Assembly: GCF_006345805.1 (NCBI RefSeq)
Contig: NC_042998.1
Span: 171,988,001-172,052,000 of the forward strand
Reading direction: 5' to 3'
Origin: Octopus sinensis
Taxonomy: Eukaryota
Length of the DNA: 64,000 nt
Translations under genes and position numbers: made by a program
Shown here: positions 1 to 64,000 of the stretch, piece after piece
How the letters are laid out: each line of letters starts with the position of its first letter
Position numbering within the stretch: the first letter of the stretch is position 1
The notes under the pieces: generated by a model
The model's database searches: none
What the model was told of the DNA's origin: nothing
What the model saw: only the letters and a program-made list of their open reading frames with translations

Positions 1-640
1 TAGAGAACCCATTTCTCATCACCAGTTTTGGTCCAAAAAAAGGTTCATTCGTGAGACGCGACGACAAAGAAGAGCACACATTTACTCTCTGCATGCGATT
101 AGACTAGGAAAGTTTGTGAGTAACCCATTTGTTGATTTTTCCAATAGCACGCAGGTGTCGATGAATGGTTGAATGACCAAATCTAAGCTTCTCTGCTAGT
201 TCCTCAACAGTTACGATGGGATTTTGTTCCACCAGGGTTTGCAGGACGTCCTCGTCGTGCTCTACAGATCTTCCAGGACGAGGCTCGTGTTCTAGGTTGT
301 AGTTTCTGCCTCGGATTTTCTGGAACCACTGTTGACACTAGCTTACACTTATTGCCCAATCCCCATGTACTGCATTAATATTCCTCGCACTTTCCGCTTC
401 GTTGTTGCCTTTATTGAACTCATAAAGCAAAATATGCCGAATATGCTCCTTTGTCAATTCCATTATAGCTTTGAAAAAATAATCGAACTGCACTCTTCGA
501 AACATGCACTAAGAATAAGGATAAAGAAAAAGTATTACCTACTTTTATAGCAAGTTGATGCAGATAGTTTATCCCATTCCCCTCAGACTTTTAGCTCATG
601 CAATTGAAAAAAAATGCATTATTTATGAGATGACCCAATA
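1..640 (-). mobile_element. Mariner DNA transposon, 5' part (degenerate transposase plus one TIR), truncated by the window edge
   Basis: Minus-strand translation gives EHIRHILLYEFNKGNN...EPRPGRS...VTVEELAEKL...HSTIHRHL, KWVTHKLS (WVPHEL-like) and TGDEKWVL, with stops and frameshifts. A TIR-like end TATTGGGTCATCTCATAAATAATGC lies at about 616-640. Confidence 0.85.
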
Positions 641-897
641 TATATTCATGCCTATTATTCATTCCATAAGCAGCAAAGTTTGTAAAGATTTTGCTACAAT
701 CTCCCTATTTTTCCACAGTCGTTGAGCGTGTGCTATAACGCAGGTAGTGCGACGGAAAACAAATGTGTGACCTGATAACCTCAGTGAAAACGACAACACC
801 GGTCATCTATACGAGGGAAAATTAAGGTCTCATACACACATGAGTCCACCCACAGTGTGTGTCCCTTCATTGGTAGGGTGGTGTTATTGTTATCAAC

Positions 898-937
898 GAC
901 CCAGGCAATGCCGGAGTGCATTGATGTCGAAAATTGA

Positions 938-971
<34 letters not shown>

Positions 972-1023
972 CAATATGGCTGTAGGTCATAACACCCGGG
1001 CAATGCCGGGGTGCATTGCTAGT
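898..1023 (+). mobile_element. Helitron-like 3' terminus (hairpin followed by CTAG|T), with a degenerate upstream copy
   Basis: The hairpin CACCCGGGCAATGCCGGGGTG (993-1013) is followed by CTAG (1019-1022) and then T. A similar copy lies at 898-923. Confidence 0.55.
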
Positions 1024-1032
1024 GTGTGTATA

Positions 1033-1045
<13 letters not shown>

Positions 1046-1099
<54 letters not shown>

Positions 1100-1415
1100 A
1101 AAGAGAGTAAGGGAAGAGGTGGAGGAGGGGAAGGATAGAGAAAAAGTGAGAGAGACACACAGGCAGAGAGAGAAAGAAAGAGATAGATAGATAGCGGGAG
1201 AGAGTTACTGAGGAGATGGACGTGTAACAAAAGGCTATAGAATGATGGGGCTCCGTTTCCTGCTATGTTAAACTACCGTGTCGGTATAATTCTATCGATG
1301 GTGTATATAATTCTGACCAATATGGAATAGGGTTATTATGTTGTAACCAGAGTCATATATTACAAAATACAAACAGAAAACAAATTTTCGTTATTTCAGA
1401 AAGTTCATTTGTTTG

Positions 1416-1496
<81 letters not shown>

Positions 1497-1727
1497 CCTT
1501 GTGTTGTAAGTCTTGTACTCTATTTTTTCGTTGTTTAAGAAAAATGTCCATTTCCTTGGTTTTGTGTCTATGTTTTCGTTTCTCATTGTGTTCGACGTTT
1601 TTTTGGTGTCCTGTACCCATATATGCATGTATATATACATATAGATGTATGTACGTACATATATGTATGTACATATGCATATGATTTATTTATTAATTTG
1701 TTATTATATATATATATATATATATAG

Positions 1728-1761
<34 letters not shown>

Positions 1762-2378
1762 AAGAGAGTAAGGGAAGAGGTGGAGGAGGGGAAGGATAGA
1801 GAAAAAGTGAGAGAGACACACAGGCAGAGAGAGAAAGAAAGAGATAGATAGATAGCGGGAGAGAGTTACTGAGGAGATGGACGTGTAACAAAAGGCTATA
1901 GAATGATGGGGCTCCGTTTCCTGCTATGTTAAACTACCGTGTCGGTATAATTCTATCGATGGTGTATATAATTCTGACCAATATGGAATAGGGTATTATG
2001 TTGTAACCAGAGTCATATATTACAAAATACAAACAGAAAACAAATTTTCGTTATTTCAGAAAGTTCATTTGTTGATATATGTGTGTGGTGTGTGTGTGTG
2101 TGTGTTGTGTGTGTGTGTGTGTGGTGTGTGTGTGGTGTGTGTGTGTGTTCCTTGTGTTGTAAGTCTTGTACTCTATTTTTTCGTTGTTTAAGAAAAATGT
2201 CCATTTCCTTGGTTTTGTGTCTATGTTTTCGTTTCTCATTGTGTTCGACGTTTTTTTGGTGTCCTGTACCCATATATGCATGTATATATACATATAGATG
2301 TATGTACGTACATATATGTATGTACATATGCATATGATTTATTTATTAATTTGTTATTATATATATATATATATATAT
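1046..2378. repeat. Tandem duplication, two units of about 660 bp
   Basis: Near-identical unique segments are offset by 660-661 bp (e.g. AAGGCTATAG at 1231 and 1892). The units differ mainly in microsatellite lengths. Confidence 0.95.
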
Positions 2379-3877
2379 ACGTGTGTGTGTGTGTAAATGA
2401 GTGTACGAGTGTACGTGTGTGTGTGTGTGTGTGTGTGTGTTCGTGCGTACGTGATTGCGTGTGTGCGTACGTGTGCGAGCGCGAGTGTATGGTATGTTGT
2501 GGGGGCATGTGTGTGTATGAGTGTATAACTTTCTGTCCAGAATGACTCATACTAGGCAGAAATATAAATAACTTTCATGATATGGTCTTTCATGCTGCAA
2601 TACGACATTAGTTTCCCCTGAAGTATTTCTCGTCAGCAACTGGCGTATATTTTCGATAATCTATTAATAAGTTACAGTGAGTTGCTTCGAAGATCTTTGT
2701 TCACTTCACACTTTAGTTATCATCTGTTAAATGTTTCGCTGTAGTCTGCCGCTGTTGTGTTAATGGTGGCTTTCAATTAATTCACTCGATCTGCTTTGTT
2801 CTTAATTATTGAATCAGGAATTGCAGTACAGTATAACAATACATACAATGTCGAATGAACCAACAGCGAACCTTTACGTGGTTGTTGGAAATGCTAGTCA
2901 TAAAAGCTAATTCACTCTAAACCACTCTACTGCCATTGGATGTATTGTACTGAAAAGGAGACAAAATGGTCTTGGCTTCAATGCCTTTGAACATAGATCC
3001 GTTCAGTCAAGACTGACTTAGGGCTTTAACAACAAACACCTACAACGTTTAATGTCCAATGTCCAAAAGTAATAGTTTCAGTCATCGATCTGATAACACC
3101 AGGCCGATAAGCGTATGTATGTACATGTGTGTGTATGTCTGTAAGCTTATGTATATACACGTATGAGTCTGCGTGAATACGTGTGTCTGTGTGTGAATGT
3201 GTGTGTGTGTCCTTACTTCACAGGATGAACTTTTGCAGGGTTTTTCATATATAAAATTCCATTACCATATTAATTATCATTGTAGTTTGTGAACGATTTT
3301 TGTCTCTTTCGTGTGAATGAAGCCTAACTTTTGAAGATCGGTGTTAAGCCACACAGATGCACTCCCAAATGCACTACGGAGCAACAATGAAGCTTGTAAG
3401 CGGCCGCTAGACTTGTTATTAAAAAGCAGCCAGTTATCTTTCACGAATTAGACAATCGCATTTTAATAATAGAGTCAATGGATAATGTTGTCTTAGATAA
3501 ACTATGTCAAAAAAGGAAAAAGAAAAGAATAAAAGCATGATGATCACTGCTGGAATATCTTTTGTCATAAGGCGTTACAAGCTCGTTCGGAATTAACCTG
3601 TCGATAAACAACAGCGACAAGAGAAGACCAACAAGATGTACCGTTATCTCTGCAGGAGGAAATGTAAAGTCAATGAGAGGTGTAGAATGTTCTAACTTTC
3701 TCGTCAGTTGTGGCACAGCTGTTATAGCCACATCTGTTTGGCGCGGCTGAAAAGACACTGACTTATTTGACATCAGACGTTTTAATGTCTATTTCGTTTT
3801 AATGTTTTTTCTGTCTCCCTCTCTCTCCCTCTCACTTTATCTCTGTGTGTGTCTGCGTGTGTGCCTGCGCGCCCGCG

Positions 3878-3934
<57 letters not shown>

Positions 3935-4027
3935 ATATATATGTAGGTCCCGGGTTGATTCGGGGTTAACCACAGTAAATAAGGTACTCAATACATAGCA
4001 GAGTAAAATTAATTTATTATATAGAAG

Positions 4028-4080
4028 GAGCTTCTACAGGACTAGAACTGTTTCATTCAAGAGAAATCTTCAGGAAGCTC
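4028..4080 (-). ncRNA. Type I hammerhead ribozyme (HHR-A) in a ~140-bp element (3942-4080) between (TA)n tracts
   Basis: The reverse complement reads GAGCUUC-CUGAAGA-uUUCucuuGAAu-GAAA-CAGuucuagucCUG-UA-GAAGCUC: a 7-bp stem I, intact core, short stems II and III, and a GUA cleavage triplet. Confidence 0.8.
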
Positions 4081-4087
4081 ATATATA

Positions 4088-4138
<51 letters not shown>

Positions 4139-4191
4139 ACACACATATACACACGTACATACATACATACATACATACATACATACATACA

Positions 4192-4226
<35 letters not shown>

Positions 4227-4434
4227 GTATATATTTGAGTAATTGAATGAATTATCTTATTAAGGATAATTCGAAAGATAACCGATACCTGGGTAGCAAA
4301 TTCACATCAGAAAGAACACGGTTGAAGCTACGTCGCTAGGGCATAGACTACGTGTCTTCGTGCGGAAATGTGTATGTTTATTTTAAAATTATAAGTATAT
4401 GAAAGAATGGAGTTGAACGACTAGTTAACAAATA

Positions 4435-4531
4435 TCCTTTATTCTCGACATATGTTTCGAAGGCTGCATATTCCTAATTCCGAAGGAATAAGGAGTACAT
4501 TATGCAGATTTCTCTTCAGGAAAATCAAGGA
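4435..4531 (-). ncRNA. Type I hammerhead ribozyme (HHR-B) with long stem II and palindromic stem III, in element ~4234-4552
   Basis: The reverse complement reads UCCUUgaUUUUC-CUGAAGA-GAAauCUGCAUA...UAUGCAGccUUC-GAAA-CAUAUG-UC-GAGAAuaAAGGA. Confidence 0.8.
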
Positions 4532-4685
4532 AACTTATGTCGACATCAAAATATGTATACATATGTATATATATATATATATATATAGTTAATCCAAACA
4601 TGAACAAAGAGAAAACACAACAACGGGAGGACGTGGAACAAGTATAGTGTTATTGGACGCTCAGGAAAGGAAAGAAAGAAGGAGG

Positions 4686-4720
4686 ATTTAACGTTTCGAG
4701 CGAAGCTCTTCGTCAGAAAC
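4686..4720 (-). ncRNA. Minimal (dimer-type) hammerhead ribozyme (HHR-C) in element ~4587-4795
   Basis: The reverse complement reads GUUU-CUGACGA-a-GAGCuucGCUC-GAAA-CG-UU-AAAU. Stem III is reduced to the palindrome AACGUU. Confidence 0.7.
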
Positions 4721-5068
4721 ATAGAAAAAGGAAAGGTCCAAGGAAGGGAAGACGGAGAGAGAAAATTGCCAATGATACACACGCGGTCACTCACACACAC
4801 ATAAAGATATATAAAGAATTCCTGCTAGCTTGTTCTGACCACTCCTTTGCGAAGAAGTTAAGAGATAAATCGGCTTTTGATTAATTTTTTTGCAGTATTT
4901 AGGAATTTTCATTCTGAGTTCAAATGATATTATTACCCCACTATTACTCCACGGCTAATAAAAAAAAAGTACCATTCTTGTACTTGGTCAACTCATTTAT
5001 ATATATTCTTTCTCAAGATATCTTTGGCTTTTTAAAAGATAGATAGACGTTGAATATAAGAATTCAAC

Positions 5069-5142
<74 letters not shown>

Positions 5143-8100
5143 GATTCACACATATACACCAACACAAACGCATGCTATCTCTCTCTTTTCCTGGTATTCT
5201 ACAAACCTTGAAACTGTTGTTTGACGTCAGGCCAGTCTTGATTTAGCAGATTTATGCTAAATAGTGTTCCACCTGTGACCATCCCGACTTTTTGTGCATC
5301 AGTGACTATGTCATCAAAAGTGCCCAAAGTGTGCAACGTGCTCTTCATTTTCTTAAAATGTGGTTTGAGGTAGATTTGGCTACTACTTCTATTAAGTTGA
5401 GTGACAACGAAGAAATTATTTGTTTGTTTCTGTACTTTTTTTATCTAGAAAAGTTCGAGAACTTTCTACCCCCACAAATGTAAACATTTCAAATTTCACC
5501 GAATCGATTTCATCTAATTTTCTCGCCAATTCCCTTATCCACACCGTTTACCAATATCTCTTATTCTCTGAAATAATGTTGTACCTAAAAAAAAAAAATA
5601 AAAAAGAAAGAAAGAAAGATAGAAGGGAAAAGAAAGACTATTATTATTATTAGCTCAAGATTGTAATGAATGTTTGGTTGAAAGTTGCGTCGTGAAAAAC
5701 TATGAAACATATCCCTGCATAGTTTTAATTGCAATGAGACTGATCTTGTTGACATAGATTAACAACTGCTGTATTTCTGACAGTCCACAACCTCAAGCTG
5801 TTTTAACTTTGCTCCTGTAATGAAGACATTGAAGAAACGATGTCAATTAACGTTGTAATAGAGCCGTTGTTTAGATCAACAAAATGTCTGTGCGATAGCA
5901 TTCTTTAAGAAAAACTTTAGAAATGCCAATATTGAATCTGATAACTCTATTCTCATTGTACTGTTTCATGGGGTATACAATATTTGAAGGTAGCACACTA
6001 GAATTACGTGTCTAATTGAACAACAGTTGCATTGTAAGTTAGTGAGAAGAGAGTTGCTTTATAACGGCAGTTTGTTTATTTTATTGATAACATCGTGAAG
6101 TGTTGGAAAGAAATAAGATAAGGTGATATTTTGTGCTCTTTAGGATATTCAATTGCCTTGGTATGATATTACTGATATTGACTGAAAAGCTCTCATCAAA
6201 CATTACTCGTCATTTGTAGAGGAGTACTTTTAGCAGAGATTTGTAGCTACTCGAGTCGATAAGATATCGGACTGCCTTCTGAACTATGGACGGTACGTGC
6301 CTTGTTGCTATAGTTCTCCTTTGTCTATGGTAAACTCAACAGGTTGTTCCGAGCCACAGTTATGTACCATTGAGTGAGTACTGTAGTCTACTTTAAAGGC
6401 TAGGAACTTCTTAATATTGACCTCTTATTTAGGTGCAAATTTGAAATATGGATGTTATAATCACTTAAATGAAACTAATCTCTTTCACTTTACTGCTTTC
6501 AACAGTCAGTAAAATATCTTTTGATTTCTCTCGTATCGAGAGAAACAAATTGTATTCATCCGAAGCACCAGGTTCACGACCAGGTTTCAATTCTCGGTTG
6601 TCTCTGTATAATTTTTCAGTGACTTCTTATGGCCTTCGAAACAACAAATATCAGTTGGGAAAGGTGTGGATTCACATATACCTTTAGTTTGAAAGCAATA
6701 AAACGAAATACTCATTGTTGGACATCTAATAGTGAGAGACTTGACATCTATATCTGAATTTTATATATGTAAAATAAATAGGTCATAGGTGTTATTATTT
6801 CAATTTGAATATTGATTCTTTGTAAGTAGACATAAGGTTATTATCGACACAGCGCAAAAACAATATAATTAAGAAAGGCGACAGAAAGAGTACAATGAAA
6901 ATATCGTAGAAAGTGAAATATCCAACATTTTGAAAAGCGTTCTTCTTCAAGGTAAAGTTGACAAGGGGGAAATAAAAGAAACACAGCAGAATTTGTGTAT
7001 GAGAATCTGGTTGCAAAATTTATTGCAAAAGTATCAACGGTACATGCCCTGTGGCTATCGGACATGTATTTCTAGAGACGAAAATCCAAAATCAATATTT
7101 GGAAGATTTGAAGTCAGAACAGGGAAGTGCAGAACTCGTTATGAAAAAGCAGTAAACACAACATTGATTAATGCTCTGTATCACGACAATTTTCAAATAC
7201 ATACTACATAGGATTGAGGTGATATGGGATATGCAGGCTAGTAACGAAGGATATCGGCATTTACAATTATTTTTCATTACATATCTATACTTATACGATG
7301 TCAATTGTCAAGTCATTTTCTTGGATGCAGGGTAAAAGTGATCCAATCGGCCTCAGTATTTAAAAGGCACTTTCTTTTCTTGACTCGGAGAGAACAAAAG
7401 GCAGAGTCAATTGGGATGGTATTTGGACTCAAAACGTCCAATTTTAATTTTCATTCCTTTAAAGGGAAGTGAGTTGATAGAATAAGTATTAGAAACATAT
7501 GTGGTCGATTATATCAATAAATGTTATTTCCTTGCAAAATTAGACCTTCTATAGAGTCGAAAGGAATACTTGTAAGGTAGAGCAATACAATGGAGAAATA
7601 TCAAAAGTTAGAGAATCAAACCAAGTGCCTGGTGGTATTTAATCACGTTCCTTTACATTCTGTGTTTAAATACCATGGAGGTCAATTTTATCCCTCTGGA
7701 AGTACCAGTTAAATACTGAGATTAATTCAATAAACTCCAGAACTTGTGGCCTTTATCTGAAGTTAGAAATTTTTATTAGAATAAGGAAGTTTGTTAAACA
7801 CACTGGGTCAAACATCATATGTTTAACACCGACAGCAGTATTTGGCCTTGCTTGAGTTTATTAATTCATACAATCACTACAGTTATATGAATTCACAGTA
7901 GTGTGATAAATTTCTTTAAAATGATGCAGCAATCAGCTGGAATTTGATTTACTCAGAATAATTGCATCCATTAATCTCATTTTTAGAAGTTATAGGTAAA
8001 TTCTGTTAGTGTGTACTTCCTAAAATGATATATCCAATGTAAAAATTCCACTTACTTAGCTGCAAAGCTATGGTAAATGACTTGGAACATGCATACATTC

Positions 8101-9929
8101 ACTTTTATATATTAAGATGAATATGATAAAAATTAATAGTGAAATAATGTTAGAAATAATTGTTGAATTTTTCCGTTTTTCGGTTAGAGAAGGAAGTGCA
8201 CCGCCTATAACTTCTTTCAGGGCCTCTGTGACTCGTGATGTGGAGGAGAAGAAAGTAATCAACAGTCAGGAGAACTAACTGGAATGTTTGCAACAGTACA
8301 AACTTCGTTAAAGCCAAGCAAAGGCTAAGTAGCTGCGTTAAACTGGGTGACGGATTAAATTAGAAATTAGAAACAGACCCTCTGACTCGCTTCATATTTA
8401 ACTCACCATGCTTTGATCAATCTGAGGTTATGGTAGAAAACATTCGATAACTATGACGAATACACTTAGTTACGAAGCAAAGTTCTTGACCACACAGCCA
8501 TATGCTAACGCCCATGTCTCAAGCTGAGTTGTTGCATTTCAGAGTTCAATATATTTGCTAATAATGTACCAGGGTAATAGAAAATACTAAGCATAATTCC
8601 TTCAACAACCCATCCTTATGCTTTGGTAAAAAAAGCATTAAGTACAAAATGCGTAGATGTATTACTAGGATTGGTTGGTTGGTGCATGTTTTCGTTGACA
8701 CGAACCAGTTCATTGAGCACAAACATATCAACATATATCTCTGTTTTTAGAATGCACTTTGACCATCGAACCATCGATGCAACACTCCACAAATTTTATT
8801 TTTATCTTATAAAAATTTACAAAATTTCTTTTCTCTTCGTAAGAAAACATGATTTTAAGGATTGTTGTTTAGCTCAGTCTTTTCCTATTTTGCATATTCA
8901 ACCCATCACACTGCACTAAGTCTCTTGAGACTGTTTACATCTCTCGAATATGTTTTCTTCACATTCAGGCTGCTCAAACAGGAAAAAAAACAGTAAAAAG
9001 AAAAAAAGAATGGTTTACATCCTGTAGGGACTTTCTACAGTTAAAGGAAAGCTTAAAAAGATTTGAAAGACTTTTTAGTTAAGAGTTTCGCACTCCACTG
9101 TTTTTAACACTGCACTGTCTTGATGATGATGATGATGATGATGACGACGACGACGATGATGATGGTGGTGGTGGTGGTGACAACGACGATGATTGATAAT
9201 GGGGAAAGGATTGATGAGTTGGTCTCAGAAAACTCGATTTCTTCTAAAATTTGTTTCTAACATTATTTAAAATAATTAGATTTCACACTTATTTAGGAAA
9301 CAGAATTTTTGAAGTCCGTCTGAAAATTAAATCTTCAAGTATTCATTCAGTGGAGCATTCATTAATGTGTGAGTTCTCTGTGTTTTTTTTGGCGGATTTA
9401 TGGGAATATTTACGAATAAAACATCCATGAAGAACAGTAAAACACCGTAGAAATATTGTTACACAAATAGAAAACAATAACTGTGATACGGTTGTAAGGA
9501 ATTCAGGTTATTTAATGCTCTGAGTAAGACATGAACTTCACAAAATTTCCCTTTCCCTATCATAAGTACAATAGATTTGCATTTAAGAAATCAGTAAGCG
9601 TCAATATGCTACTATTGTGTAATTCAGGTCAACTATACGACGAGCAGCGATTCACAGACTTATTAACTGAAATATATAATGATTCCTGTTGAGGTTCACA
9701 TTGCACACTGTAACGTGTAGTGGTGCATCACTTCAAGTGGATGAGTAATATGGAAAACTGTTTCTCGATTGTATGTTCTACATGTAAGTCTGATCTGTTG
9801 TAAAAGCAAGGTATTGAACCGTTGTTGATGTGGTTCTTCACAAAGTTATGTATCACATATGTTATAAAAGTGAAAAATTGACCAAAATCAGTATTGAGAG
9901 GCCCACAGTATAAAAGTAATCAAACCTGT

Positions 9930-10248
9930 TACAGACGGGGTACCCAAAAGTAACCGGAAACGTTTTCTGTTGGGCAAGCTAGTTGTGGTTCATGAATTCC
10001 TCCACTAGAAGCCACTTGATGCGACCCTCAGGCATCACTCTGCAGACCGGTGTCATCGATTGAAGTCATTCTGTCACGTTATCTGAAGTTAGAGTTCCAG
10101 GACCGCTTCGAATAGTGGAAATCTCGTCTGGACCAATGCATCGCTTCAAATGGAGAATACTTTGAAGGCGATAAAAGTGTAAGCATGTAAAAGTAAGTGA
10201 ATGAAATAAGATTGCAAAATTCCGGTTTCCTTTGGGTACCCCCACGTA
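9930..10248 (+). mobile_element. Internally deleted mariner (MITE-like)
   Basis: TIRs GGGGTACCCAAAAGTAACCGGAA and TTCCGGTTTCCTTTGGGTACCCC have TA at the outer ends. The interior keeps the mariner C-terminus WKSRLDQCIASNGEYFEGDK. Confidence 0.8.
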
Positions 10249-11970
10249 TGTCTACCGTGAGAAAGTGGCTACGCCGGAATCGAGTAGACAACTACCGTCT
10301 AGAACTATTAGCTTTTCTTTTAAAAATATTAGTGTGTTTTTGAGAGATTTTATTACTGTTGTTTCTTGGTGTTTGCAAAATGTGGTGCGTATAAGAGATC
10401 TAAGTGAATTGTGTATAATTTTGATTCTTTATCATGTTTCCCCATGTGGTGTGATTTTTTTTAGAGGTAGGTGTTGCAATTAATTTCTGCAATGTCTATT
10501 TTCAGAGTATATTAATATCATTGAATGTGATGGTTGGTTTTAATCGATGTTCTCTAAGACTGCTGATAAAAAGGAAGGAGGTGAAATTAATGATGCTACG
10601 TTCAGTATACTATATATTAGGATACCGGCTTAGGTATTGTTGAAGTAGTTGTGCATAAGTGAAATGACATGAATACGATACCGCCTGCGTATGATGCTCT
10701 GTGTATGTTTTATGTCAGAAAGTAGTGTTGGTATATCATTAAAATGAATGTGTGTGAAAGGATAGATGCTGGTGGTACCTCGTTCAGCAAATTGAAGTTT
10801 CTAGATGAATTGTTGATATATACCACTTAAGTTTGATAACAAGTTCGCTAGCAACTGTTTTGTGCTGTTGCTTTTTGTTTTTTTTAAGTGTGTCTATTAT
10901 TTTAAAACTAAGTGTCCATTATTTTGTTTATAAGTGTGTAAGAGGGGAATGGAGCTAAAAGCTGAGATGATATAGGTAGTAATTAGCATGGTGTGCATAT
11001 GTTTGTAGTTTCATTTTTTATTATGGAAAACATCTCGTGAATACTTTGTTGAACGTTTGGATGTAGTGAAGTGGTTGAGTGTAATGGTTTAAATCTATGA
11101 CGCTGCCAGTTGGATAAAAGGAATATGCAGGTTACTGACATGAAGTATAACATTTCCAAGGATGTTTATAGAATGAAGGTTCTGCGCAATGCTGTTTCGA
11201 CTTGGATTTTATGTTGCGAAGGAGTCCCGACACGATAAATCGACCAGCTAGAATTCGTAGCCAAATATCCCTTGACTATAAGTCAAGTCTTAAAAATAGG
11301 AATATATACTGAATGATGCAGTTTTGGATGCAGGATGTCAGATAAAAAGACAATATGATGACTACAGCTGGAGTGATGTTCAAATTATGCAAGTTATCGG
11401 ATACATTTTCTATGTTTTACATTTAAATCCTACTATGGCCAGCTCTACGTTTTATAGACAGAATTACAAGTAGTGATATACATCGGTTTGCTCCTTTTGA
11501 AGTTGCAGGAGATTGTTGTTTTGTTGTTCGTGATGAGAACACTTGGCACGGACGAAAAGCAACATTATCATATGACTATTGAAGTCGTTAACCTGGAGAG
11601 CGGCATGATGTGACTCTTACATATCTACATAGTCCGGTACGAATGAAGAAACCAACAAGAAAGGCCATCATTTTAAAATGAATTTTTATTTGTTTTACTT
11701 TAGGCATGTATCTGTTGCTAAGAAAACTAGAGTAAGGGAAGAAGAGAGAAAGAGAGAAAGAGAAAGAGAATGCGAGGGAGAGAGAGAGGAAAGAAAGGGG
11801 GGAAGAGTGTATTTGTGTGTGTTGTGCGTGTGTATTTGTTGTGTTTGTAGTGTGTGCTTTGTGTGTGTGAGCGCGCGCATATCTGTGTGTATGTATGAAT
11901 GTGTAAGTCTTTGTATGTTTGTGTGAGTGTACGTCTGTGTGTGTATGTGTGTGTGTTTGTGTGCGTGCGT

Positions 11971-12015
<45 letters not shown>

Positions 12016-13749
12016 GTTTTAACATTTATTTCAGAGGCCACTTTGATGTGAATGAAAATATGCCGGGAATGTTCGGATCATTACACCTCTAAAGGTGTCT
12101 GTGTTTGTGTGAATGTATGAAGGAATAAAGGAATACAGATTTAATGGCAGTTACTAATATTACACATGTCTCACACGTCGACCATTCGACCCACAGACTT
12201 ACGCACTGTTTCATCATTTTATTTTGCCTTAAGGATATAGAGAGAAAGAGAAAGAAGAGACTCTTTACACAAAATACTAAATAGCAATGTACAGCTGCAG
12301 GATTGTACATGCATTAAAAGATATATCATGTATATAATGAATTTTTTTATATATACATAGCCACTAGGCCTTGAATTTTGATTAGAAAATACAACTAAAT
12401 CGTTTATACTTTCATGGCAACGAAAGTGAATTGAAACCAATTTTAGCTTTCTGGTTGCTTTGCTTCTGCTATAAAACAATACAATATATTAGCATCCATA
12501 GTCATTCGAATTGTTAGATATAAGCACCAAACTTCCCTTAAATTACACGCCAGCGTCTTATGAGTGAAGGGCACTTTGGATAACATAGTCCAGATACACA
12601 ATACTGTGTGTTGTGTTTACACTACTGTGTATACACTCACTATACTGTTTAGTTCTGAGACTTGATACACTGAGCATAAAAAACAGAGGAGATGCTCACG
12701 ACCGGAATGCTTTTGGTAATAGGTCCCAAACAAATTCCATATTCTCAGGGCTGAAATTTATCCTAATGAGATCCAAATTACCTGTTATCTTTCCAGAGTT
12801 TATGCACTAAGCACCAGTGGCCTACTAGAGTCGGTTGACTCGACAGTGTCTTTCCTTCAAGACAAGCGATCAAAAGTTAAAATTAGAAATATTTATATGT
12901 AATTTAATTGTATTATAATACTGATTAAAATATTTTTGATTGTTCAATTTGGAATATAATTTTCTTATCGTTGTATTTCAGTACAATTTAAGGAATCAAT
13001 GGATTGGACTAAAATCCTTTGCCCACTGGTTCATCTATAATACATTAAAAATGAGCTTGAATCTTGCTTGCTTGCTTCACTATTACCCAGCCAAACTGGC
13101 GCATAATGGGGGAAATAATTTCCCTGAAATGTGAATACGAACAGAATAAAGCAAGTTTCGCGTAAATCGGACAACTGGTTATTAAGATATTAGGGGTTTT
13201 CGGGTATAAATACACAAAACGGTGCATAATGGGAAAATTCTCCGAAAATAACTTAACCCTGAAAAAGTAGAAACTCTTACTTTTCGATTAGACACAGTGA
13301 CTTGACAACGAAAAAAAATACGATTTGTTTTTTTACAGTAAATATTTCTATTTTCGGTTTTGTTTAACACAATATTTTAATCATTTAGAAATATTTTAGC
13401 TTTCTTTAAATAGACATATTAATATTTTTTAACATTATTTTCAAGTGAATACCATTACAAAAATTTAATTTTCTTCAAGTTGTCTAACGACCGAAGAAAG
13501 TATTATTTGGACGTAAACAGTATTATGTCATCTCTCTAATAAAAAGGGAAGGGGTAAATAATTTCGTTTTAGTGTGGATCTGTTATTTATCAGTTTGAGA
13601 ACCACCGAGTTAACACATAATCTCGTCTTCACCTGTGCATAACTAGCACCCTTATCAAGAAAGCAGGTCTATCAGTCATGAACATATTATTCTGTGACCC
13701 ACGTGAATTCATATAATATTTAGAGGCAACTGATGAAGCATAGCTACCT

Positions 13750-14240
13750 CTTTCCCACCACTACCGAAATACTCAACTTCAAAACCATGTGTAAATCTCA
13801 TGAAAAGAACAAAAGCGAATCGATCAGAGAATTATCTCTTTTACACCAACATTGATCAACTTCGGTTTAATCTTGATACTACCCGATACCCCCTGTTATA
13901 GAAGACAGATTTTTCTCATCATAAAATTTCTTCTGCTATATCTCTATTCTACCTCTATCGTCCTATTTATAATGTAACTTCCTTCTGGAATGAGATATTT
14001 GATGTTAATTCACATTTCCTATAATTTGTCTCTGTCAGCAATAGCAATTAACTTTATTGAAAAGCTTTCTGTTTCATTTCTCTAAACATATCTATCGACC
14101 CTATCACTCTTTCTAACTCATCCATCAGCCAGTAGTTGTTTGATCATCTATTGTATTTAAGGAATCTCTATAGATTCACCTATCTCTCTAAAGATATCCT
14201 TGGCGACTTCAATGCCCACAACTCCTCTACAAACCAAAAC
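13750..14240 (+). mobile_element. Degenerate LINE AP-endonuclease fragment
   Basis: LGDFNAHNS motif at about 14199-14225 and an upstream LYRP-like motif; otherwise heavily decayed. Confidence 0.45.
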
Positions 14241-14899
14241 CTTCCATCTCATTCTCAGTGTAGAAGTTAGAATTAACGCTGTCGTCATAATTTGGATGGC
14301 GGAAGTCAAGACTGATTTACGTTACAATATTTATTCAACGCATCACTATTCTATGTTTAAATATCGTTATGGTTAACCTTGTCTTTTATCTATTGGTAAT
14401 CAAAAGGCAAAATACTATGATAATCAGAGTATTCTATTATCTTTCATGCAATATAGTTATGTGCTTTTTTTCAAATAGATAAACATTTTGTAAGAACATA
14501 TTGTGATATGAACTCATAATGCATTTTATGTATAGGAAAATGAATGACATAAACTTTTGACTCAGCGAAACACCAGTGAATACTTTCGCGTCATGGTATG
14601 GTTGGAAGAAGGTTATTTTGAAAATAGTTACTTGAGGCTTTTTTAAAGTTCAATGTAAACTTTTCAGTTTGGAACTTCATGAATTATTCCTGGAGCAAAC
14701 TAAACGTCCTTATGAAACCTGTTTGGACTAAATAGACTGAAATATTGACAATTAAAATTCACGATCTTTCATACAGAGCACACTCTCAACTCAGTCAATT
14801 ATTACTTTTAAGTTAGATTCAAAAGTAACTTCAAGAATTAACAAAATGAGGTTTTTCTATTTCAACTGTGCCCAGCGTTATGGCATTACCATACTGCAC

Positions 14900-16635
14900 T
14901 CACTCAAAAAGTGATTGTCGTCTCCTTTCCTTCAGACTGTATTTGCTGTCTAAGTTTTGTTGATCTTTGCCATTATCAGATTTGTTCTAAGGGCTTATTC
15001 CTGAGCGGCTATATTTAGCATTTCTGCCTCACGTTTCAAGTTCCCATCCGTCAACCAGAGCCATCGATTTTTACTTCCAATATACTCAGTTGTTGCATGA
15101 ATTGGTCATGTAATTCCATATCTTCCTATTTGTTTCTTCTGTTCTTCCTTTTCTCTTTGAATTCCCCTACTGTTTCGGTCACTTTTTGAGTATCCCTGAC
15201 TGTCGATAGTTTTCTTTCTTTACTCTGTACAACATCATTTTTCACACCCCGTATCGCAGTATTAACAGTATCTTCTGCGTGTAGCAATTCTCTACCACCT
15301 TCCTTTCTTGGTAGGTAAAGTCAATCGGTATTCCTTTTAGGGTGGAGCATGTTGTGCATTGTGAGCAGTTTTCTAGTTCTTCTACTCAAGTTCTGTAGCT
15401 CAACATCAGTCCATTTCAGAAAGAGAGCAGAACATCTCAACACGGGCATTGCCCATGTATTTGTGACTTTAAGGATATTCCCTCCATTTAATTTTCTTTC
15501 GAGCACTGTCCTAATTCTTTAGTACATTCTCTCTCTCGTTTCTCCTTCCATTATTATATAACTTGCAGCACTTCTTGATATGTGTATCCCTCATTATTCC
15601 ATAGCGATATAATGACGTTTTGTGGTAATTTTATGTTATCAGAGTTTACTTTCTGGTCTCTCTTCATAATTAGTACTGCGCATTCATTTACCCTAAACTG
15701 CATTCTAGTATCTTACTTGAATACTCTCAATGTTTGGATCAGAGTGTTTAGGTCAGTCTCATTTTTTTGTATACACCAGGAGGTCATCCATATAAAGTAG
15801 ATAATTTATCCTCATCTTGGATTTGGCAAATTCATTGACAGACCTGTATTTTCTCAGTATCCTTTGCCATTATCAGATTTGGAAATTGTCTCTGTGTATT
15901 TTCACGTTGCCTAGAGATTCGTTTGCACCCGTCGGTTCCACTTCTGACACTCTCATTGATTTCGCCCAAAAGTTGTTTATCTTCTCATTGACTCCGAGCG
16001 TCTTCAGACACACCAAGAGCCATTTGAGACATTGTCGTAAGCCTTCTTGTAATCTATTCATCTAACAGCTAAATTCTTCTTCATTACTAGTACCTTATTT
16101 AATATTCTAACTATATATAGCAGATCAGCGGTTCCTCTTGTTTTCTTCCCACATCCGTTTTGTTCCTCTAGCAAGAGGTCCTCCTATTTCAAAAAATTGC
16201 ATATTTCATTTGCTATGAGACCAGTAAATAGTTTCCAGCGTAAGGGTAAGCAAATTATAGGTCTATAATTGCTGACTTACCCTCTCTCTTCCTTGTTTTG
16301 TGTCAGCACTGTCTCACTCCTTTTGTCATCAATGCTGGTGTTCCATTTTCTATGCAGTCAGTAAAAAATGATCGTATATAGCTGTGTATACTTGGGAGAC
16401 TCTTGAACCAGAAACCCTTTTACTTCTTTCAGTCATTAGACTGTGACCATGCTGGAGCACCGCCTTTAGTCGAGCAAATCGACCTCAGGACTTATTCGTT
16501 GTAAGCCTAGTACTTATTCAATCGGTCTCTTTTACCGAACCGCTAAGTGACGGGGACGTAAACACACCAGCATCGGTTGTCAAGCGATGTTGGGGGGGGA
16601 CAAACACAGACACACAAACATATACACACACATAC

Positions 16636-16673
<38 letters not shown>

Positions 16674-17200
16674 TATATATATATTATATATATATACGAC
16701 GGGCTTCTGTCAGTTTCCGTCTACCAAATCCACTCGCAAGGCTTTGGTCGGCCCGAGGCTATAGTAGAAGGCACTTGCCCAAGTGCCACGCAGCGGGACT
16801 GAACCCGGAACCATGTGGTTAGTAAGCAACCTACTTACCACACCGCCACTCCTACGCCTGTACCTGGATACCATATGTTCCAGGGGTAGCGGTGGCGGTG
16901 GTTTCCCATTTCGCTGTTTTCTTAATCGTCTCTTTTATTTTCTAATTCGTGATTGTTACATTTTCTTGCGTCAATCCAACTTACATTTCTCTTTTAAATT
17001 ACCGTAGCCAGCCTGATTTTACATTATGTTGGGCTTTCTTGATCCACATTTCTGTCCAGAATTTCCTGGCTATTTTATCATCTGGCGTATCATTTCCACG
17101 ATGTTCCTCTTCATTGTTCAGTTGTTTATAGAATTTCCGTTGTTCGTAAAAAGTCTACTTTACTGGTACTGATTTGTTCTGCGTTGCTATGTGTTTTTTT
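14900..17200 (-). mobile_element. R4/Dong-clade non-LTR retrotransposon RT remnant, interrupted by a SINE
   Basis: Minus-strand motifs: QRKFYKQLN...KFWTEMW, SNYRPIICLPLRWKLFTG, EEQNGCGK, INYLLYMDDL, LNGGNILKVTNTWAMPVLR...RRTRKLLTMHNMLHPK and LYLPRKEGGR, with many stops. Confidence 0.85.
16419..16857 (-). mobile_element. tRNA-derived SINE family 1 (internal TA/TG microsatellite), full length
   Basis: Head TGTGGTAAGTAG...GGTTCAGTCCC...GGCAAGTG...TTTGGTAGACGGAAACTGA and tail CTTGACAACCGATGCTGGTG...ATGACTGAAA are shared with many copies in the window. Confidence 0.9.
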
Positions 17201-17354
17201 TAATTTTTTCATAGCCATTCATCAAGGTATGCAGCGAGCCACTCATGCAACTGTGAACATTCTCCAGCCAATAATCTTGCACTCCATCCAGGCCTGGTCT
17301 TTCCCATTTTGGTGTCTTTTTAACTTCAGTATATATATATAAATTGTGCGACAG

Positions 17355-17500
17355 GCCTCGTTCGATTTCTGTCTACTAAATCCACTCATAAGGCTTTCGT
17401 CAGACCAGGACAATAGTACAAGACTCTTGGCCAAGGTGCCACGCAGCAGGACTGAACCTGAAACCATGTGGTTGCAAAGAAAACTTCTTATAACACAACC
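17355..17500 (-). mobile_element. SINE family 1, 5' part
   Basis: Diverged match to the family 1 head (CCAAGGTGCCACGCAGCAGGACTGAACC). Confidence 0.75.
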
Positions 17501-17510
17501 AAAAGTTGAC

Positions 17511-17628
17511 ACTTACAATATCTAGGCTTCCCATACGATCTCCCATGTAAGTACTGACTAGGCTCGACATTGTTTAACTACGGTGATCGGAGGAGAATCG
17601 GAACTTCCAATTTGATATGAGCGAAAGT
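17511..17628 (-). pseudogene. Degenerate 5S rRNA gene copy
   Basis: The reverse complement ACTTTCGCTCATATCAAATTGGAAGTTCCGATTCTCCTCCGATCACCGTAGTTAAACAATGTCGAGCCTAGTCAGTACTTACATGGGAGATCGTATGGGAAGCCTAGATATTGTAAGT is 118 nt and colinear with metazoan 5S (box A and box C regions recognisable). A T4 run follows shortly after; many substitutions. Confidence 0.8.
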
Positions 17629-17907
17629 AATGTACACAACCCCATCAGCCTCAGCGGAGTTTTGCTGTTTTTTTGTGTAATCAAAGGCGTAATTGTCTAG
17701 TGCGGAGCTGAAAATCAGTTTTCTACGAGTTGGTGTGACTCGTAACGAAAAATATATGTACTACATTTGTGGCTCGCACACAGACACACACAAGCACAAA
17801 CACACACACACACTGACACCCTCACACACACCCTCCAACATTTTTTCCTTGTGTCCTTATATACATATACGAAGGGGAGACAAACACCCCCGGCCGCCGG
17901 AACTGCA

Positions 17908-17953
17908 TCTAGGGACACCGTGTTTCAGGATCGTTGTCCTTCATCGGCCTAGA
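17908..17953 (-). ncRNA. Type I hammerhead ribozyme (HHR-D), CCGAUGA core variant
   Basis: The reverse complement reads UCUAGG-CCGAUGA-AGGAcaacgaUCCU-GAAA-CAcggUG-UC-CCUAGA. All three stems pair; the only core deviation is U4 to C. Confidence 0.75.
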
Positions 17954-17982
17954 GTAGCAGACACCGGTCAGCTGGTGATATT

Positions 17983-19733
17983 ATATCTTTATTCTGGGCA
18001 CGATGGCCCTAATTCAGACGGGACATTACAAGACGGGACGTGGGGTACATAAAGTAAAAATAAAATATGAAATAAAGATGAATTATATATAATGAGATGG
18101 AACGGCTTACGAACCCCCAACTCGCAGTTCCGTTTAAAATACAATTGTACATTTCACAATTACATATATTCCAGTTCAAAATACAATTTTACATTTTACA
18201 ATTTTACAATTAACAATTTTACTTTTTAACATTACATATATTCTAATTCTTTTATATTGGACGTTCGTCCGTCATATATTCTATTAAGTCCATTTGGTCT
18301 ATTACATTTGGTAAATTGTCATACCGTACATAATGCGTTATATAAATAGCATTAAATATCTTTTTTAATTTTGTGAATGTTTCTTTTTCTATAACTGCGC
18401 CTTTTACATCGTCACCATACAGTTTTGGGTTCAACTTCACCCTGACCAACCCTTTCCTACCTGCAAGTCTCTTTTCCACTTCTGTATTCTTGATATACAT
18501 CACAACTGCTTTCAGGTTTTTTCCTGCAGGCCTTCTTCCCTTTTTACACGCTTCCAACTGCTCTTTCACTCTTGTCTCCCATTCTTGGTCAAACTCTGTC
18601 CATGGCTTCTCTCTCGCCTTCTCTTTTACTTCCTGTTCTTTGCATGTTCTCTCTTCTTTTTCTTCTGTTATCTTGCTTTTGATTTTTTTCTTTTTTTGCA
18701 CTTCCGGTGGTGATTCCACCCTTGTTCTCTTCCTATCTTCTGTTCTTTCCTCCTCTGCACTTGCTCGTTCTTCTTCCGTATCCTCATTTAGCTGCTCCTC
18801 CGTTTGTGCCTCCTCTGCTTTCGCTTCCTCCTGCACTTCTCCCTCCTCCACACACGTATCTTTACACTCCTCTATTACAGCCTCCGGTGCTTTCGTTTTT
18901 TCCCGCGGGCACACATCCTTCATGTGGCCCCTTGATTTACAATTATAGCAGACTGGGGGTCTTCCCTCTACCACGACTCTAAGCCGTGTCTCATCAGGGT
19001 AGACCAACTCCTCCGGGATGTTGTACAGGTCTCGCACGGTTATGTGTGCCAGAACCTGCACCGTATATCCCCACCACTTAACCTCTGTTGACTTCTCCAC
19101 CTTCAACACCTCCACACTATCCTTGCAGTTGAAAACCACTGCCGCCAACAACCTCTCCATATTAAATTCGGGCGAAATTCTGCTAATTCTCATCCTCACT
19201 GCCCTCCTTCCGCAGTAACTTGGTAGTAAAGTCCACTTATCCGTTTTCAAAATCCTTGTTGCATTCTTTTTTGCTTCATTTTCTGTTTTAAAATATACCA
19301 CCACTGTGGCATATTTCCTTCCTCTTTTGAAAAATGTGGGTTCACCCTCAATTTCCTTCAGACACTTTTCTACTTCTTCCGTTTCTGCTACTTCTACTTT
19401 TTTCGACGCCACACACCATGTCCTGTACGTTATCATACGCTTCTCCGCGTTGCTTTCTTCCTCCTCGGACGGTGTGACTCTCACGCAGTCACCCTCCCTC
19501 TTTAAACTGTCAAAATACTTCTCTAGAGTTTTCTGTTCGACCACCACTTCTGCCATTTCCTGTTCACTGGCAACTAGGCCTCTGCCTGCTGCTCTCGCAT
19601 AAGTCTGCTCTTGCATTTTCAAAAATCTCCAACAAAAAACTTTTCAACGTCCTCCAACGAACTCGAACTTACAACCTCTTCACAATGACGCACTCGAAAC
19701 AAACACACCAGAATAACGACTCCAAAAAAAATA
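17983..19733 (-). mobile_element. ORF1-only non-autonomous non-LTR retroelement (1751 bp) with a 17-bp TSD
   Basis: Perfect direct repeat GGTCAGCTGGTGATATT at 17966-17982 and 19734-19750. About 117-nt 5' UTR, a single ORF, and about 270-nt AT-rich 3' UTR ending AATAAAGATAT. No RT or endonuclease is encoded. Confidence 0.85.
18252..19616 (-). CDS. Retroelement ORF1-like nucleic-acid-binding protein (RRM-like region plus CCHC zinc knuckle; Tx1/L1-type ORF1 or ZCCHC3-like), 454 aa from the first ATG
   Basis: The only long, non-repetitive intact ORF in the window. It has N-terminal TYARAA, an RRM-like YATVVVYFKTENEAKK segment, LRVVVEGRPPVCYNCKSRGHMKDVCP (CX2CX4HX4C), a Glu/Lys-rich linker with KKKKIK and an unassigned ~90-aa C-terminal region. 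The ORF track starts at a TTG at 19622; the first ATG is at 19616. Confidence 0.85.
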   Translation of the reverse strand: MQEQTYARAAGRGLVASEQEMAEVVVEQKTLEKYFDSLKREGDCVRVTPSEEEESNAEKRMITYRTWCVASKKVEVAETEEVEKCLKEIEGEPTFFKRGRKYATVVVYFKTENEAKKNATRILKTDKWTLLPSYCGRRAVRMRISRISPEFNMERLLAAVVFNCKDSVEVLKVEKSTEVKWWGYTVQVLAHITVRDLYNIPEELVYPDETRLRVVVEGRPPVCYNCKSRGHMKDVCPREKTKAPEAVIEECKDTCVEEGEVQEEAKAEEAQTEEQLNEDTEEERASAEEERTEDRKRTRVESPPEVQKKKKIKSKITEEKEERTCKEQEVKEKAREKPWTEFDQEWETRVKEQLEACKKGRRPAGKNLKAVVMYIKNTEVEKRLAGRKGLVRVKLNPKLYGDDVKGAVIEKETFTKLKKIFNAIYITHYVRYDNLPNVIDQMDLIEYMTDERPI

Positions 19734-19811
19734 GGTCAGCTGGTGATATTTGCCTCGACTTCGTAATTGTATATATGTATACTCAGTAAAGTTTATTCAC
19801 TGATTATCAAA

Positions 19812-20176
19812 ATAAGAAATATTGAATTTCTAAATCTCTCGTAGAGACATGTACGGTGGTGGGGCGATAGAATGGTTGCATACTGTCAATCTAACAAGAA
19901 CGTGACAGTAGGGGGTACACCACCGCTGTATAGCCCTAGGAAGCATCGAACGCCTCCTGATAGCTTTGACACATTTTTGTCTCCCCTTCGTATATGTATA
20001 TAAGGACAAAGGGAAAAAATGTGTCAAAGCTATCAGGAGGCGTTCGATGCTTCCTAGGGCTATACAGCGGTGGTGTACCCCCTACTGTCACGTTATTGTT
20101 AGATTGACAGTATACAACCATTCTATCGCCCCACCACCGTACATGTCTCTACGAGAGATTTAGAAATTCAATATTT

Positions 20177-20181
<5 letters not shown>
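19812..20181. repeat. Long near-perfect inverted repeat (167-bp arms, 36-bp spacer)
   Basis: 19812-19978 is the reverse complement of 20015-20181, with 2 mismatches seen. Confidence 0.95.
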
Positions 20182-20225
<44 letters not shown>

Positions 20226-20227
<2 letters not shown>

Positions 20228-20684
20228 GAATAGGTAAATAAATGGAGTTGAACGATGTTAATAAAATTCTTTTACTTTCGACATCTTTGACGTCAAATCT
20301 ACTAACAGTCTTTTTAAATACTTAATAACATTCTGTTTACCATGTAGGCAGTCATCGTAATTGTTATAATGTATTGTTGTTGAGAGAGGCTCTCTTTCTT
20401 TCCTGATGAGAAGATTGCATCTTGCACCGTTTATTCCTTTGGAATAAAACCATGTTGTCTTCGAAACATATGTCGAAAGTAAAAGAATTTTATTAACATC
20501 TTCGTTCAACTCCATTTATTTACCTATTCGTCTATAACACACAAATTACTGCACATTAACCCGAAGTTTCTACATTTGGATAGGTCGCTTCAACCGTGTT
20601 TCTGACGTGAATTTGCTACCCTGGTAACGGTTCATTGAATTTTCCATGTTAACGGTAAACATAGGATAATTCATTCACCCATTG

Positions 20685-20686
<2 letters not shown>
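20226..20686 (+). mobile_element. Hammerhead-bearing element in (TA)n with an inverted terminal duplication; same family as 4234-4552
   Basis: IR 20226-20284 vs 20470-20531. It shares CATATGTCGA...CGTTCAACTCCATT and TTCAACCGTG...GTGAATTTGCTACC with the reverse complement of 4234-4552. Confidence 0.8.
20393..20486 (+). ncRNA. Type I hammerhead ribozyme (HHR-E)
   Basis: CUUUC-CUGAUGA-GAAGAU...GUCUUC-GAAA-CAUAUG-UC-GAAAG: intact core, long stem II, palindromic stem III. Confidence 0.85.
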
Positions 20687-20719
<33 letters not shown>

Positions 20720-20723
<4 letters not shown>

Positions 20724-20990
20724 AACAAAAAGAAAGCAAAGACTGAAGAATTTCAGACGATGTTGCTCTTTATATTGGTCGATCAAACTTACACAGAGCA
20801 CAAACGACAGAGAAGATTAAAGGTTAAGTGGTAAGGTGCTGGAAGAGGTAGCTGTTGGACTTATAGCACCTATCTTCTCCCCTTTAATTTTCTCTGTCGT
20901 TTGTACTCTGTATAGGTTTGATCTATTAATATACAAAGCTATGTATTCATCGTCTGAAAGTCTTTAGTCTTTGCTTTCTTTCTGCATACA
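20720..20990. mobile_element. Fold-back / MITE-like element with ~105-bp imperfect inverted arms
   Basis: 20720-20823 vs 20881-20990 (AGAAAGCAAAGAC / GTCTTTGCTTTCT; ACAAACGACAGAGAA / TTCTCTGTCGTTTGT). Confidence 0.75.
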
Positions 20991-20992
20991 TA

Positions 20993-21387
20993 CAGGAGTG
21001 GCTGTGTGGTAAGTAGCTTGCTTACTAACCACATTGTTCCGGGTTCAGTCCCACTGCGTGGCACCTTGGGCAAGTGTCTTCTACTATAGCCTCGAGCCGA
21101 CCAAAGCCTTGAGAGTGGATTTGGTAGACGGAAACTGAAAGAAGCCCGTCGTATATATGTATATGTATATATATGTGTGTGTGTTTGTGTGTCTGTGCTT
21201 GTCCCCCCAGCACCACCAACATCGCTTGACAACCGATGCTGGTGTGTTTACGTCCATGTAACTTAGCGATTCGGCAAAAGAGACCGATAGAATAAGTACT
21301 AGGCTTACAAAGAATAAGTCCTGGGGTCGATTTACTCGACTAAAGGCGCAGTCAAATGACTGAAACAAGTAAAAGAGTAAAAAGAGT
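20993..21387 (+). mobile_element. SINE family 1, near full length
   Basis: Same head, internal microsatellite and tail as 16419-16857. Confidence 0.9.
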
Positions 21388-21417
21388 ATATATATATATA
21401 TATATATATATAATATG

Positions 21418-21496
<79 letters not shown>

Positions 21497-21890
21497 TCTA
21501 CACACACTGTATATAGAACCCAAACTACTATATTTAATTTGTTTATCCGCATAATTGCCTACATACGTATTTATATATGTATATGAGCGTCTATGTCTCA
21601 GTGTGTGCGTTGTTTTAATTATTGTATTTCCTTATATTTTCTTATTTATTTTATATTTATTCCGAGTAACTTTTTTGTGTGTCTTTTTTATATATATTTT
21701 GAACTCGTTTCATTATATATTGCGTAACTTCTTTCACTTCGTCCTTCATCTTTGAACTCGCCTTTCCCACCCCACGTGTCTTTGTAAAAACCCTCTCACC
21801 CCGTTTAATGTTCTCGGCATTTCATTTTAACTCTTCGAGCCCTTTGTGGCTAATAAAAAAAAAGATTATTATTATTATTATTATTATTAT

Positions 21891-21939
<49 letters not shown>

Positions 21940-21949
21940 GGTGGTAGTT

Positions 21950-21993
<44 letters not shown>

Positions 21994-23044
21994 GTTGTTG
22001 CTTGCGTTATTGCACTGCTGGAAAACACTTGTCCTGAACTGAATTGCAACTGTAAGTTCTTCGTTTTATCCTTTAAGGTTTGAACTTTTCAGTCAGCTGT
22101 AACTCTGTTCAATGTCACAGTCTCGTCTGCCGTCCCTTTTAGGGAATTAAACATATAAACGCTTTACTTTTACATTTGCTATTTATTTTCTCTTCCGTTT
22201 ATTATTTTTTTATTTTTATCTTTGTTATAATTATGTTTCTCGTTCGTGTTTGTGTTGTTAATGTATTTATGTTTCCTGCTGAGTGTAGGGTTAGGGGTGT
22301 TTAAAATGCTCCCTATTTTAAAATGTATATTTGCTTTTTAATGCATGTAATATTATTATTATTTTTCCCCCCTTTGCTGTGTTTTCATGATGTAAAACTA
22401 CAAGTATTATGTTATGGTTTTGTTTGGAGATAGGAAGATAGGCCGTTAACAGATGCTTTGTAGGTCATCCCCAGTTCATAAGAGCCCAGAACTCAATTTT
22501 ATTCAAGTATGTAAATACTTTTGAATGACGCAGTATGAATTCATGCAAAACGCTAGCTTGTTTTTCGATAAACCTAGTCAACTCCCAACATGTTACATAG
22601 AAACATTATATCGGTTTCTTGGCATATTTCTAACTTTGCTCGCGTAAAGGCTCTTAGTTATAGAAAATTAGAAATTCGTTCATTTGCCAAAAGCTTTAGC
22701 CGTGTGAACGAAGTGAGTTGGCTTCAAACGGGAACAGGAATTGCATGCTAGATCTCACTTTCAGGGAGCTTACCTCAACAGAAAGATGCATATCTCGAAC
22801 CCTTATATTATGAATAGTAAAGCCGTAGTGTTGGCGTCCTTTCTCTTTTTGAGTGGTCGACTAGAGATTCTGTTTAAGGCCTCTCCACTTTTTCCAATGT
22901 TATTCCTTATTTCACTCTTCTTCTTTTCTCATTCCCTACTCAATATATGAATGGTTCTCAAAGTTTTAGATCTTAGGTAGAGTGGTCTATCATATCGCAA
23001 TAATGTTTGTTTTATTTATTCATTAGATACAAAAACTTGTGCAG

Positions 23045-23810
23045 CCCTTTGAGAAAGTATCTTCTACTATTGCCCCAGCTGACCAATGCTTTGTAAGTGG
23101 ATTTGGTATATGGAAACTGTGTGGAATCCCGTATCCCGACATGTGCCAGTATAAATATGTGTGTGTGTGGTGTGTGTGTAACGCATGGTTCAGTGGTTAG
23201 AGCGTCGGGTTCACAATCACGAGGTTGTGAATTTGATTTCCTGACAGGGCTGCGTGATGTGTTCTTGAGCAAGACACTTCATTTTGCGTTGCTCCAGTTC
23301 GCTGTAGAAATGAGTTGCGATGTCACTGGTGCCAAGCTCTGTCGGGCTTTGCCTTTCCATTGGATAACATCAGTGTCGTGGAGAGGGTAGGCTGGTATGC
23401 ATGAGCGACTGCTGGTCATTCATAAGCAACCTTGCCCGGACTTGTGTCTCGGAGGGTCACTTTCTAAGTACAATTCCACGGTCATTCATGACCGAACGGG
23501 GTCTTTACAATTTACCCTTCTTTATGTATGTATGTATGTATGTATGTATGTATGTATGTATGTATGTATGTATGTATGTATGTGTCTGCGTGGCTTTGTG
23601 TTTGTGTTTGTACCCCCACTATCGCTTGACAACTGGTGTTGGTTTGTTTCTGTCCCTGTAACATAGCGGTTGACAAAAGAGACTGATAGAAAAAGTATCA
23701 GATATTAAAATATTCTCCGAGGTCAATTTCTTCAACTAAACCCTTCAAGGTGGTGCCCCAGCATGACCGCAGTTCAATGACTGAAACAAGTAAAAGATAA
23801 AAGATAAAGA
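23045..23810 (+). mobile_element. Diverged SINE family 1 with a nested SINE family 2 copy (23182-23520)
   Basis: Family 1 pieces lie at about 23045-23130 and 23580-23810. The inner tRNA-like head GGTTCAGTGGTTAGAGCG matches 48138-48475. Confidence 0.8.
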
Positions 23811-25854
23811 TACTATTATAGTGTTTATATCTTTCTCAAAAAGCATAAGCATCGAAATTGAAGTGAATCTGTTTCAACTAACAATCGAAACCGTCTTACG
23901 GATATGGCTCAATAGGAAGCATAACACCTGATATACAACGCTTGCCAGATAGGAAATTGATATTCTTCATATCAGTACTATATCAGTACTTTGTTTCTGT
24001 GCATTTAACATTTATTCAGGCTGTTTCCTTCCTATTTTCCTCAAATTATACTCTTTTCTCTACTGTTCTATTTCTTTAGTGTTTTTTTCTTCTCTATAAT
24101 ACAATTTAAAATAAAAACAATATGGCCTTTATCTATGCAATATCCTTCCTCTACTTCACTAAAACAAAATAATAAAGCGTAATACCCTCTAATATGCTGA
24201 CAGAAAATGTGTGCACGTGTTAAACTTAATTCAAATTCCTTGGAGATATAATACGCGATCGAGTTTTACTGCGAAAATGAGCCAAAGTGTCACTGGACCG
24301 GAATGGTGGGGTATAGTATTCCAACATTTTTAAAAAGATCATTCTTCAACTAATGGAAATTGAATGTTGTTCTTTAGACAAAGAATGAGAACTGTTATAT
24401 TATTTTTAACTCACAGAACTCACTGTAGTGTCTGCCACTATGTAGCAAGACTATCTCTCTCCCAAGTACCATTTAGAGTTTCTACGATCACAACAATAAC
24501 TCTTACATGAGTGTGAAGCCTCATGTTTTAATGGAAACAGTTTAGAAAGTTGTAACGTTTATGGTTTTCCCGAGAGCATTGAAAGACGTAAAGCGAAACG
24601 GTACAAGTGGGGAAATGAAACTGTGTTGAGGATTCGGTTCGGCGAGAACATATCTCTACTCCACTATACTCATTACTATGGAAGAGTAAATAAGAAATTG
24701 CTATTTATTTTGTTGTTGTTGTTTTTATTATTTACTGGTTTCAATTATTTGACTGTAACCATGCTGGGGCACCATCTTCCAGGATATAGACATTTATATC
24801 AGTCTCAGTAATTACATCAATTGGTACTTATTTTATCGACTTCCGAAGGGTAAAAAGTGCTGTCGATTTTGGCGAGATTAGAACTTAGATCGTAATGAGA
24901 TACATCTAAATACCACAAATACGTTGTCTGATGCTCCACCGATTCTACCTACTCCACTGCGAAGTCCTCATACTTTCCTTAAAGACGTTAAGACAATGCA
25001 ACTTGGAATTAAAATCTGGATCATTAATTAAATTTACCCAGAGCTTGCGGTATTTAAGACAATGTTAATTCTTCAACAAGGAAGACGAATTAGAAGACCT
25101 GACGCGAAGTTCACAATGCAACACATATTTATGATGTCGACTCGTCATTAATTGATATGTTTTATGCATCACACAGCATGAAATATAACAGCTGAAATAA
25201 ATTTAAGTATTAAAAACCCTGGCTCTGACGGTAACCTAGCTATAATGTCCTGTTACTTCATGGTAATAAAAATAAGGTCATATATGGTAGTTGTATATTC
25301 CGTACTATTGATTGGGGAACGCCTTCGTCGAGGGGCAATCAACAAACCGTGGAACGATTCATGAGGAGAGATTATCTACTATTTTCCACGCATCAAAAGC
25401 TGAGAAGGAATGTGTTTGTGTTCTTATTTCTTTCACAGTCCAGTTTTCTAACACACCCCACACACGTATATATTTTTCATGTTCGTTCATTTAACCCTAG
25501 TAGTTTTTCACTGAATATTACTATGGATTGGGCGTCGAAACTGTGACGATTTTTGATCGATAACTGATGAAGGATGAGCGTGTCCACGTTCATTGCGTAT
25601 TTTTCCCCTGTCTTTCCTATGTTTCTTAGATTTCTTTGTCGTCGCTCACTGCCATGTTTTACTATGATATATATTTGTGTGTGTGTGTCTGTTTATATGC
25701 GTTTTCTGCGTTAAATGAAGAAACAGTGATGAGTGAACATTGTGTAAATAATAATAATAGTTATGTTTAAGGCATGTAAGTTGGCTAAAGAAAATAGTCT
25801 AATATTAGGGCATATAAGACCTCGACGGAAAAAAAGTGGGTGTTGGTACGCGTG

Positions 25855-26017
25855 GCGTAGGAGTGATTGTGTGGTAAGTAGTTTGCTTACCAGCCACAGG
25901 GTTCCGGATTCAGTCCCACTGCGTGGCACCTTGAGCAAGTGTCTTCTACTATAGCCTCGGGCCGACCAAAGCCTTGTAAGTGGGAATTTGGTAGACGGAA
26001 ACTGAAAGAAGCCCGTC

Positions 26018-26074
<57 letters not shown>

Positions 26075-26300
26075 CGTGTGTGTGCGCGCGCGCGTCTGTG
26101 TTTTGTGCCCCCCCCCTCAAATTACTTGATAACCGATGCTGGTGTGTTTACGCCCCCATCACTTAGCGGTTCGGCGAGGGAGACCGATAGAATAAGTACT
26201 AGTCTTACAATGAATAAGTCTTGGGGTCGATTTGCTCGACTAAAGGCGGTGCTCCAGCATGGCCGCAGTCAAATGACTGGAACAAATAAAAGAAAAAAGA
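25855..26300 (+). mobile_element. SINE family 1, full length
   Basis: Head, internal (TA)/(TG) tract and tail match the other copies. Confidence 0.9.
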
Positions 26301-27713
26301 ATAAACGCTTGCTAATGCCCACTTTTACTGTTGTGGGTTTATGTGCCTTGCTTATAAGCTTTAAGCTTATAATTATTATTCTTTACAGAATAATATGTAT
26401 ATGTAAGATATACGAGGAGTTTTCGTCAGGATGATTCAAACTAATAGGTATGCGCTGTGAGTACTCAAATTGGTATGCCACTAAGATTCTGGTTTGAACT
26501 GCAGTTGAAAATGTTATTTTGTGACTGCTTTTCTAAAGCGGCTAGAAGTGGCTTCCCCTTGAATCAGTAGATAAAGATTAAAGTAGAAAAGAAAAGGCAA
26601 ACAGTTTAGCAAGACTTAACAAGGACATTTAACTTAGCTATATAATATAAGGTTTATATAGTCTCTAATAGCTGTTTCTTTGCTATTCCGTTTATTTGAA
26701 TATCGTGTCGAGCGAGGATTTCATACGCTGAGTATACCGCCATCGGAGAGATATAGGTTAAACGTACGCTATGTTGAAGAATATTTCTCATCAATGATAA
26801 TTATTGTGGTTCATTATGTCTAGAACGGGAGAAGAAATCCAATTAAAACGAGTATTCAGTAGGTAAATCCATGCACAGAGAGAAGGGTTTGATAGTAATC
26901 CATGGCGACGGAAAATGGATGCTGGCAGTTCCAAAGTTGAACAAATACTGACTGAAAAGAAGAATAAGTATAGTACACTTTAGTGAGAGGAAGATAGGCA
27001 GGTAGAAATTTTGTACTAGATATATACTAATCGATATAGCGAGGGAAAGTCTTGTCCAGAAAGGTTAGGGAAGTGCGTGTGCAAAAACAAATAGATAAGG
27101 TATGAACAAAGCAGATGTCAGACCTACAGGTTGGGTAACAATGGGAGTGGGTAATGGAGGTAATAAATCAGTCGTAAAAAGGTAATGGACGTCTTATGTA
27201 ATAGGTAGTCGATTTTACTAGACGGGAAGGGAGAATCGGGGCTAGCTTGGTTGTTATAAGTCCTAGAAATAGATGTCACACAAGCAAACGAAAGACTTAA
27301 AGTTTGAAATTCAAGACTAAAATCAAAAATTAATATTAGAAATACGAAAAATAAAAAAAGATAAAAATAAACGTAAAAGAAAAATATTAAAATTAAGATC
27401 TGAGTATCCCGTAGTGTTAAAGGAAATATATTCCCATTGAGAATCAAGGGATAAAATTAAATACGACGATATACCCAAAGCTAATCGGGAATAAATATAG
27501 ATATAATTAAATAGTTGAATGGATAGGGTGGGGACGTTTAATTACGAAGTAAAGTATAGAAGGATGGGATGATTATGTGGGAATCATTAAATCCTAATTT
27601 CGCTCGGAGTGGTGAGCAGGTAAGCCTAGTGATACGGATACTGTATATATATACTTCGTTTTTGGATTTGGTTTGCAAGATTCTTTATGTGAGTTCGTAT
27701 GTTGAAGCATATT

Positions 27714-27927
27714 CTGTTGTGTCTGGGGAGGGTCATTTTCTTTTTGTGCCTTATAATATAACACACTCACCGGTAAAATCTCCACTTTTTTCTTAACTAT
27801 TGAAAAGGTTGCAAGACGCAACGAAAATTTTATGAAAATAAAAATAAGAAAAAAGTGGAGATTTTACCAGTGAGTGTGTGTTATATTATAAAGCACAAAA
27901 AGAAAATGACTCTCCCCAGACAAACAG
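27714..27927. repeat. Fold-back element with ~82-bp inverted arms
   Basis: 27714-27795 vs 27845-27927. Confidence 0.85.
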
Positions 27928-28260
27928 TATATATATCAGTTGAATTAAGTCAAAACGTAGTCTGGTTTTCATGTTTTTTTATTATGGTATTTTAACATTA
28001 AAAAACTAGTTTGAAATGCTCATAAAGTTAAATTAGCATTTTCACACATAGTGTCATAATCAAATTTCAAATGTCTGACAGTTGAATTCTTGACAACTTT
28101 ACTACCTCTTAGAATGCTCTACATAACCTAAAGAAACTATTAACAAAAGCCTGAACATGAACAAACAGGATAAAACATTCGCAGTATCCAAATGTAATGA
28201 TAACAGATTTGGAACGTGTTAATACATGCATTCGGGTGAATATATATATATATATATATA

Positions 28261-28776
28261 TATAAGCGAGAAAGAAGCAACAAGAATGGATAGGTTTTTA
28301 GTACAATCGTTTCATACAAGGACAGGCTTTATTAAAAGTTGTAAAAATTACAGCATATAAACGTGTCCCGTACTCATCAGCTAAAATACATGTGAGTTCT
28401 CTAGACATCCTAGTGGTTGAGGCTATACTCATGAAGTAATGTAGATAATTAAGTAACATAAACAGATTTCCAAAGTTCATTAAAGTTCTTTAAAGATGAT
28501 GTACAGTCTTATCACAGAATTTTAAAAAAGTTCTAATAGCATCACAGAGAAGGTGACCTAATCCATAGAGCACATATGAATTTCCAGAGATATGATGAGC
28601 CTGTCCTTGTATGAAACGATTGTACTAAAAACCTATCCATTCTTGTTGCTTCTTTCTCGCTTATAATCACCCCACATTACTGTATTGTTAAAACAGTATA
28701 GTTTTTTTTGGTGCATCTAAGTTAGGTACCATATTCAAGTAAATTCATTTAAATTAACTTGAATCTTTATTGCTTT
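28261..28776 (-). mobile_element. Hammerhead-bearing element in (TA)n with a 68-bp inverted duplication
   Basis: IR 28261-28328 vs 28598-28665; both ends of the element abut (TA)n. Confidence 0.8.
28296..28386 (-). ncRNA. Type I hammerhead ribozyme (HHR-F)
   Basis: The reverse complement reads UUUUAG-CUGAUGA-GUACgGGACA...UGUCCuuGUAU-GAAA-CgauuG-UA-CUAAAA. Confidence 0.8.
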
Positions 28777-28785
28777 AATATATAT

Positions 28786-28835
<50 letters not shown>

Positions 28836-28836
<1 letters not shown>

Positions 28837-29070
28837 CGAGGAAGTATGTATAGGCGAGACAGGGAATGCATTATCAAAACGCCTACGAGTCCACAGACAA
28901 CAAATCTAGAACACCAATGTTCGCCAAATTCCATTGGGCGAACATATAGAGACGTGGTCAGAAAATGTTTCTAATTTTTCCTTTCCGCAAACTACATGGC
29001 ATAAGTGAGGTTAGAAGAAAGCTAAAAAGAAAAACGGTTTTATAAAATGTTAAAACCTGTTCTGAACGGA
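28836..29070 (+). mobile_element. Penelope-like element GIY-YIG endonuclease remnant
   Basis: Translation gives CEEVCIGETGNALSKRLRVHRQQI*...QIPLGEHIETW (a YIGET..L..R...H pattern). It begins directly after (TA)n. Confidence 0.7.
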
Positions 29071-29475
29071 AATAACAATAATATAACAACTAGTTAATGA
29101 TGTGGATTTTAAAATATCTCTAGCATATAAATATAAGCAAGTTACAGAATATCGGTACGTCTGGCAAACCGTGGTGTACAAGATGCATGCGGATTGGTCA
29201 AAAAGGTATTCTAAAAATTCAGCGTGTTAGAGCATTCTAAGAGGAAATAAAGAACTCAACTGTCAGTTAAGGACATTTGAAATTTGATGATTACTCTATG
29301 AATGAAAAAGGTAATTTAACTTTATGAGCATTACAAAATATATTTTTACTGTTAAAATACCATAAGAAAAAAACGTGTAAACCAGGCCATGTTTTAACTT
29401 TATTCAACTGATATACATATATTATTCTAAATACATTCACACAAATCCGAAACAATATATAAATATGTGTGTGTG

Positions 29476-29509
<34 letters not shown>

Positions 29510-29530
29510 ATGTGTATGTATATAAATATG

Positions 29531-29572
<42 letters not shown>

Positions 29573-29924
29573 TGCAGGTCTTGGTTAATTTTTTGTCATT
29601 TTGTTACACTCTAAATTTGATGTTCTGTATAGGGATTTATTGAGCACTTTCATTAACAACGTCACGAAAATGTTTTGATGTTTTCTGAGAAATGTCCTCC
29701 CTCTTTCTCTCCCTCTCTCTCTCTCTCTAACTCCCTCCCTCTCTCTTTCTATCTCTTTCTCTCTCTCTATTTATCTATCTACCTACCTAACGAAATATCT
29801 GTCACATGTACAATCCCTTTATATATATATATATATGAGGAGGTTATACAGTTGACAGATATATGTGTGTGTGCATATATATGTATATATATATGTGTGT
29901 GTATATATATGTGTGTGTATATTA

Positions 29925-29976
<52 letters not shown>

Positions 29977-29977
29977 C

Positions 29978-30011
<34 letters not shown>

Positions 30012-30012
30012 G

Positions 30013-30073
<61 letters not shown>

Positions 30074-30079
30074 TATATA

Positions 30080-31200
30080 AACTAAGAGATAGATGCCGTC
30101 GCAGTGTGAGAGACGCCGTTTTATAAGGGCCAATGCATTCATGCCTGCTTACTTATTGGTGGTGGTTTGCAACTCAGTAGGGAGTTGGACGCTAGTGAAG
30201 CTATTGATATTTCAGTTATTTCTATAGGTGTGTGCGCTTTATCCTTGTCCGGGCTGGGTATTATAGCATTTTTAGAATGTTGTTCAGTAGTATTCCGGGG
30301 TGTTTTGAATTTATGTGGGTGATAGGAGATTTGTTTCTCGTGTAGTAACAAGGGCTTTGGGGATTGAAACATGCTGCGCCCACAAAACTGTGCTCCTCTC
30401 ATTTCTAGGTCGTCTTTAATTTCTAGTGTTTGTTTCGTTTTGTAGGTGGTCTGAGGGTGTAGCCAGTGTATACCCTGTTTTGTACTCAGTACATTATTGT
30501 GGTTTGTTGTTGAGAAATTGGCTCGCCAGACAAGACCGACATTGTCCATGATAAATCTTGATATATCATTTGTACATCGTTGTTGTTAACTCTTTCTGTT
30601 GGCCAAAAGTGCAACCTGCGATTGCTCTATGAGTGTACGTTGTTTTGGTTTCTTTACAATGTCTGCCGTGAGTTGTATGTAATTCCTAATAGTTTTTTTC
30701 CCTGTGTGATCTGCTTATACTGCTGAGCATAACGATCGGTTGTACTTGACGTTCTTTGTTTTTGTTTTTTGTTTTTTTGCTGAAATGAAACGATACTGTA
30801 GTTTTGGCAAGTTTGTTGCTGTGAACTCAGTTTTCTCGGCGATTCAAATCGAAGCGGAGTTGTTGAAGAGCAGTGTTTACGAGCGGTTGGAAGATGTGAA
30901 TTTGATATCATCTGCGTATGAAGTTGTATTTATGTTTTACAAAAGTGTAGAAAGGATTGTTAGCAAAAGCTGAAATGAGTGAATGACAGGACAGATCTCT
31001 ATGGCATTCCATTCAGGAAATTGTGGGTTCTGGAAAGGTGTTACTACACACTTCATAAACTTAGCAGCCTGGCCGGCAGATTACTAGACATCGTTTTATG
31101 TTCTGCCTTAATGTGTATATGGCGAAGTTTATGTATAAGTGACGAGAAAGGAATGAAGTCAATGTAGATGGTAGTTACAATGATACGTATAGATTTAATT
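30080..31200 (-). mobile_element. Degenerate LINE reverse transcriptase remnant
   Basis: Minus strand gives NGMP*RSVLS (GVPQGSVLS-like), TTSYADDIKF and a C-terminal [12 protein letters not shown]...LTLRRHLS. Confidence 0.7.
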
Positions 31201-31328
31201 TTTTTGTTATCTTGTATTTTTTATGTCGGGGATAACGGTAAAATTCAAGTACATGAAATAGAATGTTTATTAAATATTAGTAGAACTTTTAGGAAACATA
31301 TCAACGATGTATGTATGTATGTATGCAT

Positions 31329-31710
31329 GAATGGCCCAGTGGTTAGGGCAGCAGACTCGCGGTCATAGGATCGCGGTTTCGATTCCCAGACCGGGCGTTG
31401 TGAGTGTTTATTGAGCGAAAACACCTAAAAGCTCCACGAGGCTCCGGCAGGGATGTTGGTGATCCCTGCTGTACTCTTTCACCACAACTTTCTCTCACTC
31501 TTACTTCCTGTTTCTGTTGTACCTGTATTTGAAGGGGCCGGCCTTGTCACTCTCTGTGTCACGCTGAATATCCCCGAGAACTACGTTAAGTGTACACGTG
31601 TCTGTGGAGTGCTCAGCCACTTACACGTTAATTTCACAAGCAGGCTGTTCCGTTGATTCGGATCAACCGGAACTCTCGTCGTCGTAACCGACGGAGTGCT
31701 TCCATCCCAT
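31329..31710 (+). mobile_element. tRNA-derived SINE family 3
   Basis: A box GGCCCAGTGGTTAGGGC and B box GGTTTCGATTCCC. The head is shared with 49378-49690. Confidence 0.85.
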
Positions 31711-32231
31711 GTATGTATATATGTATTTTTCTTTGAGTTTGATTTAAGTTCTTCTTGAGAGACTTCAAGCTGGTCGCTAACAAAGTGACAAGACTTTTTG
31801 AGTTAAGAGAGTTCCCGGTGTTAATAAATATGCAGTTGATTTTGTGTGTTAGTTGAGCTGTCGATGCATACACCCAAGTGTGTGCATCTATTCACATAAG
31901 AATTTCACCAGGGCAGTTTTTGGAATTTCTTGCAAATCTTCACTGCGTCACAAATAGATTGGATTTGGAGAACCGGCGTCAGTTTCGTTTGGTCTTTTCC
32001 CGTGGAACCGAGTATTTCTACATTAGAGAGATAATTCAGAGTGACCAGTAGTATGCAAAGGATCAATATTGACAAATACAAATATGTCAAATACATAAAT
32101 TCTTGATTTATTAAAACTATCTCTATTTTATACACACACGCATACACATATATATGTAAGTATGTATATATATATATGTATGTATATATATGTATATATA
32201 TATATATACATATATATATATGTATGTATGC

Positions 32232-32299
<68 letters not shown>

Positions 32300-32301
32300 A
32301 T

Positions 32302-32680
32302 AACGTAAAGTATAATAGCCATCTCAATATGGCTAACCACAAAGGGTGGGTGTTACTGTAGCTTTTAGCCCCAGGAGATCATCGTCTCCAGCTGGCTTTA
32401 GGCACACTATCTGATTACCGCCCGATGACAAGAGGCAACTACCTCGAAACTGCGGTCCGTGCGTATCACTTAGGCTTACGAGAGAGGGATGGCCTCCCTT
32501 TGCAAATACCATAAAGGCACAGGTAGTGTGCCTAAAGCTAGCTGGAGACGATGATCTCCTGGGGCTAAAAGCTACAGTAACACCCACCCTTTGTGGTTAG
32601 CCATATTGAAATGGCTAGTATACTTTACGTTGTCGAGCGGTTACTGTTTACATCTCGTTCAAAGATTTATTATTCCTATA
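32302..32680 (+). mobile_element. Fold-back element in (TA)n with 112-bp inverted arms enclosing an atypical hammerhead-like motif (HHR-G, 32416-32466)
   Basis: IR 32302-32413 vs 32520-32631. The loop contains CCGAUGA-caa-GAGGcaacuaCCUC-GAAA-CugcgG-UC; stem I is imperfect. Confidence 0.7.
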
Positions 32681-32894
32681 TATATATATTATATATATAT
32701 ATATATTATATATATATATATAATATATATATATATATGTATATATATATGTATTATATATATGTATATATATATATATGTATATATATAGTATATATAT
32801 GTATATATATATATGTATATATATATATGTATATAATATATGTATATATATATATGTATATATAATGTATATTATATATATGTATATATATATG

Positions 32895-32945
<51 letters not shown>

Positions 32946-32987
32946 GTATATATATATGTATATATATATATATGTATATATATTATG

Positions 32988-33034
<47 letters not shown>

Positions 33035-33047
33035 GTATATATATATG

Positions 33048-33082
<35 letters not shown>

Positions 33083-33216
33083 GGTATGTAGAAAAATACA
33101 ACATGGACAAGAAGGTATAACTCTTAGAAGACGATACAATAAACACGGACAGGACATTCGAAACCCTCAGTCTTCAGTCAAGAACCGGATCATCGTAGTA
33201 ATTTCGGCTGATTATG

Positions 33217-33253
<37 letters not shown>

Positions 33254-33306
33254 CTGCATATATTCATATCTGTGTGTGAGTGTGTGTGTTTGTATATATA
33301 TATATA

Positions 33307-33459
33307 TAAATTTTATTCAACGTGTAAATACTGAACAGTATATATGTAAAGGATATTTGAAGGGTGTGAGTTCGATCCTCATGGCTGGCTGCCAGCAAAT
33401 TTTTCTACTTTATCTTTTGTATATATACTGTTCAGTATTTACGCGTTGAATAAAATTTA
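33307..33459. repeat. Inverted repeat, 39-bp arms
   Basis: 33307-33345 vs 33421-33459 (TAAATTTTATTCAACG...CAGTATATAT). Confidence 0.85.
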
Positions 33460-33627
33460 TCTTTCTACTTGTTTTACATTTCAACGTTTCGAAAACAAAC
33501 TTGTCGTTTACATAGGACGTTATATATATATATAGGGGGGGGGAGTTCACGAAAAAGCAAAAGACGAAGATAGGTGGTGTACAAAACAAACAGATGTATT
33601 AGTATAACGCTCAGGAATAGAAAAAGT

Positions 33628-33663
33628 CTTTTACGTTTCGAGCCTACGCTCTTCTACAGAAAG
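33628..33663 (-). ncRNA. Minimal hammerhead-like motif (HHR-H), CUGUAGA core variant, in element ~33533-33720 related to 4587-4795
   Basis: The reverse complement reads CUUU-CUGUAGA-a-GAGCguagGCUC-GAAA-CG-UA-AAAG; A6 is changed to U. Confidence 0.6.
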
Positions 33664-35081
33664 GGACACAGAAAAGAAACAAGGAGAGAAAAAAATGTGT
33701 TTAGTGGCTACCGAGCAGTTTATTCAGATAAACAAATTAAATATACCAGCTTGGATTTGATATACAACATATATATATATATATTGGTTTTGTGCTTCAC
33801 CCAACAAAATGCTGGGTCAAACTCAAACGTACCGTGACTAATTCCGTAACCTCACCGCACAGTAGAGAAATCGATTTTTCAATTTTTAATTTCCATTAAC
33901 TTTCTTAGACTTGGTTAAAATTGCATATACTTTATTAAAATACTCAATGTATTATAACCTTCATTTTCATATAAGTTTGATAGCTAAAACAATAAGATCT
34001 TTTAAACATAATTTTATCAAGAACCTCTTCATATTCACATTTCAGTTTTTTTTAATCTTAATTATCATCTCCTCCTCTTCCTCTTTCTATGTTTGTTTAC
34101 TCTCTCCCTCTCTCGTGCTTATTCTCCTCCCTTTTCTACTAGCCATCCCATCTTTATATATTTATCTTTCTATCTGTCTCTCTCTCTTTCCGTTTCTCTT
34201 TCTCTCTGTCTTTCCCTCTGTATCTTCTGTTTGCTTTTCTCCCTCTCTTCCTCTTTCTATGTTTGTTTACTCTCTTTTCAACTTATTCTCGTTCCCTTTC
34301 TGTCAATTCTATATCAATCCTCCTGTTTATCTATGATTCTTCCCCTCTCTATATATCTATCTTTCTACCTATCTGACTGTCTGCCTGTCTCCCCCCTCTG
34401 TCTATATATATATCTGTCTCTCTCTTTCTCTGTCTTTTCGTTGGCATTTCCCTTTTACACTCTTCCTCCTCCTACTACTGTAACTTCCCCTCTTCCTCTC
34501 TTACATTTCCTCCTCTATCTCTCAAACATGCTTTACGACCCTTTCTTTCCTGTCTACGCTAACTACCAAAACTAGAGACGTGAAACTGTTACACAGGGTC
34601 ATGTCTTCTCTCTGGTTATGTCTTATCCCTTCTTTCCGGTGATCATCAGCAGGTCAAATTTAATTAACACCATGTCCAAATTCTCATTAATTTATTAATT
34701 AGTACTTTTCTTCCTTTTCACTGCACTCAAGAGTAACCTGAATAGCGTGAACAAGACAGAGATACAGGTGTTATGTGAGACAACATGGTCGCTCGACCTG
34801 TTAGAAATAGCAGCCACATTATCCTCAGATCACTTCCTACTGTCTCTGAGAAAAGACGTATTTAATGATGTATTTCTAGACGTACTGTATCAGAAATACA
34901 GAATGGCTGGTCGAGCTGAAATATCTTTCAACGTAAGTCTGCTAGCTCGGGAGTGGTCTGACGCTAAATAATCAGATATGTTTTATATACAAAGTAACAT
35001 ATATATATTATGTAACGCATGTATATTAATGACTTGTGAAGGTACATGGTATTCCGTTATGCAACCATAACATAATATATT

Positions 35082-35529
35082 TATTTCTTTATTGCCCATA
35101 AGGGGCTAAACATAGAGGGGACAAACAAGGACAGACAAATGGATTAAGTCGATTACATCGACCCCAGTGCGTAACTGGTACTTAATTTATCGACCCCGAA
35201 AGGATGAAAGGCAAAGTCGACCGCGGCGGAATTTGAACTCAGAACGTAACGGCAGACGAAATACGGCTACGCATTTCGTCCGGCGTGCAAACGTTTCTTA
35301 TTTCTTTACTGCCCACAAGGGGTTAAACATAGAGGGGACAAACAAGGACAGGCAAAGGGATTAAGTCCATTACATCGACCTCAGTGTATAACTGGTACTT
35401 AATTTATCAACCCTGAAAGGATGAAAGGCAAAGTCGACTTAAGCGGAATTTGAACTCAGAATGTGACGGCAGACGAAATATGGCTACGCATTTCGCCCGG
35501 CGTGCTAAAGTTTCTGCCAGCTCGCCGCC
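35082..35529 (-). mobile_element. SINE family 4 head-to-tail dimer with a 25-bp TSD, inserted in a small hairpin element
   Basis: Two ~215-bp units. TSD TTATGCAACCATAACATAATATATT at 35057-35081 and 35530-35554. Host IR 35040-35066 vs 35557-35583. Confidence 0.85.
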
Positions 35530-35818
35530 TTATGCAACCATAACATAATATATTACGGTCGCATAACGAAATACCATGTACCTATAAATAAGTAGTGTTT
35601 ACGTACCAGCTTCCAGGAATGCGTTTGATATGTAAATTGGTATATCCAATAAATATATACTGCTATATATAGTAGCTATTTCAGCAATGTGTTCCAGGAT
35701 GATTAATGGGTTAGAGGGTACTGATGAAGGGGCAAACACCATCGATGTATGGCATATACGCCCATTACCCATTTTTCCTCTTATTGTCGGCACTATAATA
35801 TTCTCGTCGCCATTATTA

Positions 35819-36860
35819 TGTTGTGGCGATATTCCGCGTCTTATTTATCTTTGACTCGTCTATCATGCTATTGCGAATAGCTCCACAAGACAATGACTTT
35901 GAAACGTCTACCTTGACCGTAACTCAAACTCGTATACATCACGTAAATGACATTGACTCCAACTGAGAACTTGTACAACGACACTACTTTTATTGACTTC
36001 CCACAACGACTGACTGTCGTTATGGGAAGTCAATAAAAGTAGAGTTGTATCATACCACTTTGCCGCGTGAGAAGAGGAGTACCATTTTCTCTACAACGTT
36101 TCCCCTTGTAGTAATTTTATTTTATTTTATTCACCCTTCCTTCCTCCCCTTTTAACGCGTTTTTTTTTTCCAACTTAATATTTTTTCCTTTTAGCGTCTA
36201 TTTGTAGGACCTCTGCGTGCTTCCTTTTTCTTTCACTTATGCGTGTAATGGTGTTGGTACCTGGAATATGCCATACAGCCATTCCATAGGTTCTTCTAAT
36301 CTATCTTGTTTATTTTCTATGAAACACTTCCTCAATTGGTTTCTGTGTCTTTTTTCAATACCTTTTCTGCATTTAATTCCGTACATCACATTTCCTATCC
36401 ACTTTGTAATTTTGCCTCCTTCCCAGTACTGTTTTCCGTTTTTATACGACCTCATGGACGCCTTATCACCAATTTTGAAAACAATTGGAGTGTCTTTCCT
36501 GGTACTTTTTCTCTCCTCACCAGATAACAGTTTATCAAAAACTGATTTCACCTTCCTTGCGAACATCAGTTCTGCCTGAGCTTCTTGCTAGTGTATTGGG
36601 GGTCTGGTGCCACCCTGTATACCCTTAGGAATTGCTGCAGAGCGACTTTGTCTGTGACTTCCTTGTCCATCTTCGGCCAATACACATCTGCGCATAAGCG
36701 CTTTCATCTTTGCGATCCTCGGATGTCCAATATAGAATTCTTTCAACATTCTTGTTTGTAAAGTCTCAGGTATCGCTACTCTTTGGCCATACATCAGTAT
36801 GCGGTCGCATGTTGAATATATATTTACCTGTTGCTGTTTTTTTTTTCTTACTTAATCTAT
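35819..36860 (-). mobile_element. Gypsy LTR retrotransposon remnant: integrase fragments, PPT and 3' LTR (35819-36098)
   Basis: RVAIPETLQTRMLKEFYIGHPRIAKMKALMR (integrase zinc-binding region) and MFARKVKSVFDKLL...RHRNQLRK. A purine tract AAGGGGAAA on the minus strand is adjacent to an LTR with ends TGTTGT...ACAACG. Confidence 0.8.
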
Positions 36861-36874
36861 TTTGGTTTCTTTAG

Positions 36875-38060
36875 GTGATCACAAAGTGTTTTTGCCACTC
36901 ATAATTTCAACCCCGGTAATTTCTCCACCACTGTCCATTGAAGCTCATTTAATCTGGATTTTTATCGGATATCTCAAGCAATGAACTGATCATCACAAAA
37001 CTTCATATTGTTTGATATAATATGGATCTAATAGAATAGTTTCGACAAAATTCAAAATCTATTTTTGATATTACTTGTTTGGTCACAATATTATGCAGAA
37101 CGATATGTAATTTCATGATGACCATTACAACAATACCATATTCAATGGAAGTCATTCAGAGCAAACGAAGCGGAGAGAAGGTCTGCGTGGAAGGGCATAT
37201 CTATACGAAGAAAACGGCAGGACCAGACCCAGATGTATTGGGCTTGTGTCCGACGGGACTATGGATGCCTCGGAACGTTGTCCACTGACCTTCAGCGATA
37301 TGACCTTAGACTGGCAGAAATACACGATCATGTATCTGGCTGACATTAACCGGATAAAAGTGGCCAAGATACACGATGTCATGAAAAGGAAAGCCGCTAC
37401 GACTAAGGAGAAGCCTAATTAGATCGTTACAAAATGCACCGAAGAATGCGACAATACCGTAAGAGCGATGTTGTCCACTGAAGAAATCTGCAAGCAGACA
37501 ATATGTAATTAACGGCCCACGCCACCCGAACCTAGATTACTTTCCGAACTGGGGAAATTGCCTGACGAATATAAAACTACAATGCGTGGAGAACATTTCG
37601 TGCTATACGATAATGGCCCAAATCACGATGACAGAATCCTTGCTTTTGCGACTGAAAAGGGAATCAGAGAATTTGAAAGAACTTACCATTGGTTCATGGA
37701 CGGGAATTTCGCGATGACGCCTGCTGTTTTCTCCCAAGTCTATGTAATACGTGTCCCACTCGGAAACAACTCAACTTCGGTTTTCGTCCTGCTGCCAAAC
37801 TATAAAAATAATTAAAAACATATACAGTACCGTTTCTACTTCGCAGATTTTCACCTATCACGTGTGGTTTTGGAACGTAACACCCGCGATAGTCGAGGGA
37901 TTACTGTATACTTATTTTGATGAAATTACGGGATCCAAATCACCAGAAGTTACCAGTGGCGAAATTTACCGGGGACGATATTTCCAGTGGTGAATTTACC
38001 ATGGACAAAATTTCCAGTGGCGAATTTACCGGGGGCGAAATTTTCGGTGTTGACTTTACT
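36875..38060 (+). mobile_element. Mutator-like (MULE) transposon remnant with FLYWCH and MULE transposase fragments
   Basis: MEVIQSKRSGEKVCVEGHIYTKK (FLYWCH-like) and FVLYDNG...RILAFAT...HWFMDGNFAMTPAVFSQVYVI (MULE). About 15-bp subterminal repeats lie at 37945-38050, with complementary units at about 36890-36930. Confidence 0.8.
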
Positions 38061-38084
38061 CGTCGTATGTGTGTGTGTGTGTGT

Positions 38085-38114
<30 letters not shown>

Positions 38115-38122
<8 letters not shown>

Positions 38123-38330
38123 TCCCTCTGCTTGTCCTCCAACACCGCTTGAGAATTGGTGTTAGTGTGTCTACGTTCCTGTAACTTAGCGGTTCGGCAA
38201 AAGATATCGATAGAATAAGTACCAGGTATAAAAAATATACCATTAGAGTCGACTCATTCGACTAAAAATTCTTCAAGGCGGTGCCCCAGCATAGCCACAG
38301 TCAAATGACAGAAACAAGTAAAAGATTAAA
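38115..38330 (+). mobile_element. SINE family 1, 3' part
   Basis: GTAACTTAGCGGTTCGGCAAAAG...CAAATGACAGAAACAAGTAAAAG. Confidence 0.8.
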
Positions 38331-39111
38331 AAAAAAGATATAGAAGAATAAAACAAAAGAAACCGTGTTTTTATTTTGTCACTCCTTATCTCCCTTTATG
38401 AAAATCGGACAGTGATTTTGAAAACGGAGGAAAATCTTCATTTTTAGTCACTGGCTTTTTTTTATATTTATATTTTTGTTTCTACCAAACATAATTAAAA
38501 CACCCTCACCCAGCCAGACTTTTCATGACCTTCTCTCGTTGACAGATATTTTCTGCTTGCACCTTGGGTAAATAAATATTTACTTATGTATTAAATTATC
38601 TTGATGGAAATGGCTCGGGTCGTATTTCTTATTCACAAGAAAAGACAAAAACAAAAGGAGAGAAAAAAAGAGGAGAAAAAAAGGAAAACAAAACCGAGAT
38701 CAAATATGAATTATTTTAATGATCAACAGTTTTGTTGTTGTTGTTGTTGTTATTATTATTATTTGTTTTTTTGTCTTGTATCTGTTGGAGAAGAAAATAG
38801 ATTTTTTAGTCGAATATGTTTCCATCTAAACACATTTAGTTTCCTGATTCTTTCTTTGTTCAGTCGCCCACTCACAGAAAAGACCGCCCACATGTGCTTT
38901 GAATCCAGCTGAATGACCTACCCCGCTTTGATGATAGGGAGTGACATGCTCTTCCATTTCTTCCGCAAAGTGATTTAATTAGTTTGTCTTTTCTATTACA
39001 GTACGGCGTAAGACCTTAACAAAATATGGCGAGGGCAATAGTGCGACCACTGATCTCTTAACATCTGTCTGTCTGTCTGTCTGTCAATCCGTCTGTCTGC
39101 ATAGTATCTAT

Positions 39112-39182
<71 letters not shown>

Positions 39183-40069
39183 CATGTATGTATGTAATTA
39201 CCAAGCAAGTACATATTAAGGTAATTTGCAGGAATTTTATCTTGAGGTTTGGCGACATGTCTCCTCAAATTTCAAGGCTTTTTCTTTGAATTCTTACAGA
39301 ATATGGGATGGTACTTTGTTGCAGTCCGTCGATACAAATCTCAATTTCAATAACTTTCAGTCCTCTTGGCATATTTTGGGTGTTTTGTGAAGTGCACCAA
39401 TTAGCATAGGAACAGGGCCTTTTCTGTTTGGCTTTACCTTTTGAAATTTTACAATTAAGAGGAAATTTTCAAATTTGGTATATTGATGTAATTTTTCACG
39501 CTTAATCTGATGTCATTATTCACTTGTTCCAGGAAATTTCATAGAAAAATGTTACAGAGGTTTAAAGTTTGATCATTTTTACTCAATCAGAAAACAGGAT
39601 ATGGAAGGTGGCATTTTGTGCTTGACGACAATTTAACTCATGGGAAATGCTGGAACAAGGATTACAAAAAAAAACAAAAACAACTCAGTTCAAGTAAACA
39701 ATACATATTTTGTAGCTAGAACGTTAAATAATGAAAAACCAAACCGTAGTTCAGACAGCAACAGACGGGTAAAAGTGGGAAAGCACATCATAAACTACAC
39801 GTGGCACAGGACAGTAACAGACGGGTAAGCAAACTAACAGCTTGGCCTGTTAATATGGAAACAGGCGCCAATATGTCTATTGGCTAAAATTACTCAAAAT
39901 TTGCAAAATGTAAAAGCTATTAACTTATTATTTATTAATTTATGGCAAAAATGAATTTCATTTCCATAATTAGTATGCAAAACTACATCAATACATTACA
40001 TTTAAAATCAATTGAAACAAAATTGAAGGAATTGAAAAGTAAAAGCCAAGCAGAAAAGATCTCACAAAA

Positions 40070-40680
40070 AATCGTTATCTTAGTCTTCCACAGTCTCTTC
40101 ATCTCTCTTGCTAGATCTCCATATTTCTCAATTTCGTTTCAATTTATTTGCTATCGACTTAATTATCATAGAGAATTACAAAGTCCATGATATTTCAGTG
40201 TTTGTTTAGTTTGTCCTCTATAACTTTATCTAGTTTTTTTTTTGCTTCAATAATATGGTCACTCTTTATAAAGAAGTCCTATAAGATCCTATTGTTCTCA
40301 TTCTCTGTCACAGCATCTGGTTCGTGTTCATATGACTTTCCTATTATTTCGAGGCCACGCATTCGGTTAACATATAAATGCGGTCTTTTAGCTACATAGT
40401 CATGCCTGTGCTTATATCTCTTGTATGTTAGCTTACTGCACTCACTCAAGAGATGATTGATACTTTCACTTCCTTTCCTATTGATTCTATATTTGTTGTC
40501 TGACTGAGTTTTGTTGGCATTTGCCTTTATCAAATTCGTCCTAATGACTTGTTCCTGAGCAGCTATAATAATTAGCGCTTCGACCTCTCGTATCAACTTT
40601 CTATCTATCAGCCAGAGCTAGCGTTCTTTACTTCCAACATTTTTCCATCTGCTTGCTCTGTTGTTGTTCTTTCTCTTCTT
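40070..40680 (-). mobile_element. R4/Dong-clade LINE C-terminal remnant (zinc finger / RLE region)
   Basis: EALIIIAAQEQVIRTN...ESINHLLSECSKL...YKHRHDYVAK and EIEKYGDLAREMKRLWKTK. Confidence 0.8.
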
Positions 40681-42269
40681 GAATTATCATTATCATCATG
40701 TCATAATTATTAGAGCGTTGAACAAAATATTTCCTGCATTTGTTCCAGTTTTTTACATTCTGATTTCAAATCTTGCCATGGTCAACTTTGCCTTTCATCC
40801 ACCTAGGATCAATAAAATGTAGTACCAGTCAAGTACTGGGACTGATTTCATTGGCAAAAATCAAACGAACTAAGCCAATTTTACCATTTATTCTTTGGGC
40901 TTCGATAAATAAATTACCAATCCAAAGCAAAAGACAAGTGGTGAGATGCTGGAACGTCAGATGCAATGCATTTTGGCATCTCTTCTCCCTTTGTGTATTC
41001 TGGTTTCAAATCCGACTTCCAATTTCCGAAAAAGAAATTGAAGAAACGAGTTCTCTTTCGAGATCCAGCAAAACTGATAAATTTTAGAAGCCCTTAAGCA
41101 AGGACTTCTCATGTTTTCCGGCTGGCCGCTCTCAATGTCAGCATATCCAGCTGACGGAAGAGAATGCATGAGTTCCTGAAAGTCCTGTGCACTTAAAGAA
41201 CAAATATTAGTAATAAATATTTCTTTGTTTTGTTTTTTTTATTATTTTACTGATTTCAATCATGGGGCTGCGGCTATGTTAAAACTCGGTCTTTAAGGGT
41301 TCCAACATTGATATCTGCCCGATTTATATTTTGTTGGTGAGCATGATTATTTCTTTATGTTTCTGAAGGAAGCAAAACTGAAATAATCTAAATGGAGAAT
41401 ATCTTCGAGATATACTGGAGATGTTCCCTCATATGTCATTCACAAATGTGTCCTTAAAATTTTTTGTGAAAACAACGTTATTGCATTCAACATCGGCAAA
41501 TCATATGTGTTTGATGTGCAAATCTCCTTGCAAACCTAACTGTCTATTGGTTCAACCTTGTATCATTTAGATCGGTGAATTAAATCTTTTGGATAGCCCA
41601 ACGTATACTGATGGAGCTTCTCTAACCCATACTCTGTCTACGCTGGTCTGGTGCGATCCAAAGTTCGGATTTGTTCACCGCAGTTTTCATTCGCCTTCAC
41701 CAACGTCCTACTGGCTGCTACCTCCGATAACGCCAATTTTCATGCAGATATAATATCTCACTTAATTCATCCCTAACTTTCCACACACATCTATCACCTC
41801 CATGTAGCCTAGCAGTCTCATGTGAAACCTGCACTGATTCCTATGGAATCAGAAGCTTCGCAGACATTATCACGTGAGGTTAGGCGAACCATGCCCTCTT
41901 CAATATCCAAAATGGAAAACTGATCTTATATCTGAGAGTACTCGTACAAACATCCGAGATCGTATCTAATGAAAGATCACCTGACTGACTTGTATGTAGT
42001 CACTCATCAACGTACTCCAGTTATGGTCCACAGATGTACTCATCTCTGAAGTTCTGGAGCCACTACATCTTAATGGAGTCATTCCATCTTAAGCGCACTC
42101 AGCGCTCACCTCATCAAGAAGGCGTAAAGGTTAAAAAATTAAAAAATCCCCCAAAACTCAAAATCCTTATATCTGCTTCAACTCTAAAAATGAGATATTT
42201 TAAAAATGACCTCATATGGTCTAGTACATACTAGATGAGAGGAAAGCCGAGCTTCCGGACTGCAAATTA

Positions 42270-42963
42270 CCTTCGAGAACCACCTTACGATGAAAGGCAT
42301 CTTCTTCGCACACCGAACGTCACAAAGTATCCATACGATGAATGTTGGGTTCACCAATTTGATCCAGAGACAAAGAGACAATCCATGCATTGGAAATACC
42401 CCTCCTCACCTGCTCCAAAGTACGCTAAGGTCGTTTCATCTGCAGGGAAGTTGATGGCCTCAGGTTTGGGGAGTGCAAAAAAAAAATAGCCACACTACCA
42501 ATGAAGAGTATTATGTCAACTTGATGAGGCAGTTACGAAAGGCTATCAAAACCAAACACCCAGAAAAAAATGACGGAAAGGGTCTCGTTTCATCTGGACA
42601 ATGTTCCAGAAGAAATGTCGTTGAATTCAATGGTTGCTCAGTATGATTATGACTTCGAACTGGTTGATCACTTAGCTTATTCTCCTGATTTGGCTTGTTC
42701 TGACTATCATATGTTCCTCAACATTAAAAAAAAAACACCTGGTTGGAAACCAGTATCGCTGTGATGATAACTTCAAATCCATCGATGATGACTTTTTTGA
42801 CCAAAAGGATAACAGCTTCTTCACCAATCGGATCCAAGCATTGCGACACCGATGGAAGAAGTATGTGGATCGCAAGAGGTCCATGTTGAAAAATAAACCT
42901 CATTTGGTCACATTCCATTAGAGTATCATGGTCAGCCTACGAACTTTTCTGCCGACCCTCGTA
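42270..42963 (+). mobile_element. Mariner transposase remnant with right TIR
   Basis: DECWVHQFDPETKRQSMHWK, SAGKLMA, FHLDNV and DHLAYSPDLACSDYHMF; ends AACTTTTCTGCCGACCCTCG-TA. Confidence 0.85.
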
Positions 42964-43191
42964 CTAGATCATTCATTTGTTATTTAGATGGATCTGATGA
43001 TTGTAAGACCTTTCTTCAGATTCTCTTGGGACCGTTTCTTACAAGAAACTAATACTAACCCACATATGAATAATTGTATTATATCCATAAGTAAATATTC
43101 GATTCTTCATTTCAATTGAGCTATAGCAATGCTTGTTAACTTATATAATACAATACACATATAAGTATATATATACATATGCGTGTATGCG

Positions 43192-43234
<43 letters not shown>

Positions 43235-43275
43235 TGTGTGTGGCCTGAGTATGTGCGCGCGCTTGTGTGCGTGTA

Positions 43276-43319
<44 letters not shown>

Positions 43320-44013
43320 CGTGTGCGTGCGAGTAACACCTTTCAAGTGCTACAAAGTTAAACTTTATGATGAAAAGTGTTACTGTTGTAACCCTCCCAG
43401 CTTTCATTTTTACCATCGTGTATCTTGGAATATATTATCGTATGTTCCTCCATTTACAAGATGTTAGAGTGGGATATGAGCAAGAAATAGCAGTTATTTT
43501 CAACTGGTTGAACGACAATATAGACGTTTTCTGCTTAATATCGATATTTAAGCCTTTGGTAAGTCGAAACCGTGCTGACATACTATCAAAGTCATTCTAA
43601 CCGTAACCAACCGGTAATTTCCTACGGATGATCATTAGGGACAACATTATCCAGATTGTTCCTCTCGATGTAATACGAGAGAAATTTGTTTGTTATTTTC
43701 AGCAGAACGAGCGGCCAAATACAAGACTCCGAAGATTTTTGTAGTGGTAAAAATTAAGATTTTAATGGAGTAAAGAAGAATAAGATGATAAAAAAAAAAC
43801 AGAAAGAGAGAGCAAGGATGAGATAGATAGATATATAGATAGATAGGTAGAGAGAAAGAGAGAGAGAGGGAGAGAAAGAGAGAGAGGAAGGAGGAGAGAA
43901 GCGATGAGGGATAGAGGGTACTCAATAAGTTATATTCTTAAGTAAACAGACATAAAGCAAGATAAAGAGATGGAAAAATAGATAGATAAATGAATAAATA
44001 GATAGAAAGATAA

Positions 44014-44109
<96 letters not shown>

Positions 44110-44295
44110 TATATTTCTTATGCCCACAGAGTGCTAAACATAGAGGGGACAAACAAGGACAGACAAAGGTTTAAGTCGATAACATCGACCCCAGTGCGTA
44201 GCTGGTACTTATTTAATCGACTCCGAAAGGATGAAAGGCAAAGTCAACCTCGGCGGAGTTTGTACTCAGAACGTAACAGCAGACAAAATACCATC
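44110..44295 (-). mobile_element. SINE family 4, truncated
   Basis: Matches the unit at 35082-35297. Confidence 0.8.
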
Positions 44296-44483
44296 ATAAT
44301 AGATAATAGATAGATAGACAAAAGAATAAATCGAAACATTGAATGAAAGGCAAAGTCTGAAATTTAGAGAACTACACACACACACACACACACACACAAC
44401 ACACACACACACATGTATGTATGCACACACACATATATATGTATGTACAGATATACAAATACACACACACATATAAATATATG

Positions 44484-44538
<55 letters not shown>

Positions 44539-44631
44539 TATACATACATACATATACATACATATACATATATGTACATATATAAACACATGCATATATG
44601 TCTATTAATCTCTTTCTCTCTTATATGTATG

Positions 44632-44676
<45 letters not shown>

Positions 44677-44794
44677 TATATATACATACACACACACACA
44701 CACATATATATACATACATACATACATATATATATATACGTACAAACATATATATATACATACATATATATATATGTATGTATATTATATATAT

Positions 44795-44840
<46 letters not shown>

Positions 44841-45417
44841 AAAAGGGAAGGAGAAGGGAAAAGAGAGAAACAAAAAAAGAGAGAGAGAGAGAGACTGGAA
44901 GAAAGAAAGAAATGGGTAATTGCTCAGGAGACAGACTGACACACATTTATCCTGGCCTAAAAGTAGCACTAGCAGACAGGATTTAATCTGGCAGAAGAAG
45001 CGCAAGGCAAACAAGAGAGGAAAGTCAGTGCAAAGCACGATATTAATGAGAGGTTTTCGGTTTTTTTGGCGTTGGACCCAGACAGGGCGAGGAGGAGAGA
45101 GGACTAAGGAGATATAAGTAGTTTTTGTGGGATGAGGTGTGTGTTTCTACAGAGAGGTTAATGTACTATCAGCACGTATATGTGTACATACATACATAAA
45201 TAATTACATACGAACATATATACATGTATACATGCATATGTGTGTGTGTGTGTGTATATATATATATAATATATATATATAATATACAAACATACATACA
45301 TACATACACGCACACACACACACAACACACATTCATTTATTTACATGTATACACACACACAAACACACTATATATGTGATATATATATATATATATCATC
45401 ATATCATCATCATCATC

Positions 45418-45580
45418 ATCATCAATCGTTCAACGTCCGCTTTCCATGCTAGCATGGGTTGGACGGTTCAACTGGGGTCTGGGAAGCCCGAAGGCTGCAC
45501 CAGGCCAGTCAGATCTGGTAGTGTTTCTACTGCTGGATGCCCTTCCTAACGCCAACCACTCCGTGAGTGTAGTGGGTGCT
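45418..45580 (-). mobile_element. Probable retroelement 3' end with a (GAT)n tail
   Basis: (CAT)n followed by CGTTCAACGTCCGCTTTCCATGCTAGCATGGGTTGGACGG. It resembles an RTE-type 3' end, from recall only. Confidence 0.45.
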
Positions 45581-45621
<41 letters not shown>

Positions 45622-45679
45622 GATATATGATTGATTGATTGATTGATTGATTCTAGTTTCAGCTTATGAGCTGTGGCCA

Positions 45680-47262
45680 TGCTGGGGCACCGCCATTTGG
45701 TGTTGCTACTTGGTTTCACTTCATGGAGGCTTTCTAGCAACTGCTATTTGGTGCATGAGAGAGTTCGATGCAGCTGCCCTCATCTGCCCCTCCTGCCGTG
45801 AAGTTGGTTCATCTGGGACACCTGACAGGAAGAGATCCAGCTCCATTTTAAAGACATCTGTATCCACCCCATGCAGGTCTCTCAGGTTCATCGGGAGGAT
45901 ATTGAAGAGCTGTGGGCCTCGGAAGCCCAGGCTATCACAGAATCTTGTCCTACATCTTGATGGCAAGTTTGGAGTGCTAGGCACCACGCAATGGCGCCCA
46001 GTTCTGGCATTTGCGTAACTCTCGATGCCAAAGTTCAGGACACTTCCCTCCAGGATCTTCCAGATGTATATTATGGCATATCTTTCCCGCCTACGCTCCA
46101 GGGAATATAATTTTAATCTCTTGAGTCTTTCCAGTAGCTTACATTCTGCATAGGCTATCTTCTCATGTAGTCGTTGGATCGCCTCAAGTTCTGTGATCAA
46201 CTTGACACTGGATGGTGACCATAGCTGAGAGCAATAGTCAAAGTGACTTAGGACAAGTGTCTTCCAGACGACCATCATGGTTTCTTGTTCTCTTGTTCTA
46301 AAGGTTCTAAGAATCCATCCAGCCAGCCGTCTGCATTTCATTGTCAGTTTAGAACATGTACATGAAAGGTCGCGTCATCACTCATGTGAATACCCAGGTC
46401 ACGCAGATTGTGCCTCTGGGATTGCAATCCCTCCGGGTCCAGTGTATTCCTTGGGTATTGCATTCAGTTTTGCATGCTGATAGTATAAAGCTTGAAACTT
46501 TTCAGCATTGAACTGCATGCTATTCTTTTCAGCCCACTTGTATTTTCGTCCAGCTCATATTGCAGGTGCCTAGTGTCTTCAGGGTTCTGTATTGCCTGTG
46601 AAACTTTTGTATCATCTGCATAACTTGTGATCGTGGCTCTCGCGTGGCTGAGGGCATGTCTGAGAGGGCCATTATGAACAGTAGTGGTCTCAAAACAGTG
46701 CCCTGTGGAACACCGCTCACTATTTGCGTGCTAATGGAAGTGGCCCCATTGGCTACTACCCACCTGACTTCTATTCTTCAGAAGTCGTGAAGCCATTCTC
46801 CAGTTTTCCAACTATGCCCAAGTTCACGCAGTTTGTGACATATCATTCCATGATCGACTTTATCGAAGCTTTGCGAAGTCGAGATATATGACTTCCACAT
46901 TGAGTGTTGAGCAGTTGTTTCAACCCAGTCATAGTGCTGCAGGAGCTGAGTTAAGCAGCTTCTTCCTGGTCGGAAACCATGTTGGGTGTCAGGCAGCAAG
47001 TCATTTTCTTCAAGGAAGGTGATTAGTTTCTTCTGACTATTCGTTCCATGACCTTGCTGATGTGTGAGGTCAGAGAGATAGGTCTGTAGTTCTTGGCCTC
47101 CGCTCTGCTACCTCCTTTATGAATGGCAATTTTACCTTCCTTCAGTTTTCTTGGAAGTTTGCCAGCTGCAAGGAAGCTCTGAAAGAGGAACTGCAGTGGT
47201 CTTGCTAGACTCTCTTACATATTTAGGAGGATTGCCGGGAATCCATCGGGGCCAATAGCTGA
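45680..47262 (-). mobile_element. CR1-group LINE, 5'-truncated, frameshifted RT
   Basis: QHGFRPGRSCLTQLL, FDKVDH, SGVPQGTVLRPLLF, YADDT and GWILRTF...SHFDYCSQLWSP...LYSLERRRERY. Confidence 0.9.
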
Positions 47263-47312
47263 GTATACATATATATGTATATATATGTATATATATGTAT
47301 ATATATATATAT

Positions 47313-47344
<32 letters not shown>

Positions 47345-47606
47345 ATATAGATATGTGTGTGTGGTGTGTGTGTGTGTATGTAGGTGTGTAGTATGTATGT
47401 ATGTATGTATGTATGTATGTATGTATGTATGTATATAAAAACCTTGTTGTATGCTAATCAAAGCACGTTCACAGTTATTGGTTACCGAATGTCATCATAC
47501 AGTGCAAATGCTCTTGCTACTGGATATACGTCAGGAATTCCATAGTATCCGTAGAGTTTATATGAATAGAAGCATATTAGAAAATAGATCGATCGACATT
47601 CTTTAT

Positions 47607-47717
47607 TTAAAATCATTACAATTGTTTCGACACGTTTTAATATTTGGAGTACATAGGTGAGATGATGTAATTAAATCTTTCACGATGTAAGATGTATTCT
47701 TCGGTAGATTGTTTTAA
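47607..47717 (-). ncRNA. Degenerate hammerhead-like motif (HHR-I), CCGAAGA core
   Basis: The reverse complement reads aaucua-CCGAAGA-auac...guguc-GAAA-CAAUUG-UA-augauu. Stem III is palindromic; stems I and II are imperfect. Confidence 0.5.
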
Positions 47718-48137
47718 ATAATTCCTTCGTTTGATCATACTTTCATTTCATCAAGCGTGAGAAAGAATACCCAAAGTAGGGTGCAATTTTCAGCAATTTG
47801 CGGACAAAGCTTAACTCAGGAAAACAAAATACTGTTATAATCAAAATTAAAAAATACAGAAAGAGAAAGAAACAAAAACCTCATCAAGTTGACAATAAAT
47901 TACAATTCTGTCTTCATGGTCTGATTATAAGGAAGAAAAGGTAAAACAGAATGAAGAGTAAAATTAAGTGTTTAGCTATAGCAACGTGAAAGTGATGAAA
48001 ACTGACCATTTTTGTGCTTATCAACTGTTACCTTGAAGGATCTAAATCAACCCTACCTTTCACAATTTTATTATATTCCCTTATTTCTGGCTCTATAATA
48101 GTTATAATGTATATAAGAAGTATATATACATTCATGA

Positions 48138-48475
48138 AGGCGCATGGCTCAGTGGTTAGAGCATCATCTTATGATCGTGAGGTTGTGAGCTCGAATCCCG
48201 GACCGGGCTGCGTGTTGTGTTCTTGAGCAAGGCACTTTATTTCACGTTGCTCCAGTTCACTGAGCTGTAGAAATGAGTTGCGACGTCACTGGTGCCAAGC
48301 TGTATCGACCTTTGTCTTTCCCTTGGATAACACTGGTGGCGTGGAGAGGGGAGGCTGGTATGCATGGGCGACTGCTGGTCTTCCATAAACAACCTTGCCC
48401 GGACTTGTGTCTAGGAGGGTAACTTTCTAGGTGCAATCCCATGGTCATTCATGACCGAAGGGGGTCTTTACCCCT
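48138..48475 (+). mobile_element. tRNA-derived SINE family 2
   Basis: GGCGCATGGCTCAGTGGTTAGAGC...CGAATCCC head; the body matches 23182-23520. Confidence 0.85.
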
Positions 48476-48809
48476 TATATACATTCATATATAAACATAT
48501 ACTTGTATATAAATATTCTTTCATACACGCATATATAAAGCAGTGCATATAATATACTTGGCCGCTTTTGTATACACATACAAGTGATATATATATCACT
48601 TGTTAAGGTTATATAGCCTTACTGATTGTGTTACGGCGTCTCGTATACGAGACACCTGATCGAATGAGATCGAATATGAAAATGAATAATGGACGTATAT
48701 GCCATATTTCAGAATCTTTTGCTCCTGCATTAGCACCCATCCAACCCATTAATCATCCAAGAACTCATTGCTTAAATAGCCACTAAATATAGCGGTTCAG
48801 CGTTATTGG

Positions 48810-49217
48810 CTTTACTCTTTTACTATTTTATTTGTTTCAGTCATTTGACAGCGGCCATGCTGGAGCACCACCTTTAATCGAGCAACTCGACCCCGGGACT
48901 TATTCTTTTGTAAGCCCAGTACTTATTTTATCGTTCTCTTTTTGCCGAACCGCTAAGTAACGGGGACATAAACACACCAGCATCGGTTGTCAAGCAATGC
49001 TAGGGGGACAAACGCAAACATACACGCACACACACATATGCATATATATACATATATACGACGGGCTTCTATCAGCTTCCGTCTACCAAATCCACTCGCA
49101 AGGCTTTGGTCGGCCCGAGGCTATAGTAGAAGACACTTACCCAAGGTGCCACGCAGTGGGACTGAACCCAGAACCATGTGGTTGGTAAACAAGTTACTTA
49201 CCACACAGCCACTCCTT
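48810..49217 (-). mobile_element. SINE family 1, near full length
   Basis: Matches 16419-16857. Confidence 0.9.
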
Positions 49218-49377
49218 TTACTAATTTTATATATTAAAAACGTTCCTGGAAGCTTGTATGTAGGGACACCGTATTTCTAGCACACTAGAACGTAGTACTG
49301 ACTTATAAAAATGTTTAATATACTTTGTATATGATGATTGCATAATGAAATACGGTGTCCCTACAGGTCATTAATGT

Positions 49378-49690
49378 GGAGGCGTAATGGCCCAGTGGTT
49401 AGGGCAGCGGACTCACGGTCTGAGGATCGCGGTTTCGATTCCCAGATCGGGCGTTGTGTGTGTGTTATTGAGCGAAAACATCTAAAGCTCCACGATACTC
49501 CGGCAGGGGGTGGTGGCGACCACTGTTGTACTCTTTCGCACCAACTTTCTCTCACTCTTTCTTCTAGTTTCTTGAGTAACGCTGCGATGAACTGGCGTCC
49601 CGTATAGCTAGGGGAAACACATACGCCACAGAAACCGGGAAACCGGGCCCATGAGCCTGGCTAGGCTAGAAAAAGGCACATTAATAAAAA
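49378..49690 (+). mobile_element. tRNA-derived SINE family 3 with a different tail
   Basis: The head has the same structure as 31329; the 3' half diverges after CTTTCTCTCACTCTT and ends A-rich. Confidence 0.8.
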
Positions 49691-49722
49691 AAAAGCAGGT
49701 CATTAATATATGTGTCTACACA

Positions 49723-49761
<39 letters not shown>

Positions 49762-50916
49762 CATGTATCTGTTTATATATGAAAATGTATATACTTCTTA
49801 TATACATTCTTATTATTAAAGAGCTCAGAAATACAGAGAATGTAATGATGTAAAAGAAAATATTGACATATGAGTAACATAAAATATACCTACATATATC
49901 TATTTATATTTACACATATATACACTTCTAATAAATGTCCTCACTATTTTTGCTATATATATATTAATATAGGCTGAGTTTAACTCAAATTGAAGGTGGT
50001 ATATATAATTATATTAAGTACTCGTTTACATCCGCCAGCTTTTCCGGACGCTTAATGCTCCGGCGCCTCCGTGGTGACAGTGGTCTTGATTTTAAAGCGC
50101 GCGAAGCCACGAATACGTCTCGTAAACCAACTGATGAGAAAAATCCGCTATGAATGTTCCTTGTATAGTGCTTATGTTTTCGCCCAGTTTTCGTCTAAGT
50201 TTTCCCTTTGTTATATTCTTTTTGTTTAACCTTTGGAATATGCATTGTAGCGCCACGTACTCCCTACAAACACACACACATACACACACACACACTAACG
50301 CGCGCGCGCGCACACACACACACACCACACACATACACACACATACACACAGTTCAAATTTACGGAAGCAAACGACGAAGACAGGTGCGGGAACAACAAG
50401 CAGATATATTAATTTAACGAACGAGAAGAGGCTGAGTGAAATGTGACCTGGATGAACTAGGGTGCGCAAGCGCATGTGTGAATGTGTATGCGTGAATGGG
50501 GGCAAGTATGTGTTAATGTATGTATGGGCGAGCTTAAAATTACGTGGGCCTCTGTGTAGGAGTGTGTGTGTGTATGTGTATAAGTAGTGCGTGTATTGTG
50601 TGGCCTGATGTGCGTTTCGTGTATTTGTGGGTATGTGGGCATATGGGCGTGTGTATATGTGTGAAGCTATTACCTATGTGTATGTGTGTATCAATGTGTG
50701 TGTGTTCGTGTACAAACGCTTGTGCGTAACAGTTAATGTGTGCCTGATCGAGAGATGTGTGCACTTCTGTGTGTGCGTGTGTGTGTGTGTGTTAGTGTGT
50801 ATATGTGTCACATTCATTTAATGTTCTTAAAACAGATAAATTGATGCAATATAATAAAGAAAAATTAAAGTAAAATAAGCAGATTGCATCAATAGAATTT
50901 TAGATATTAATTTTTT

Positions 50917-51281
50917 TTACTACCAGTCACATGGTTCCGGGTTCAGTCCCACTGCCTGGCACCTTGGGCAAGTGTCTTCTACTATAGCCTCGGGCCGACC
51001 AAAGCCTTGTGAGTGGATTTGGTAGACGGAAACTGAAAGAAGCCGTCGTATATATGTATGTGTATGTATGTGTGTTTGTGTGACTGTGTTTGTCCCCCTA
51101 GCATTGCTTGACAACCGATGCTGGTGTGTTTATGTCCCCGTAACTTAGTGGTTCGGCAAAAGAGACCGAGAGAATAAGTACTAGGCTTACAAAGAATAAG
51201 TCCCGGGGTCGAGTTGCTCGATTAAAGGCGGTGCTCCAGCATGGCCACAGTCAAATGACTGAAACAAGTAAAAGAGTAAAA
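50917..51281 (+). mobile_element. SINE family 1, slightly 5'-truncated
   Basis: Matches the other copies. Confidence 0.9.
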
Positions 51282-51284
51282 CTA

Positions 51285-51790
51285 CAGAATGGGCATTTTA
51301 ACTTGTAGTTGCATCTAATAACTATTTCGGAGTGCCAATTCGCAAGTACATCTATACATATTAAAATGCATAATACCTCCTCAAACAGAGACTACAAGAT
51401 CTTAAAAATGTATTGTACGGATATGCATTTTTATTGCCGTCCGTGTGATGTTGCACGGCACTTTTCCTTCCTTAAGTTTCCAGACCAGATCAGCAAGTGA
51501 TGTGCAGTATTTCTTGTTAATGTTTTTAAACAATGCAAAGTGATTTCGATACTGATATTTGAAGCAACCTGTGGTTGTACCAATGTACACAAATGCATCT
51601 ACTATAGTTCTAATTGTACATTTCTATGTTACGTTCTTATGAAGGCATTCGTTTCCCAGGGGATCTGCGTTTCTGCCCTTAAAATTACAATTCTTTACCA
51701 CACTATATTTTATTCGGTAGCATTCTGTCTTACTTCTACTTCTAAGTTTTTCTTTACTGTTTCTGACGTTATTATTAGTGGTATCATGAA
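51285..51790 (-). mobile_element. Penelope-like element GIY-YIG endonuclease remnant
   Basis: CNFKGRNADPLGNECLHKNV...VYIGTTTGCFKYQYRNHFALFKN...TSLADLVWKLKE, the typical PLE GIY-YIG pattern. Confidence 0.75.
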
Positions 51791-52100
51791 AGCGGTGAGC
51801 TGACAGAACCGTTAGCACGCTGGACGAAATGCTTAGCAGCATTTCGCCCGTCGCTACGTTCTGAGTTCAAATTCCGCCGAGGTCGACTTTGCCATTTATT
51901 CTTCTGGGTTGATGAATTAAGTACCAGTTGTACACTGGGGTCAATGTAATTGACTAGCCCCTCCCTTCAAATTTCAGGCCTTGTGCCTATAGTAGAAAGG
52001 ATTATTAGTGTTAGCATTAAGGCGGCGAGCTGGTAGAATAGTTAGCCCGCCGGGAAAATGCTTAGCAGCATTTCGTCCGTCTTTATGTACTGAGTTTAAA
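51790..52100 (+). mobile_element. SINE family 4 copies (one longer, one head fragment)
   Basis: GCGGTGAGCTGACAGAACCGTTAGCACG...CTGAGTTCAAATTCCGCCGAGGTCGACTTTGCC; a second head starts at 52020. Confidence 0.8.
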
Positions 52101-52126
52101 TTATTATTATCATCATCATCATCATC

Positions 52127-52177
<51 letters not shown>

Positions 52178-52639
52178 GTTGTTGTTGTTATTATTATTCA
52201 ATAAAAGAGCTGCACATTACCTTGCAAGTGGGGTCCAGTTAGAATTTTCTTTTAGTCGAGTAGCCCATCCCGCTCAAAAGGTCCCTGGATAAGGGTTGTT
52301 TAAGGATGTTGAACGAAACGCCCATGTTTCCAGATGTGAATTATTCAAACCCCAAAGAATCCCTCTATACACATGGCTATGATGCTCCCCCACTACTTCT
52401 GCTCGTGATCAGAGATGCACATATCGTCAGCCACTAAGGGACATGCTCAACTGGTTAAGGTCAAACAAATGACAAGCAAATCTGTGGTATTGAGCAGAAT
52501 ATTTGCTGTAGTCCATCTTTTATACCAAGACAAAACAATGTACATGATAACACTTCCAATCAGTTAAGATCAGGAGCCATGAAAGCCACTGCCTGGTACT
52601 GCATCAGGGCATTTATTATTATTATTATTATTATTATTA

Positions 52640-52679
<40 letters not shown>

Positions 52680-52750
52680 ATTATCATTATGTCGACTACC
52701 ACCTTTCCCCAGAATTTCAGGCTTTGTACCTATAATAGAAATTATTATTA

Positions 52751-52789
<39 letters not shown>

Positions 52790-52809
52790 CATTATTATTA
52801 TTATCATTC

Positions 52810-53280
52810 AGTAGTTTTATTTTATTGTGTGCTTTCACTTCACTACGAGCGCAGCTCTGTGGCCTTGGGTATGTGCTGTGATTTGTTGTGATGCTCTGAT
52901 GGTTATTGTATGGAAAGTGTTCTGCGTAGGATGTGTGCAGTGCCTAGTAGTGCAATTTTCTGTGTGTTATATGTGTTTGTAAGTCCTGGTGTTTTTTTTA
53001 TGTATTTGTCTGAATATTTTTTTTATCATGCCTAATGCACCTACTATGATAGGATTGTTTCTGTTTTTAGATTCCACATTCTGGTTACCTCTATTCCAGG
53101 TCTTTGTATTTTGAAAGTTTCTCCATTTCTTTTAGAGACACGTTGTCATCTGCCGGTATTGATACATCAATTAGAAAGCATTTTTTTTCTTCATGATCTC
53201 TGACAACTATATCTGGTCTGTTGGCCTTAATTTCTCTATCTGTGTGTATCGGCATATCCCAGAGTATGGTTGCTTTCTCG

Positions 53281-53282
<2 letters not shown>
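52810..53282 (-). mobile_element. Dong/R4 LINE 3' fragment (RLE endonuclease) inserted in (TAA)n
   Basis: TILWDMPIHTDREIKANRPDIVV...CFLIDVSIPADDNVSLKEMEKLSKYKDL...IPIIVGALG...QKIALLGTAHILRRTL; flanked on both sides by (TTA)n. Confidence 0.9.
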
Positions 53283-53344
<62 letters not shown>

Positions 53345-53379
53345 TAGCTGTGAATTATATTACACATTCGGGGGTTTCC

Positions 53380-54200
53380 GCGTATTTACGTAGTTTTGCA
53401 TGCGGCCTAGATGTTATCTAGAATGTGCTGTAAGATAATCTTAATCTCTCCGGAATCGTAAACTTCGAGTTACCTTGAGTAGTGTAATTCGATATGATAA
53501 GATTTCCAGTCGGCTTTGTTCCAGTCGAAGCGAACAGTTTGGTGATGGTGTTTGACTTTTCTGTCTGCCTATTAGAGACAGACTGGCAACAGTCATAGTT
53601 GCTTAAAGGTCCCTCAGCAATAACGCTGATAGCAAATCCGAGACTTGTAGTAAATAACAAATCTAAGGTGCTACTACTTCCTCTAGGGGAGGTGGCTACT
53701 TGGACCAGTTCGAATCCAGTACAAAATCAAAGAAACCGTTTACATCTTGCATTCAGTGAAAGTTTAAAAGATTTATCACACTGAAATTACCAGTAATGAA
53801 AATACGAGAAACTGCTTTCTTGGATGGGACTCTGAAGATGTCAAAAATCTCTGAATCCTGATTGTAGTTTGGGAAACTGTTACTAATCTCAAGCAAAAGT
53901 TAGGCGGGATTCGGAGAAACAAAAAACACCTTTTGCTGTGACAGACTGTAAATCATCACAAAAAATCACTGTAAAGCTTGAGAACGAAAATAGCCATCCT
54001 ATTATTCTCACAGCCATCTGAGTGGTCTATATGAAACCAGTTGTAGACAGCTACGCCAAAACATCGTCACAGAGTTAAGAATGTCTATATTTCAATAACT
54101 GTAATGAAATCGTTGTTTCTACTTTTAATGTAAGAAACAAGATCATGGACTCTGTAGCATAAACTGCAGGTATTTAAAGCCCTACATTGTAATTGTGTTT
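53380..54200 (-). mobile_element. Degenerate LINE AP-endonuclease remnant
   Basis: LNTCSL...DFITVIE, ITGNF and STLDLLFTT...GPLSNYD occur in APE motif order. Confidence 0.55.
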
Positions 54201-55133
54201 AAGCATATCATGATTCTAGATAGTGAGGGAATATAGCATTGCTTAGTATCCCGAGGGCTTTTTCGTTCTTGCCGGGTAATTTTCGCAATAGAATGTCTTG
54301 ACAGACTTTCGGAATAGCACACCCACATAAGTCGGATTTTCGCCGTTCTGATGGGGATTTTTCAAATTTGTTTTCCACTTGCACCTTTGCAAAGGATAAG
54401 GGAAAGCATTTTATGAAAATAGTTTTGAAAATCTATGAATCCCTCCTCACCACTTCCGTACCAATTTTGTTCATGTTTTTTTTCTGCATTTTTTTTCATT
54501 ACTCACTTATAAACAATGGGAGATACCTTTTCGGTAAAGAAAAAAAAAACTATTTCGAAAATTTATGAACTTTTTCAAGCCCACTTCCCAACTCAGTACC
54601 GATTTTGGCCTGCGTGTTTTTGCACTACGTACTTAAAAACGATGGCTGAAGCTCGAAGATTTAAAAACCAGAAAAAAATTTGGAAAAGGCGATCACCATC
54701 ACAATCCCTACTTCCTTTATTTCCAAACAGGAAATGAAACGTAATTTAAAAACAATAGGGAAATCTTATTCATTTTTTCATGAACCCTGCCCCTCCATAA
54801 ATCCTCAAATTTCGGCTTTTTCTCCAATTTTTTAAAAATCATAGTTTTATAAGACGGAGAGACCGAATATGCAACTTGTTTGTTTATAATTTCAAAATAA
54901 TTTTCAGGCGAAAAAGTATGTGATTTAAGGGAGATATAGCTATTGTTTCTAGCACGTCCCAAGACTACCTGCTACCTTACTTGTTTCTTTGTCGTTTTGA
55001 CGTGTATTGATGTCTTTCAATATTTTTCTTTCCATAAACACATTTTCTGGTGATCCATTGCTGGTATATAAGCAACAACAACAGCAAGAATATGTAATTT
55101 AAATTTTTAATCTCCCACTCCGCATCAAGCGAG

Positions 55134-55168
<35 letters not shown>

Positions 55169-55931
55169 AAATATATATTTACTCACGGAAAAGTATGCTA
55201 TTAAGATAAATTATCATCTACCTAACTTTTAAAATTACTTTGTCGCCCCACCAAAAAAATGCATGCACACAAACACGCACACTCAGCATGAGCGAGGTAC
55301 TTGTACAGTGAGTGAGAGAGAATGTGGTAAAGGTGTATAGAGAAAAAGAAGTTTACCATGAGAAAAACGAAAAACCAAAAATGAAAGAGAGAGAGGGGGG
55401 AGGGAGGGAAGAAGCTCATTTCTGTTGCTGTCATAGATTTTGAAGTTTTAAAAGTAAGTGAAAAATTTTCGAATTTGGTATATTGATGTCCTTTTTCATG
55501 TTGAATCCAAGTTTGTGATTCGTTTATTCCAGAAAAATTTTAGAAAAATGTTTCAGAGGATTAAAGCTTAATCATTTTTATCCAATAAGAAAACAGGATT
55601 TGTGCCTAATAGTTGTCATAAAAGAAAGTAAACATATGATGAGATTTTAAACAAAATGAAAGCAATGCGTGAGAGTTAATACATATACAAAGAGTGTGAG
55701 TGTTAAAGAGTATAGTAAATATATAAAGAGAGATACATTAGTGGTGAAAAATTGAGTGGAAGAGTTGTTATTCCTCGTAACAAATATTTTTATTATCATT
55801 ATTTACAGACGGCATTTTCTTTATGACGCAGATTTCGAAAATCAAATTAGTTTTCCTCGAGGATGCACCGTTTCAGAGCCTTTCTGGGCTAACCACATAC
55901 TATCGCATTAATATAGTAGATATAAAAATGT

Positions 55932-56070
55932 AGGCGCAAATGTGGCTCTGTGGTAAGAAGCTTGCTTCCCAACCACATAATACGAGGTTCGTGGCATCTT
56001 GGGCCTATTATAGCCTCCTACTATAGCATCGGGCTGACCAAAACCTTGGATTTGGTAGACAGGAACTAAA
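55932..56070 (+). mobile_element. SINE family 1, 5' fragment
   Basis: TGTGGTAAGAAGCTTGCTTCCCAACCACAT...GGATTTGGTAGAC. Confidence 0.7.
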
Positions 56071-56179
56071 TCCTCTCCGCATACAAATACTCATACATTT
56101 GTATATATCATTGTACAATACAAAGTTTATTTAGGATAATTATAAATATAAGGTAAACCTTAATAGTGTGTGTTTTAGG

Positions 56180-57150
56180 AAATTCACAAACGTCACAAAG
56201 CTGTTACACGGAAAGAAAAACCTATAGTGTAATAATTTAATTTACTTTTAACTGCGAGACTTGATTGTTTGTTTACTAAAAACACTCTGCAATGACCCTG
56301 TTAGGCATATTACTGATCAGATGACGAATATTCTCTTGCAGAATTCTTGCCAAGTTTCATGCAGTAATCTCAAAAGATCTGGTTTTTGAGGATGCCTTCT
56401 TCTTCTTTTTTATGAAGTGTCTTGTCCATTACGTCCCAGAGGTGTTCAATAGGGCTAATATCTAGTAAGTGGTTTAGCCATGGAACCCTTTTAATGCCAT
56501 TCTCCTCCAACAAATCTTGGGTCAATTTAGCCGTGTGACAAGGCGCTCCATCTTCCATAAATAAAGTCTTCTTTAATCATTTTACCCCTGGAGAATATTG
56601 GAAGGAGTCCTTTCTTCAATATGGACACATATTTATCTGAGTTTATGCTTCCCTCACGTTCCACCAACTCTGATCAACCGTTGCTCTACATTGCTCCTCA
56701 GACCATCTCAGAATAGCTGTCGTGTTTCATTGTTGGCTGCAATCTTTTCACATCAAATTATTGATCAAAGAGTCTCCAGACCCACACTCGACCACTGTAA
56801 GGAAATACAGCAAACCTGTTGGCTGATCGAATAAGTGGCTTCCTTCTTGCTGCTCTACCATAATAACCAAGTTTGTGAAGATACTTGACAGCTGTACTGG
56901 GACTGACATCAAATTGTTCTGCTATGTCAGAGGACTTGCGACGAGTATTATCCTCCACACTTCTCTTCACAAAAAGAAGAGTCCTGTCAGAGGGCCCTGG
57001 TTGATGTAGGCGAGGTGATGTGGACTCCTTCTCCTCTCTGGTGAATTGCACACATGCACGTAGAGTGCAGATAAAAAGATAAGCAAAAGTTTATCAGGAG
57101 CCAATGCAAATAATTTAGAAAATGTTGGTTAATCTGTGGTTTTCTCCATT
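56180..57150 (-). mobile_element. Tc1-family transposase remnant
   Basis: DVSPSTAVKYLHKLGYYGRAARRKPLI and MEDGAPCHTAK...PWLNHLLDISPIEHLWD. Confidence 0.85.
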
Positions 57151-57176
57151 TTCTAATTATATATATATATATAATA

Positions 57177-57231
<55 letters not shown>

Positions 57232-57370
57232 ATAATTTAATAAATAAAATATATGCATACATACATATATGTACGTACCTACATCTACATGTATATATAC
57301 ATGCATATATATATATAAATATAAATAAATATATATATATATATATATATATAAATATAAATAAATATAT

Positions 57371-57416
<46 letters not shown>

Positions 57417-57608
57417 AATATATATATAATAAATATAAATATATATATTAATATATAAATATATTATAATATATATATATATAAATATATATATAAATAT
57501 ATATATATATAATATATATATAAATATATATATATAAATATATATATAAATATAATTATATATAAATATATATATATCTATATATATATATATATATTAT
57601 ATATATAT

Positions 57609-57650
<42 letters not shown>

Positions 57651-57857
57651 GAGTACAGGACACCACAAATAGACGTAGAACTCAACGAGAAACGAAAACA
57701 TAAAAACAACATGGAAACGGACTTTTCTTAACACCGAAAAAACAGAGTACAAGACAACAATACAAGGAATATTCCCTTTCATCAGCTGTCCCTGGTTCGA
57801 CTCCATGCGTGTTTCGAAGGTAAGGACAGAACACGACCGGCGAACCAGTCCTTCCTG

Positions 57858-57860
<3 letters not shown>
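57651..57860 (-). mobile_element. Short (TA)n-embedded element; truncated relatives at 1494-1620 and 2147-2272
   Basis: The reverse complement of 57651-57772 matches TTCCTTGTGTTG...TCTTGTACTC...GGTGTCCTGTAC in both tandem units. It carries the reversed-order GAAA/CUGAUGA motif. Confidence 0.75.
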
Positions 57861-57902
<42 letters not shown>

Positions 57903-57991
57903 ACATATATATATTATATATATATATATTATCCGAAGTGTACTGTATATATATCCAACACGGCCGATCTTATCATTCGGATATATAACAT

Positions 57992-58342
57992 TTCTACTAT
58001 AGCCTCGGGCTGAGCAAAGCCTTCTGAGTTGATTTGTTAGACGGAAACTGAAAGAAGCCCGTCGTATATGATGTATGTATGTATGTATGTATGTATGTAT
58101 GTATGTATGTATATATGTATGTATGTGTGTATTTGCGTGTTTGTTTTCCCACCATCGCTTGACAACCGATGCTGGTGTTTACGTCCCCTTAACTTAGCGG
58201 TTCGGCAAAAGAGATCGATAGAACAAGTACTACGCCTTCAAAAAATAAGTCCTGAGGAGATTTGCTCGACTAAAGCCGGTGCTTCAGCATGGCTGGAGTC
58301 AAATGACTGAAACAAGTAAAAGAGTAAAGAGTAAAGAGTAAA
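57992..58342 (+). mobile_element. SINE family 1, 5'-truncated
   Basis: Matches the other copies; (AGAGTAA)n tail. Confidence 0.85.
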
Positions 58343-58739
58343 AGCACTATATATATTTGTATTGTGTTGTTACGGTGCTCCGCCAGCATGGTCACAGCTT
58401 TAGGACTGAAACGTGTAAAATAATAAAAGAGTACAACAACGAATGTGTAAAATAATGTCAAAAGAGAAATTTATATAAAAGATTATGCGTAATTTATAGA
58501 TAAGTGATTACATAAATATATCTAAAACATTGAATTACAGTGCTTTGAAAATTGCACAGAGCTATTAAAAAACCGGTGGAAACTAAAATATAGCACTAAA
58601 AAGAGGATTTGATTGTTGAAAAAACAAAATGTACGCCGTCCATTAGGTAAATAAAAACAGTCTTGTAAAATACACCGGAGTATTGGGGGTAAGTGATATT
58701 TGGGGTTTGGCAAATACATAAACAAATGGTAAAAACGTG

Positions 58740-58763
58740 TGAGTGCGTTTGTGTGTACATACA

Positions 58764-58796
<33 letters not shown>

Positions 58797-58937
58797 GAAT
58801 ATATACATACATGCTTACATACATACATGCTAACATACACACATACATATATACATATGTGCATACATACATACATGCATACCTACGTACATAAATACAC
58901 ACACATACATAGATGCATACATACATTTATATACACG

Positions 58938-58971
<34 letters not shown>

Positions 58972-59100
58972 CATAAACATATATACGTGTGTGTATACGT
59001 GGGTATATATAGTATGTACATATATATGTATATGTATACATATATATACACACACCACCACATGGGTATATATATAATATATATATGCATACACACACAC

Positions 59101-59186
<86 letters not shown>

Positions 59187-59234
59187 AATGTATGCATATC
59201 TTCATACATACATATATATATACGTACACATATA

Positions 59235-59280
<46 letters not shown>

Positions 59281-59449
59281 ACATACATACATATAAATAC
59301 ATACACACATAACATATATATGTGTGTGTGTACATATGTGTATATCATATATTTGTTAACAGTGAATTCATCAGTGGTGGCTTATTCAAACTGCGCGTCT
59401 GGATGATAATGTGTATGTGCGCATGTGTGTATGTGTGTGCGTGCCGTGC

Positions 59450-59482
<33 letters not shown>

Positions 59483-59762
59483 ATGAGAGAGAGCTCACAA
59501 GAATATATGTGTATTATTTTTTTTTATTAACTTTACTTTGCCAACCAGCACGTGTTTCTCCTCTGCAATTCTCACTGTGTGTGCGTGTGACTTTCGTTGT
59601 TTTTATGTATCTAAAAATACTTTTAACATTACGTACAACAATGTATTCGTACGTACATACCTACATACATACATAACATACATACATACAATACATACAT
59701 AACATACATACTTACATACATCTATGAGTTCCCACCTCCTAGCTCGTCACACAATTAGATAT

Positions 59763-59793
<31 letters not shown>

Positions 59794-60006
59794 ATTATAT
59801 ATATATACATGTATTGTATTACCACACATATGCATACATACAGTTTTGTGTTCAAGAGGACGTGCATACATATATACGCGCAAATCTCTAATAGTTACGT
59901 AACTGTAGAATGTATATATATACGTGTGTATGTATATATGTATGTATGTATTTATATATATACATATATGTATATATAATATATATACATATACATGCTT
60001 ACACGT

Positions 60007-60042
<36 letters not shown>

Positions 60043-60127
60043 GTAAAAATATATATATATATATATATACATATGTTATATATATATATATCCGTGATTG
60101 TGGTATATATATATATGTGTATGTGTG

Positions 60128-60180
<53 letters not shown>

Positions 60181-60737
60181 GTAGACATATATACACATAT
60201 ACATGTACACATATGTACATACATGCGTATGAAAGTGTGTGTGTTGAGGGAGGTGTGGGTGTTTGTGTGAGCTCGCGAGAAATTTTTATTTACTTTCCCA
60301 ACCAACACGTGTTCCTCCTCTGCAATCCTCACTGTGTGTCTGTATGTGTGTGTGTGTGTATGTGTGTGTGTGTATGTGTGTGTGTGTGTGTTGTGTATGT
60401 GTGTGTGTGTGGTGTGTGTGTTTTGTGTGTGTGTGTGTGCTTGCATTTGTTTACTTTTTGTACTTTCGTGATGTGTTTGTATACCTTTATGTGTGTATAC
60501 ATGTGTGTATATTTTGTCGTTTATTTTTGTCTTATTTTTAGTATGTGTGTCTGTATGTGTTTGAGTGTGTATATGTATGTGCCCGTGTTCTTGTTTTTAC
60601 TTTAGTGTGTTTGTTTTATGCGTATATATGTATGTGTGTGCATGTGCGACTACGTGTCCGTTTATCTGTATAGGCTAGTGTGGGCGTGTATGTTCGGGCA
60701 CTCACATATTTTGTGTGTGTGAGAGAGAAAGAAAGAA

Positions 60738-60790
<53 letters not shown>
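58740..60790. repeat. Compound low-complexity / microsatellite block (TA, CA, TACA, GA)
   Basis: Visible simple repeats. Similar long TA-rich tracts lie at 29860-30078, 32680-33078, 44370-44838 and 57150-57650. Confidence 0.95.
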
Positions 60791-60791
<1 letters not shown>

Positions 60792-61659
60792 AAGTTGCCG
60801 TCTGAAGAGATTGCCATAAATTTTCGGTAACTAAAGTTGTACAAACTCTTAGAAGCCATCGGTTTGTAGACTCCAGTTCAAAAGTTAGCATTGTATTTAG
60901 GGGTCAACCTAGGATAACTTTTTAACTCGTCTTTTAGTGAAGATGACATACATTCCAATAATAAGTTTCTGCTGTGTGTACTATTACACGTTACGTACTG
61001 TAAAGTTCCATTAATCCGGTATACTGGAGTCAAGCAGATCCGATTGTTCGACACATCATTTGCGCTTGTCTAATTGTTCCTTTTTAAGCCGCTGTCTATT
61101 CATCGGGGTTGATATTCACGTTGAAACATCAGTGGCCATTGTCCAAGTGTTTTACTTTATCCATATGTGGAAAGGTCTTCCAAAGTCATATAAGAATAAC
61201 CTATTTAGAAAAGGTGTGAAAAGAAAGTATGTAGCCCTAACATTTCAGCCGAAAATGAAAATCTGAAATAATATGGCGTTTGAAAGATAATGAATATTAG
61301 AGCGTAAGATCTGTGGATATAAGACACGCTCGAAAATTTATGACATTACGAAACAAAAGGATAAGTTAATGCCATTTATAGCTGAGTCAGAGACAAGTAA
61401 AAATGTTGATGTGCAGGAAGTATTATAAAAAAAATTAAAAGCCTCGGAACTGACTGTAGTGTTATTTACGTTGTTTACAGCAAAGCCGTCCGAAGAAATG
61501 CTGCTTGTAGATTCAATGATCGTTGAAAAGTCCAAGCCGTTTTGCAGAAACATGCGTATCGCTGAGACTAGTGTGTTTACAGTTGAATGGGTTAGAAACT
61601 TAAAAATACATCGTAGCTTTCGTAAAAATGCGTAAAGTTTATATACTGTAGTGAGAAAA

Positions 61660-61698
61660 GGTTCCGACGTTTCGAGCAAAGTCCTTTTTCAGGGAACC
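61660..61698 (-). ncRNA. Degenerate minimal hammerhead motif (HHR-J)
   Basis: The reverse complement reads GGUUCC-CUGAAAA-aggacuuugcuc-GAAA-CG-UC-GGAACC. Stem I is a perfect 6 bp, but G8 is changed to A and stem II is weak. Confidence 0.5.
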
Positions 61699-61849
61699 GG
61701 AAAAATTTCCCTTTACCTTTATTTTATAAGAATGTGAGTACAGTGAATTGGTATATCATGTTATCTGGTATGATATTACCTTTATGGTGTAATTAGCCAT
61801 GCACAGATACCAATGGAAGTTCAGATCTGTGAGGAAGCAACGTTACACG

Positions 61850-62250
61850 TGCGCATAGGTAAGAGTCCTAGAGAACGTAAAAATCAAAGTTATTTACTGT
61901 CTACAACGGTCCCAAACAGTGTTGTGTTTTCTAAAGACACCATTGAACCTAATTTTTTCCGCAATGCAGACTGTTTCGTTCAAAGATATTCCGGTATCGG
62001 ATCATAATGTGTTCTACTTCAAGAAGCCCCTTAACAAAATAAAGGTAAAAAAATATCACCAGAGAATTTCTGCATACTGATGACTGCTCAGGGGCTGGTT
62101 TTAATGCAATGTTGTTGATTTTTTCCACTACTCGTATAAATTTACTGAAGCAAGCGTACCCATCATCTACTTCTGATCTAATCTTAAAATGCACTGGGAA
62201 AGACATTTAATGCAATGAAGATGTTCTCAAGGAAGCTAGAAGAACGATCT
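61850..62250 (+). mobile_element. Ancient RTE-clade LINE RT remnant
   Basis: SKLFTVYNGPKQCCV (like PFPVTNGVKQGCV), LNLIFSAM and TREFLHTDDC (like LLFADD) occur in the expected order. Confidence 0.55.
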
Positions 62251-63578
62251 AAAGATTCGCTTAAGAATTCCTTGAGATAATTTGGCAAAAATTCTAATAG
62301 TGAGAATATAGCAAGGTCCGAAAGAAATGGTACTACTTTATGTATAAAGGTTCCGTATGAAGTAAGGAAAAAGAATCGATGTAGCAGAGAAAACAGGCAA
62401 AGAGATCAGTATTCGTTAGATGAATAGAAATTCACCAAAATATCTATTAGCAACAATAACACTTCAAAACAAAAATCATAATATTTGTTTCTCCTTTTTT
62501 TAAAGCAGTGGCAAAACTAGAAATTCATTTGACTAGCCAGTAAATTTATTGAAAAGGGAGTAGCATCAACTAAAGCAACATTAGTATATTATTGTTAGTG
62601 ATTTTATTCTAATCCCCAGTTGTGATATATCTGTTCTCATGAAATCAACAAATACAAGTAACAAACTGAACATTTTTGTTGATCCCAGAATTCTTCAATT
62701 GGTCTCGTTGAAGGAGGTGAGTTAGTGAAGAGAAACAGTAGTTCCCCCAACATTACATTCGTCTGTCAATAATCCTTCTAAGTTCAACTCTATTTTTCGT
62801 TCGTCAAAACCGAAGTCGACTTTATATTTCAGACATTCATCCAGTGTCTAAAATTGCCCATAAGATATTAATGTCAATTCAATCGACTACAACTATTTAC
62901 ATGTCAGAAACTGATCTTGTGGTCTACGAGAGCAACCTACTTTATCGAAGGATGAAAGGCAAAGTCGATTCCGTAGGGGGTTTGAATTTAGAAGAGTGAA
63001 GCAGTGAAGAAGATAGCATAAAGCATCATGGTGGCTCATTCTACCGTCTGCACCATTTGCATTAATCTATAAAAAGGAAATATTTCGTCTCGGCTCAAGG
63101 CCAGTTCTATTATGGGAGGGGTATAATCTACTGAATTACAATCAGTGTGAACTACTGATACTCATTTTATCTACCCTAAAAAGATAAAAGGCAAAACCAG
63201 ATCATGTGGGATTGGAACTGAGATCAGTGGGTACTGAACTAGTTGCAGTAAAGGAGCCAGTTTGGCGCTTGCTTTGGCAGACTGGATTTTATATAAATGC
63301 ATAAGCCTGCGTCTTGTAACGCAGGTGTATAGTCGAAGTGTATATATTTGTAGTAGTAGTAGTAGTAGTAACAGCGTTTTCTTCTACGTCATAGTCTTAA
63401 TGGTGCTTATTTTGTTTTACAGTTGAAAGGTAAAGTCGACTCCAATGGGAGATTAACGTAGAAAATCTTAGAAGGGTGAGATTAGAAAATTCTTATCCAT
63501 TTAGCTCAGCGTTCTAGGACCACAACCTTTTCACTCACTGAAAATGATGATAGCCGTCAACTAATTCACTACTTCTCA

Positions 63579-63622
<44 letters not shown>

Positions 63623-64000
63623 ATATATATATATATATATATACATTTACATACATACTTATACATATATACGTGTGTATATGTGTGTGTATGTATGTTT
63701 GTGCGCCTGCGTGCGTGCGTGCGTGTATGCGCATATATGTATGTTTTTTTTTTCTTTTTTGGAGTGGGAAAAAGAAATTAGTAAGCGGTGTGAAGAATTT
63801 CTTTTTCCAGTGGTGTTTTGTTAGCGCAGAGTAAAACCAATTACATGGACCTGTCAAGAATATTCACTTCAGTAATTAATAGCCACACGCAGAGACGAAA
63901 GTTATACAAGAAGAAGGCGATTGTATAATTTCGAGAAAAAAGTGTAAAAGACGATAGAAAAAAAAACCCAGCCAAAGAAATTAAATACAGTAAAATACAG

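Follow-up and report, generated by a model that had tools for sequence, protein, structure and literature searches.

How did a protein-coding insert come to lie beside a hammerhead ribozyme motif, within a repeat of another kind? The question is raised by a locus of Octopus sinensis in the 64,000-nucleotide stretch of contig NC_042998.1 that we analyzed (positions 171,988,001 to 172,052,000; "the window," with its first letter as position 1). According to the ORF list and the sequence of the window, the insert (17983–19733, minus strand, 1,751 bp) carries a single ORF and lacks ORF2. It is flanked by an exact 17-bp direct repeat (17966–17982 on the element's 3′ side, 19734–19750 on its 5′ side), which has no other copy in the window on either strand; none of 2,000 shuffles of 17838–19975 gave a repeated 17-mer. 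A first-pass annotation had claimed that removing the insert and one repeat copy restores an element of about 575 bp, and excision indeed leaves a host of 576 bp. The 47-bp host end (17838–17884, minus strand) recurs inverted at 19976–20022 with a 96% match, as had been said of the loop region of a palindrome, whose arms (19805–19978 and 20015–20188; 174 nt, 97%) enclose a 36-nt loop. The same annotation had called the host a fold-back element: the palindrome stands, but by its sequence the host combines a single 365-nt monomer, of Penelope/retrozyme type, with an inverted partial copy of 206 nt.

On the minus strand, the monomer consists of a portion upstream of the target (19751–19975, arm and spacer) and a portion downstream of it (17838–17965) with the hammerhead, its cut site, and the 47-bp segment, which forms the 3′ arm of a rod hairpin with a hammerhead cap. 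The partial copy (19976–20181, plus strand; 47-bp segment and arm) is the source of the palindrome at 19805–20188. The type I hammerhead motif (17908–17953, minus strand; stem I of 6 bp, stem II of 4 bp, and a palindromic helix III) has a predicted cut after 17914 and lies 12 bp from the 17-bp repeat, on the strand of the ORF and adjoining it, as first described. Its core reads CCGAUGA (U4C). The window shares this C at position 4 with the loose-end consensus of contig runs X1 and X4, and all other positions of the canonical core (C3 U4 G5 A6 N7 G8 A9 / G12 A13 A14 / A15.1-U16.1 H17) match. By sequence, the motif is thus a core variant rather than a canonical hammerhead. An Rfam scan left it unscored; the Rfam microRNA matches on the palindrome were below gathering scores, reflect hairpins, and were rejected.

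We compared the locus with four Logan contig sets (runs X1, X4, X5, and X7) under three organism labels. These contigs are short, drop rare variants, and are not loci; a junction was counted as bridged only with 31 letters on each side. Loose ends are given for the 24 listed of 423, and 319 variant rows and 4,417 pieces lie beyond those listed. The 365-nt length of the host monomer comes from a head-to-tail joint (19970→17838) found in all four runs, where single contigs do not span two whole units; the locus itself has one hammerhead. The end of the inverted partial copy is a host end in other contigs too, with loose ends before 19811/19812 in two of the four runs, and no target-site duplication flanking the host was seen by eye. 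At 45% GC, with a type I motif and no protein, the monomer fits the retrozyme criteria of 170–400 nt and GC below 50%. The combination of one monomer with an inverted 206-nt copy resembles a pattern of Penelope-like elements, a partial tandem with an inverted 5′-truncated copy (PMC8557442, in its available part).

What does the insert encode? Read on the minus strand, a 117-nt 5′ UTR (19617–19733) begins with a T-rich run (the A-run 19724–19733 on the plus strand) that varies among copies, and is followed by ORF1 (18252–19616, 454 aa from ATG) and an AT-rich 3′ UTR of 269 nt (17983–18251, 30% GC). An AATAAA in the latter (17988–17993) stands 5 nt short of the junction, and the 17-bp repeat ends 22 nt past the motif; the 3′ junction lacks poly(A). 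The predicted structure of ORF1 has two RRM-fold domains (about residues 48–137 and 138–219), with fold matches of Z 9.7 (rmsd 2.5, 83 aligned) and Z 8.1 (rmsd 2.8, 78 aligned), and then a CCHC knuckle (residues 222–237; zf-CCHC E 9e-4, slightly short of the curated cut-off). After the knuckle come a charged linker and a folded C-terminal domain (about 340–447; pLDDT 83), for which there were no Foldseek matches at E≤0.001, no Atlas matches, and only weak ferredoxin-like resemblances (best Z 5.4, rmsd 3.1, 66 aligned); these results neither point to a nuclease nor disprove one. The product is a predicted RNA-binding protein. In the Atlas, the clusters closest to it contain eukaryotic CCHC and ZCCHC3-like proteins (0.91 for the ZCCHC3-like cluster). 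An exhaustive protein search found 371 relatives at E≤0.001; of 14 with names that were looked up, 13 come from Octopus and one from Argonauta, and the 454-aa end coincides with the end of relatives. A word-index search missed the relatives that the exhaustive search found, and its lack of longer fused forms is weak evidence. No reverse transcriptase or endonuclease family appeared among 24 scanned matches. A 200-codon open frame on the plus strand was read as a shadow of the purine-rich ORF.

Do other copies of the insert occupy the same site? We looked for empty-site copies of the host and found them in two of four runs, as a joint (17965→19734) with a 17-letter overlap; in two runs the host also continues past 17982 as loose ends. 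Recurrent flanks, sought likewise, appeared as the same junctions in other contigs. The 3′ junction is bridged in X7, where record 25 spans it (17934–18193, 2 differences), and in X5, as deduced from a variant at 17994, 42 letters from a contig end (2/4 runs). The 5′ junction is bridged in X7, where record 32 spans it (19493–19841) with 39 differences and 5 gaps (about 11%), and in X4, as deduced from a variant at 19718, 46 letters from a contig end (again 2/4). X1 contigs reach into the 17-bp repeat from both ends but fall under the 31-letter rule. Every bridging contig identified joins the same target; among the 24 loose ends listed of 423 there are no other flanks, and none lies at 17983 or 19733. 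The insert is multicopy (at least eight X1 pieces listed, 0–13% divergence), and summed contig depth, which is not copy number, is 41, 56, and 20 times higher for the host than for the insert in X1, X4, and X5. A corresponding ratio of 3.3 in a run provisionally taken to be RNA, against 20–56 elsewhere, was left unused, as contig depth cannot rank expression. Searches of viral, metagenome, and prokaryote collections gave no related loci, which is uninformative for an animal repeat.

Two further features of the contigs concern the repeat itself. A joint in X1 (19731→17966) may represent element–repeat–element; it could also be a short match credited to the other repeat copy. The variant 17970G is present in the junction contigs of X7 and X5 and accounts for only 4, 4, and 9% of the depth at its position in X1, X4, and X5, with no counterpart at 19738 among the variant rows listed. 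Under the criterion of Kojima 2015, a target-specific family has >20% of its flanks in one sequence type. The shared junctions support, at the level of sequence, targeting of the host repeat by the insert. Because the bridging contigs show host sequence and no unique flanks, coamplification with the host would give the same picture, so the earlier proposal that the element targets this repeat gains the recurrent junctions it predicted, but targeting is not fully separable from coamplification.

We favor, with a probability of roughly 0.6, the reading that the insert is a nonautonomous Tx1-like element that an unseen, site-specific partner LINE mobilizes in trans, probably with a read-through tail. 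RRM domains with a CCHC knuckle in ORF1 are a feature of the Tx1 clade. The insert has this layout, which is not unique to Tx1; a long target-site duplication of Tx1 type (the exact 17 bp, whose 3′-side copy could elsewhere in the family come from the element); and the HAL1-like combination of an intact ORF1, no ORF2, and diverged copies. The partner would supply a site-specific endonuclease and a reverse transcriptase; no such LINE was found in the window or, in a weak search, among longer proteins. The intermediate would be an ORF-sense (minus-strand) RNA that continues for a short distance beyond the element into the target, where ordinary AAUAAA processing would end it close to the far limit of the 17-bp repeat. 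Its tail would pair with the nicked target, as reported for R1Bm and R2Ol, and such pairing would yield both the precise, tail-less 3′ junction and the element-linked variant in the 3′-side repeat. Work by Anzai from 2005 reportedly concerns read-through 3′ tails of this kind. ORF1 may have been retained since its product helps package its own RNA. The host would be an abundant, safe landing site; it presumably is a non-LTR retrozyme of Penelope origin, which Penelope machinery copied with a 5′ inversion. The variable A-run at the 5′ end of the ORF stands against this reading; an ORF-sense model does not explain it.

Tx1 targeting of transposons and ORF1-only LINEs are each already known; a literature search did not find the two combined on a ribozyme repeat. 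In the available part of PMC4494074, other transposons serve as targets for Tx1 families and for SINEU-3, with tandem insertions and a 16-bp target-site duplication: Tx1L targets Tx1D in Xenopus, and Tx1-Mar and the nonautonomous SINEU-3 target Mariner-N4_AMi in crocodilians. To the extent that this source describes them, the insert resembles these systems in its fixed site within an abundant nonautonomous repeat, its long duplication (17 bp versus 16 bp in SINEU-3), and its possible tandem copies around one duplication, and SINEU-3 in particular in its presumed reliance on a partner enzyme. Unlike them, it targets a hammerhead-bearing Penelope/retrozyme monomer rather than a DNA transposon or LTR element, and it has ORF1 only, in a mollusc, without a partner or a reverse transcriptase tree. 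The ORF1-only LINEs in the accessible sections of PMC5786205 and PMC5753468 are HAL1 (L1), HeT-A (Jockey), and Ag-Sponge (CR1), with no Tx1-derived example found there. Like these, the insert is multicopy with an intact ORF1, no ORF2, and a UTR at each end; in contrast to them, its ORF1 is RRM-RRM-CCHC with an extra folded C-terminal domain, it is apparently single-site in another retroelement, and its junction lacks poly(A).

The host, for its part, is like non-LTR retrozymes and Penelope pLTR fragments in its size, GC content, hammerhead type, and palindromic helix III, as well as in its head-to-tail junction, rod-like fold, and inverted partial copy at one end (excerpts of PMC7229834, PMC4209133, bioRxiv 10.64898/2026.07.22.740005, and PMC8557442). 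It differs from the retrozymes in those excerpts in its family-wide U4C core and its protein-coding passenger at a fixed site, and no parent PLE was found for it. In R1Bm and R2Ol, a read-through RNA tail anneals to the target (PMC6530143 and PMC7265360, in the parts available), much as proposed for the 3′ junction of the insert; those elements are autonomous, rDNA-specific, and experimentally tested, whereas the tail of the insert is deduced from one linked variant.

If targeting is true, the insert would be one parasite living on another: with ORF1 alone, it would borrow the enzyme of one retroelement to land in the ribozyme repeat of a second. Target-specific Tx1-like behavior would then be known from half-LINEs, from molluscs, and for retrozyme/Penelope targets as well. 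The variant linked to the element in the 3′-side repeat could mark whether the duplication is templated by read-through RNA, and the U4C hammerhead, present family-wide, lends itself to testing whether the ribozymes of retrozymes have been tuned down in monomer form.

Could the site instead recur by descent? One or a few old insertions would then have been multiplied within the host unit as its cargo, either by Penelope machinery, with an RNA of about 2,133 nt that runs from one ribozyme to the next, or through tandem or segmental duplication. This account, the main rival, is possible though somewhat unlikely. All junctions seen lie in host sequence, 17970G fits descent from one composite, and the insert has no reverse transcriptase of its own, shares the sense orientation of the host, and does not disrupt the folding of stems I and II. 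However, the possible element–repeat–element joint is unlike whole-monomer cargo, and the differences listed for X7 record 32 include 16 rows in 19629–19733 (6 in the A-run) against 1 row in 19734–19765. Furthermore, four of the five length changes listed in ORF1 keep the frame (12, 21, 60, and 318 nt; the fifth, a 163-nt skip, is out of frame and of low depth), which suggests selection on ORF1; only 7 of the 17 substitutions listed there, a biased subset, are synonymous.

Insert and host could also form one unit, a protein-coding retrozyme. An RNA of ~2.1 kb would be excised by the flanking host ribozymes, activated as a dimer or via the RRM-CCHC protein, and copied by Penelope machinery, or the ORF1 mRNA would hijack the Penelope enzyme to home into the ribozyme repeat. 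We regard this as unlikely; if true, it would make a LINE gag-type gene parasitic on a different retroelement class.

Does the ribozyme process the ORF1 transcript, as the first-pass annotation had suggested? A read-through RNA cut at 17914 would carry a 69-nt host tail as its 3′ end for insertion, a route that can coexist with the partner-LINE reading. The hammerhead lies on the strand of the ORF and 69 nt downstream, its stems I and II still pair with the insert upstream (computed probabilities 0.85–1.0), the junction lacks poly(A), and the element-linked variant lies 13 nt inside the target. In the available part of PMC3088659, one natural U4C variant reportedly remains active enough for viroid infectivity, and one Penelope hammerhead is protein-assisted (PMC11167929). 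Against this, the same part of PMC3088659 has U4C markedly reducing activity in vitro, the monomer fold favors an off-pathway CCG:CGG pairing over the active fold by 5.4 kcal/mol, and helix III, short and palindromic, is of the dimer type (computed duplex −9.3 kcal/mol). Single minimal PLE hammerheads showed no cleavage (PMC4209133, as excerpted), and no RNA-seq read ends matched the PAc cut site (PMC11167929). The AATAAA, upstream at the usual distance, would normally terminate the RNA before the ribozyme, and the template of the inverted host copy spanned the cut site. Ribozyme processing is therefore poorly supported and doubtful; the ribozyme is probably a neighbor and not a working part of the element.

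Quite improbable is homing without a Tx1 partner, in which the Penelope enzyme that mobilizes the host would nick the terminal repeat of its own element and copy ORF1 mRNA in trans. The 17-bp site ends in ATT on the would-be priming strand, PAc reportedly cuts at 5′-ATT-3′ and nicks its own pLTR (PMC11167929), and the Tx1 ORF2 did not turn up in the weak search among longer proteins. But ATT is a very frequent trinucleotide, PAc starts copying its own RNA at an internal position and has a general preference for AT-rich DNA, and the insert has no Penelope-type tail or inversion.

About as improbable is retrotransposition of a plus-strand RNA, with the A-run as a poly(A) tail, the ORF antisense, and the left junction an R2-like homologous 5′ junction. 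Such a tail could vary as the A-run does among copies (A8TA in the window, +AAAA, about A11, and about A16), and the left junction is precise, with an element-linked variant. Nevertheless, the minus strand has a normal mRNA layout (117-nt leader, ORF, AT-rich trailer, and AATAAA), A8TA is common to the deepest junction contigs of X1 and X4 and therefore looks templated, and selection on an antisense ORF1 is hard to account for.

A single chance insertion of an untargeted element, which the first-pass annotation had allowed and which an abundant host makes possible once, is very unlikely, because both insert ends join the same target in other copies, one about 11% diverged, and no loose end among the 24 listed of 423 lies at the element boundaries. 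We set aside a DIRS or DNA-transposon origin of the insert: the 12-bp inverted match close to its ends is offset and short, and the 17-bp duplication and RRM-CCHC ORF do not fit.

Is the ORF1-bearing segment a genuine insertion into a hammerhead-bearing repeat? The first-pass annotation had described such a nested layout, which is borne out: a 1,751-bp insert (17983-19733, minus strand) lies between exact copies of a 17-bp direct repeat, the target (17966-17982 and 19734-19750; no further copy in the window), and removing it with one repeat copy restores a 576-bp host within 17838-20181. None of 2,000 shuffles contained any repeated 17-mer. Other complex 17-mer repeats with similar spacing occur in the window, so the empty site in public data is stronger proof of insertion than the repeat itself. 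We compared 17822-19975 with four of 20 candidate public contig sets (Logan runs X1, X4, X5 and X7; organism labels A, C, B and A). Empty host sites, a check the annotation had suggested, appear as a joint linking 17965 to 19734 with 17 shared letters (X4, X5) and as loose ends that continue into host sequence behind 17982 (10 contigs in X1, three in X4). The observation as a whole is real.

What kind of object is the host? The 47-bp segment (17838-17884, inverted at 19976-20022) and the palindrome reported earlier are both present in the sequence. In other host copies the arm continues head-to-tail into the 47-bp segment (contigs of all four sets); a joint from 19970 to 17838 is present in all four, and the host repeat unit is therefore 365 nt. 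This unit comprises arm, spacer, target, hammerhead and 47-bp segment (GC 45%). Here one whole unit (minus) abuts a 206-nt partial copy in inverted orientation (plus); the palindrome behind the term "fold-back element" exists, but as a by-product of this arrangement, and so the element is of an ordinary type. In X5 and X7, contigs have loose ends before 19811/19812, which points to the arm end as a recurring host terminus. The empty host is predicted to fold (-70.5 kcal/mol; z -5.9 versus 300 shuffles) into a long hairpin with the hammerhead at its tip and the target in its 5' arm. Size, GC and motif match the non-LTR retrozymes described in PMC7229834, which have been argued to come from Penelope terminal repeats (bioRxiv 10.64898/2026.07.22.740005). 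Partial tandems plus an inverted copy are described as typical of Penelope-like insertions (PMC8557442), and the host at this locus likewise has an inverted partial copy. To the left of the host, at a distance of some 210 bp, lies a full-length 5S rRNA-like copy (17510-17628, minus; 70.3 bits, gathering score 38) that is probably either a pseudogene or the head of a SINE.

The insert belongs to a multicopy family, eight listed X1 pieces diverging 0-13% from the window. Summed depth of host versus insert is 41x (X1), 56x (X4) and 20x (X5), although depth is not copy number. With junctions counted as bridged under a 31-letter rule, X7 spans both: record 25 crosses the 3' junction and record 32, ~11% diverged, the 5' junction. 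Arithmetic on distances to contig ends further implies a contig across the 3' junction in X5 and one across the 5' junction in X4. X1 contigs extend into the repeat from both ends, short of this rule. No loose end fell at an element boundary among the 24 listed of 423. One X1 contig links 19731 to 17966, which may represent two elements around a single repeat—an arrangement reported for SINEU-3 (PMC4494074)—or mapping ambiguity. Four of the five listed ORF length changes are in-frame, located in or around the linker, and two, including the out-of-frame one, contain unknown letters; 7 of 17 listed ORF substitutions are synonymous.

On the minus strand, the insert consists of a 117-nt leader, a 454-aa ORF1 and an AT-rich 269-nt trailer whose AATAAA stops 5 nt short of the junction; the insert contains no poly(A) and no ORF2. 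Structure modeling (mean pLDDT 77) and sequence together give two RRM-fold domains, a CCHC knuckle, a charged disordered linker and a C-terminal folded domain. The latter (~110 aa; 18276-18599, minus) is common to relatives, confidently folded and conserved among octopods; it matched no Pfam family, and its structural matches were ferredoxin-like and weak only. Atlas placement is among eukaryotic CCHC and ZCCHC3-like proteins (0.91-0.92). ORF1 proteins of the Tx1/L1 type typically have an RRM plus CCHC layout, which leaves the clade unfixed. An exhaustive protein search returned 371 relatives at E<=0.001, and RT or endonuclease families were absent from all 24 scanned. Of 20 distinct sequences looked up (hits plus query), 14 had names: 13 come from Octopus (O. 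bimaculoides, O. vulgaris, O. sinensis) and a single one from Argonauta, so the window is probably of octopod origin. One O. bimaculoides gene model (P0019) carries two ORF1-family C-termini in series (residues 2-51 match the C-terminus of a relative at 54%), which hints at copies lying in tandem or next to each other. A 25%-identical relative (P0051 cluster, Logan) sits on four contigs of 1.85-1.93 kb each and may be a further ORF1-only element of comparable size.

How might such an element move? We favor, at a probability of roughly 0.6, an ORF1-only, Tx1-like element that a site-specific partner mobilizes in trans and that uses a short read-through tail. The partner enzyme would act in trans, and normally processed ORF1 RNA would end in the target copy before the ribozyme, supplying that tail. 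From AATAAA to the far edge of the 3'-side repeat is 22 nt, the usual spacing between this signal and a poly(A) site; normal processing would therefore end the RNA in the target copy, upstream of the ribozyme. Junction-bridging contigs of X7 and X5 carry a G at 17970, inside this repeat, and G makes up 4% (X1), 4% (X4) and 9% (X5) of depth there, approximately the insert's share. Because G is seen at 17970 yet none among the listed rows at the matching position 19738, where X4 and X7 appear with a single 5'-junction contig each, these few contigs and listed rows suggest that the 3'-side repeat was inherited along with the element in many copies; the window copy has A at both positions. Target-annealing read-through tails are reported to improve R2Ol and R1Bm insertion (PMC6530143, PMC7265360). 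The main rival, that the insert is cargo of the host, is less likely; the G variant also fits descent of such a composite unit.

Tx1 families that target other transposons have been described, as has a non-autonomous passenger with a shared target (PMC4494074), and ORF1-only LINEs are described in the L1, Jockey and CR1 clades (PMC5786205, PMC5753468). Our literature search, largely title-level and with Repbase, Kojima and Fujiwara 2004 and Bao and Jurka 2010 outside its scope, found no account in which the target of a Tx1-like or ORF1-only element is a hammerhead, retrozyme or Penelope repeat, and none of the octopus insert family.

The hammerhead said to adjoin the insertion was recovered by motif scan as a type I motif (17908-17953, minus); 12 bp separate it from the repeat, and its predicted cut, after 17914, is 69 nt away from the insert. 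An Rfam search did not detect the motif. Its core is CCGAUGA (U4C), and since the X1 and X4 loose-end consensus shares the C, this is a family trait rather than local decay. Known as a natural variant, U4C lowers activity in vitro but permits viroid infectivity (PMC3088659). Off-pathway pairing to the loop of helix III is predicted at -11.9 kcal/mol versus -6.5 for the active monomer fold; with the canonical U the gap shrinks to 3.2 kcal/mol, so U4C favors the off-pathway pairing. Helix III is a palindrome predicted to pair between two copies (-9.3 kcal/mol), as in the dimer design reported for hammerheads of metazoans, where single minimal motifs showed no cleavage (PMC4209133). The hammerhead of the lizard element PAc is reported to require protein and to be dispensable for insertion in vitro, with no reads ending at its cut site (PMC11167929). 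Stems I and II stay whole despite the insert, so cleavage may still occur here; a ribozyme-made 3' end, which is compatible with the other explanations, is nevertheless improbable, and AATAAA processing would end the RNA before the ribozyme. A Penelope enzyme acting in trans on the insert is improbable. The T-rich 5' insert end (19724-19733, an A/T run) varies between copies, a variation for which the ORF-sense model has no account; a plus-strand intermediate is about as improbable as a Penelope enzyme. Chance insertion is very improbable.

Elsewhere in the window, ORFs at 45721-46341 and 40279-40596 (both minus) have no Pfam match and, judged by their motifs, look like LINE RT C-terminal fragments. 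Two exon-sized matches (72-73%) to an LDL-receptor-class-A-bearing protein (P0120) at 31349-31647 (minus) likely mark a gene of the host genome. A second hammerhead-like family, with canonical U4 and a long stem II region, occupies 20221-20536 (plus) and 4406-4519 (minus); its copy at 20403-20474 lies within a fold-back whose arms measure 44 and 31 nt, right after the (TA)n behind the host. A further fold-back (20765-20939) has 59-nt arms at 85% and a 57-nt loop, and a 107-bp element (49259-49365) has perfect 19-bp inverted ends resembling the host hammerhead's helix III plus stem I 3' strand.

What the first reader, a model, noticed from the sequence alone, without database searches (positions are those of the whole stretch)
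17966..19750. Intact ORF1-only retroelement (RRM plus zinc knuckle, no RT) with a perfect 17-bp TSD
Seen: a 1751-bp unit bounded by identical 17-mers (GGTCAGCTGGTGATATT) carries one uninterrupted 454-aa ORF with a CX2CX4HX4C knuckle in the V.V.G.P..C context, short UTRs, and AATAAA 5 nt from its 3' end with no poly(A) tail. Every other TE coding region in the window is broken, so this insertion looks young. Known: this architecture matches ORF1 of L1/Tx1-type LINEs, and ORF1-only non-autonomous elements exist (mammalian HAL1). Inference: it is a HAL1-like parasite family mobilised in trans, possibly undescribed in cephalopods, with a ~90-aa C-terminal extension I cannot assign.
Basis: partly seen in the sequence, partly recalled or inferred. 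Interest (0 to 1): 0.85.

Follow-up and report, generated by a model that had tools for sequence, protein, structure and literature searches.

The report
Octopus half-LINE that hijacks transposon promoters
This is one copy of a multi-copy octopus jumping gene that encodes only an RNA-binding protein and no reverse transcriptase; its copies sit at one fixed spot inside other mobile elements, often about 30 bases after a TATA box, so it likely inserts at transcription start sites and likely borrows the host element's promoter and a partner LINE's enzymes.

Summary
Observation confirmed: a 1751-bp unit, one 454-aa ORF and a perfect 17-mer on both sides. It belongs to a real ORF1-only family: 91 near-full copies retrieved, none with ORF2, dN/dS 0.09-0.43, and five copies with ADAR-type A-to-G hypermutation that marks an RNA intermediate. 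36 of 42 copies with this 3' end sit at one site, in a 365-bp hammerhead-bearing Penelope-like repeat or in arrays grown there; the 17-mer is that target. A sister subfamily targets a second Penelope terminal repeat and unrelated sites. A TATA box lies 25-32 nt upstream at 7 of 14 distinct sites (background 4-7%) and at 13 of 19 older copies tested prospectively (three host families). Daughter copies begin with the donor's target duplication, so transcription likely starts there. Copies stack head-to-tail, sometimes with full APE-RT LINEs that share the sister subfamily's 3' tail. The C-terminal extension folds as a ferredoxin-like domain. Against: no RNA start data, the array-order test is not significant, the sampled full LINEs lack the TATA spacing, and no LINE with this copy's exact tail was found. 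Verdict: a new variant of HAL1-like elements with probable promoter-start targeting.

The parts
17983..19733 (-). ORF1-only non-LTR retroelement, subfamily A
   Evidence: 91 near-full copies in fetched loci
18252..19616 (-). ORF1, 454 aa
   Evidence: dN/dS 0.09-0.43 over 9 pairs
18957..19559 (-). Two tandem RRM folds (about residues 20-220)
   Evidence: AlphaFold pLDDT about 80; Foldseek best hits are tandem-RRM proteins, E 1e-4
18909..18950 (-). CCHC zinc knuckle (residues 223-236)
   Evidence: invariant in 27 ORF1s
18255..18581 (-). C-terminal domain (residues 346-454), predicted ferredoxin-like alpha/beta fold, function unknown
   Evidence: pLDDT 89.8; no specific PDB match; dN/dS below 1 in the 8 pairs where it could be computed
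17983..18019 (-). 3' terminal hairpin, likely the signal recognised by the partner RT; AATAAA at 17988-17993
   Evidence: z -2.8; similar hairpin predicted in subfamily B and in the L180 LINE tail
19734..19750 (-). 5' copy of the 17-bp target duplication; inferred transcription start about 6-7 nt into it
   Evidence: off-target daughter L099 begins inside this motif
17966..17982 (-). 3' copy of the 17-bp target duplication
   Evidence: same junction type at 36 of 42 A-type ends
19770..19775 (-). TATA-like box of the host repeat, 25 nt before the duplication
19751..19978 (-). Upstream part of host repeat H1 (Penelope-like, about 365-bp unit)
19976..20188 (+). Inverted, 5'-truncated partial copy of H1, typical of Penelope-like insertions
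   Evidence: 174-nt arms, 97%; PMC8557442 passages
17838..17965 (-). Downstream part of host repeat H1
17908..17953 (-). Minimal type I hammerhead-like motif in H1 (core CCGATGA...GAAA, short palindromic helix III); cleavage untested
   Evidence: relatives carry the CTGATGA and TTGATAA cores; no Rfam hit

Best explanation
It is a non-autonomous, ORF1-only relative of octopus Tx1-like LINEs whose copies sit at fixed sites in Penelope-like terminal repeats; it is likely copied by a partner LINE's endonuclease and RT, and likely inserts within a few bases of RNA polymerase II start sites, where it would be transcribed from the host promoter. Shown: family, no ORF2, conserved ORF1, fixed sites, TATA spacing, donor-derived 5' leaders, arrays, RNA-editing scars. 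Inferred steps: (1) the host TATA promoter starts transcription inside the 5' target duplication, so the RNA carries a short donor tag; (2) ORF1p packages the RNA and the 3' hairpin recruits a Tx1-like ORF2p in trans; (3) the nick falls near a start site (subfamily A about 6 nt upstream, subfamily B at about 0); (4) the RNA reads a few bases past AATAAA into the target and pairs with the nicked DNA, which would explain the missing poly(A) and the exact 3' junction; (5) the promoter is left intact, so the same site is hit again and head-to-tail arrays grow.
For: Family without ORF2; 161 of 162 3' ends have no ORF2 homology within 1.5 kb upstream and the one hit is on the other strand. Fixed site: 36 of 42 A ends. 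27 of 40 older A0 copies lie 25-40 nt before a hammerhead core in several diverged repeat families, against 1.1% background. Host H2 follows a Penelope-type RT and GIY-YIG frame in L150. TATAWA at -34..-24 at 7 of 14 distinct sites, p 2e-5 against 7%; 5 of 12 without the two main hosts, p 9e-4; prospective 13 of 19. One A0 copy ends 6 nt before position 1 of a U2 snRNA sequence. Daughters at foreign sites start within 0-3 nt of the donor duplication (L080, L084, L148, L149), and L147 carries two successive tags. Off-target A ends join A/T-rich starts like the target's. Full LINEs share the B-type tail and arrays. A>G hypermutation with 5'-G depletion.
Against: There is no direct start-site data: only contigs from runs guessed to be RNA. 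Full-length versus truncated sites differ weakly (7/14 vs 1/9, Fisher p 0.086). The 13 prospective hits come from only three host families, 12 of them from two related ones. Five of 14 sites have no TATA-like motif (L083, L084, L087, L099, L147). The prediction that the 5'-most unit is youngest was not significant (13 vs 8, p 0.38). In 20 loci with the related E/LINE tail, TATA lay at -35..-40 or was absent, and the main site of the full LINE has none. No full LINE with the A-type tail was found. The U2 case is one locus without a clear 5' duplication.
Confidence: 0.65

Rival explanations
1. Targeting is by sequence: the partner endonuclease and the target-derived ends of the RNA recognise Penelope terminal-repeat sequence, as in other Tx1 elements. 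The TATA spacing is then a by-product of where that sequence lies, plus survival of lineages that landed behind a promoter.
For: Exact A-type junction at 36 of 42 ends. Off-target sites share short microhomology with the usual target in families A and E. Tx1 elements are known to target repeats, and tandem insertions around a TSD are known (PMC4494074 passages).
Against: B-type sites with the TATA spacing (L148, L149, L154, L163, L164) share no visible sequence with each other or with the leader the element brought. A0 copies keep the position across diverged target sequences.
Confidence: 0.22
2. The copies were mostly spread passively as cargo of Penelope-like transcripts, and the arrays arose by local duplication or RT template jumping.
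For: In L071 the inverted partial copy of the host includes the element. L152 units are 0.2% apart. Two L065 units share the same edits.
Against: In 9 of 25 A-type loci a sister copy of the host within the same locus is empty. First and last units of many arrays differ by 5-13%, more than from outside copies. Copies at non-Penelope sites have their own 8-20 bp duplications.
Confidence: 0.1
3. One-off truncated LINE, or retrocopy of a host gene.
For: Short 3' UTR with AATAAA. Relatives are annotated as uncharacterized genes in Octopus proteomes.
Against: 91 near-full copies with shared ends. ORF1 groups apart from the sampled full-LINE ORF1s with long, supported branches. No introns, and homology to LINE ORF1.
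Confidence: 0.02

Closest known systems
HAL1 (half-L1) of mammals
   Same: Non-autonomous, encodes only ORF1p, arose from LINEs (PMC5753468 passages).
   Different: ORF1 here is two RRMs, a CCHC knuckle and a ferredoxin-like domain. No poly(A). Fixed targets and arrays. The primary HAL1 paper was not held.
Target-specific Tx1-clade LINEs (Tx1L in Tx1D, Keno in U2 genes) and SINEU
   Same: Insertion into other repeats, tandem insertions around a TSD, suggested transcription from flanking target sequence (PMC4494074 passages).
   Different: Those are full LINEs or non-coding elements with one target sequence. Here a coding ORF1-only family keeps a position relative to TATA boxes across unrelated sequences, mostly Penelope terminal repeats.
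Drosophila HeT-A
   Same: Non-autonomous, Gag/ORF1-encoding, head-to-tail arrays mixed with RT-bearing partners, transcribed from an upstream promoter, carries 5' tags of upstream sequence (bioRxiv 10.1101/782904 passages).
   Different: HeT-A is jockey-clade, telomeric, and carries its own 3' promoter. This element is interstitial, makes target duplications and appears to use a foreign promoter.
Dictyostelium TRE5-A and yeast Ty3
   Same: Position-specific integration relative to a promoter; TRE5-A ORF1p interacts with TFIIIB including TBP; Ty3 lands 1-4 nt from the start site (PMC5911963 passages).
   Different: Both target RNA polymerase III genes, and TRE5 inserts 44-54 bp upstream in the opposite orientation. 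Here the sites look like polymerase II starts, in sense orientation. No protein interaction was tested.

Membership tests
HAL1-like ORF1-only non-autonomous LINE | Multiple copies sharing both ends | tested here: met
HAL1-like ORF1-only non-autonomous LINE | ORF1 present, no ORF2 | tested here: met
HAL1-like ORF1-only non-autonomous LINE | ORF1 homologous to LINE ORF1 and under purifying selection | tested here: met
HAL1-like ORF1-only non-autonomous LINE | Target duplications and 5' truncation typical of target-primed reverse transcription | tested here: met
HAL1-like ORF1-only non-autonomous LINE | 3' tail shared with an autonomous partner | tested here: inconclusive
   Met for subfamily B (L180-type tail; 6 of 12 loci are ORF2 ends). 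No full LINE with this copy's A-type tail; only a similar predicted hairpin.
Mammalian HAL1 proper | Derived from mammalian L1, with L1-type ORF1p | tested here: not met
   ORF1 is RRM-RRM-CCHC; named relatives are Octopus proteins
Tx1 clade (partner LINE) | ORF2 with APE endonuclease, RT and C-terminal zinc domain; ORF1 with RRM/CCHC | tested here: met
   L202 ORF2: Exo_endo_phos, RVT_1, zf-RVT; PMC5203782 passage on Tx1 ORF1
Tx1 clade (partner LINE) | RT phylogeny within Tx1 | not tested
   No reference RTs were fetched. The label Tx1 rests on architecture and recalled motifs; L1-Tx1 families are listed for Octopus vulgaris.
Penelope-like pLTR (host H1) | Partial tandem plus inverted 5'-truncated copy | tested here: met
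Penelope-like pLTR (host H1) | Hammerhead motif in the repeat | tested here: inconclusive
   Core and helices visible and folding z -2.3; no Rfam hit; cleavage untested
Penelope-like pLTR (host H1) | Attached RT/GIY-YIG ORF | tested here: inconclusive
   None seen directly upstream of H1 in the sampled loci; one GIY-YIG hit lies downstream in L092. H1 is likely non-autonomous. Host H2 has such an ORF.
Promoter-tethered retroelements (TRE5/Ty3 type) | Element protein binds a transcription-initiation factor | not testable with these tools
   needs biochemistry
Promoter-tethered retroelements (TRE5/Ty3 type) | Insertion at a fixed distance from promoter elements across unrelated targets | tested here: met
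   weaker in related families

The most novel reading that the evidence does not exclude
A guild of long-lived ORF1-only retroelements in octopus is tethered to the RNA polymerase II pre-initiation complex, possibly through ORF1p's ferredoxin-like C-terminal domain. They insert at the start site in sense orientation and take over the promoter, mainly of Penelope-like elements, which they may thereby silence. This would be a polymerase II counterpart of TRE5/Ty3 targeting among non-LTR elements, and a reason why ORF1-only elements keep their ORF1.
Probability: 0.35. Interest if true: 0.85.

Novelty: new variant of a known kind. Interest (0 to 1): 0.68.

Why it matters
Why ORF1-only elements keep a protein, and how non-LTR elements choose targets, are open questions. 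Here several ORF1-only lineages with conserved ORF1 keep a position relative to promoters across unrelated sequences, which makes ORF1-guided targeting directly testable. It is also a transposon parasitising another transposon's promoter, an interstitial parallel to HeT-A, and a genomic record of ADAR hyper-editing of retrotransposon RNA in an animal known for heavy editing (own knowledge). A LINE system that writes at polymerase II start sites would interest gene-insertion engineering.

Tried and rejected
Word-indexed homolog search found nothing; the exhaustive search found 371 proteins. The ESM Atlas gave no usable hit for the C-terminal domain. Foldseek and VIA-align gave no specific match for it (no E <= 0.001; best Z 5.0), which is inconclusive. 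Rfam has no hammerhead hit in 17000-21000 and nothing at the full LINE's target. Sequencing runs: no holder on record as RNA. Contigs of runs guessed to be RNA cover most of the ORF but cannot show starts, so they are not used as evidence. The array-order test was not significant. The 5S-like sequence at 17510-17628 is not part of the host repeat: it was found only at this locus. I first took host H2 for an LTR; a Penelope-type RT and GIY-YIG frame upstream in L150 changed that. Ten paper searches listed no description of this family or of start-site targeting by a Tx1-like element. Repbase and Dfam could not be searched, and the Octopus vulgaris repeat library is not among the supplements held (one file), so the families may already exist there as consensus entries. 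Earlier scan findings: none.

Full report
Observation. Nine of 10 relatives looked up are named as Octopus proteins, so the host is taken to be an octopus.

Family. A genome search gave 79 matches from 40 of 242 candidates scored. In 75 fetched loci there are 91 near-full units at 73-100% identity, a few probably duplicated records. 20 of 91 keep an ORF of at least 430 aa, and the nearest neighbour of the window copy differs by 0.6%. There are two 3' ends: type A, this copy's, with 42 exact matches, and type B, with 76 (some belong to other ORF1-only families). An older A0 subfamily at 67-71% identity appears with a relaxed pattern. Of 162 family 3' ends, one has ORF2 homology within 1.5 kb upstream, on the opposite strand. 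Whole-ORF dN/dS is 0.09-0.43 in 9 pairs. Five units carry 66-196 A>G changes on the sense strand, over 90% of their private substitutions. In the four tested, edits are depleted after G and tend to be enriched before G, the ADAR preference (own knowledge). This points to an RNA intermediate.

Protein. Residues 20-220 fold with pLDDT about 80 and match tandem-RRM structures. A knuckle and a charged linker follow. The C-terminal 109 residues fold at pLDDT 89.8 as a ferredoxin-like alpha/beta domain with no specific structural match. The protein is 25-32% identical to ORF1s of full LINEs in the same genome. In a 22-row tree the A/B/A0 and E ORF1s form supported groups apart from the sampled full-LINE ORF1s, so these are old lineages and not fresh deletions of those LINEs.

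Target. Flanks are the same sequence at loci on many contigs. The host H1 is a repeat of about 365 bp with partial tandems and inverted truncated copies, the arrangement described for Penelope-like elements (PMC8557442, passages). It has a minimal hammerhead-like motif 35 nt after the insertion point (PMC4209133, passages). H1 gave 2175 search candidates and 153 exact matches to a 27-nt target pattern. 36 of 42 A ends join an H1-type junction, directly or within arrays; two of these belong to a different ORF1-only family with the same tail; the other 6 are off-target, five of them truncated. Of 75 B ends recovered, 26 join host H2, 4 H1, 8 a third host, and 37 other sites. H2 follows a Penelope-type RT and GIY-YIG frame in L150. 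Of 40 A0 loci, 27 have a hammerhead core 25-40 nt downstream by a loose pattern (background 1.1%), in several diverged repeat families. In 9 of 25 A loci a sister H1 copy is empty, so insertion usually followed the host's arrival; L071 is an exception.

Position relative to promoters. Counting each host family once, 7 of 14 full-length or array sites have TATAWA starting 24-34 nt before the duplication. Thirteen are tabulated, and L149 was counted by eye from the same output. L077 and L140 were left out because their first units are truncated. Background is 4-7%, p 2e-5; without H1 and H2 it is 5 of 12, p 9e-4. Two more have a one-mismatch box at -31. Truncated copies: 1 of 9 (L167 left out, no alignable body); the contrast is weak (p 0.086). 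The spacing was then written down as a prediction and tested on 40 A0 loci. 26 were full-length, 19 of those had a detectable duplication, and 13 of the 19 fit, but from only three host families. One A0 copy ends 6 nt before position 1 of a U2 snRNA sequence, the same offset as inferred in H1; its 5' duplication is not clear. Independent of TATA matching, daughters at foreign sites begin with the donor's duplication. L080, L084, L148 and L149 start within 0-3 nt of the H2 duplication, L147 carries an L148-like tag followed by an H2 tag, and L099 starts about 6 nt into the H1 motif. These starts lie about 29-33 nt after the donor TATA, as do family E leaders. So the 17-bp duplication may be part true duplication and part RNA leader annealed to the target.

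Results against. In 20 loci with the related E/LINE tail, TATA boxes were at -35 to -40 or absent, off-target sites shared a short motif with the usual target, and the main site of the full LINE has no TATA. The 5'-most array unit was the closer to outside copies in 13 arrays and the 3'-most in 8 (p 0.38). No RNA start data were available.

Partner and arrays. Full LINEs with ORF1 and an 1133-aa APE-RT-zinc ORF2 frame end in a tail close to the B tail (153 exact matches to one such tail). They stand in head-to-tail arrays with ORF1-only families C, D and E. In L140 to L180 two B copies, another ORF1 unit and an ORF2-bearing LINE with a near-identical tail are stacked. Six of 12 loci with that tail are ORF2 ends. 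No full LINE with the A tail was found; A, B and the L180 LINE share a predicted hairpin before AATAAA. The label Tx1 rests on architecture; no RT tree with references was built.

Mechanism. Most likely the element is transcribed from the host promoter starting in the duplication, packaged by its ORF1p, and reverse-transcribed by a partner LINE at a nick near another start site. Priming is probably helped by read-through into the target, since the poly(A) signal is too close to the junction for cleavage within the element (own knowledge of cleavage distance). Family status is near certain, trans-mobilisation about 0.85, and start-site targeting with promoter capture about 0.65. The main rival is sequence-based targeting with selection for promoter-adjacent copies.

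Comparison. It works like HAL1 in coding content (PMC5753468, passages), like Tx1/SINEU in targeting repeats and tandem insertion (PMC4494074, passages), like HeT-A in arrays, borrowed promoter and 5' tags (bioRxiv 10.1101/782904, passages), and like TRE5-A or Ty3 in promoter-relative position (PMC5911963, passages). Ten searches listed no paper on this family. A 2026 Octopus vulgaris annotation (first third read, term search, one supplement) lists 80 L1-Tx1 families and does not mention ORF1 or non-autonomous forms; its library was not visible. PMC5203782 and PMC11203168 were seen as passages only. Verdict: new variant of a known kind, interest 0.68.

Noticed in passing
window 17510-17628 (-): Full-length 5S rRNA-like sequence (Rfam 70.3 bits) just beyond the host repeat; possibly a pseudogene or a 5S-derived SINE head.
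   Followed up: partly
L065 units at 2524 and 4274, L080 unit 5797, L140 unit 5089, L162 unit 5069 (element-strand positions): Genomic copies with ADAR-type A>G hypermutation; L162 still has a 445-aa ORF.
   Followed up: yes
L091/L103, L145, L155, L156, L159, L176, L207-L218: At least three more ORF1-only families (C about 1.4 kb, D and E about 1.7-1.8 kb) in mixed head-to-tail arrays, often behind a third TATA-bearing host repeat that was not identified.
   Followed up: partly
L201:8564 to L202 about 3630: Apparently intact full LINE (ORF1 438 aa, ORF2 frame 1133 aa) in a tandem pair; a candidate active partner. Its TATA-less target repeat has no Rfam match.
   Followed up: partly
L321:303-493 (-): U2 snRNA sequence (162.8 bits) directly after an A0 copy.
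   Followed up: yes
L339:1912-1990 (+): let-7 precursor in the same 6-kb locus as a truncated A0 copy.
   Followed up: no
window 21839, 35088, 35305; L164, L183-L185: A tail motif like the B-type and LINE tail also ends what look like common short repeats, so SINEs may use the same LINE machinery.
   Followed up: no
L071: Inverted partial host copy includes part of the element, suggesting occasional co-mobilisation by the Penelope machinery.
   Followed up: partly
L067/L068 and L084/L157: Near-identical locus pairs; possible duplicated assembly records or segmental duplications.
   Followed up: no

Follow-up and report, generated by a model that had tools for sequence, protein, structure and literature searches.

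Hammerhead permutations and Penelope-like elements

The hammerhead ribozyme has been regarded as a motif of three blocks, and a survey of its rearrangements considered six permutations and assumed block C to be uninterruptible (Eckert et al. 2023, PMC10085705). Type-SGC ribozymes have been found only in metatranscriptomes, as viroid-like RNAs, and in the genome of no known organism. Their S-to-G linker is 3 nt and their U16.1-to-G12 distance 15 nt, and the SGC descriptor demands a partner strand right past the box with a linker of at most 15 nt; type CSG is known from two metagenome sequences (Eckert et al. 2023). Hammerheads also occur in the terminal repeat of Penelope-like elements, where they are minimal type I ribozymes that cleave poorly in vitro and for which dimers on tandem transcripts have been proposed (Cervera and de la Pena 2014, PMC4209133). 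The Naiads, by comparison, are reported to lack canonical hammerheads and carry 'core' or 'half core' notes only, among them half cores, left unexplained, that have GAAA on one side or the other. They target (TA)n, and those of cephalopods are remnants (Craig et al. 2021, PMC8557442).

The window considered here is the whole analysed stretch of 64,000 nucleotides from Octopus sinensis. Judging from sequence, four sites in it are probably decayed 3' remnants of Naiad-type Penelope-like elements, two of them with a complete hammerhead fold that is predicted to cleave itself after H17 (Table 1). The strand order at sites 3 and 4 is P-S-G-C', where P is the 5' strand of stem II, S the cleavage strand (stem III strand, UH and stem I strand), G the GAAA strand, and C' the stem I strand with CUGANGA; the backbone is open between A9 and G10.1. 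This order is not described in the literature searched and is none of the six permutations of Eckert et al. (2023).

Table 1. Coordinates of the four sites, their strands and related copies (window positions)
Feature	Position	Strand	Remarks
Site 1	25530..25666	+	G (GAAA 25537-25540), C' (box 25564-25570), U-rich tail
Site 2, remnant	33079..33213	-	5' end adjoins (TACA)/(TA) tract ~8 nt upstream of G12; GAAA 33202-33205, box 33171-33177
Site 3, repeat remnant	50016..50267	+	Short AT tract to (AC)n
Site 3, P (stem II 5' strand)	50063..50066	+	40 nt upstream of G12
Site 3, S	50080..50092	+	Stem III strand, U16.1 = 50084, H17 = 50085, stem I strand (6/7 pairs); predicted cut after 50085
Site 3, G	50099..50110	+	Position 15.1 is G, not A
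Site 3, C'	50124..50137	+	Stem I 5' strand, CUGAUGA
Site 4, repeat remnant	57651..57859	-	~209 bp, 5'-truncated, between (TA)n tracts; best-preserved copy
Site 4, P (stem II 5' strand, 10.1-10.5)	57850..57854	-	39 nt upstream of G12
Site 4, I helix	57841..57848	-	Duplex -11.3 kcal/mol
Site 4, I helix, 3' strand	57792..57799	-	
Site 4, S	57824..57835	-	Stem III strand 57831-57835, U16.1 = 57831, H17 = 57830, stem I strand 57824-57829; predicted cut between 57830 and 57829
Site 4, G	57808..57820	-	Stem II 3' strand 57816-57820, GAAA 57812-57815, stem III strand
Site 4, C'	57779..57791	-	Stem I 5' strand 57786-57791, CUGAUGA 57779-57785
Site 4, downstream motif	57766..57774	-	Alternative folds pair it with the P region or the spacer
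Tail-only copy, site 4 family	1493..1618	+	76% identical; truncated at downstream motif; inserted in (TG)n
Second tail-only copy, site 4 family	2146..2271	+	Within local tandem duplication 1045-1726 / 1707-2379

Reversed boxes at four sites

The initial annotation had drawn attention to four pairs of hammerhead boxes in reversed order, all of which lie where it placed them, on the strands it gave and with spacers of 23, 24, 24 (with CGAAG) and 26 nt. The pattern CGAAR-N23-26-CUGANGA thus occurs four times in the window, with a mean of 0.205 and a maximum of 2 in 200 block shuffles (analytic expectation 0.24), the spacer range of 23-26 nt being a post hoc choice. Over spacers of 5-60 nt both orders are equally common (seven reversed-order and seven forward-order pairs, with about 3.4 expected for each), so that the signal lies in the clustering at 23-26 nt. 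The CUGANGA box is found at all four sites and the GAAA box (G12-A15.1) at three, the G at 15.1 of site 3 being likely decay.

The reversed order had been read as type II. A canonical type II (G-S-C) hammerhead fits the order of the boxes alone and is refuted for these copies by a best stem III between the boxes of 1-2 bp at every site, and with no hammerhead family among the best 150 of 197 Rfam matches it retains virtually no probability. Stem III, UH and stem II could not be built earlier, as the strands they pair with are found upstream of GAAA, beyond the intervals then annotated. The three small hairpins noted in the spacers are present in the sequence but incidental to the fold found here. 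The downstream motif likewise occurs at all four sites, although at 7, 11, 14 and 4 nt past the box instead of the claimed 6-16 nt; a pattern fitted to it matches 20 times on both strands, and neither hairpins nor motif are part of the core.

The U-rich tails (43-48% T) all end at microsatellites, as described. They are weakly alike, with a shuffle p of about 0.01 for three of the six pairs of sites and no significant similarity for the other three, and the sites therefore represent distinct families, in line with the original description of four different elements. A four-way DNA alignment of the sites did not bring the boxes into register.

The fold at sites 3 and 4

Both sites have stem III, UH and stem I in exact register. 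At site 4 the 5 + 8 pairs made by the S strand upstream of GAAA are equalled by none of 3000 shuffles, and at site 3 the corresponding 5 + 6/7 pairs have a shuffle p of 0.001. The stem II partner lies upstream of S, 39-40 nt before G12, and not past CUGANGA. A candidate stem II that includes G10.1-C11.1 arises solely via this upstream P strand, with four pairs at site 3 (P-only shuffle p=0.37) and 5/5 at site 4 (p=0.065); the Naiad consensuses, read by eye, lend it support. When P and S are tested jointly, the level of site 4 is reached by 0/2000 shuffles and that of site 3 by 1/2000. A P-S-G-C' descriptor, shaped with sites 3 and 4 and the Naiads already known, matches exactly these two sites, with 0.007 matches per window in 300 shuffles; the S-G-C descriptor alone yields two matches vs 0.09 per shuffled window. 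A descriptor scan for the CSG order found none in the window.

[quoted passage not shown] The linker from S to G at site 4 is 3 nt and U16.1 is 16 nt from G12, in agreement with the type-SGC values. The I helix of site 3 is weak or decayed, and its stem I has one mismatch. Between the two sites 15 of 17 stem positions are paired in both, the remaining two being broken in site 3, and nine positions have changed on both sides, three in each stem. Nested folding gives other, inactive folds with unremarkable z-scores, the method being one that cannot model pseudoknots. In a comparison of all six permutations the G-C-S fold of site 4 was weaker than the S-G-C fold, and of two S-like repeats in its tail (57754, 57660) the better one was not significant (p=0.07).

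The earlier suggestion of a non-canonical permuted hammerhead common to several elements is supported, and only two of the four sites still have the complete fold. Site 2 retains G and C', and P and S are absent since the copy is truncated. At site 1 neither S nor P could be placed convincingly in register (upstream S shuffle p=0.56), and the copy is either decayed or a different variant. The candidates rejected there were an S at 25504 with a stem I of merely 2 bp, an S at 25439 with a 7-bp stem III but no stem I in register, and a P at 25318, 219 nt away. Around 29654-29692 lies a fifth-site candidate with mismatches in its core and hardly any stem II; it fails the P-S-G-C' descriptor.

Could chance alone explain the four sites, as tails of unrelated repeats in which two short boxes came to lie at comparable distances? 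The post hoc spacer range, the missing S and P at sites 1 and 2 and the weak likeness of the tails are all compatible with chance, but the shuffle tests oppose it, as do the nine compensatory changes between sites 3 and 4 and the matching layout in published Naiad consensuses, and we regard it as very improbable for the four sites together; for site 1 alone, a chance origin is possible.

Probable relatives among the Naiads and a possible mechanism

The 3' ends of the Naiad consensuses in File S5 of Craig et al. (2021) were compared with the window copies by eye, and all that follows on their layout is to be read on that basis. The P-S-G-C' layout was recognised at the 3' ends of nine records from six independent families (Amil/Aacu/Anas, Movir-2, Plae, Obim/Ovul, Esco and an unassigned part-19 record), whose hosts are a coral, a box jellyfish, an acanthocephalan, octopus and squid. 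In these records P precedes G12 by some 35-47 nt, the 5-6 bp of stem II differ in sequence (with one mismatch each in Aacu and Esco), and the I helix measures 5-9 bp. Eight nematode or spider records show an intact CSG order with the I helix, and a permuted hammerhead was recognised in 17 of 54 records in all; several visible 3' ends have no hammerhead, another motif or a twister-like sequence. The motif of Naiad_Obim/Ovul resembles the layout of site 4 and that of Naiad_Esco the layout of site 3.

The window copies share with Naiads the insertion in (TA)n, the U-rich 3' tails and the state of cephalopod remnants, but are without an ORF and do not belong to the published consensus families themselves. 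A microsatellite adjoins a clear 5' junction at three of the four sites, a trait that is not specific to Naiads. Being 3' remnants of 130-250 bp, the copies are too short for the Naiad ORF, with its N-terminal GIY-YIG, CxC motif and C-terminal reverse transcriptase. Neither the 263 ORFs of the window nor a motif scan gave a match to a Penelope-type reverse transcriptase or GIY-YIG, and the Naiad identity therefore rests on architecture and context. Self-comparison of the window revealed no tandem partner (pseudo-LTR) beside any site.

The closest described relatives differ from this form in several ways. Sites 3 and 4 resemble type-SGC / HRIMA-1 in the non-circularly permuted order of S, G and CUGANGA, in the 3-nt linker from stem I to stem II and in their doubly pseudoknotted core; as in type-SGC, a helix forms between the segment that follows the stem II 5' strand and the one preceding the stem I 5' strand. 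Unlike in type-SGC, CUGANGA is not joined to the stem II 5' strand, which stands upstream of S, contrary to the block C assumption of Eckert et al. (2023). With type CSG the cyclic strand order is the same (CSG becomes P-S-G-C' when its stem I strand plus CUGANGA are shifted to the 3' end), but the form in the window is opened between A9 and G10.1, with both strands linking the I helix to stem III. In the type I hammerheads of Penelope-like elements one more nucleotide is tolerated between 9 and 10.1, the order is the canonical C-G-S, and stems II and III are hairpins, the latter minimal and palindromic (PMC4209133); here, by contrast, the three stems all cross and stem III is long.

An ordinary three-block type-SGC hammerhead, with stem II built from the nucleotides past CUGANGA and P as an alternative or off state, would fit the S-G-C order and the linker lengths. 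The post-box strand can form four pairs with the G strand at site 4 (-3.4 vs -4.6 kcal/mol) and four at site 2, and by eye seven in Naiad_Plae. These pairings nevertheless leave 1-2 nt unpaired beside G12 and make no G10.1-C11.1 pair; those of site 4 are out of register, and site 3 has merely one. Post-box pairs are absent, by eye, from Amil, Movir-2, Obim and the part-19 record, all of which have P (the sequence past CUGANGA is unpaired with the G strand in at least four of the six families). This explanation is unlikely.

If P indeed supplies stem II, a standard hammerhead core would form despite A9 being unlinked to G10.1. The I helix and stem III make up one long hairpin with linkers of 0-8 nt, whose loop contains S and G and whose base carries P and C'. 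Such a layout is hard to close within one molecule, and the active form is thus likely to be either a dimer in which two repeat copies swap strands or a monomer with its I helix opened; cleavage would probably take place under control or in such a dimer. As in other Penelope-like elements, the cut may process the tandem transcript of the element. Sites 3 and 4 span the predicted cut, which implies that their template RNAs were uncut there.

That the copies span the cut site would equally suit a fold that is real but non-catalytic, a hammerhead-derived signal near the 3' end for recognition by the reverse transcriptase or for RNA stability, as would the short linkers on both sides of the I helix, which strain a monomer, and the poor cleavage of Penelope-like element hammerheads in vitro. 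We consider this improbable given that, by eye, Naiads across phyla retain every letter of the catalytic core along with U16.1 and a non-G H17, and that a twister-like sequence in the same place of one Naiad, likewise identified by eye, suggests selection for cleavage itself.

On a wider reading, which we favour by a small degree, Naiads kept their hammerheads in non-circularly permuted form: CSG in nematode and spider, and P-S-G-C' in coral, box jellyfish, acanthocephalan and cephalopod, the latter working as a strand-swapped dimer whose copies each capture the other's loop with their two tails. The hammerhead would then have a seventh natural topology, animal genomes would have their first non-circular RNA permutation, and a single retroelement clade would record an evolutionary path from CSG to P-S-G-C'. 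If true, it would change both the published statement that Naiads are without hammerheads and the view that the hammerhead rearranges only as three unbreakable blocks. It would also provide many natural sequences for covariation, kinetics and structure, where Eckert et al. had two for CSG, and open the question of what role ribozyme cleavage plays in Penelope-like retrotransposition with a fold that may require a dimer.

Elsewhere in the window lie a 463-aa ORF for which no homologue was found and a LINE fragment whose named matches are distant animal proteins only.

Reversed box pairs and a putative upstream cleavage strand

The four CGAAR...CUGANGA pairs of the initial annotation (sites 1-4, see table) lie at the positions it reported, as re-checked in the sequence, within AT-rich eukaryotic DNA holding many microsatellites and broken transposons. 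With spacers of 23-26 nt, a range picked post hoc, four pairs are observed versus 0.205 on average over 200 block shuffles of the window; with spacers of 5-60 nt there are seven reversed and seven forward pairs versus about 3.4 expected for each order. No hammerhead, that at 4027-4080 included, appears among the listed matches to Rfam, the best 150 of 197 for the window.

A hammerhead comprises block C (stem I strand, CUGANGA, stem II strand), block G (stem II strand, GAAA, stem III strand) and block S, the cleavage strand (stem III strand, UH, stem I strand). The annotation had read the box order as type II, but at all four sites stem III between the boxes reaches at most 2 bp. S was sought with blocks G and C fixed at each site, over 150 nt on either side. 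At site 4 an upstream S supplies a 5-bp stem III, UH and eight stem I pairs, with U16.1 located 16 nt 5' of G12 (equalled by 0 of 3000 shuffles); at site 3 it supplies a 5-bp stem III, UH and six of seven stem I pairs, 19 nt 5' of G12 (shuffle p=0.001). Site 2 has no S because its element starts at a microsatellite about 8 nt 5' of G12, and the same scan at site 1 gave nothing convincing (p=0.56). The proposed non-canonical permuted hammerhead common to four elements is supported, by sequence and pairing, at sites 3 and 4. In the tail of site 4 the cleavage block recurs twice in imperfect form; one of these repeats forms the extreme 3' end of the element and is kept in both tail-only copies, and a second cut site in this tail, if present, would free a unit of about 170 nt.

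A candidate displaced stem II strand and the predicted fold

The strand that follows CUGANGA forms one pair with the G strand at site 3, and at site 4 four pairs that are out of register and lack G10.1-C11.1. A partner that includes G10.1-C11.1 lies upstream of S: this candidate 5' strand of stem II, P, forms 5 bp at site 4 (39 nt 5' of G12) and 4 bp at site 3 (40 nt). P alone is not significant in shuffles (p=0.065 and p=0.37 at sites 4 and 3), and P and S jointly are matched by 0 of 2000 shuffles at site 4 and 1 of 2000 at site 3. A P-S-G-C' descriptor (C' being the stem I strand plus CUGANGA), designed with hindsight, returns exactly sites 3 and 4 over the window, versus 0.007 per shuffled window (300 shuffles). 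At site 4 the eight nucleotides following P pair with the eight that precede the stem I strand (-11.3 kcal/mol), giving the I helix that joins stems I and II. The feature is real and would work like a hammerhead ribozyme; sites 3 and 4, with stem II supplied by the candidate strand P, have the sequence and pairing expected of one.

This predicted permuted hammerhead is not type II, and it lacks one defining feature of type SGC. The S-G-C order is a non-circular permutation validated in metatranscriptome RNAs; the accessible text of that study gives no example from an identified organism's genome, the sole genomic candidate being one weak GCS (Eckert et al. 2023; PMC10085705). Sites 3 and 4 share this order, and site 4 has the 3-nt linker and nearly the spacing of type SGC; unlike type SGC, in which the stem II partner lies 3' of CUGANGA, the candidate partner at both sites lies 5' of S. 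In the literature searched, mostly outside subscription papers, we found no report of a split C block or of permuted hammerheads in Naiads, a clade of Penelope-like retrotransposons.

The observed part of the proposed mechanism is the boxes and helices at sites 3 and 4. Together P, S, G and C' would form the standard core, in which no backbone link joins A9 to G10.1, and cleavage is predicted after 57830 (minus strand) at site 4 and after 50085 at site 3; since both sites continue through the predicted cut site, cleavage would be incomplete or controlled. The hammerhead structure puts the ends of the I helix and stem III far apart, a difficulty also raised in the accessible text of Eckert et al. 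(2023; PMC10085705), and the linkers between these helices are short on both strands (at site 4 they measure 5 and 8 nt, in the Naiads read by eye 0-7 nt). Nested folding of site 4 yields one long hairpin that combines stem III with the I helix and places S and G in the loop. The simplest solution to the distance between helix ends would be a strand-swapped dimer, the loop of one copy being held by the P and C' tails of the other; a monomer with a melted I helix is the alternative. The strand-swapped dimer would be consistent with the dimer model of other Penelope-like element hammerheads, as far as accessible, and with a tandem transcript having two terminal repeats. The loosely similar downstream motif of the initial annotation is not part of the core of the proposed fold.

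Probable Naiad-type remnants and published 3' ends

Sites 2, 3 and 4 are pieces of 130-250 bp bounded on both sides by microsatellites or AT-rich sequence, as is typical of the 3' ends left by 5'-truncated retroelements. Because no Penelope protein was found among the 263 of 453 ORFs (at least 55 aa) passing a low-complexity filter, nor by a motif scan of the window, we infer the Naiad assignment from architecture and context. The four sites are probably decayed 3' remnants of Naiad-type elements, two of them with a complete P-S-G-C' fold predicted to self-cleave after H17.

In the accessible text of Craig et al. (2021; PMC8557442), Naiads are described as lacking canonical hammerheads, targeting (TA)n and persisting as remnants in cephalopods; in eight cases half a core is present, the other half lying to one side or the other. 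We inspected 3' ends from their File S5 by eye, without alignment or scoring tool. The reading took in 60 of the 81 places of one word and 36 of the 62 of a second, along with 12 record junctions and some of the places of two further words; all that follows applies to these parts. At least nine of 54 records, representing six independent families, carry P-S-G-C': the near-identical Naiad_Amil/Aacu/Anas, Naiad-2_Movir, Naiad_Plae, Naiad_Obim/Ovul, Naiad_Esco and one part-19 record. Helix lengths in them are 5-6 bp for stem II, which varies in sequence (one mismatch each in Aacu and Esco), 4-6 bp for stem I, 3-13 bp for stem III and 5-9 bp for the I helix, with P some 35-47 nt 5' of G12. The post-box sequence of Amil, Movir-2, Obim and the part-19 record is unable to pair with the G strand. 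The Octopus motif is similar to site 4, which shows a compensatory change in stem I relative to it, and the Euprymna motif is similar to site 3 around stem I. Intact type CSG, another permutation, with stems I and II of 5-6 bp, occurs in at least eight further records (Nbra-1, -2, -3, Hpol, Smim and three assigned to Pristionchus and Haemonchus by file order). Bfor, Ppla and Dst-2 are included in neither count. Other records speak against a general occurrence in Naiads. No motif was recognised where the 3' ends of four of them (Omin, Adux, EuTe, Dst-3) were visible. Two hemichordate 3' regions share another conserved motif, built around the word CGAAAC and without CUGANGA close 3', a possible further structured RNA. 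The 3' end of Naiad-1_Movir carries a twister-like sequence (signature compared by eye with a twister alignment) where other Naiads carry the permuted hammerhead, which suggests ribozyme replacement.

Other hammerheads and repeats

For the 463-aa frame, no homologue was found among the candidates scored. The 5S rRNA-like sequence may be either a pseudogene or the head of a 5S-derived repeat.

Positions and strands of features in the window
Position (strand)	Feature	Details
25536-25570 (+)	Site 1	
33171-33206 (-)	Site 2	
50102-50137 (+)	Site 3	
57779-57816 (-)	Site 4	
25490-25532 (+)	Long predicted hairpin just 5' of site 1	3' arm similar to site 2 in its GAAA and stem III strand; may be another decayed block
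57651-57665, 57746-57759 (-)	Cleavage-block repeats, site 4 tail	shuffle p=0.07, not significant
1493-1618, 2146-2271	Tail-only relatives of site 4	
4027-4080 (-)	Canonical-order type I hammerhead	stem I 7 bp, stem III 4 bp, stem II weak; flanked by (TA)n tracts
20399-20480 (+), 4440-4523 (-)	Penelope-type type I hammerhead, two copies	70% identical; palindromic stem III; unusually long stem II loop, ~42 nt
4690-4722 (-)	Minimal Penelope-type hammerhead core	extra nucleotide 3' of A9; stem II 4 bp
17510-17628 (-)	5S rRNA-like	70.3 bits, above Rfam threshold; fragment of abundant short repeat directly after it
18255-19643 (-)	463-aa open frame	weak zinc-knuckle match; resembles retroelement ORF1
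19812-20181	370-bp near-perfect palindrome	adjoins the 463-aa frame
16414-16858 and at least eight other places (e.g. 20994-21388, 25859-26305, 48810-49216)	SINE-like repeat family	~450 bp; copies 70-90% identical
45724-47107 (-), 107-508 (-), 56373-57090 (-)	Broken remnants	LINE reverse transcriptase and Tc1/mariner transposase
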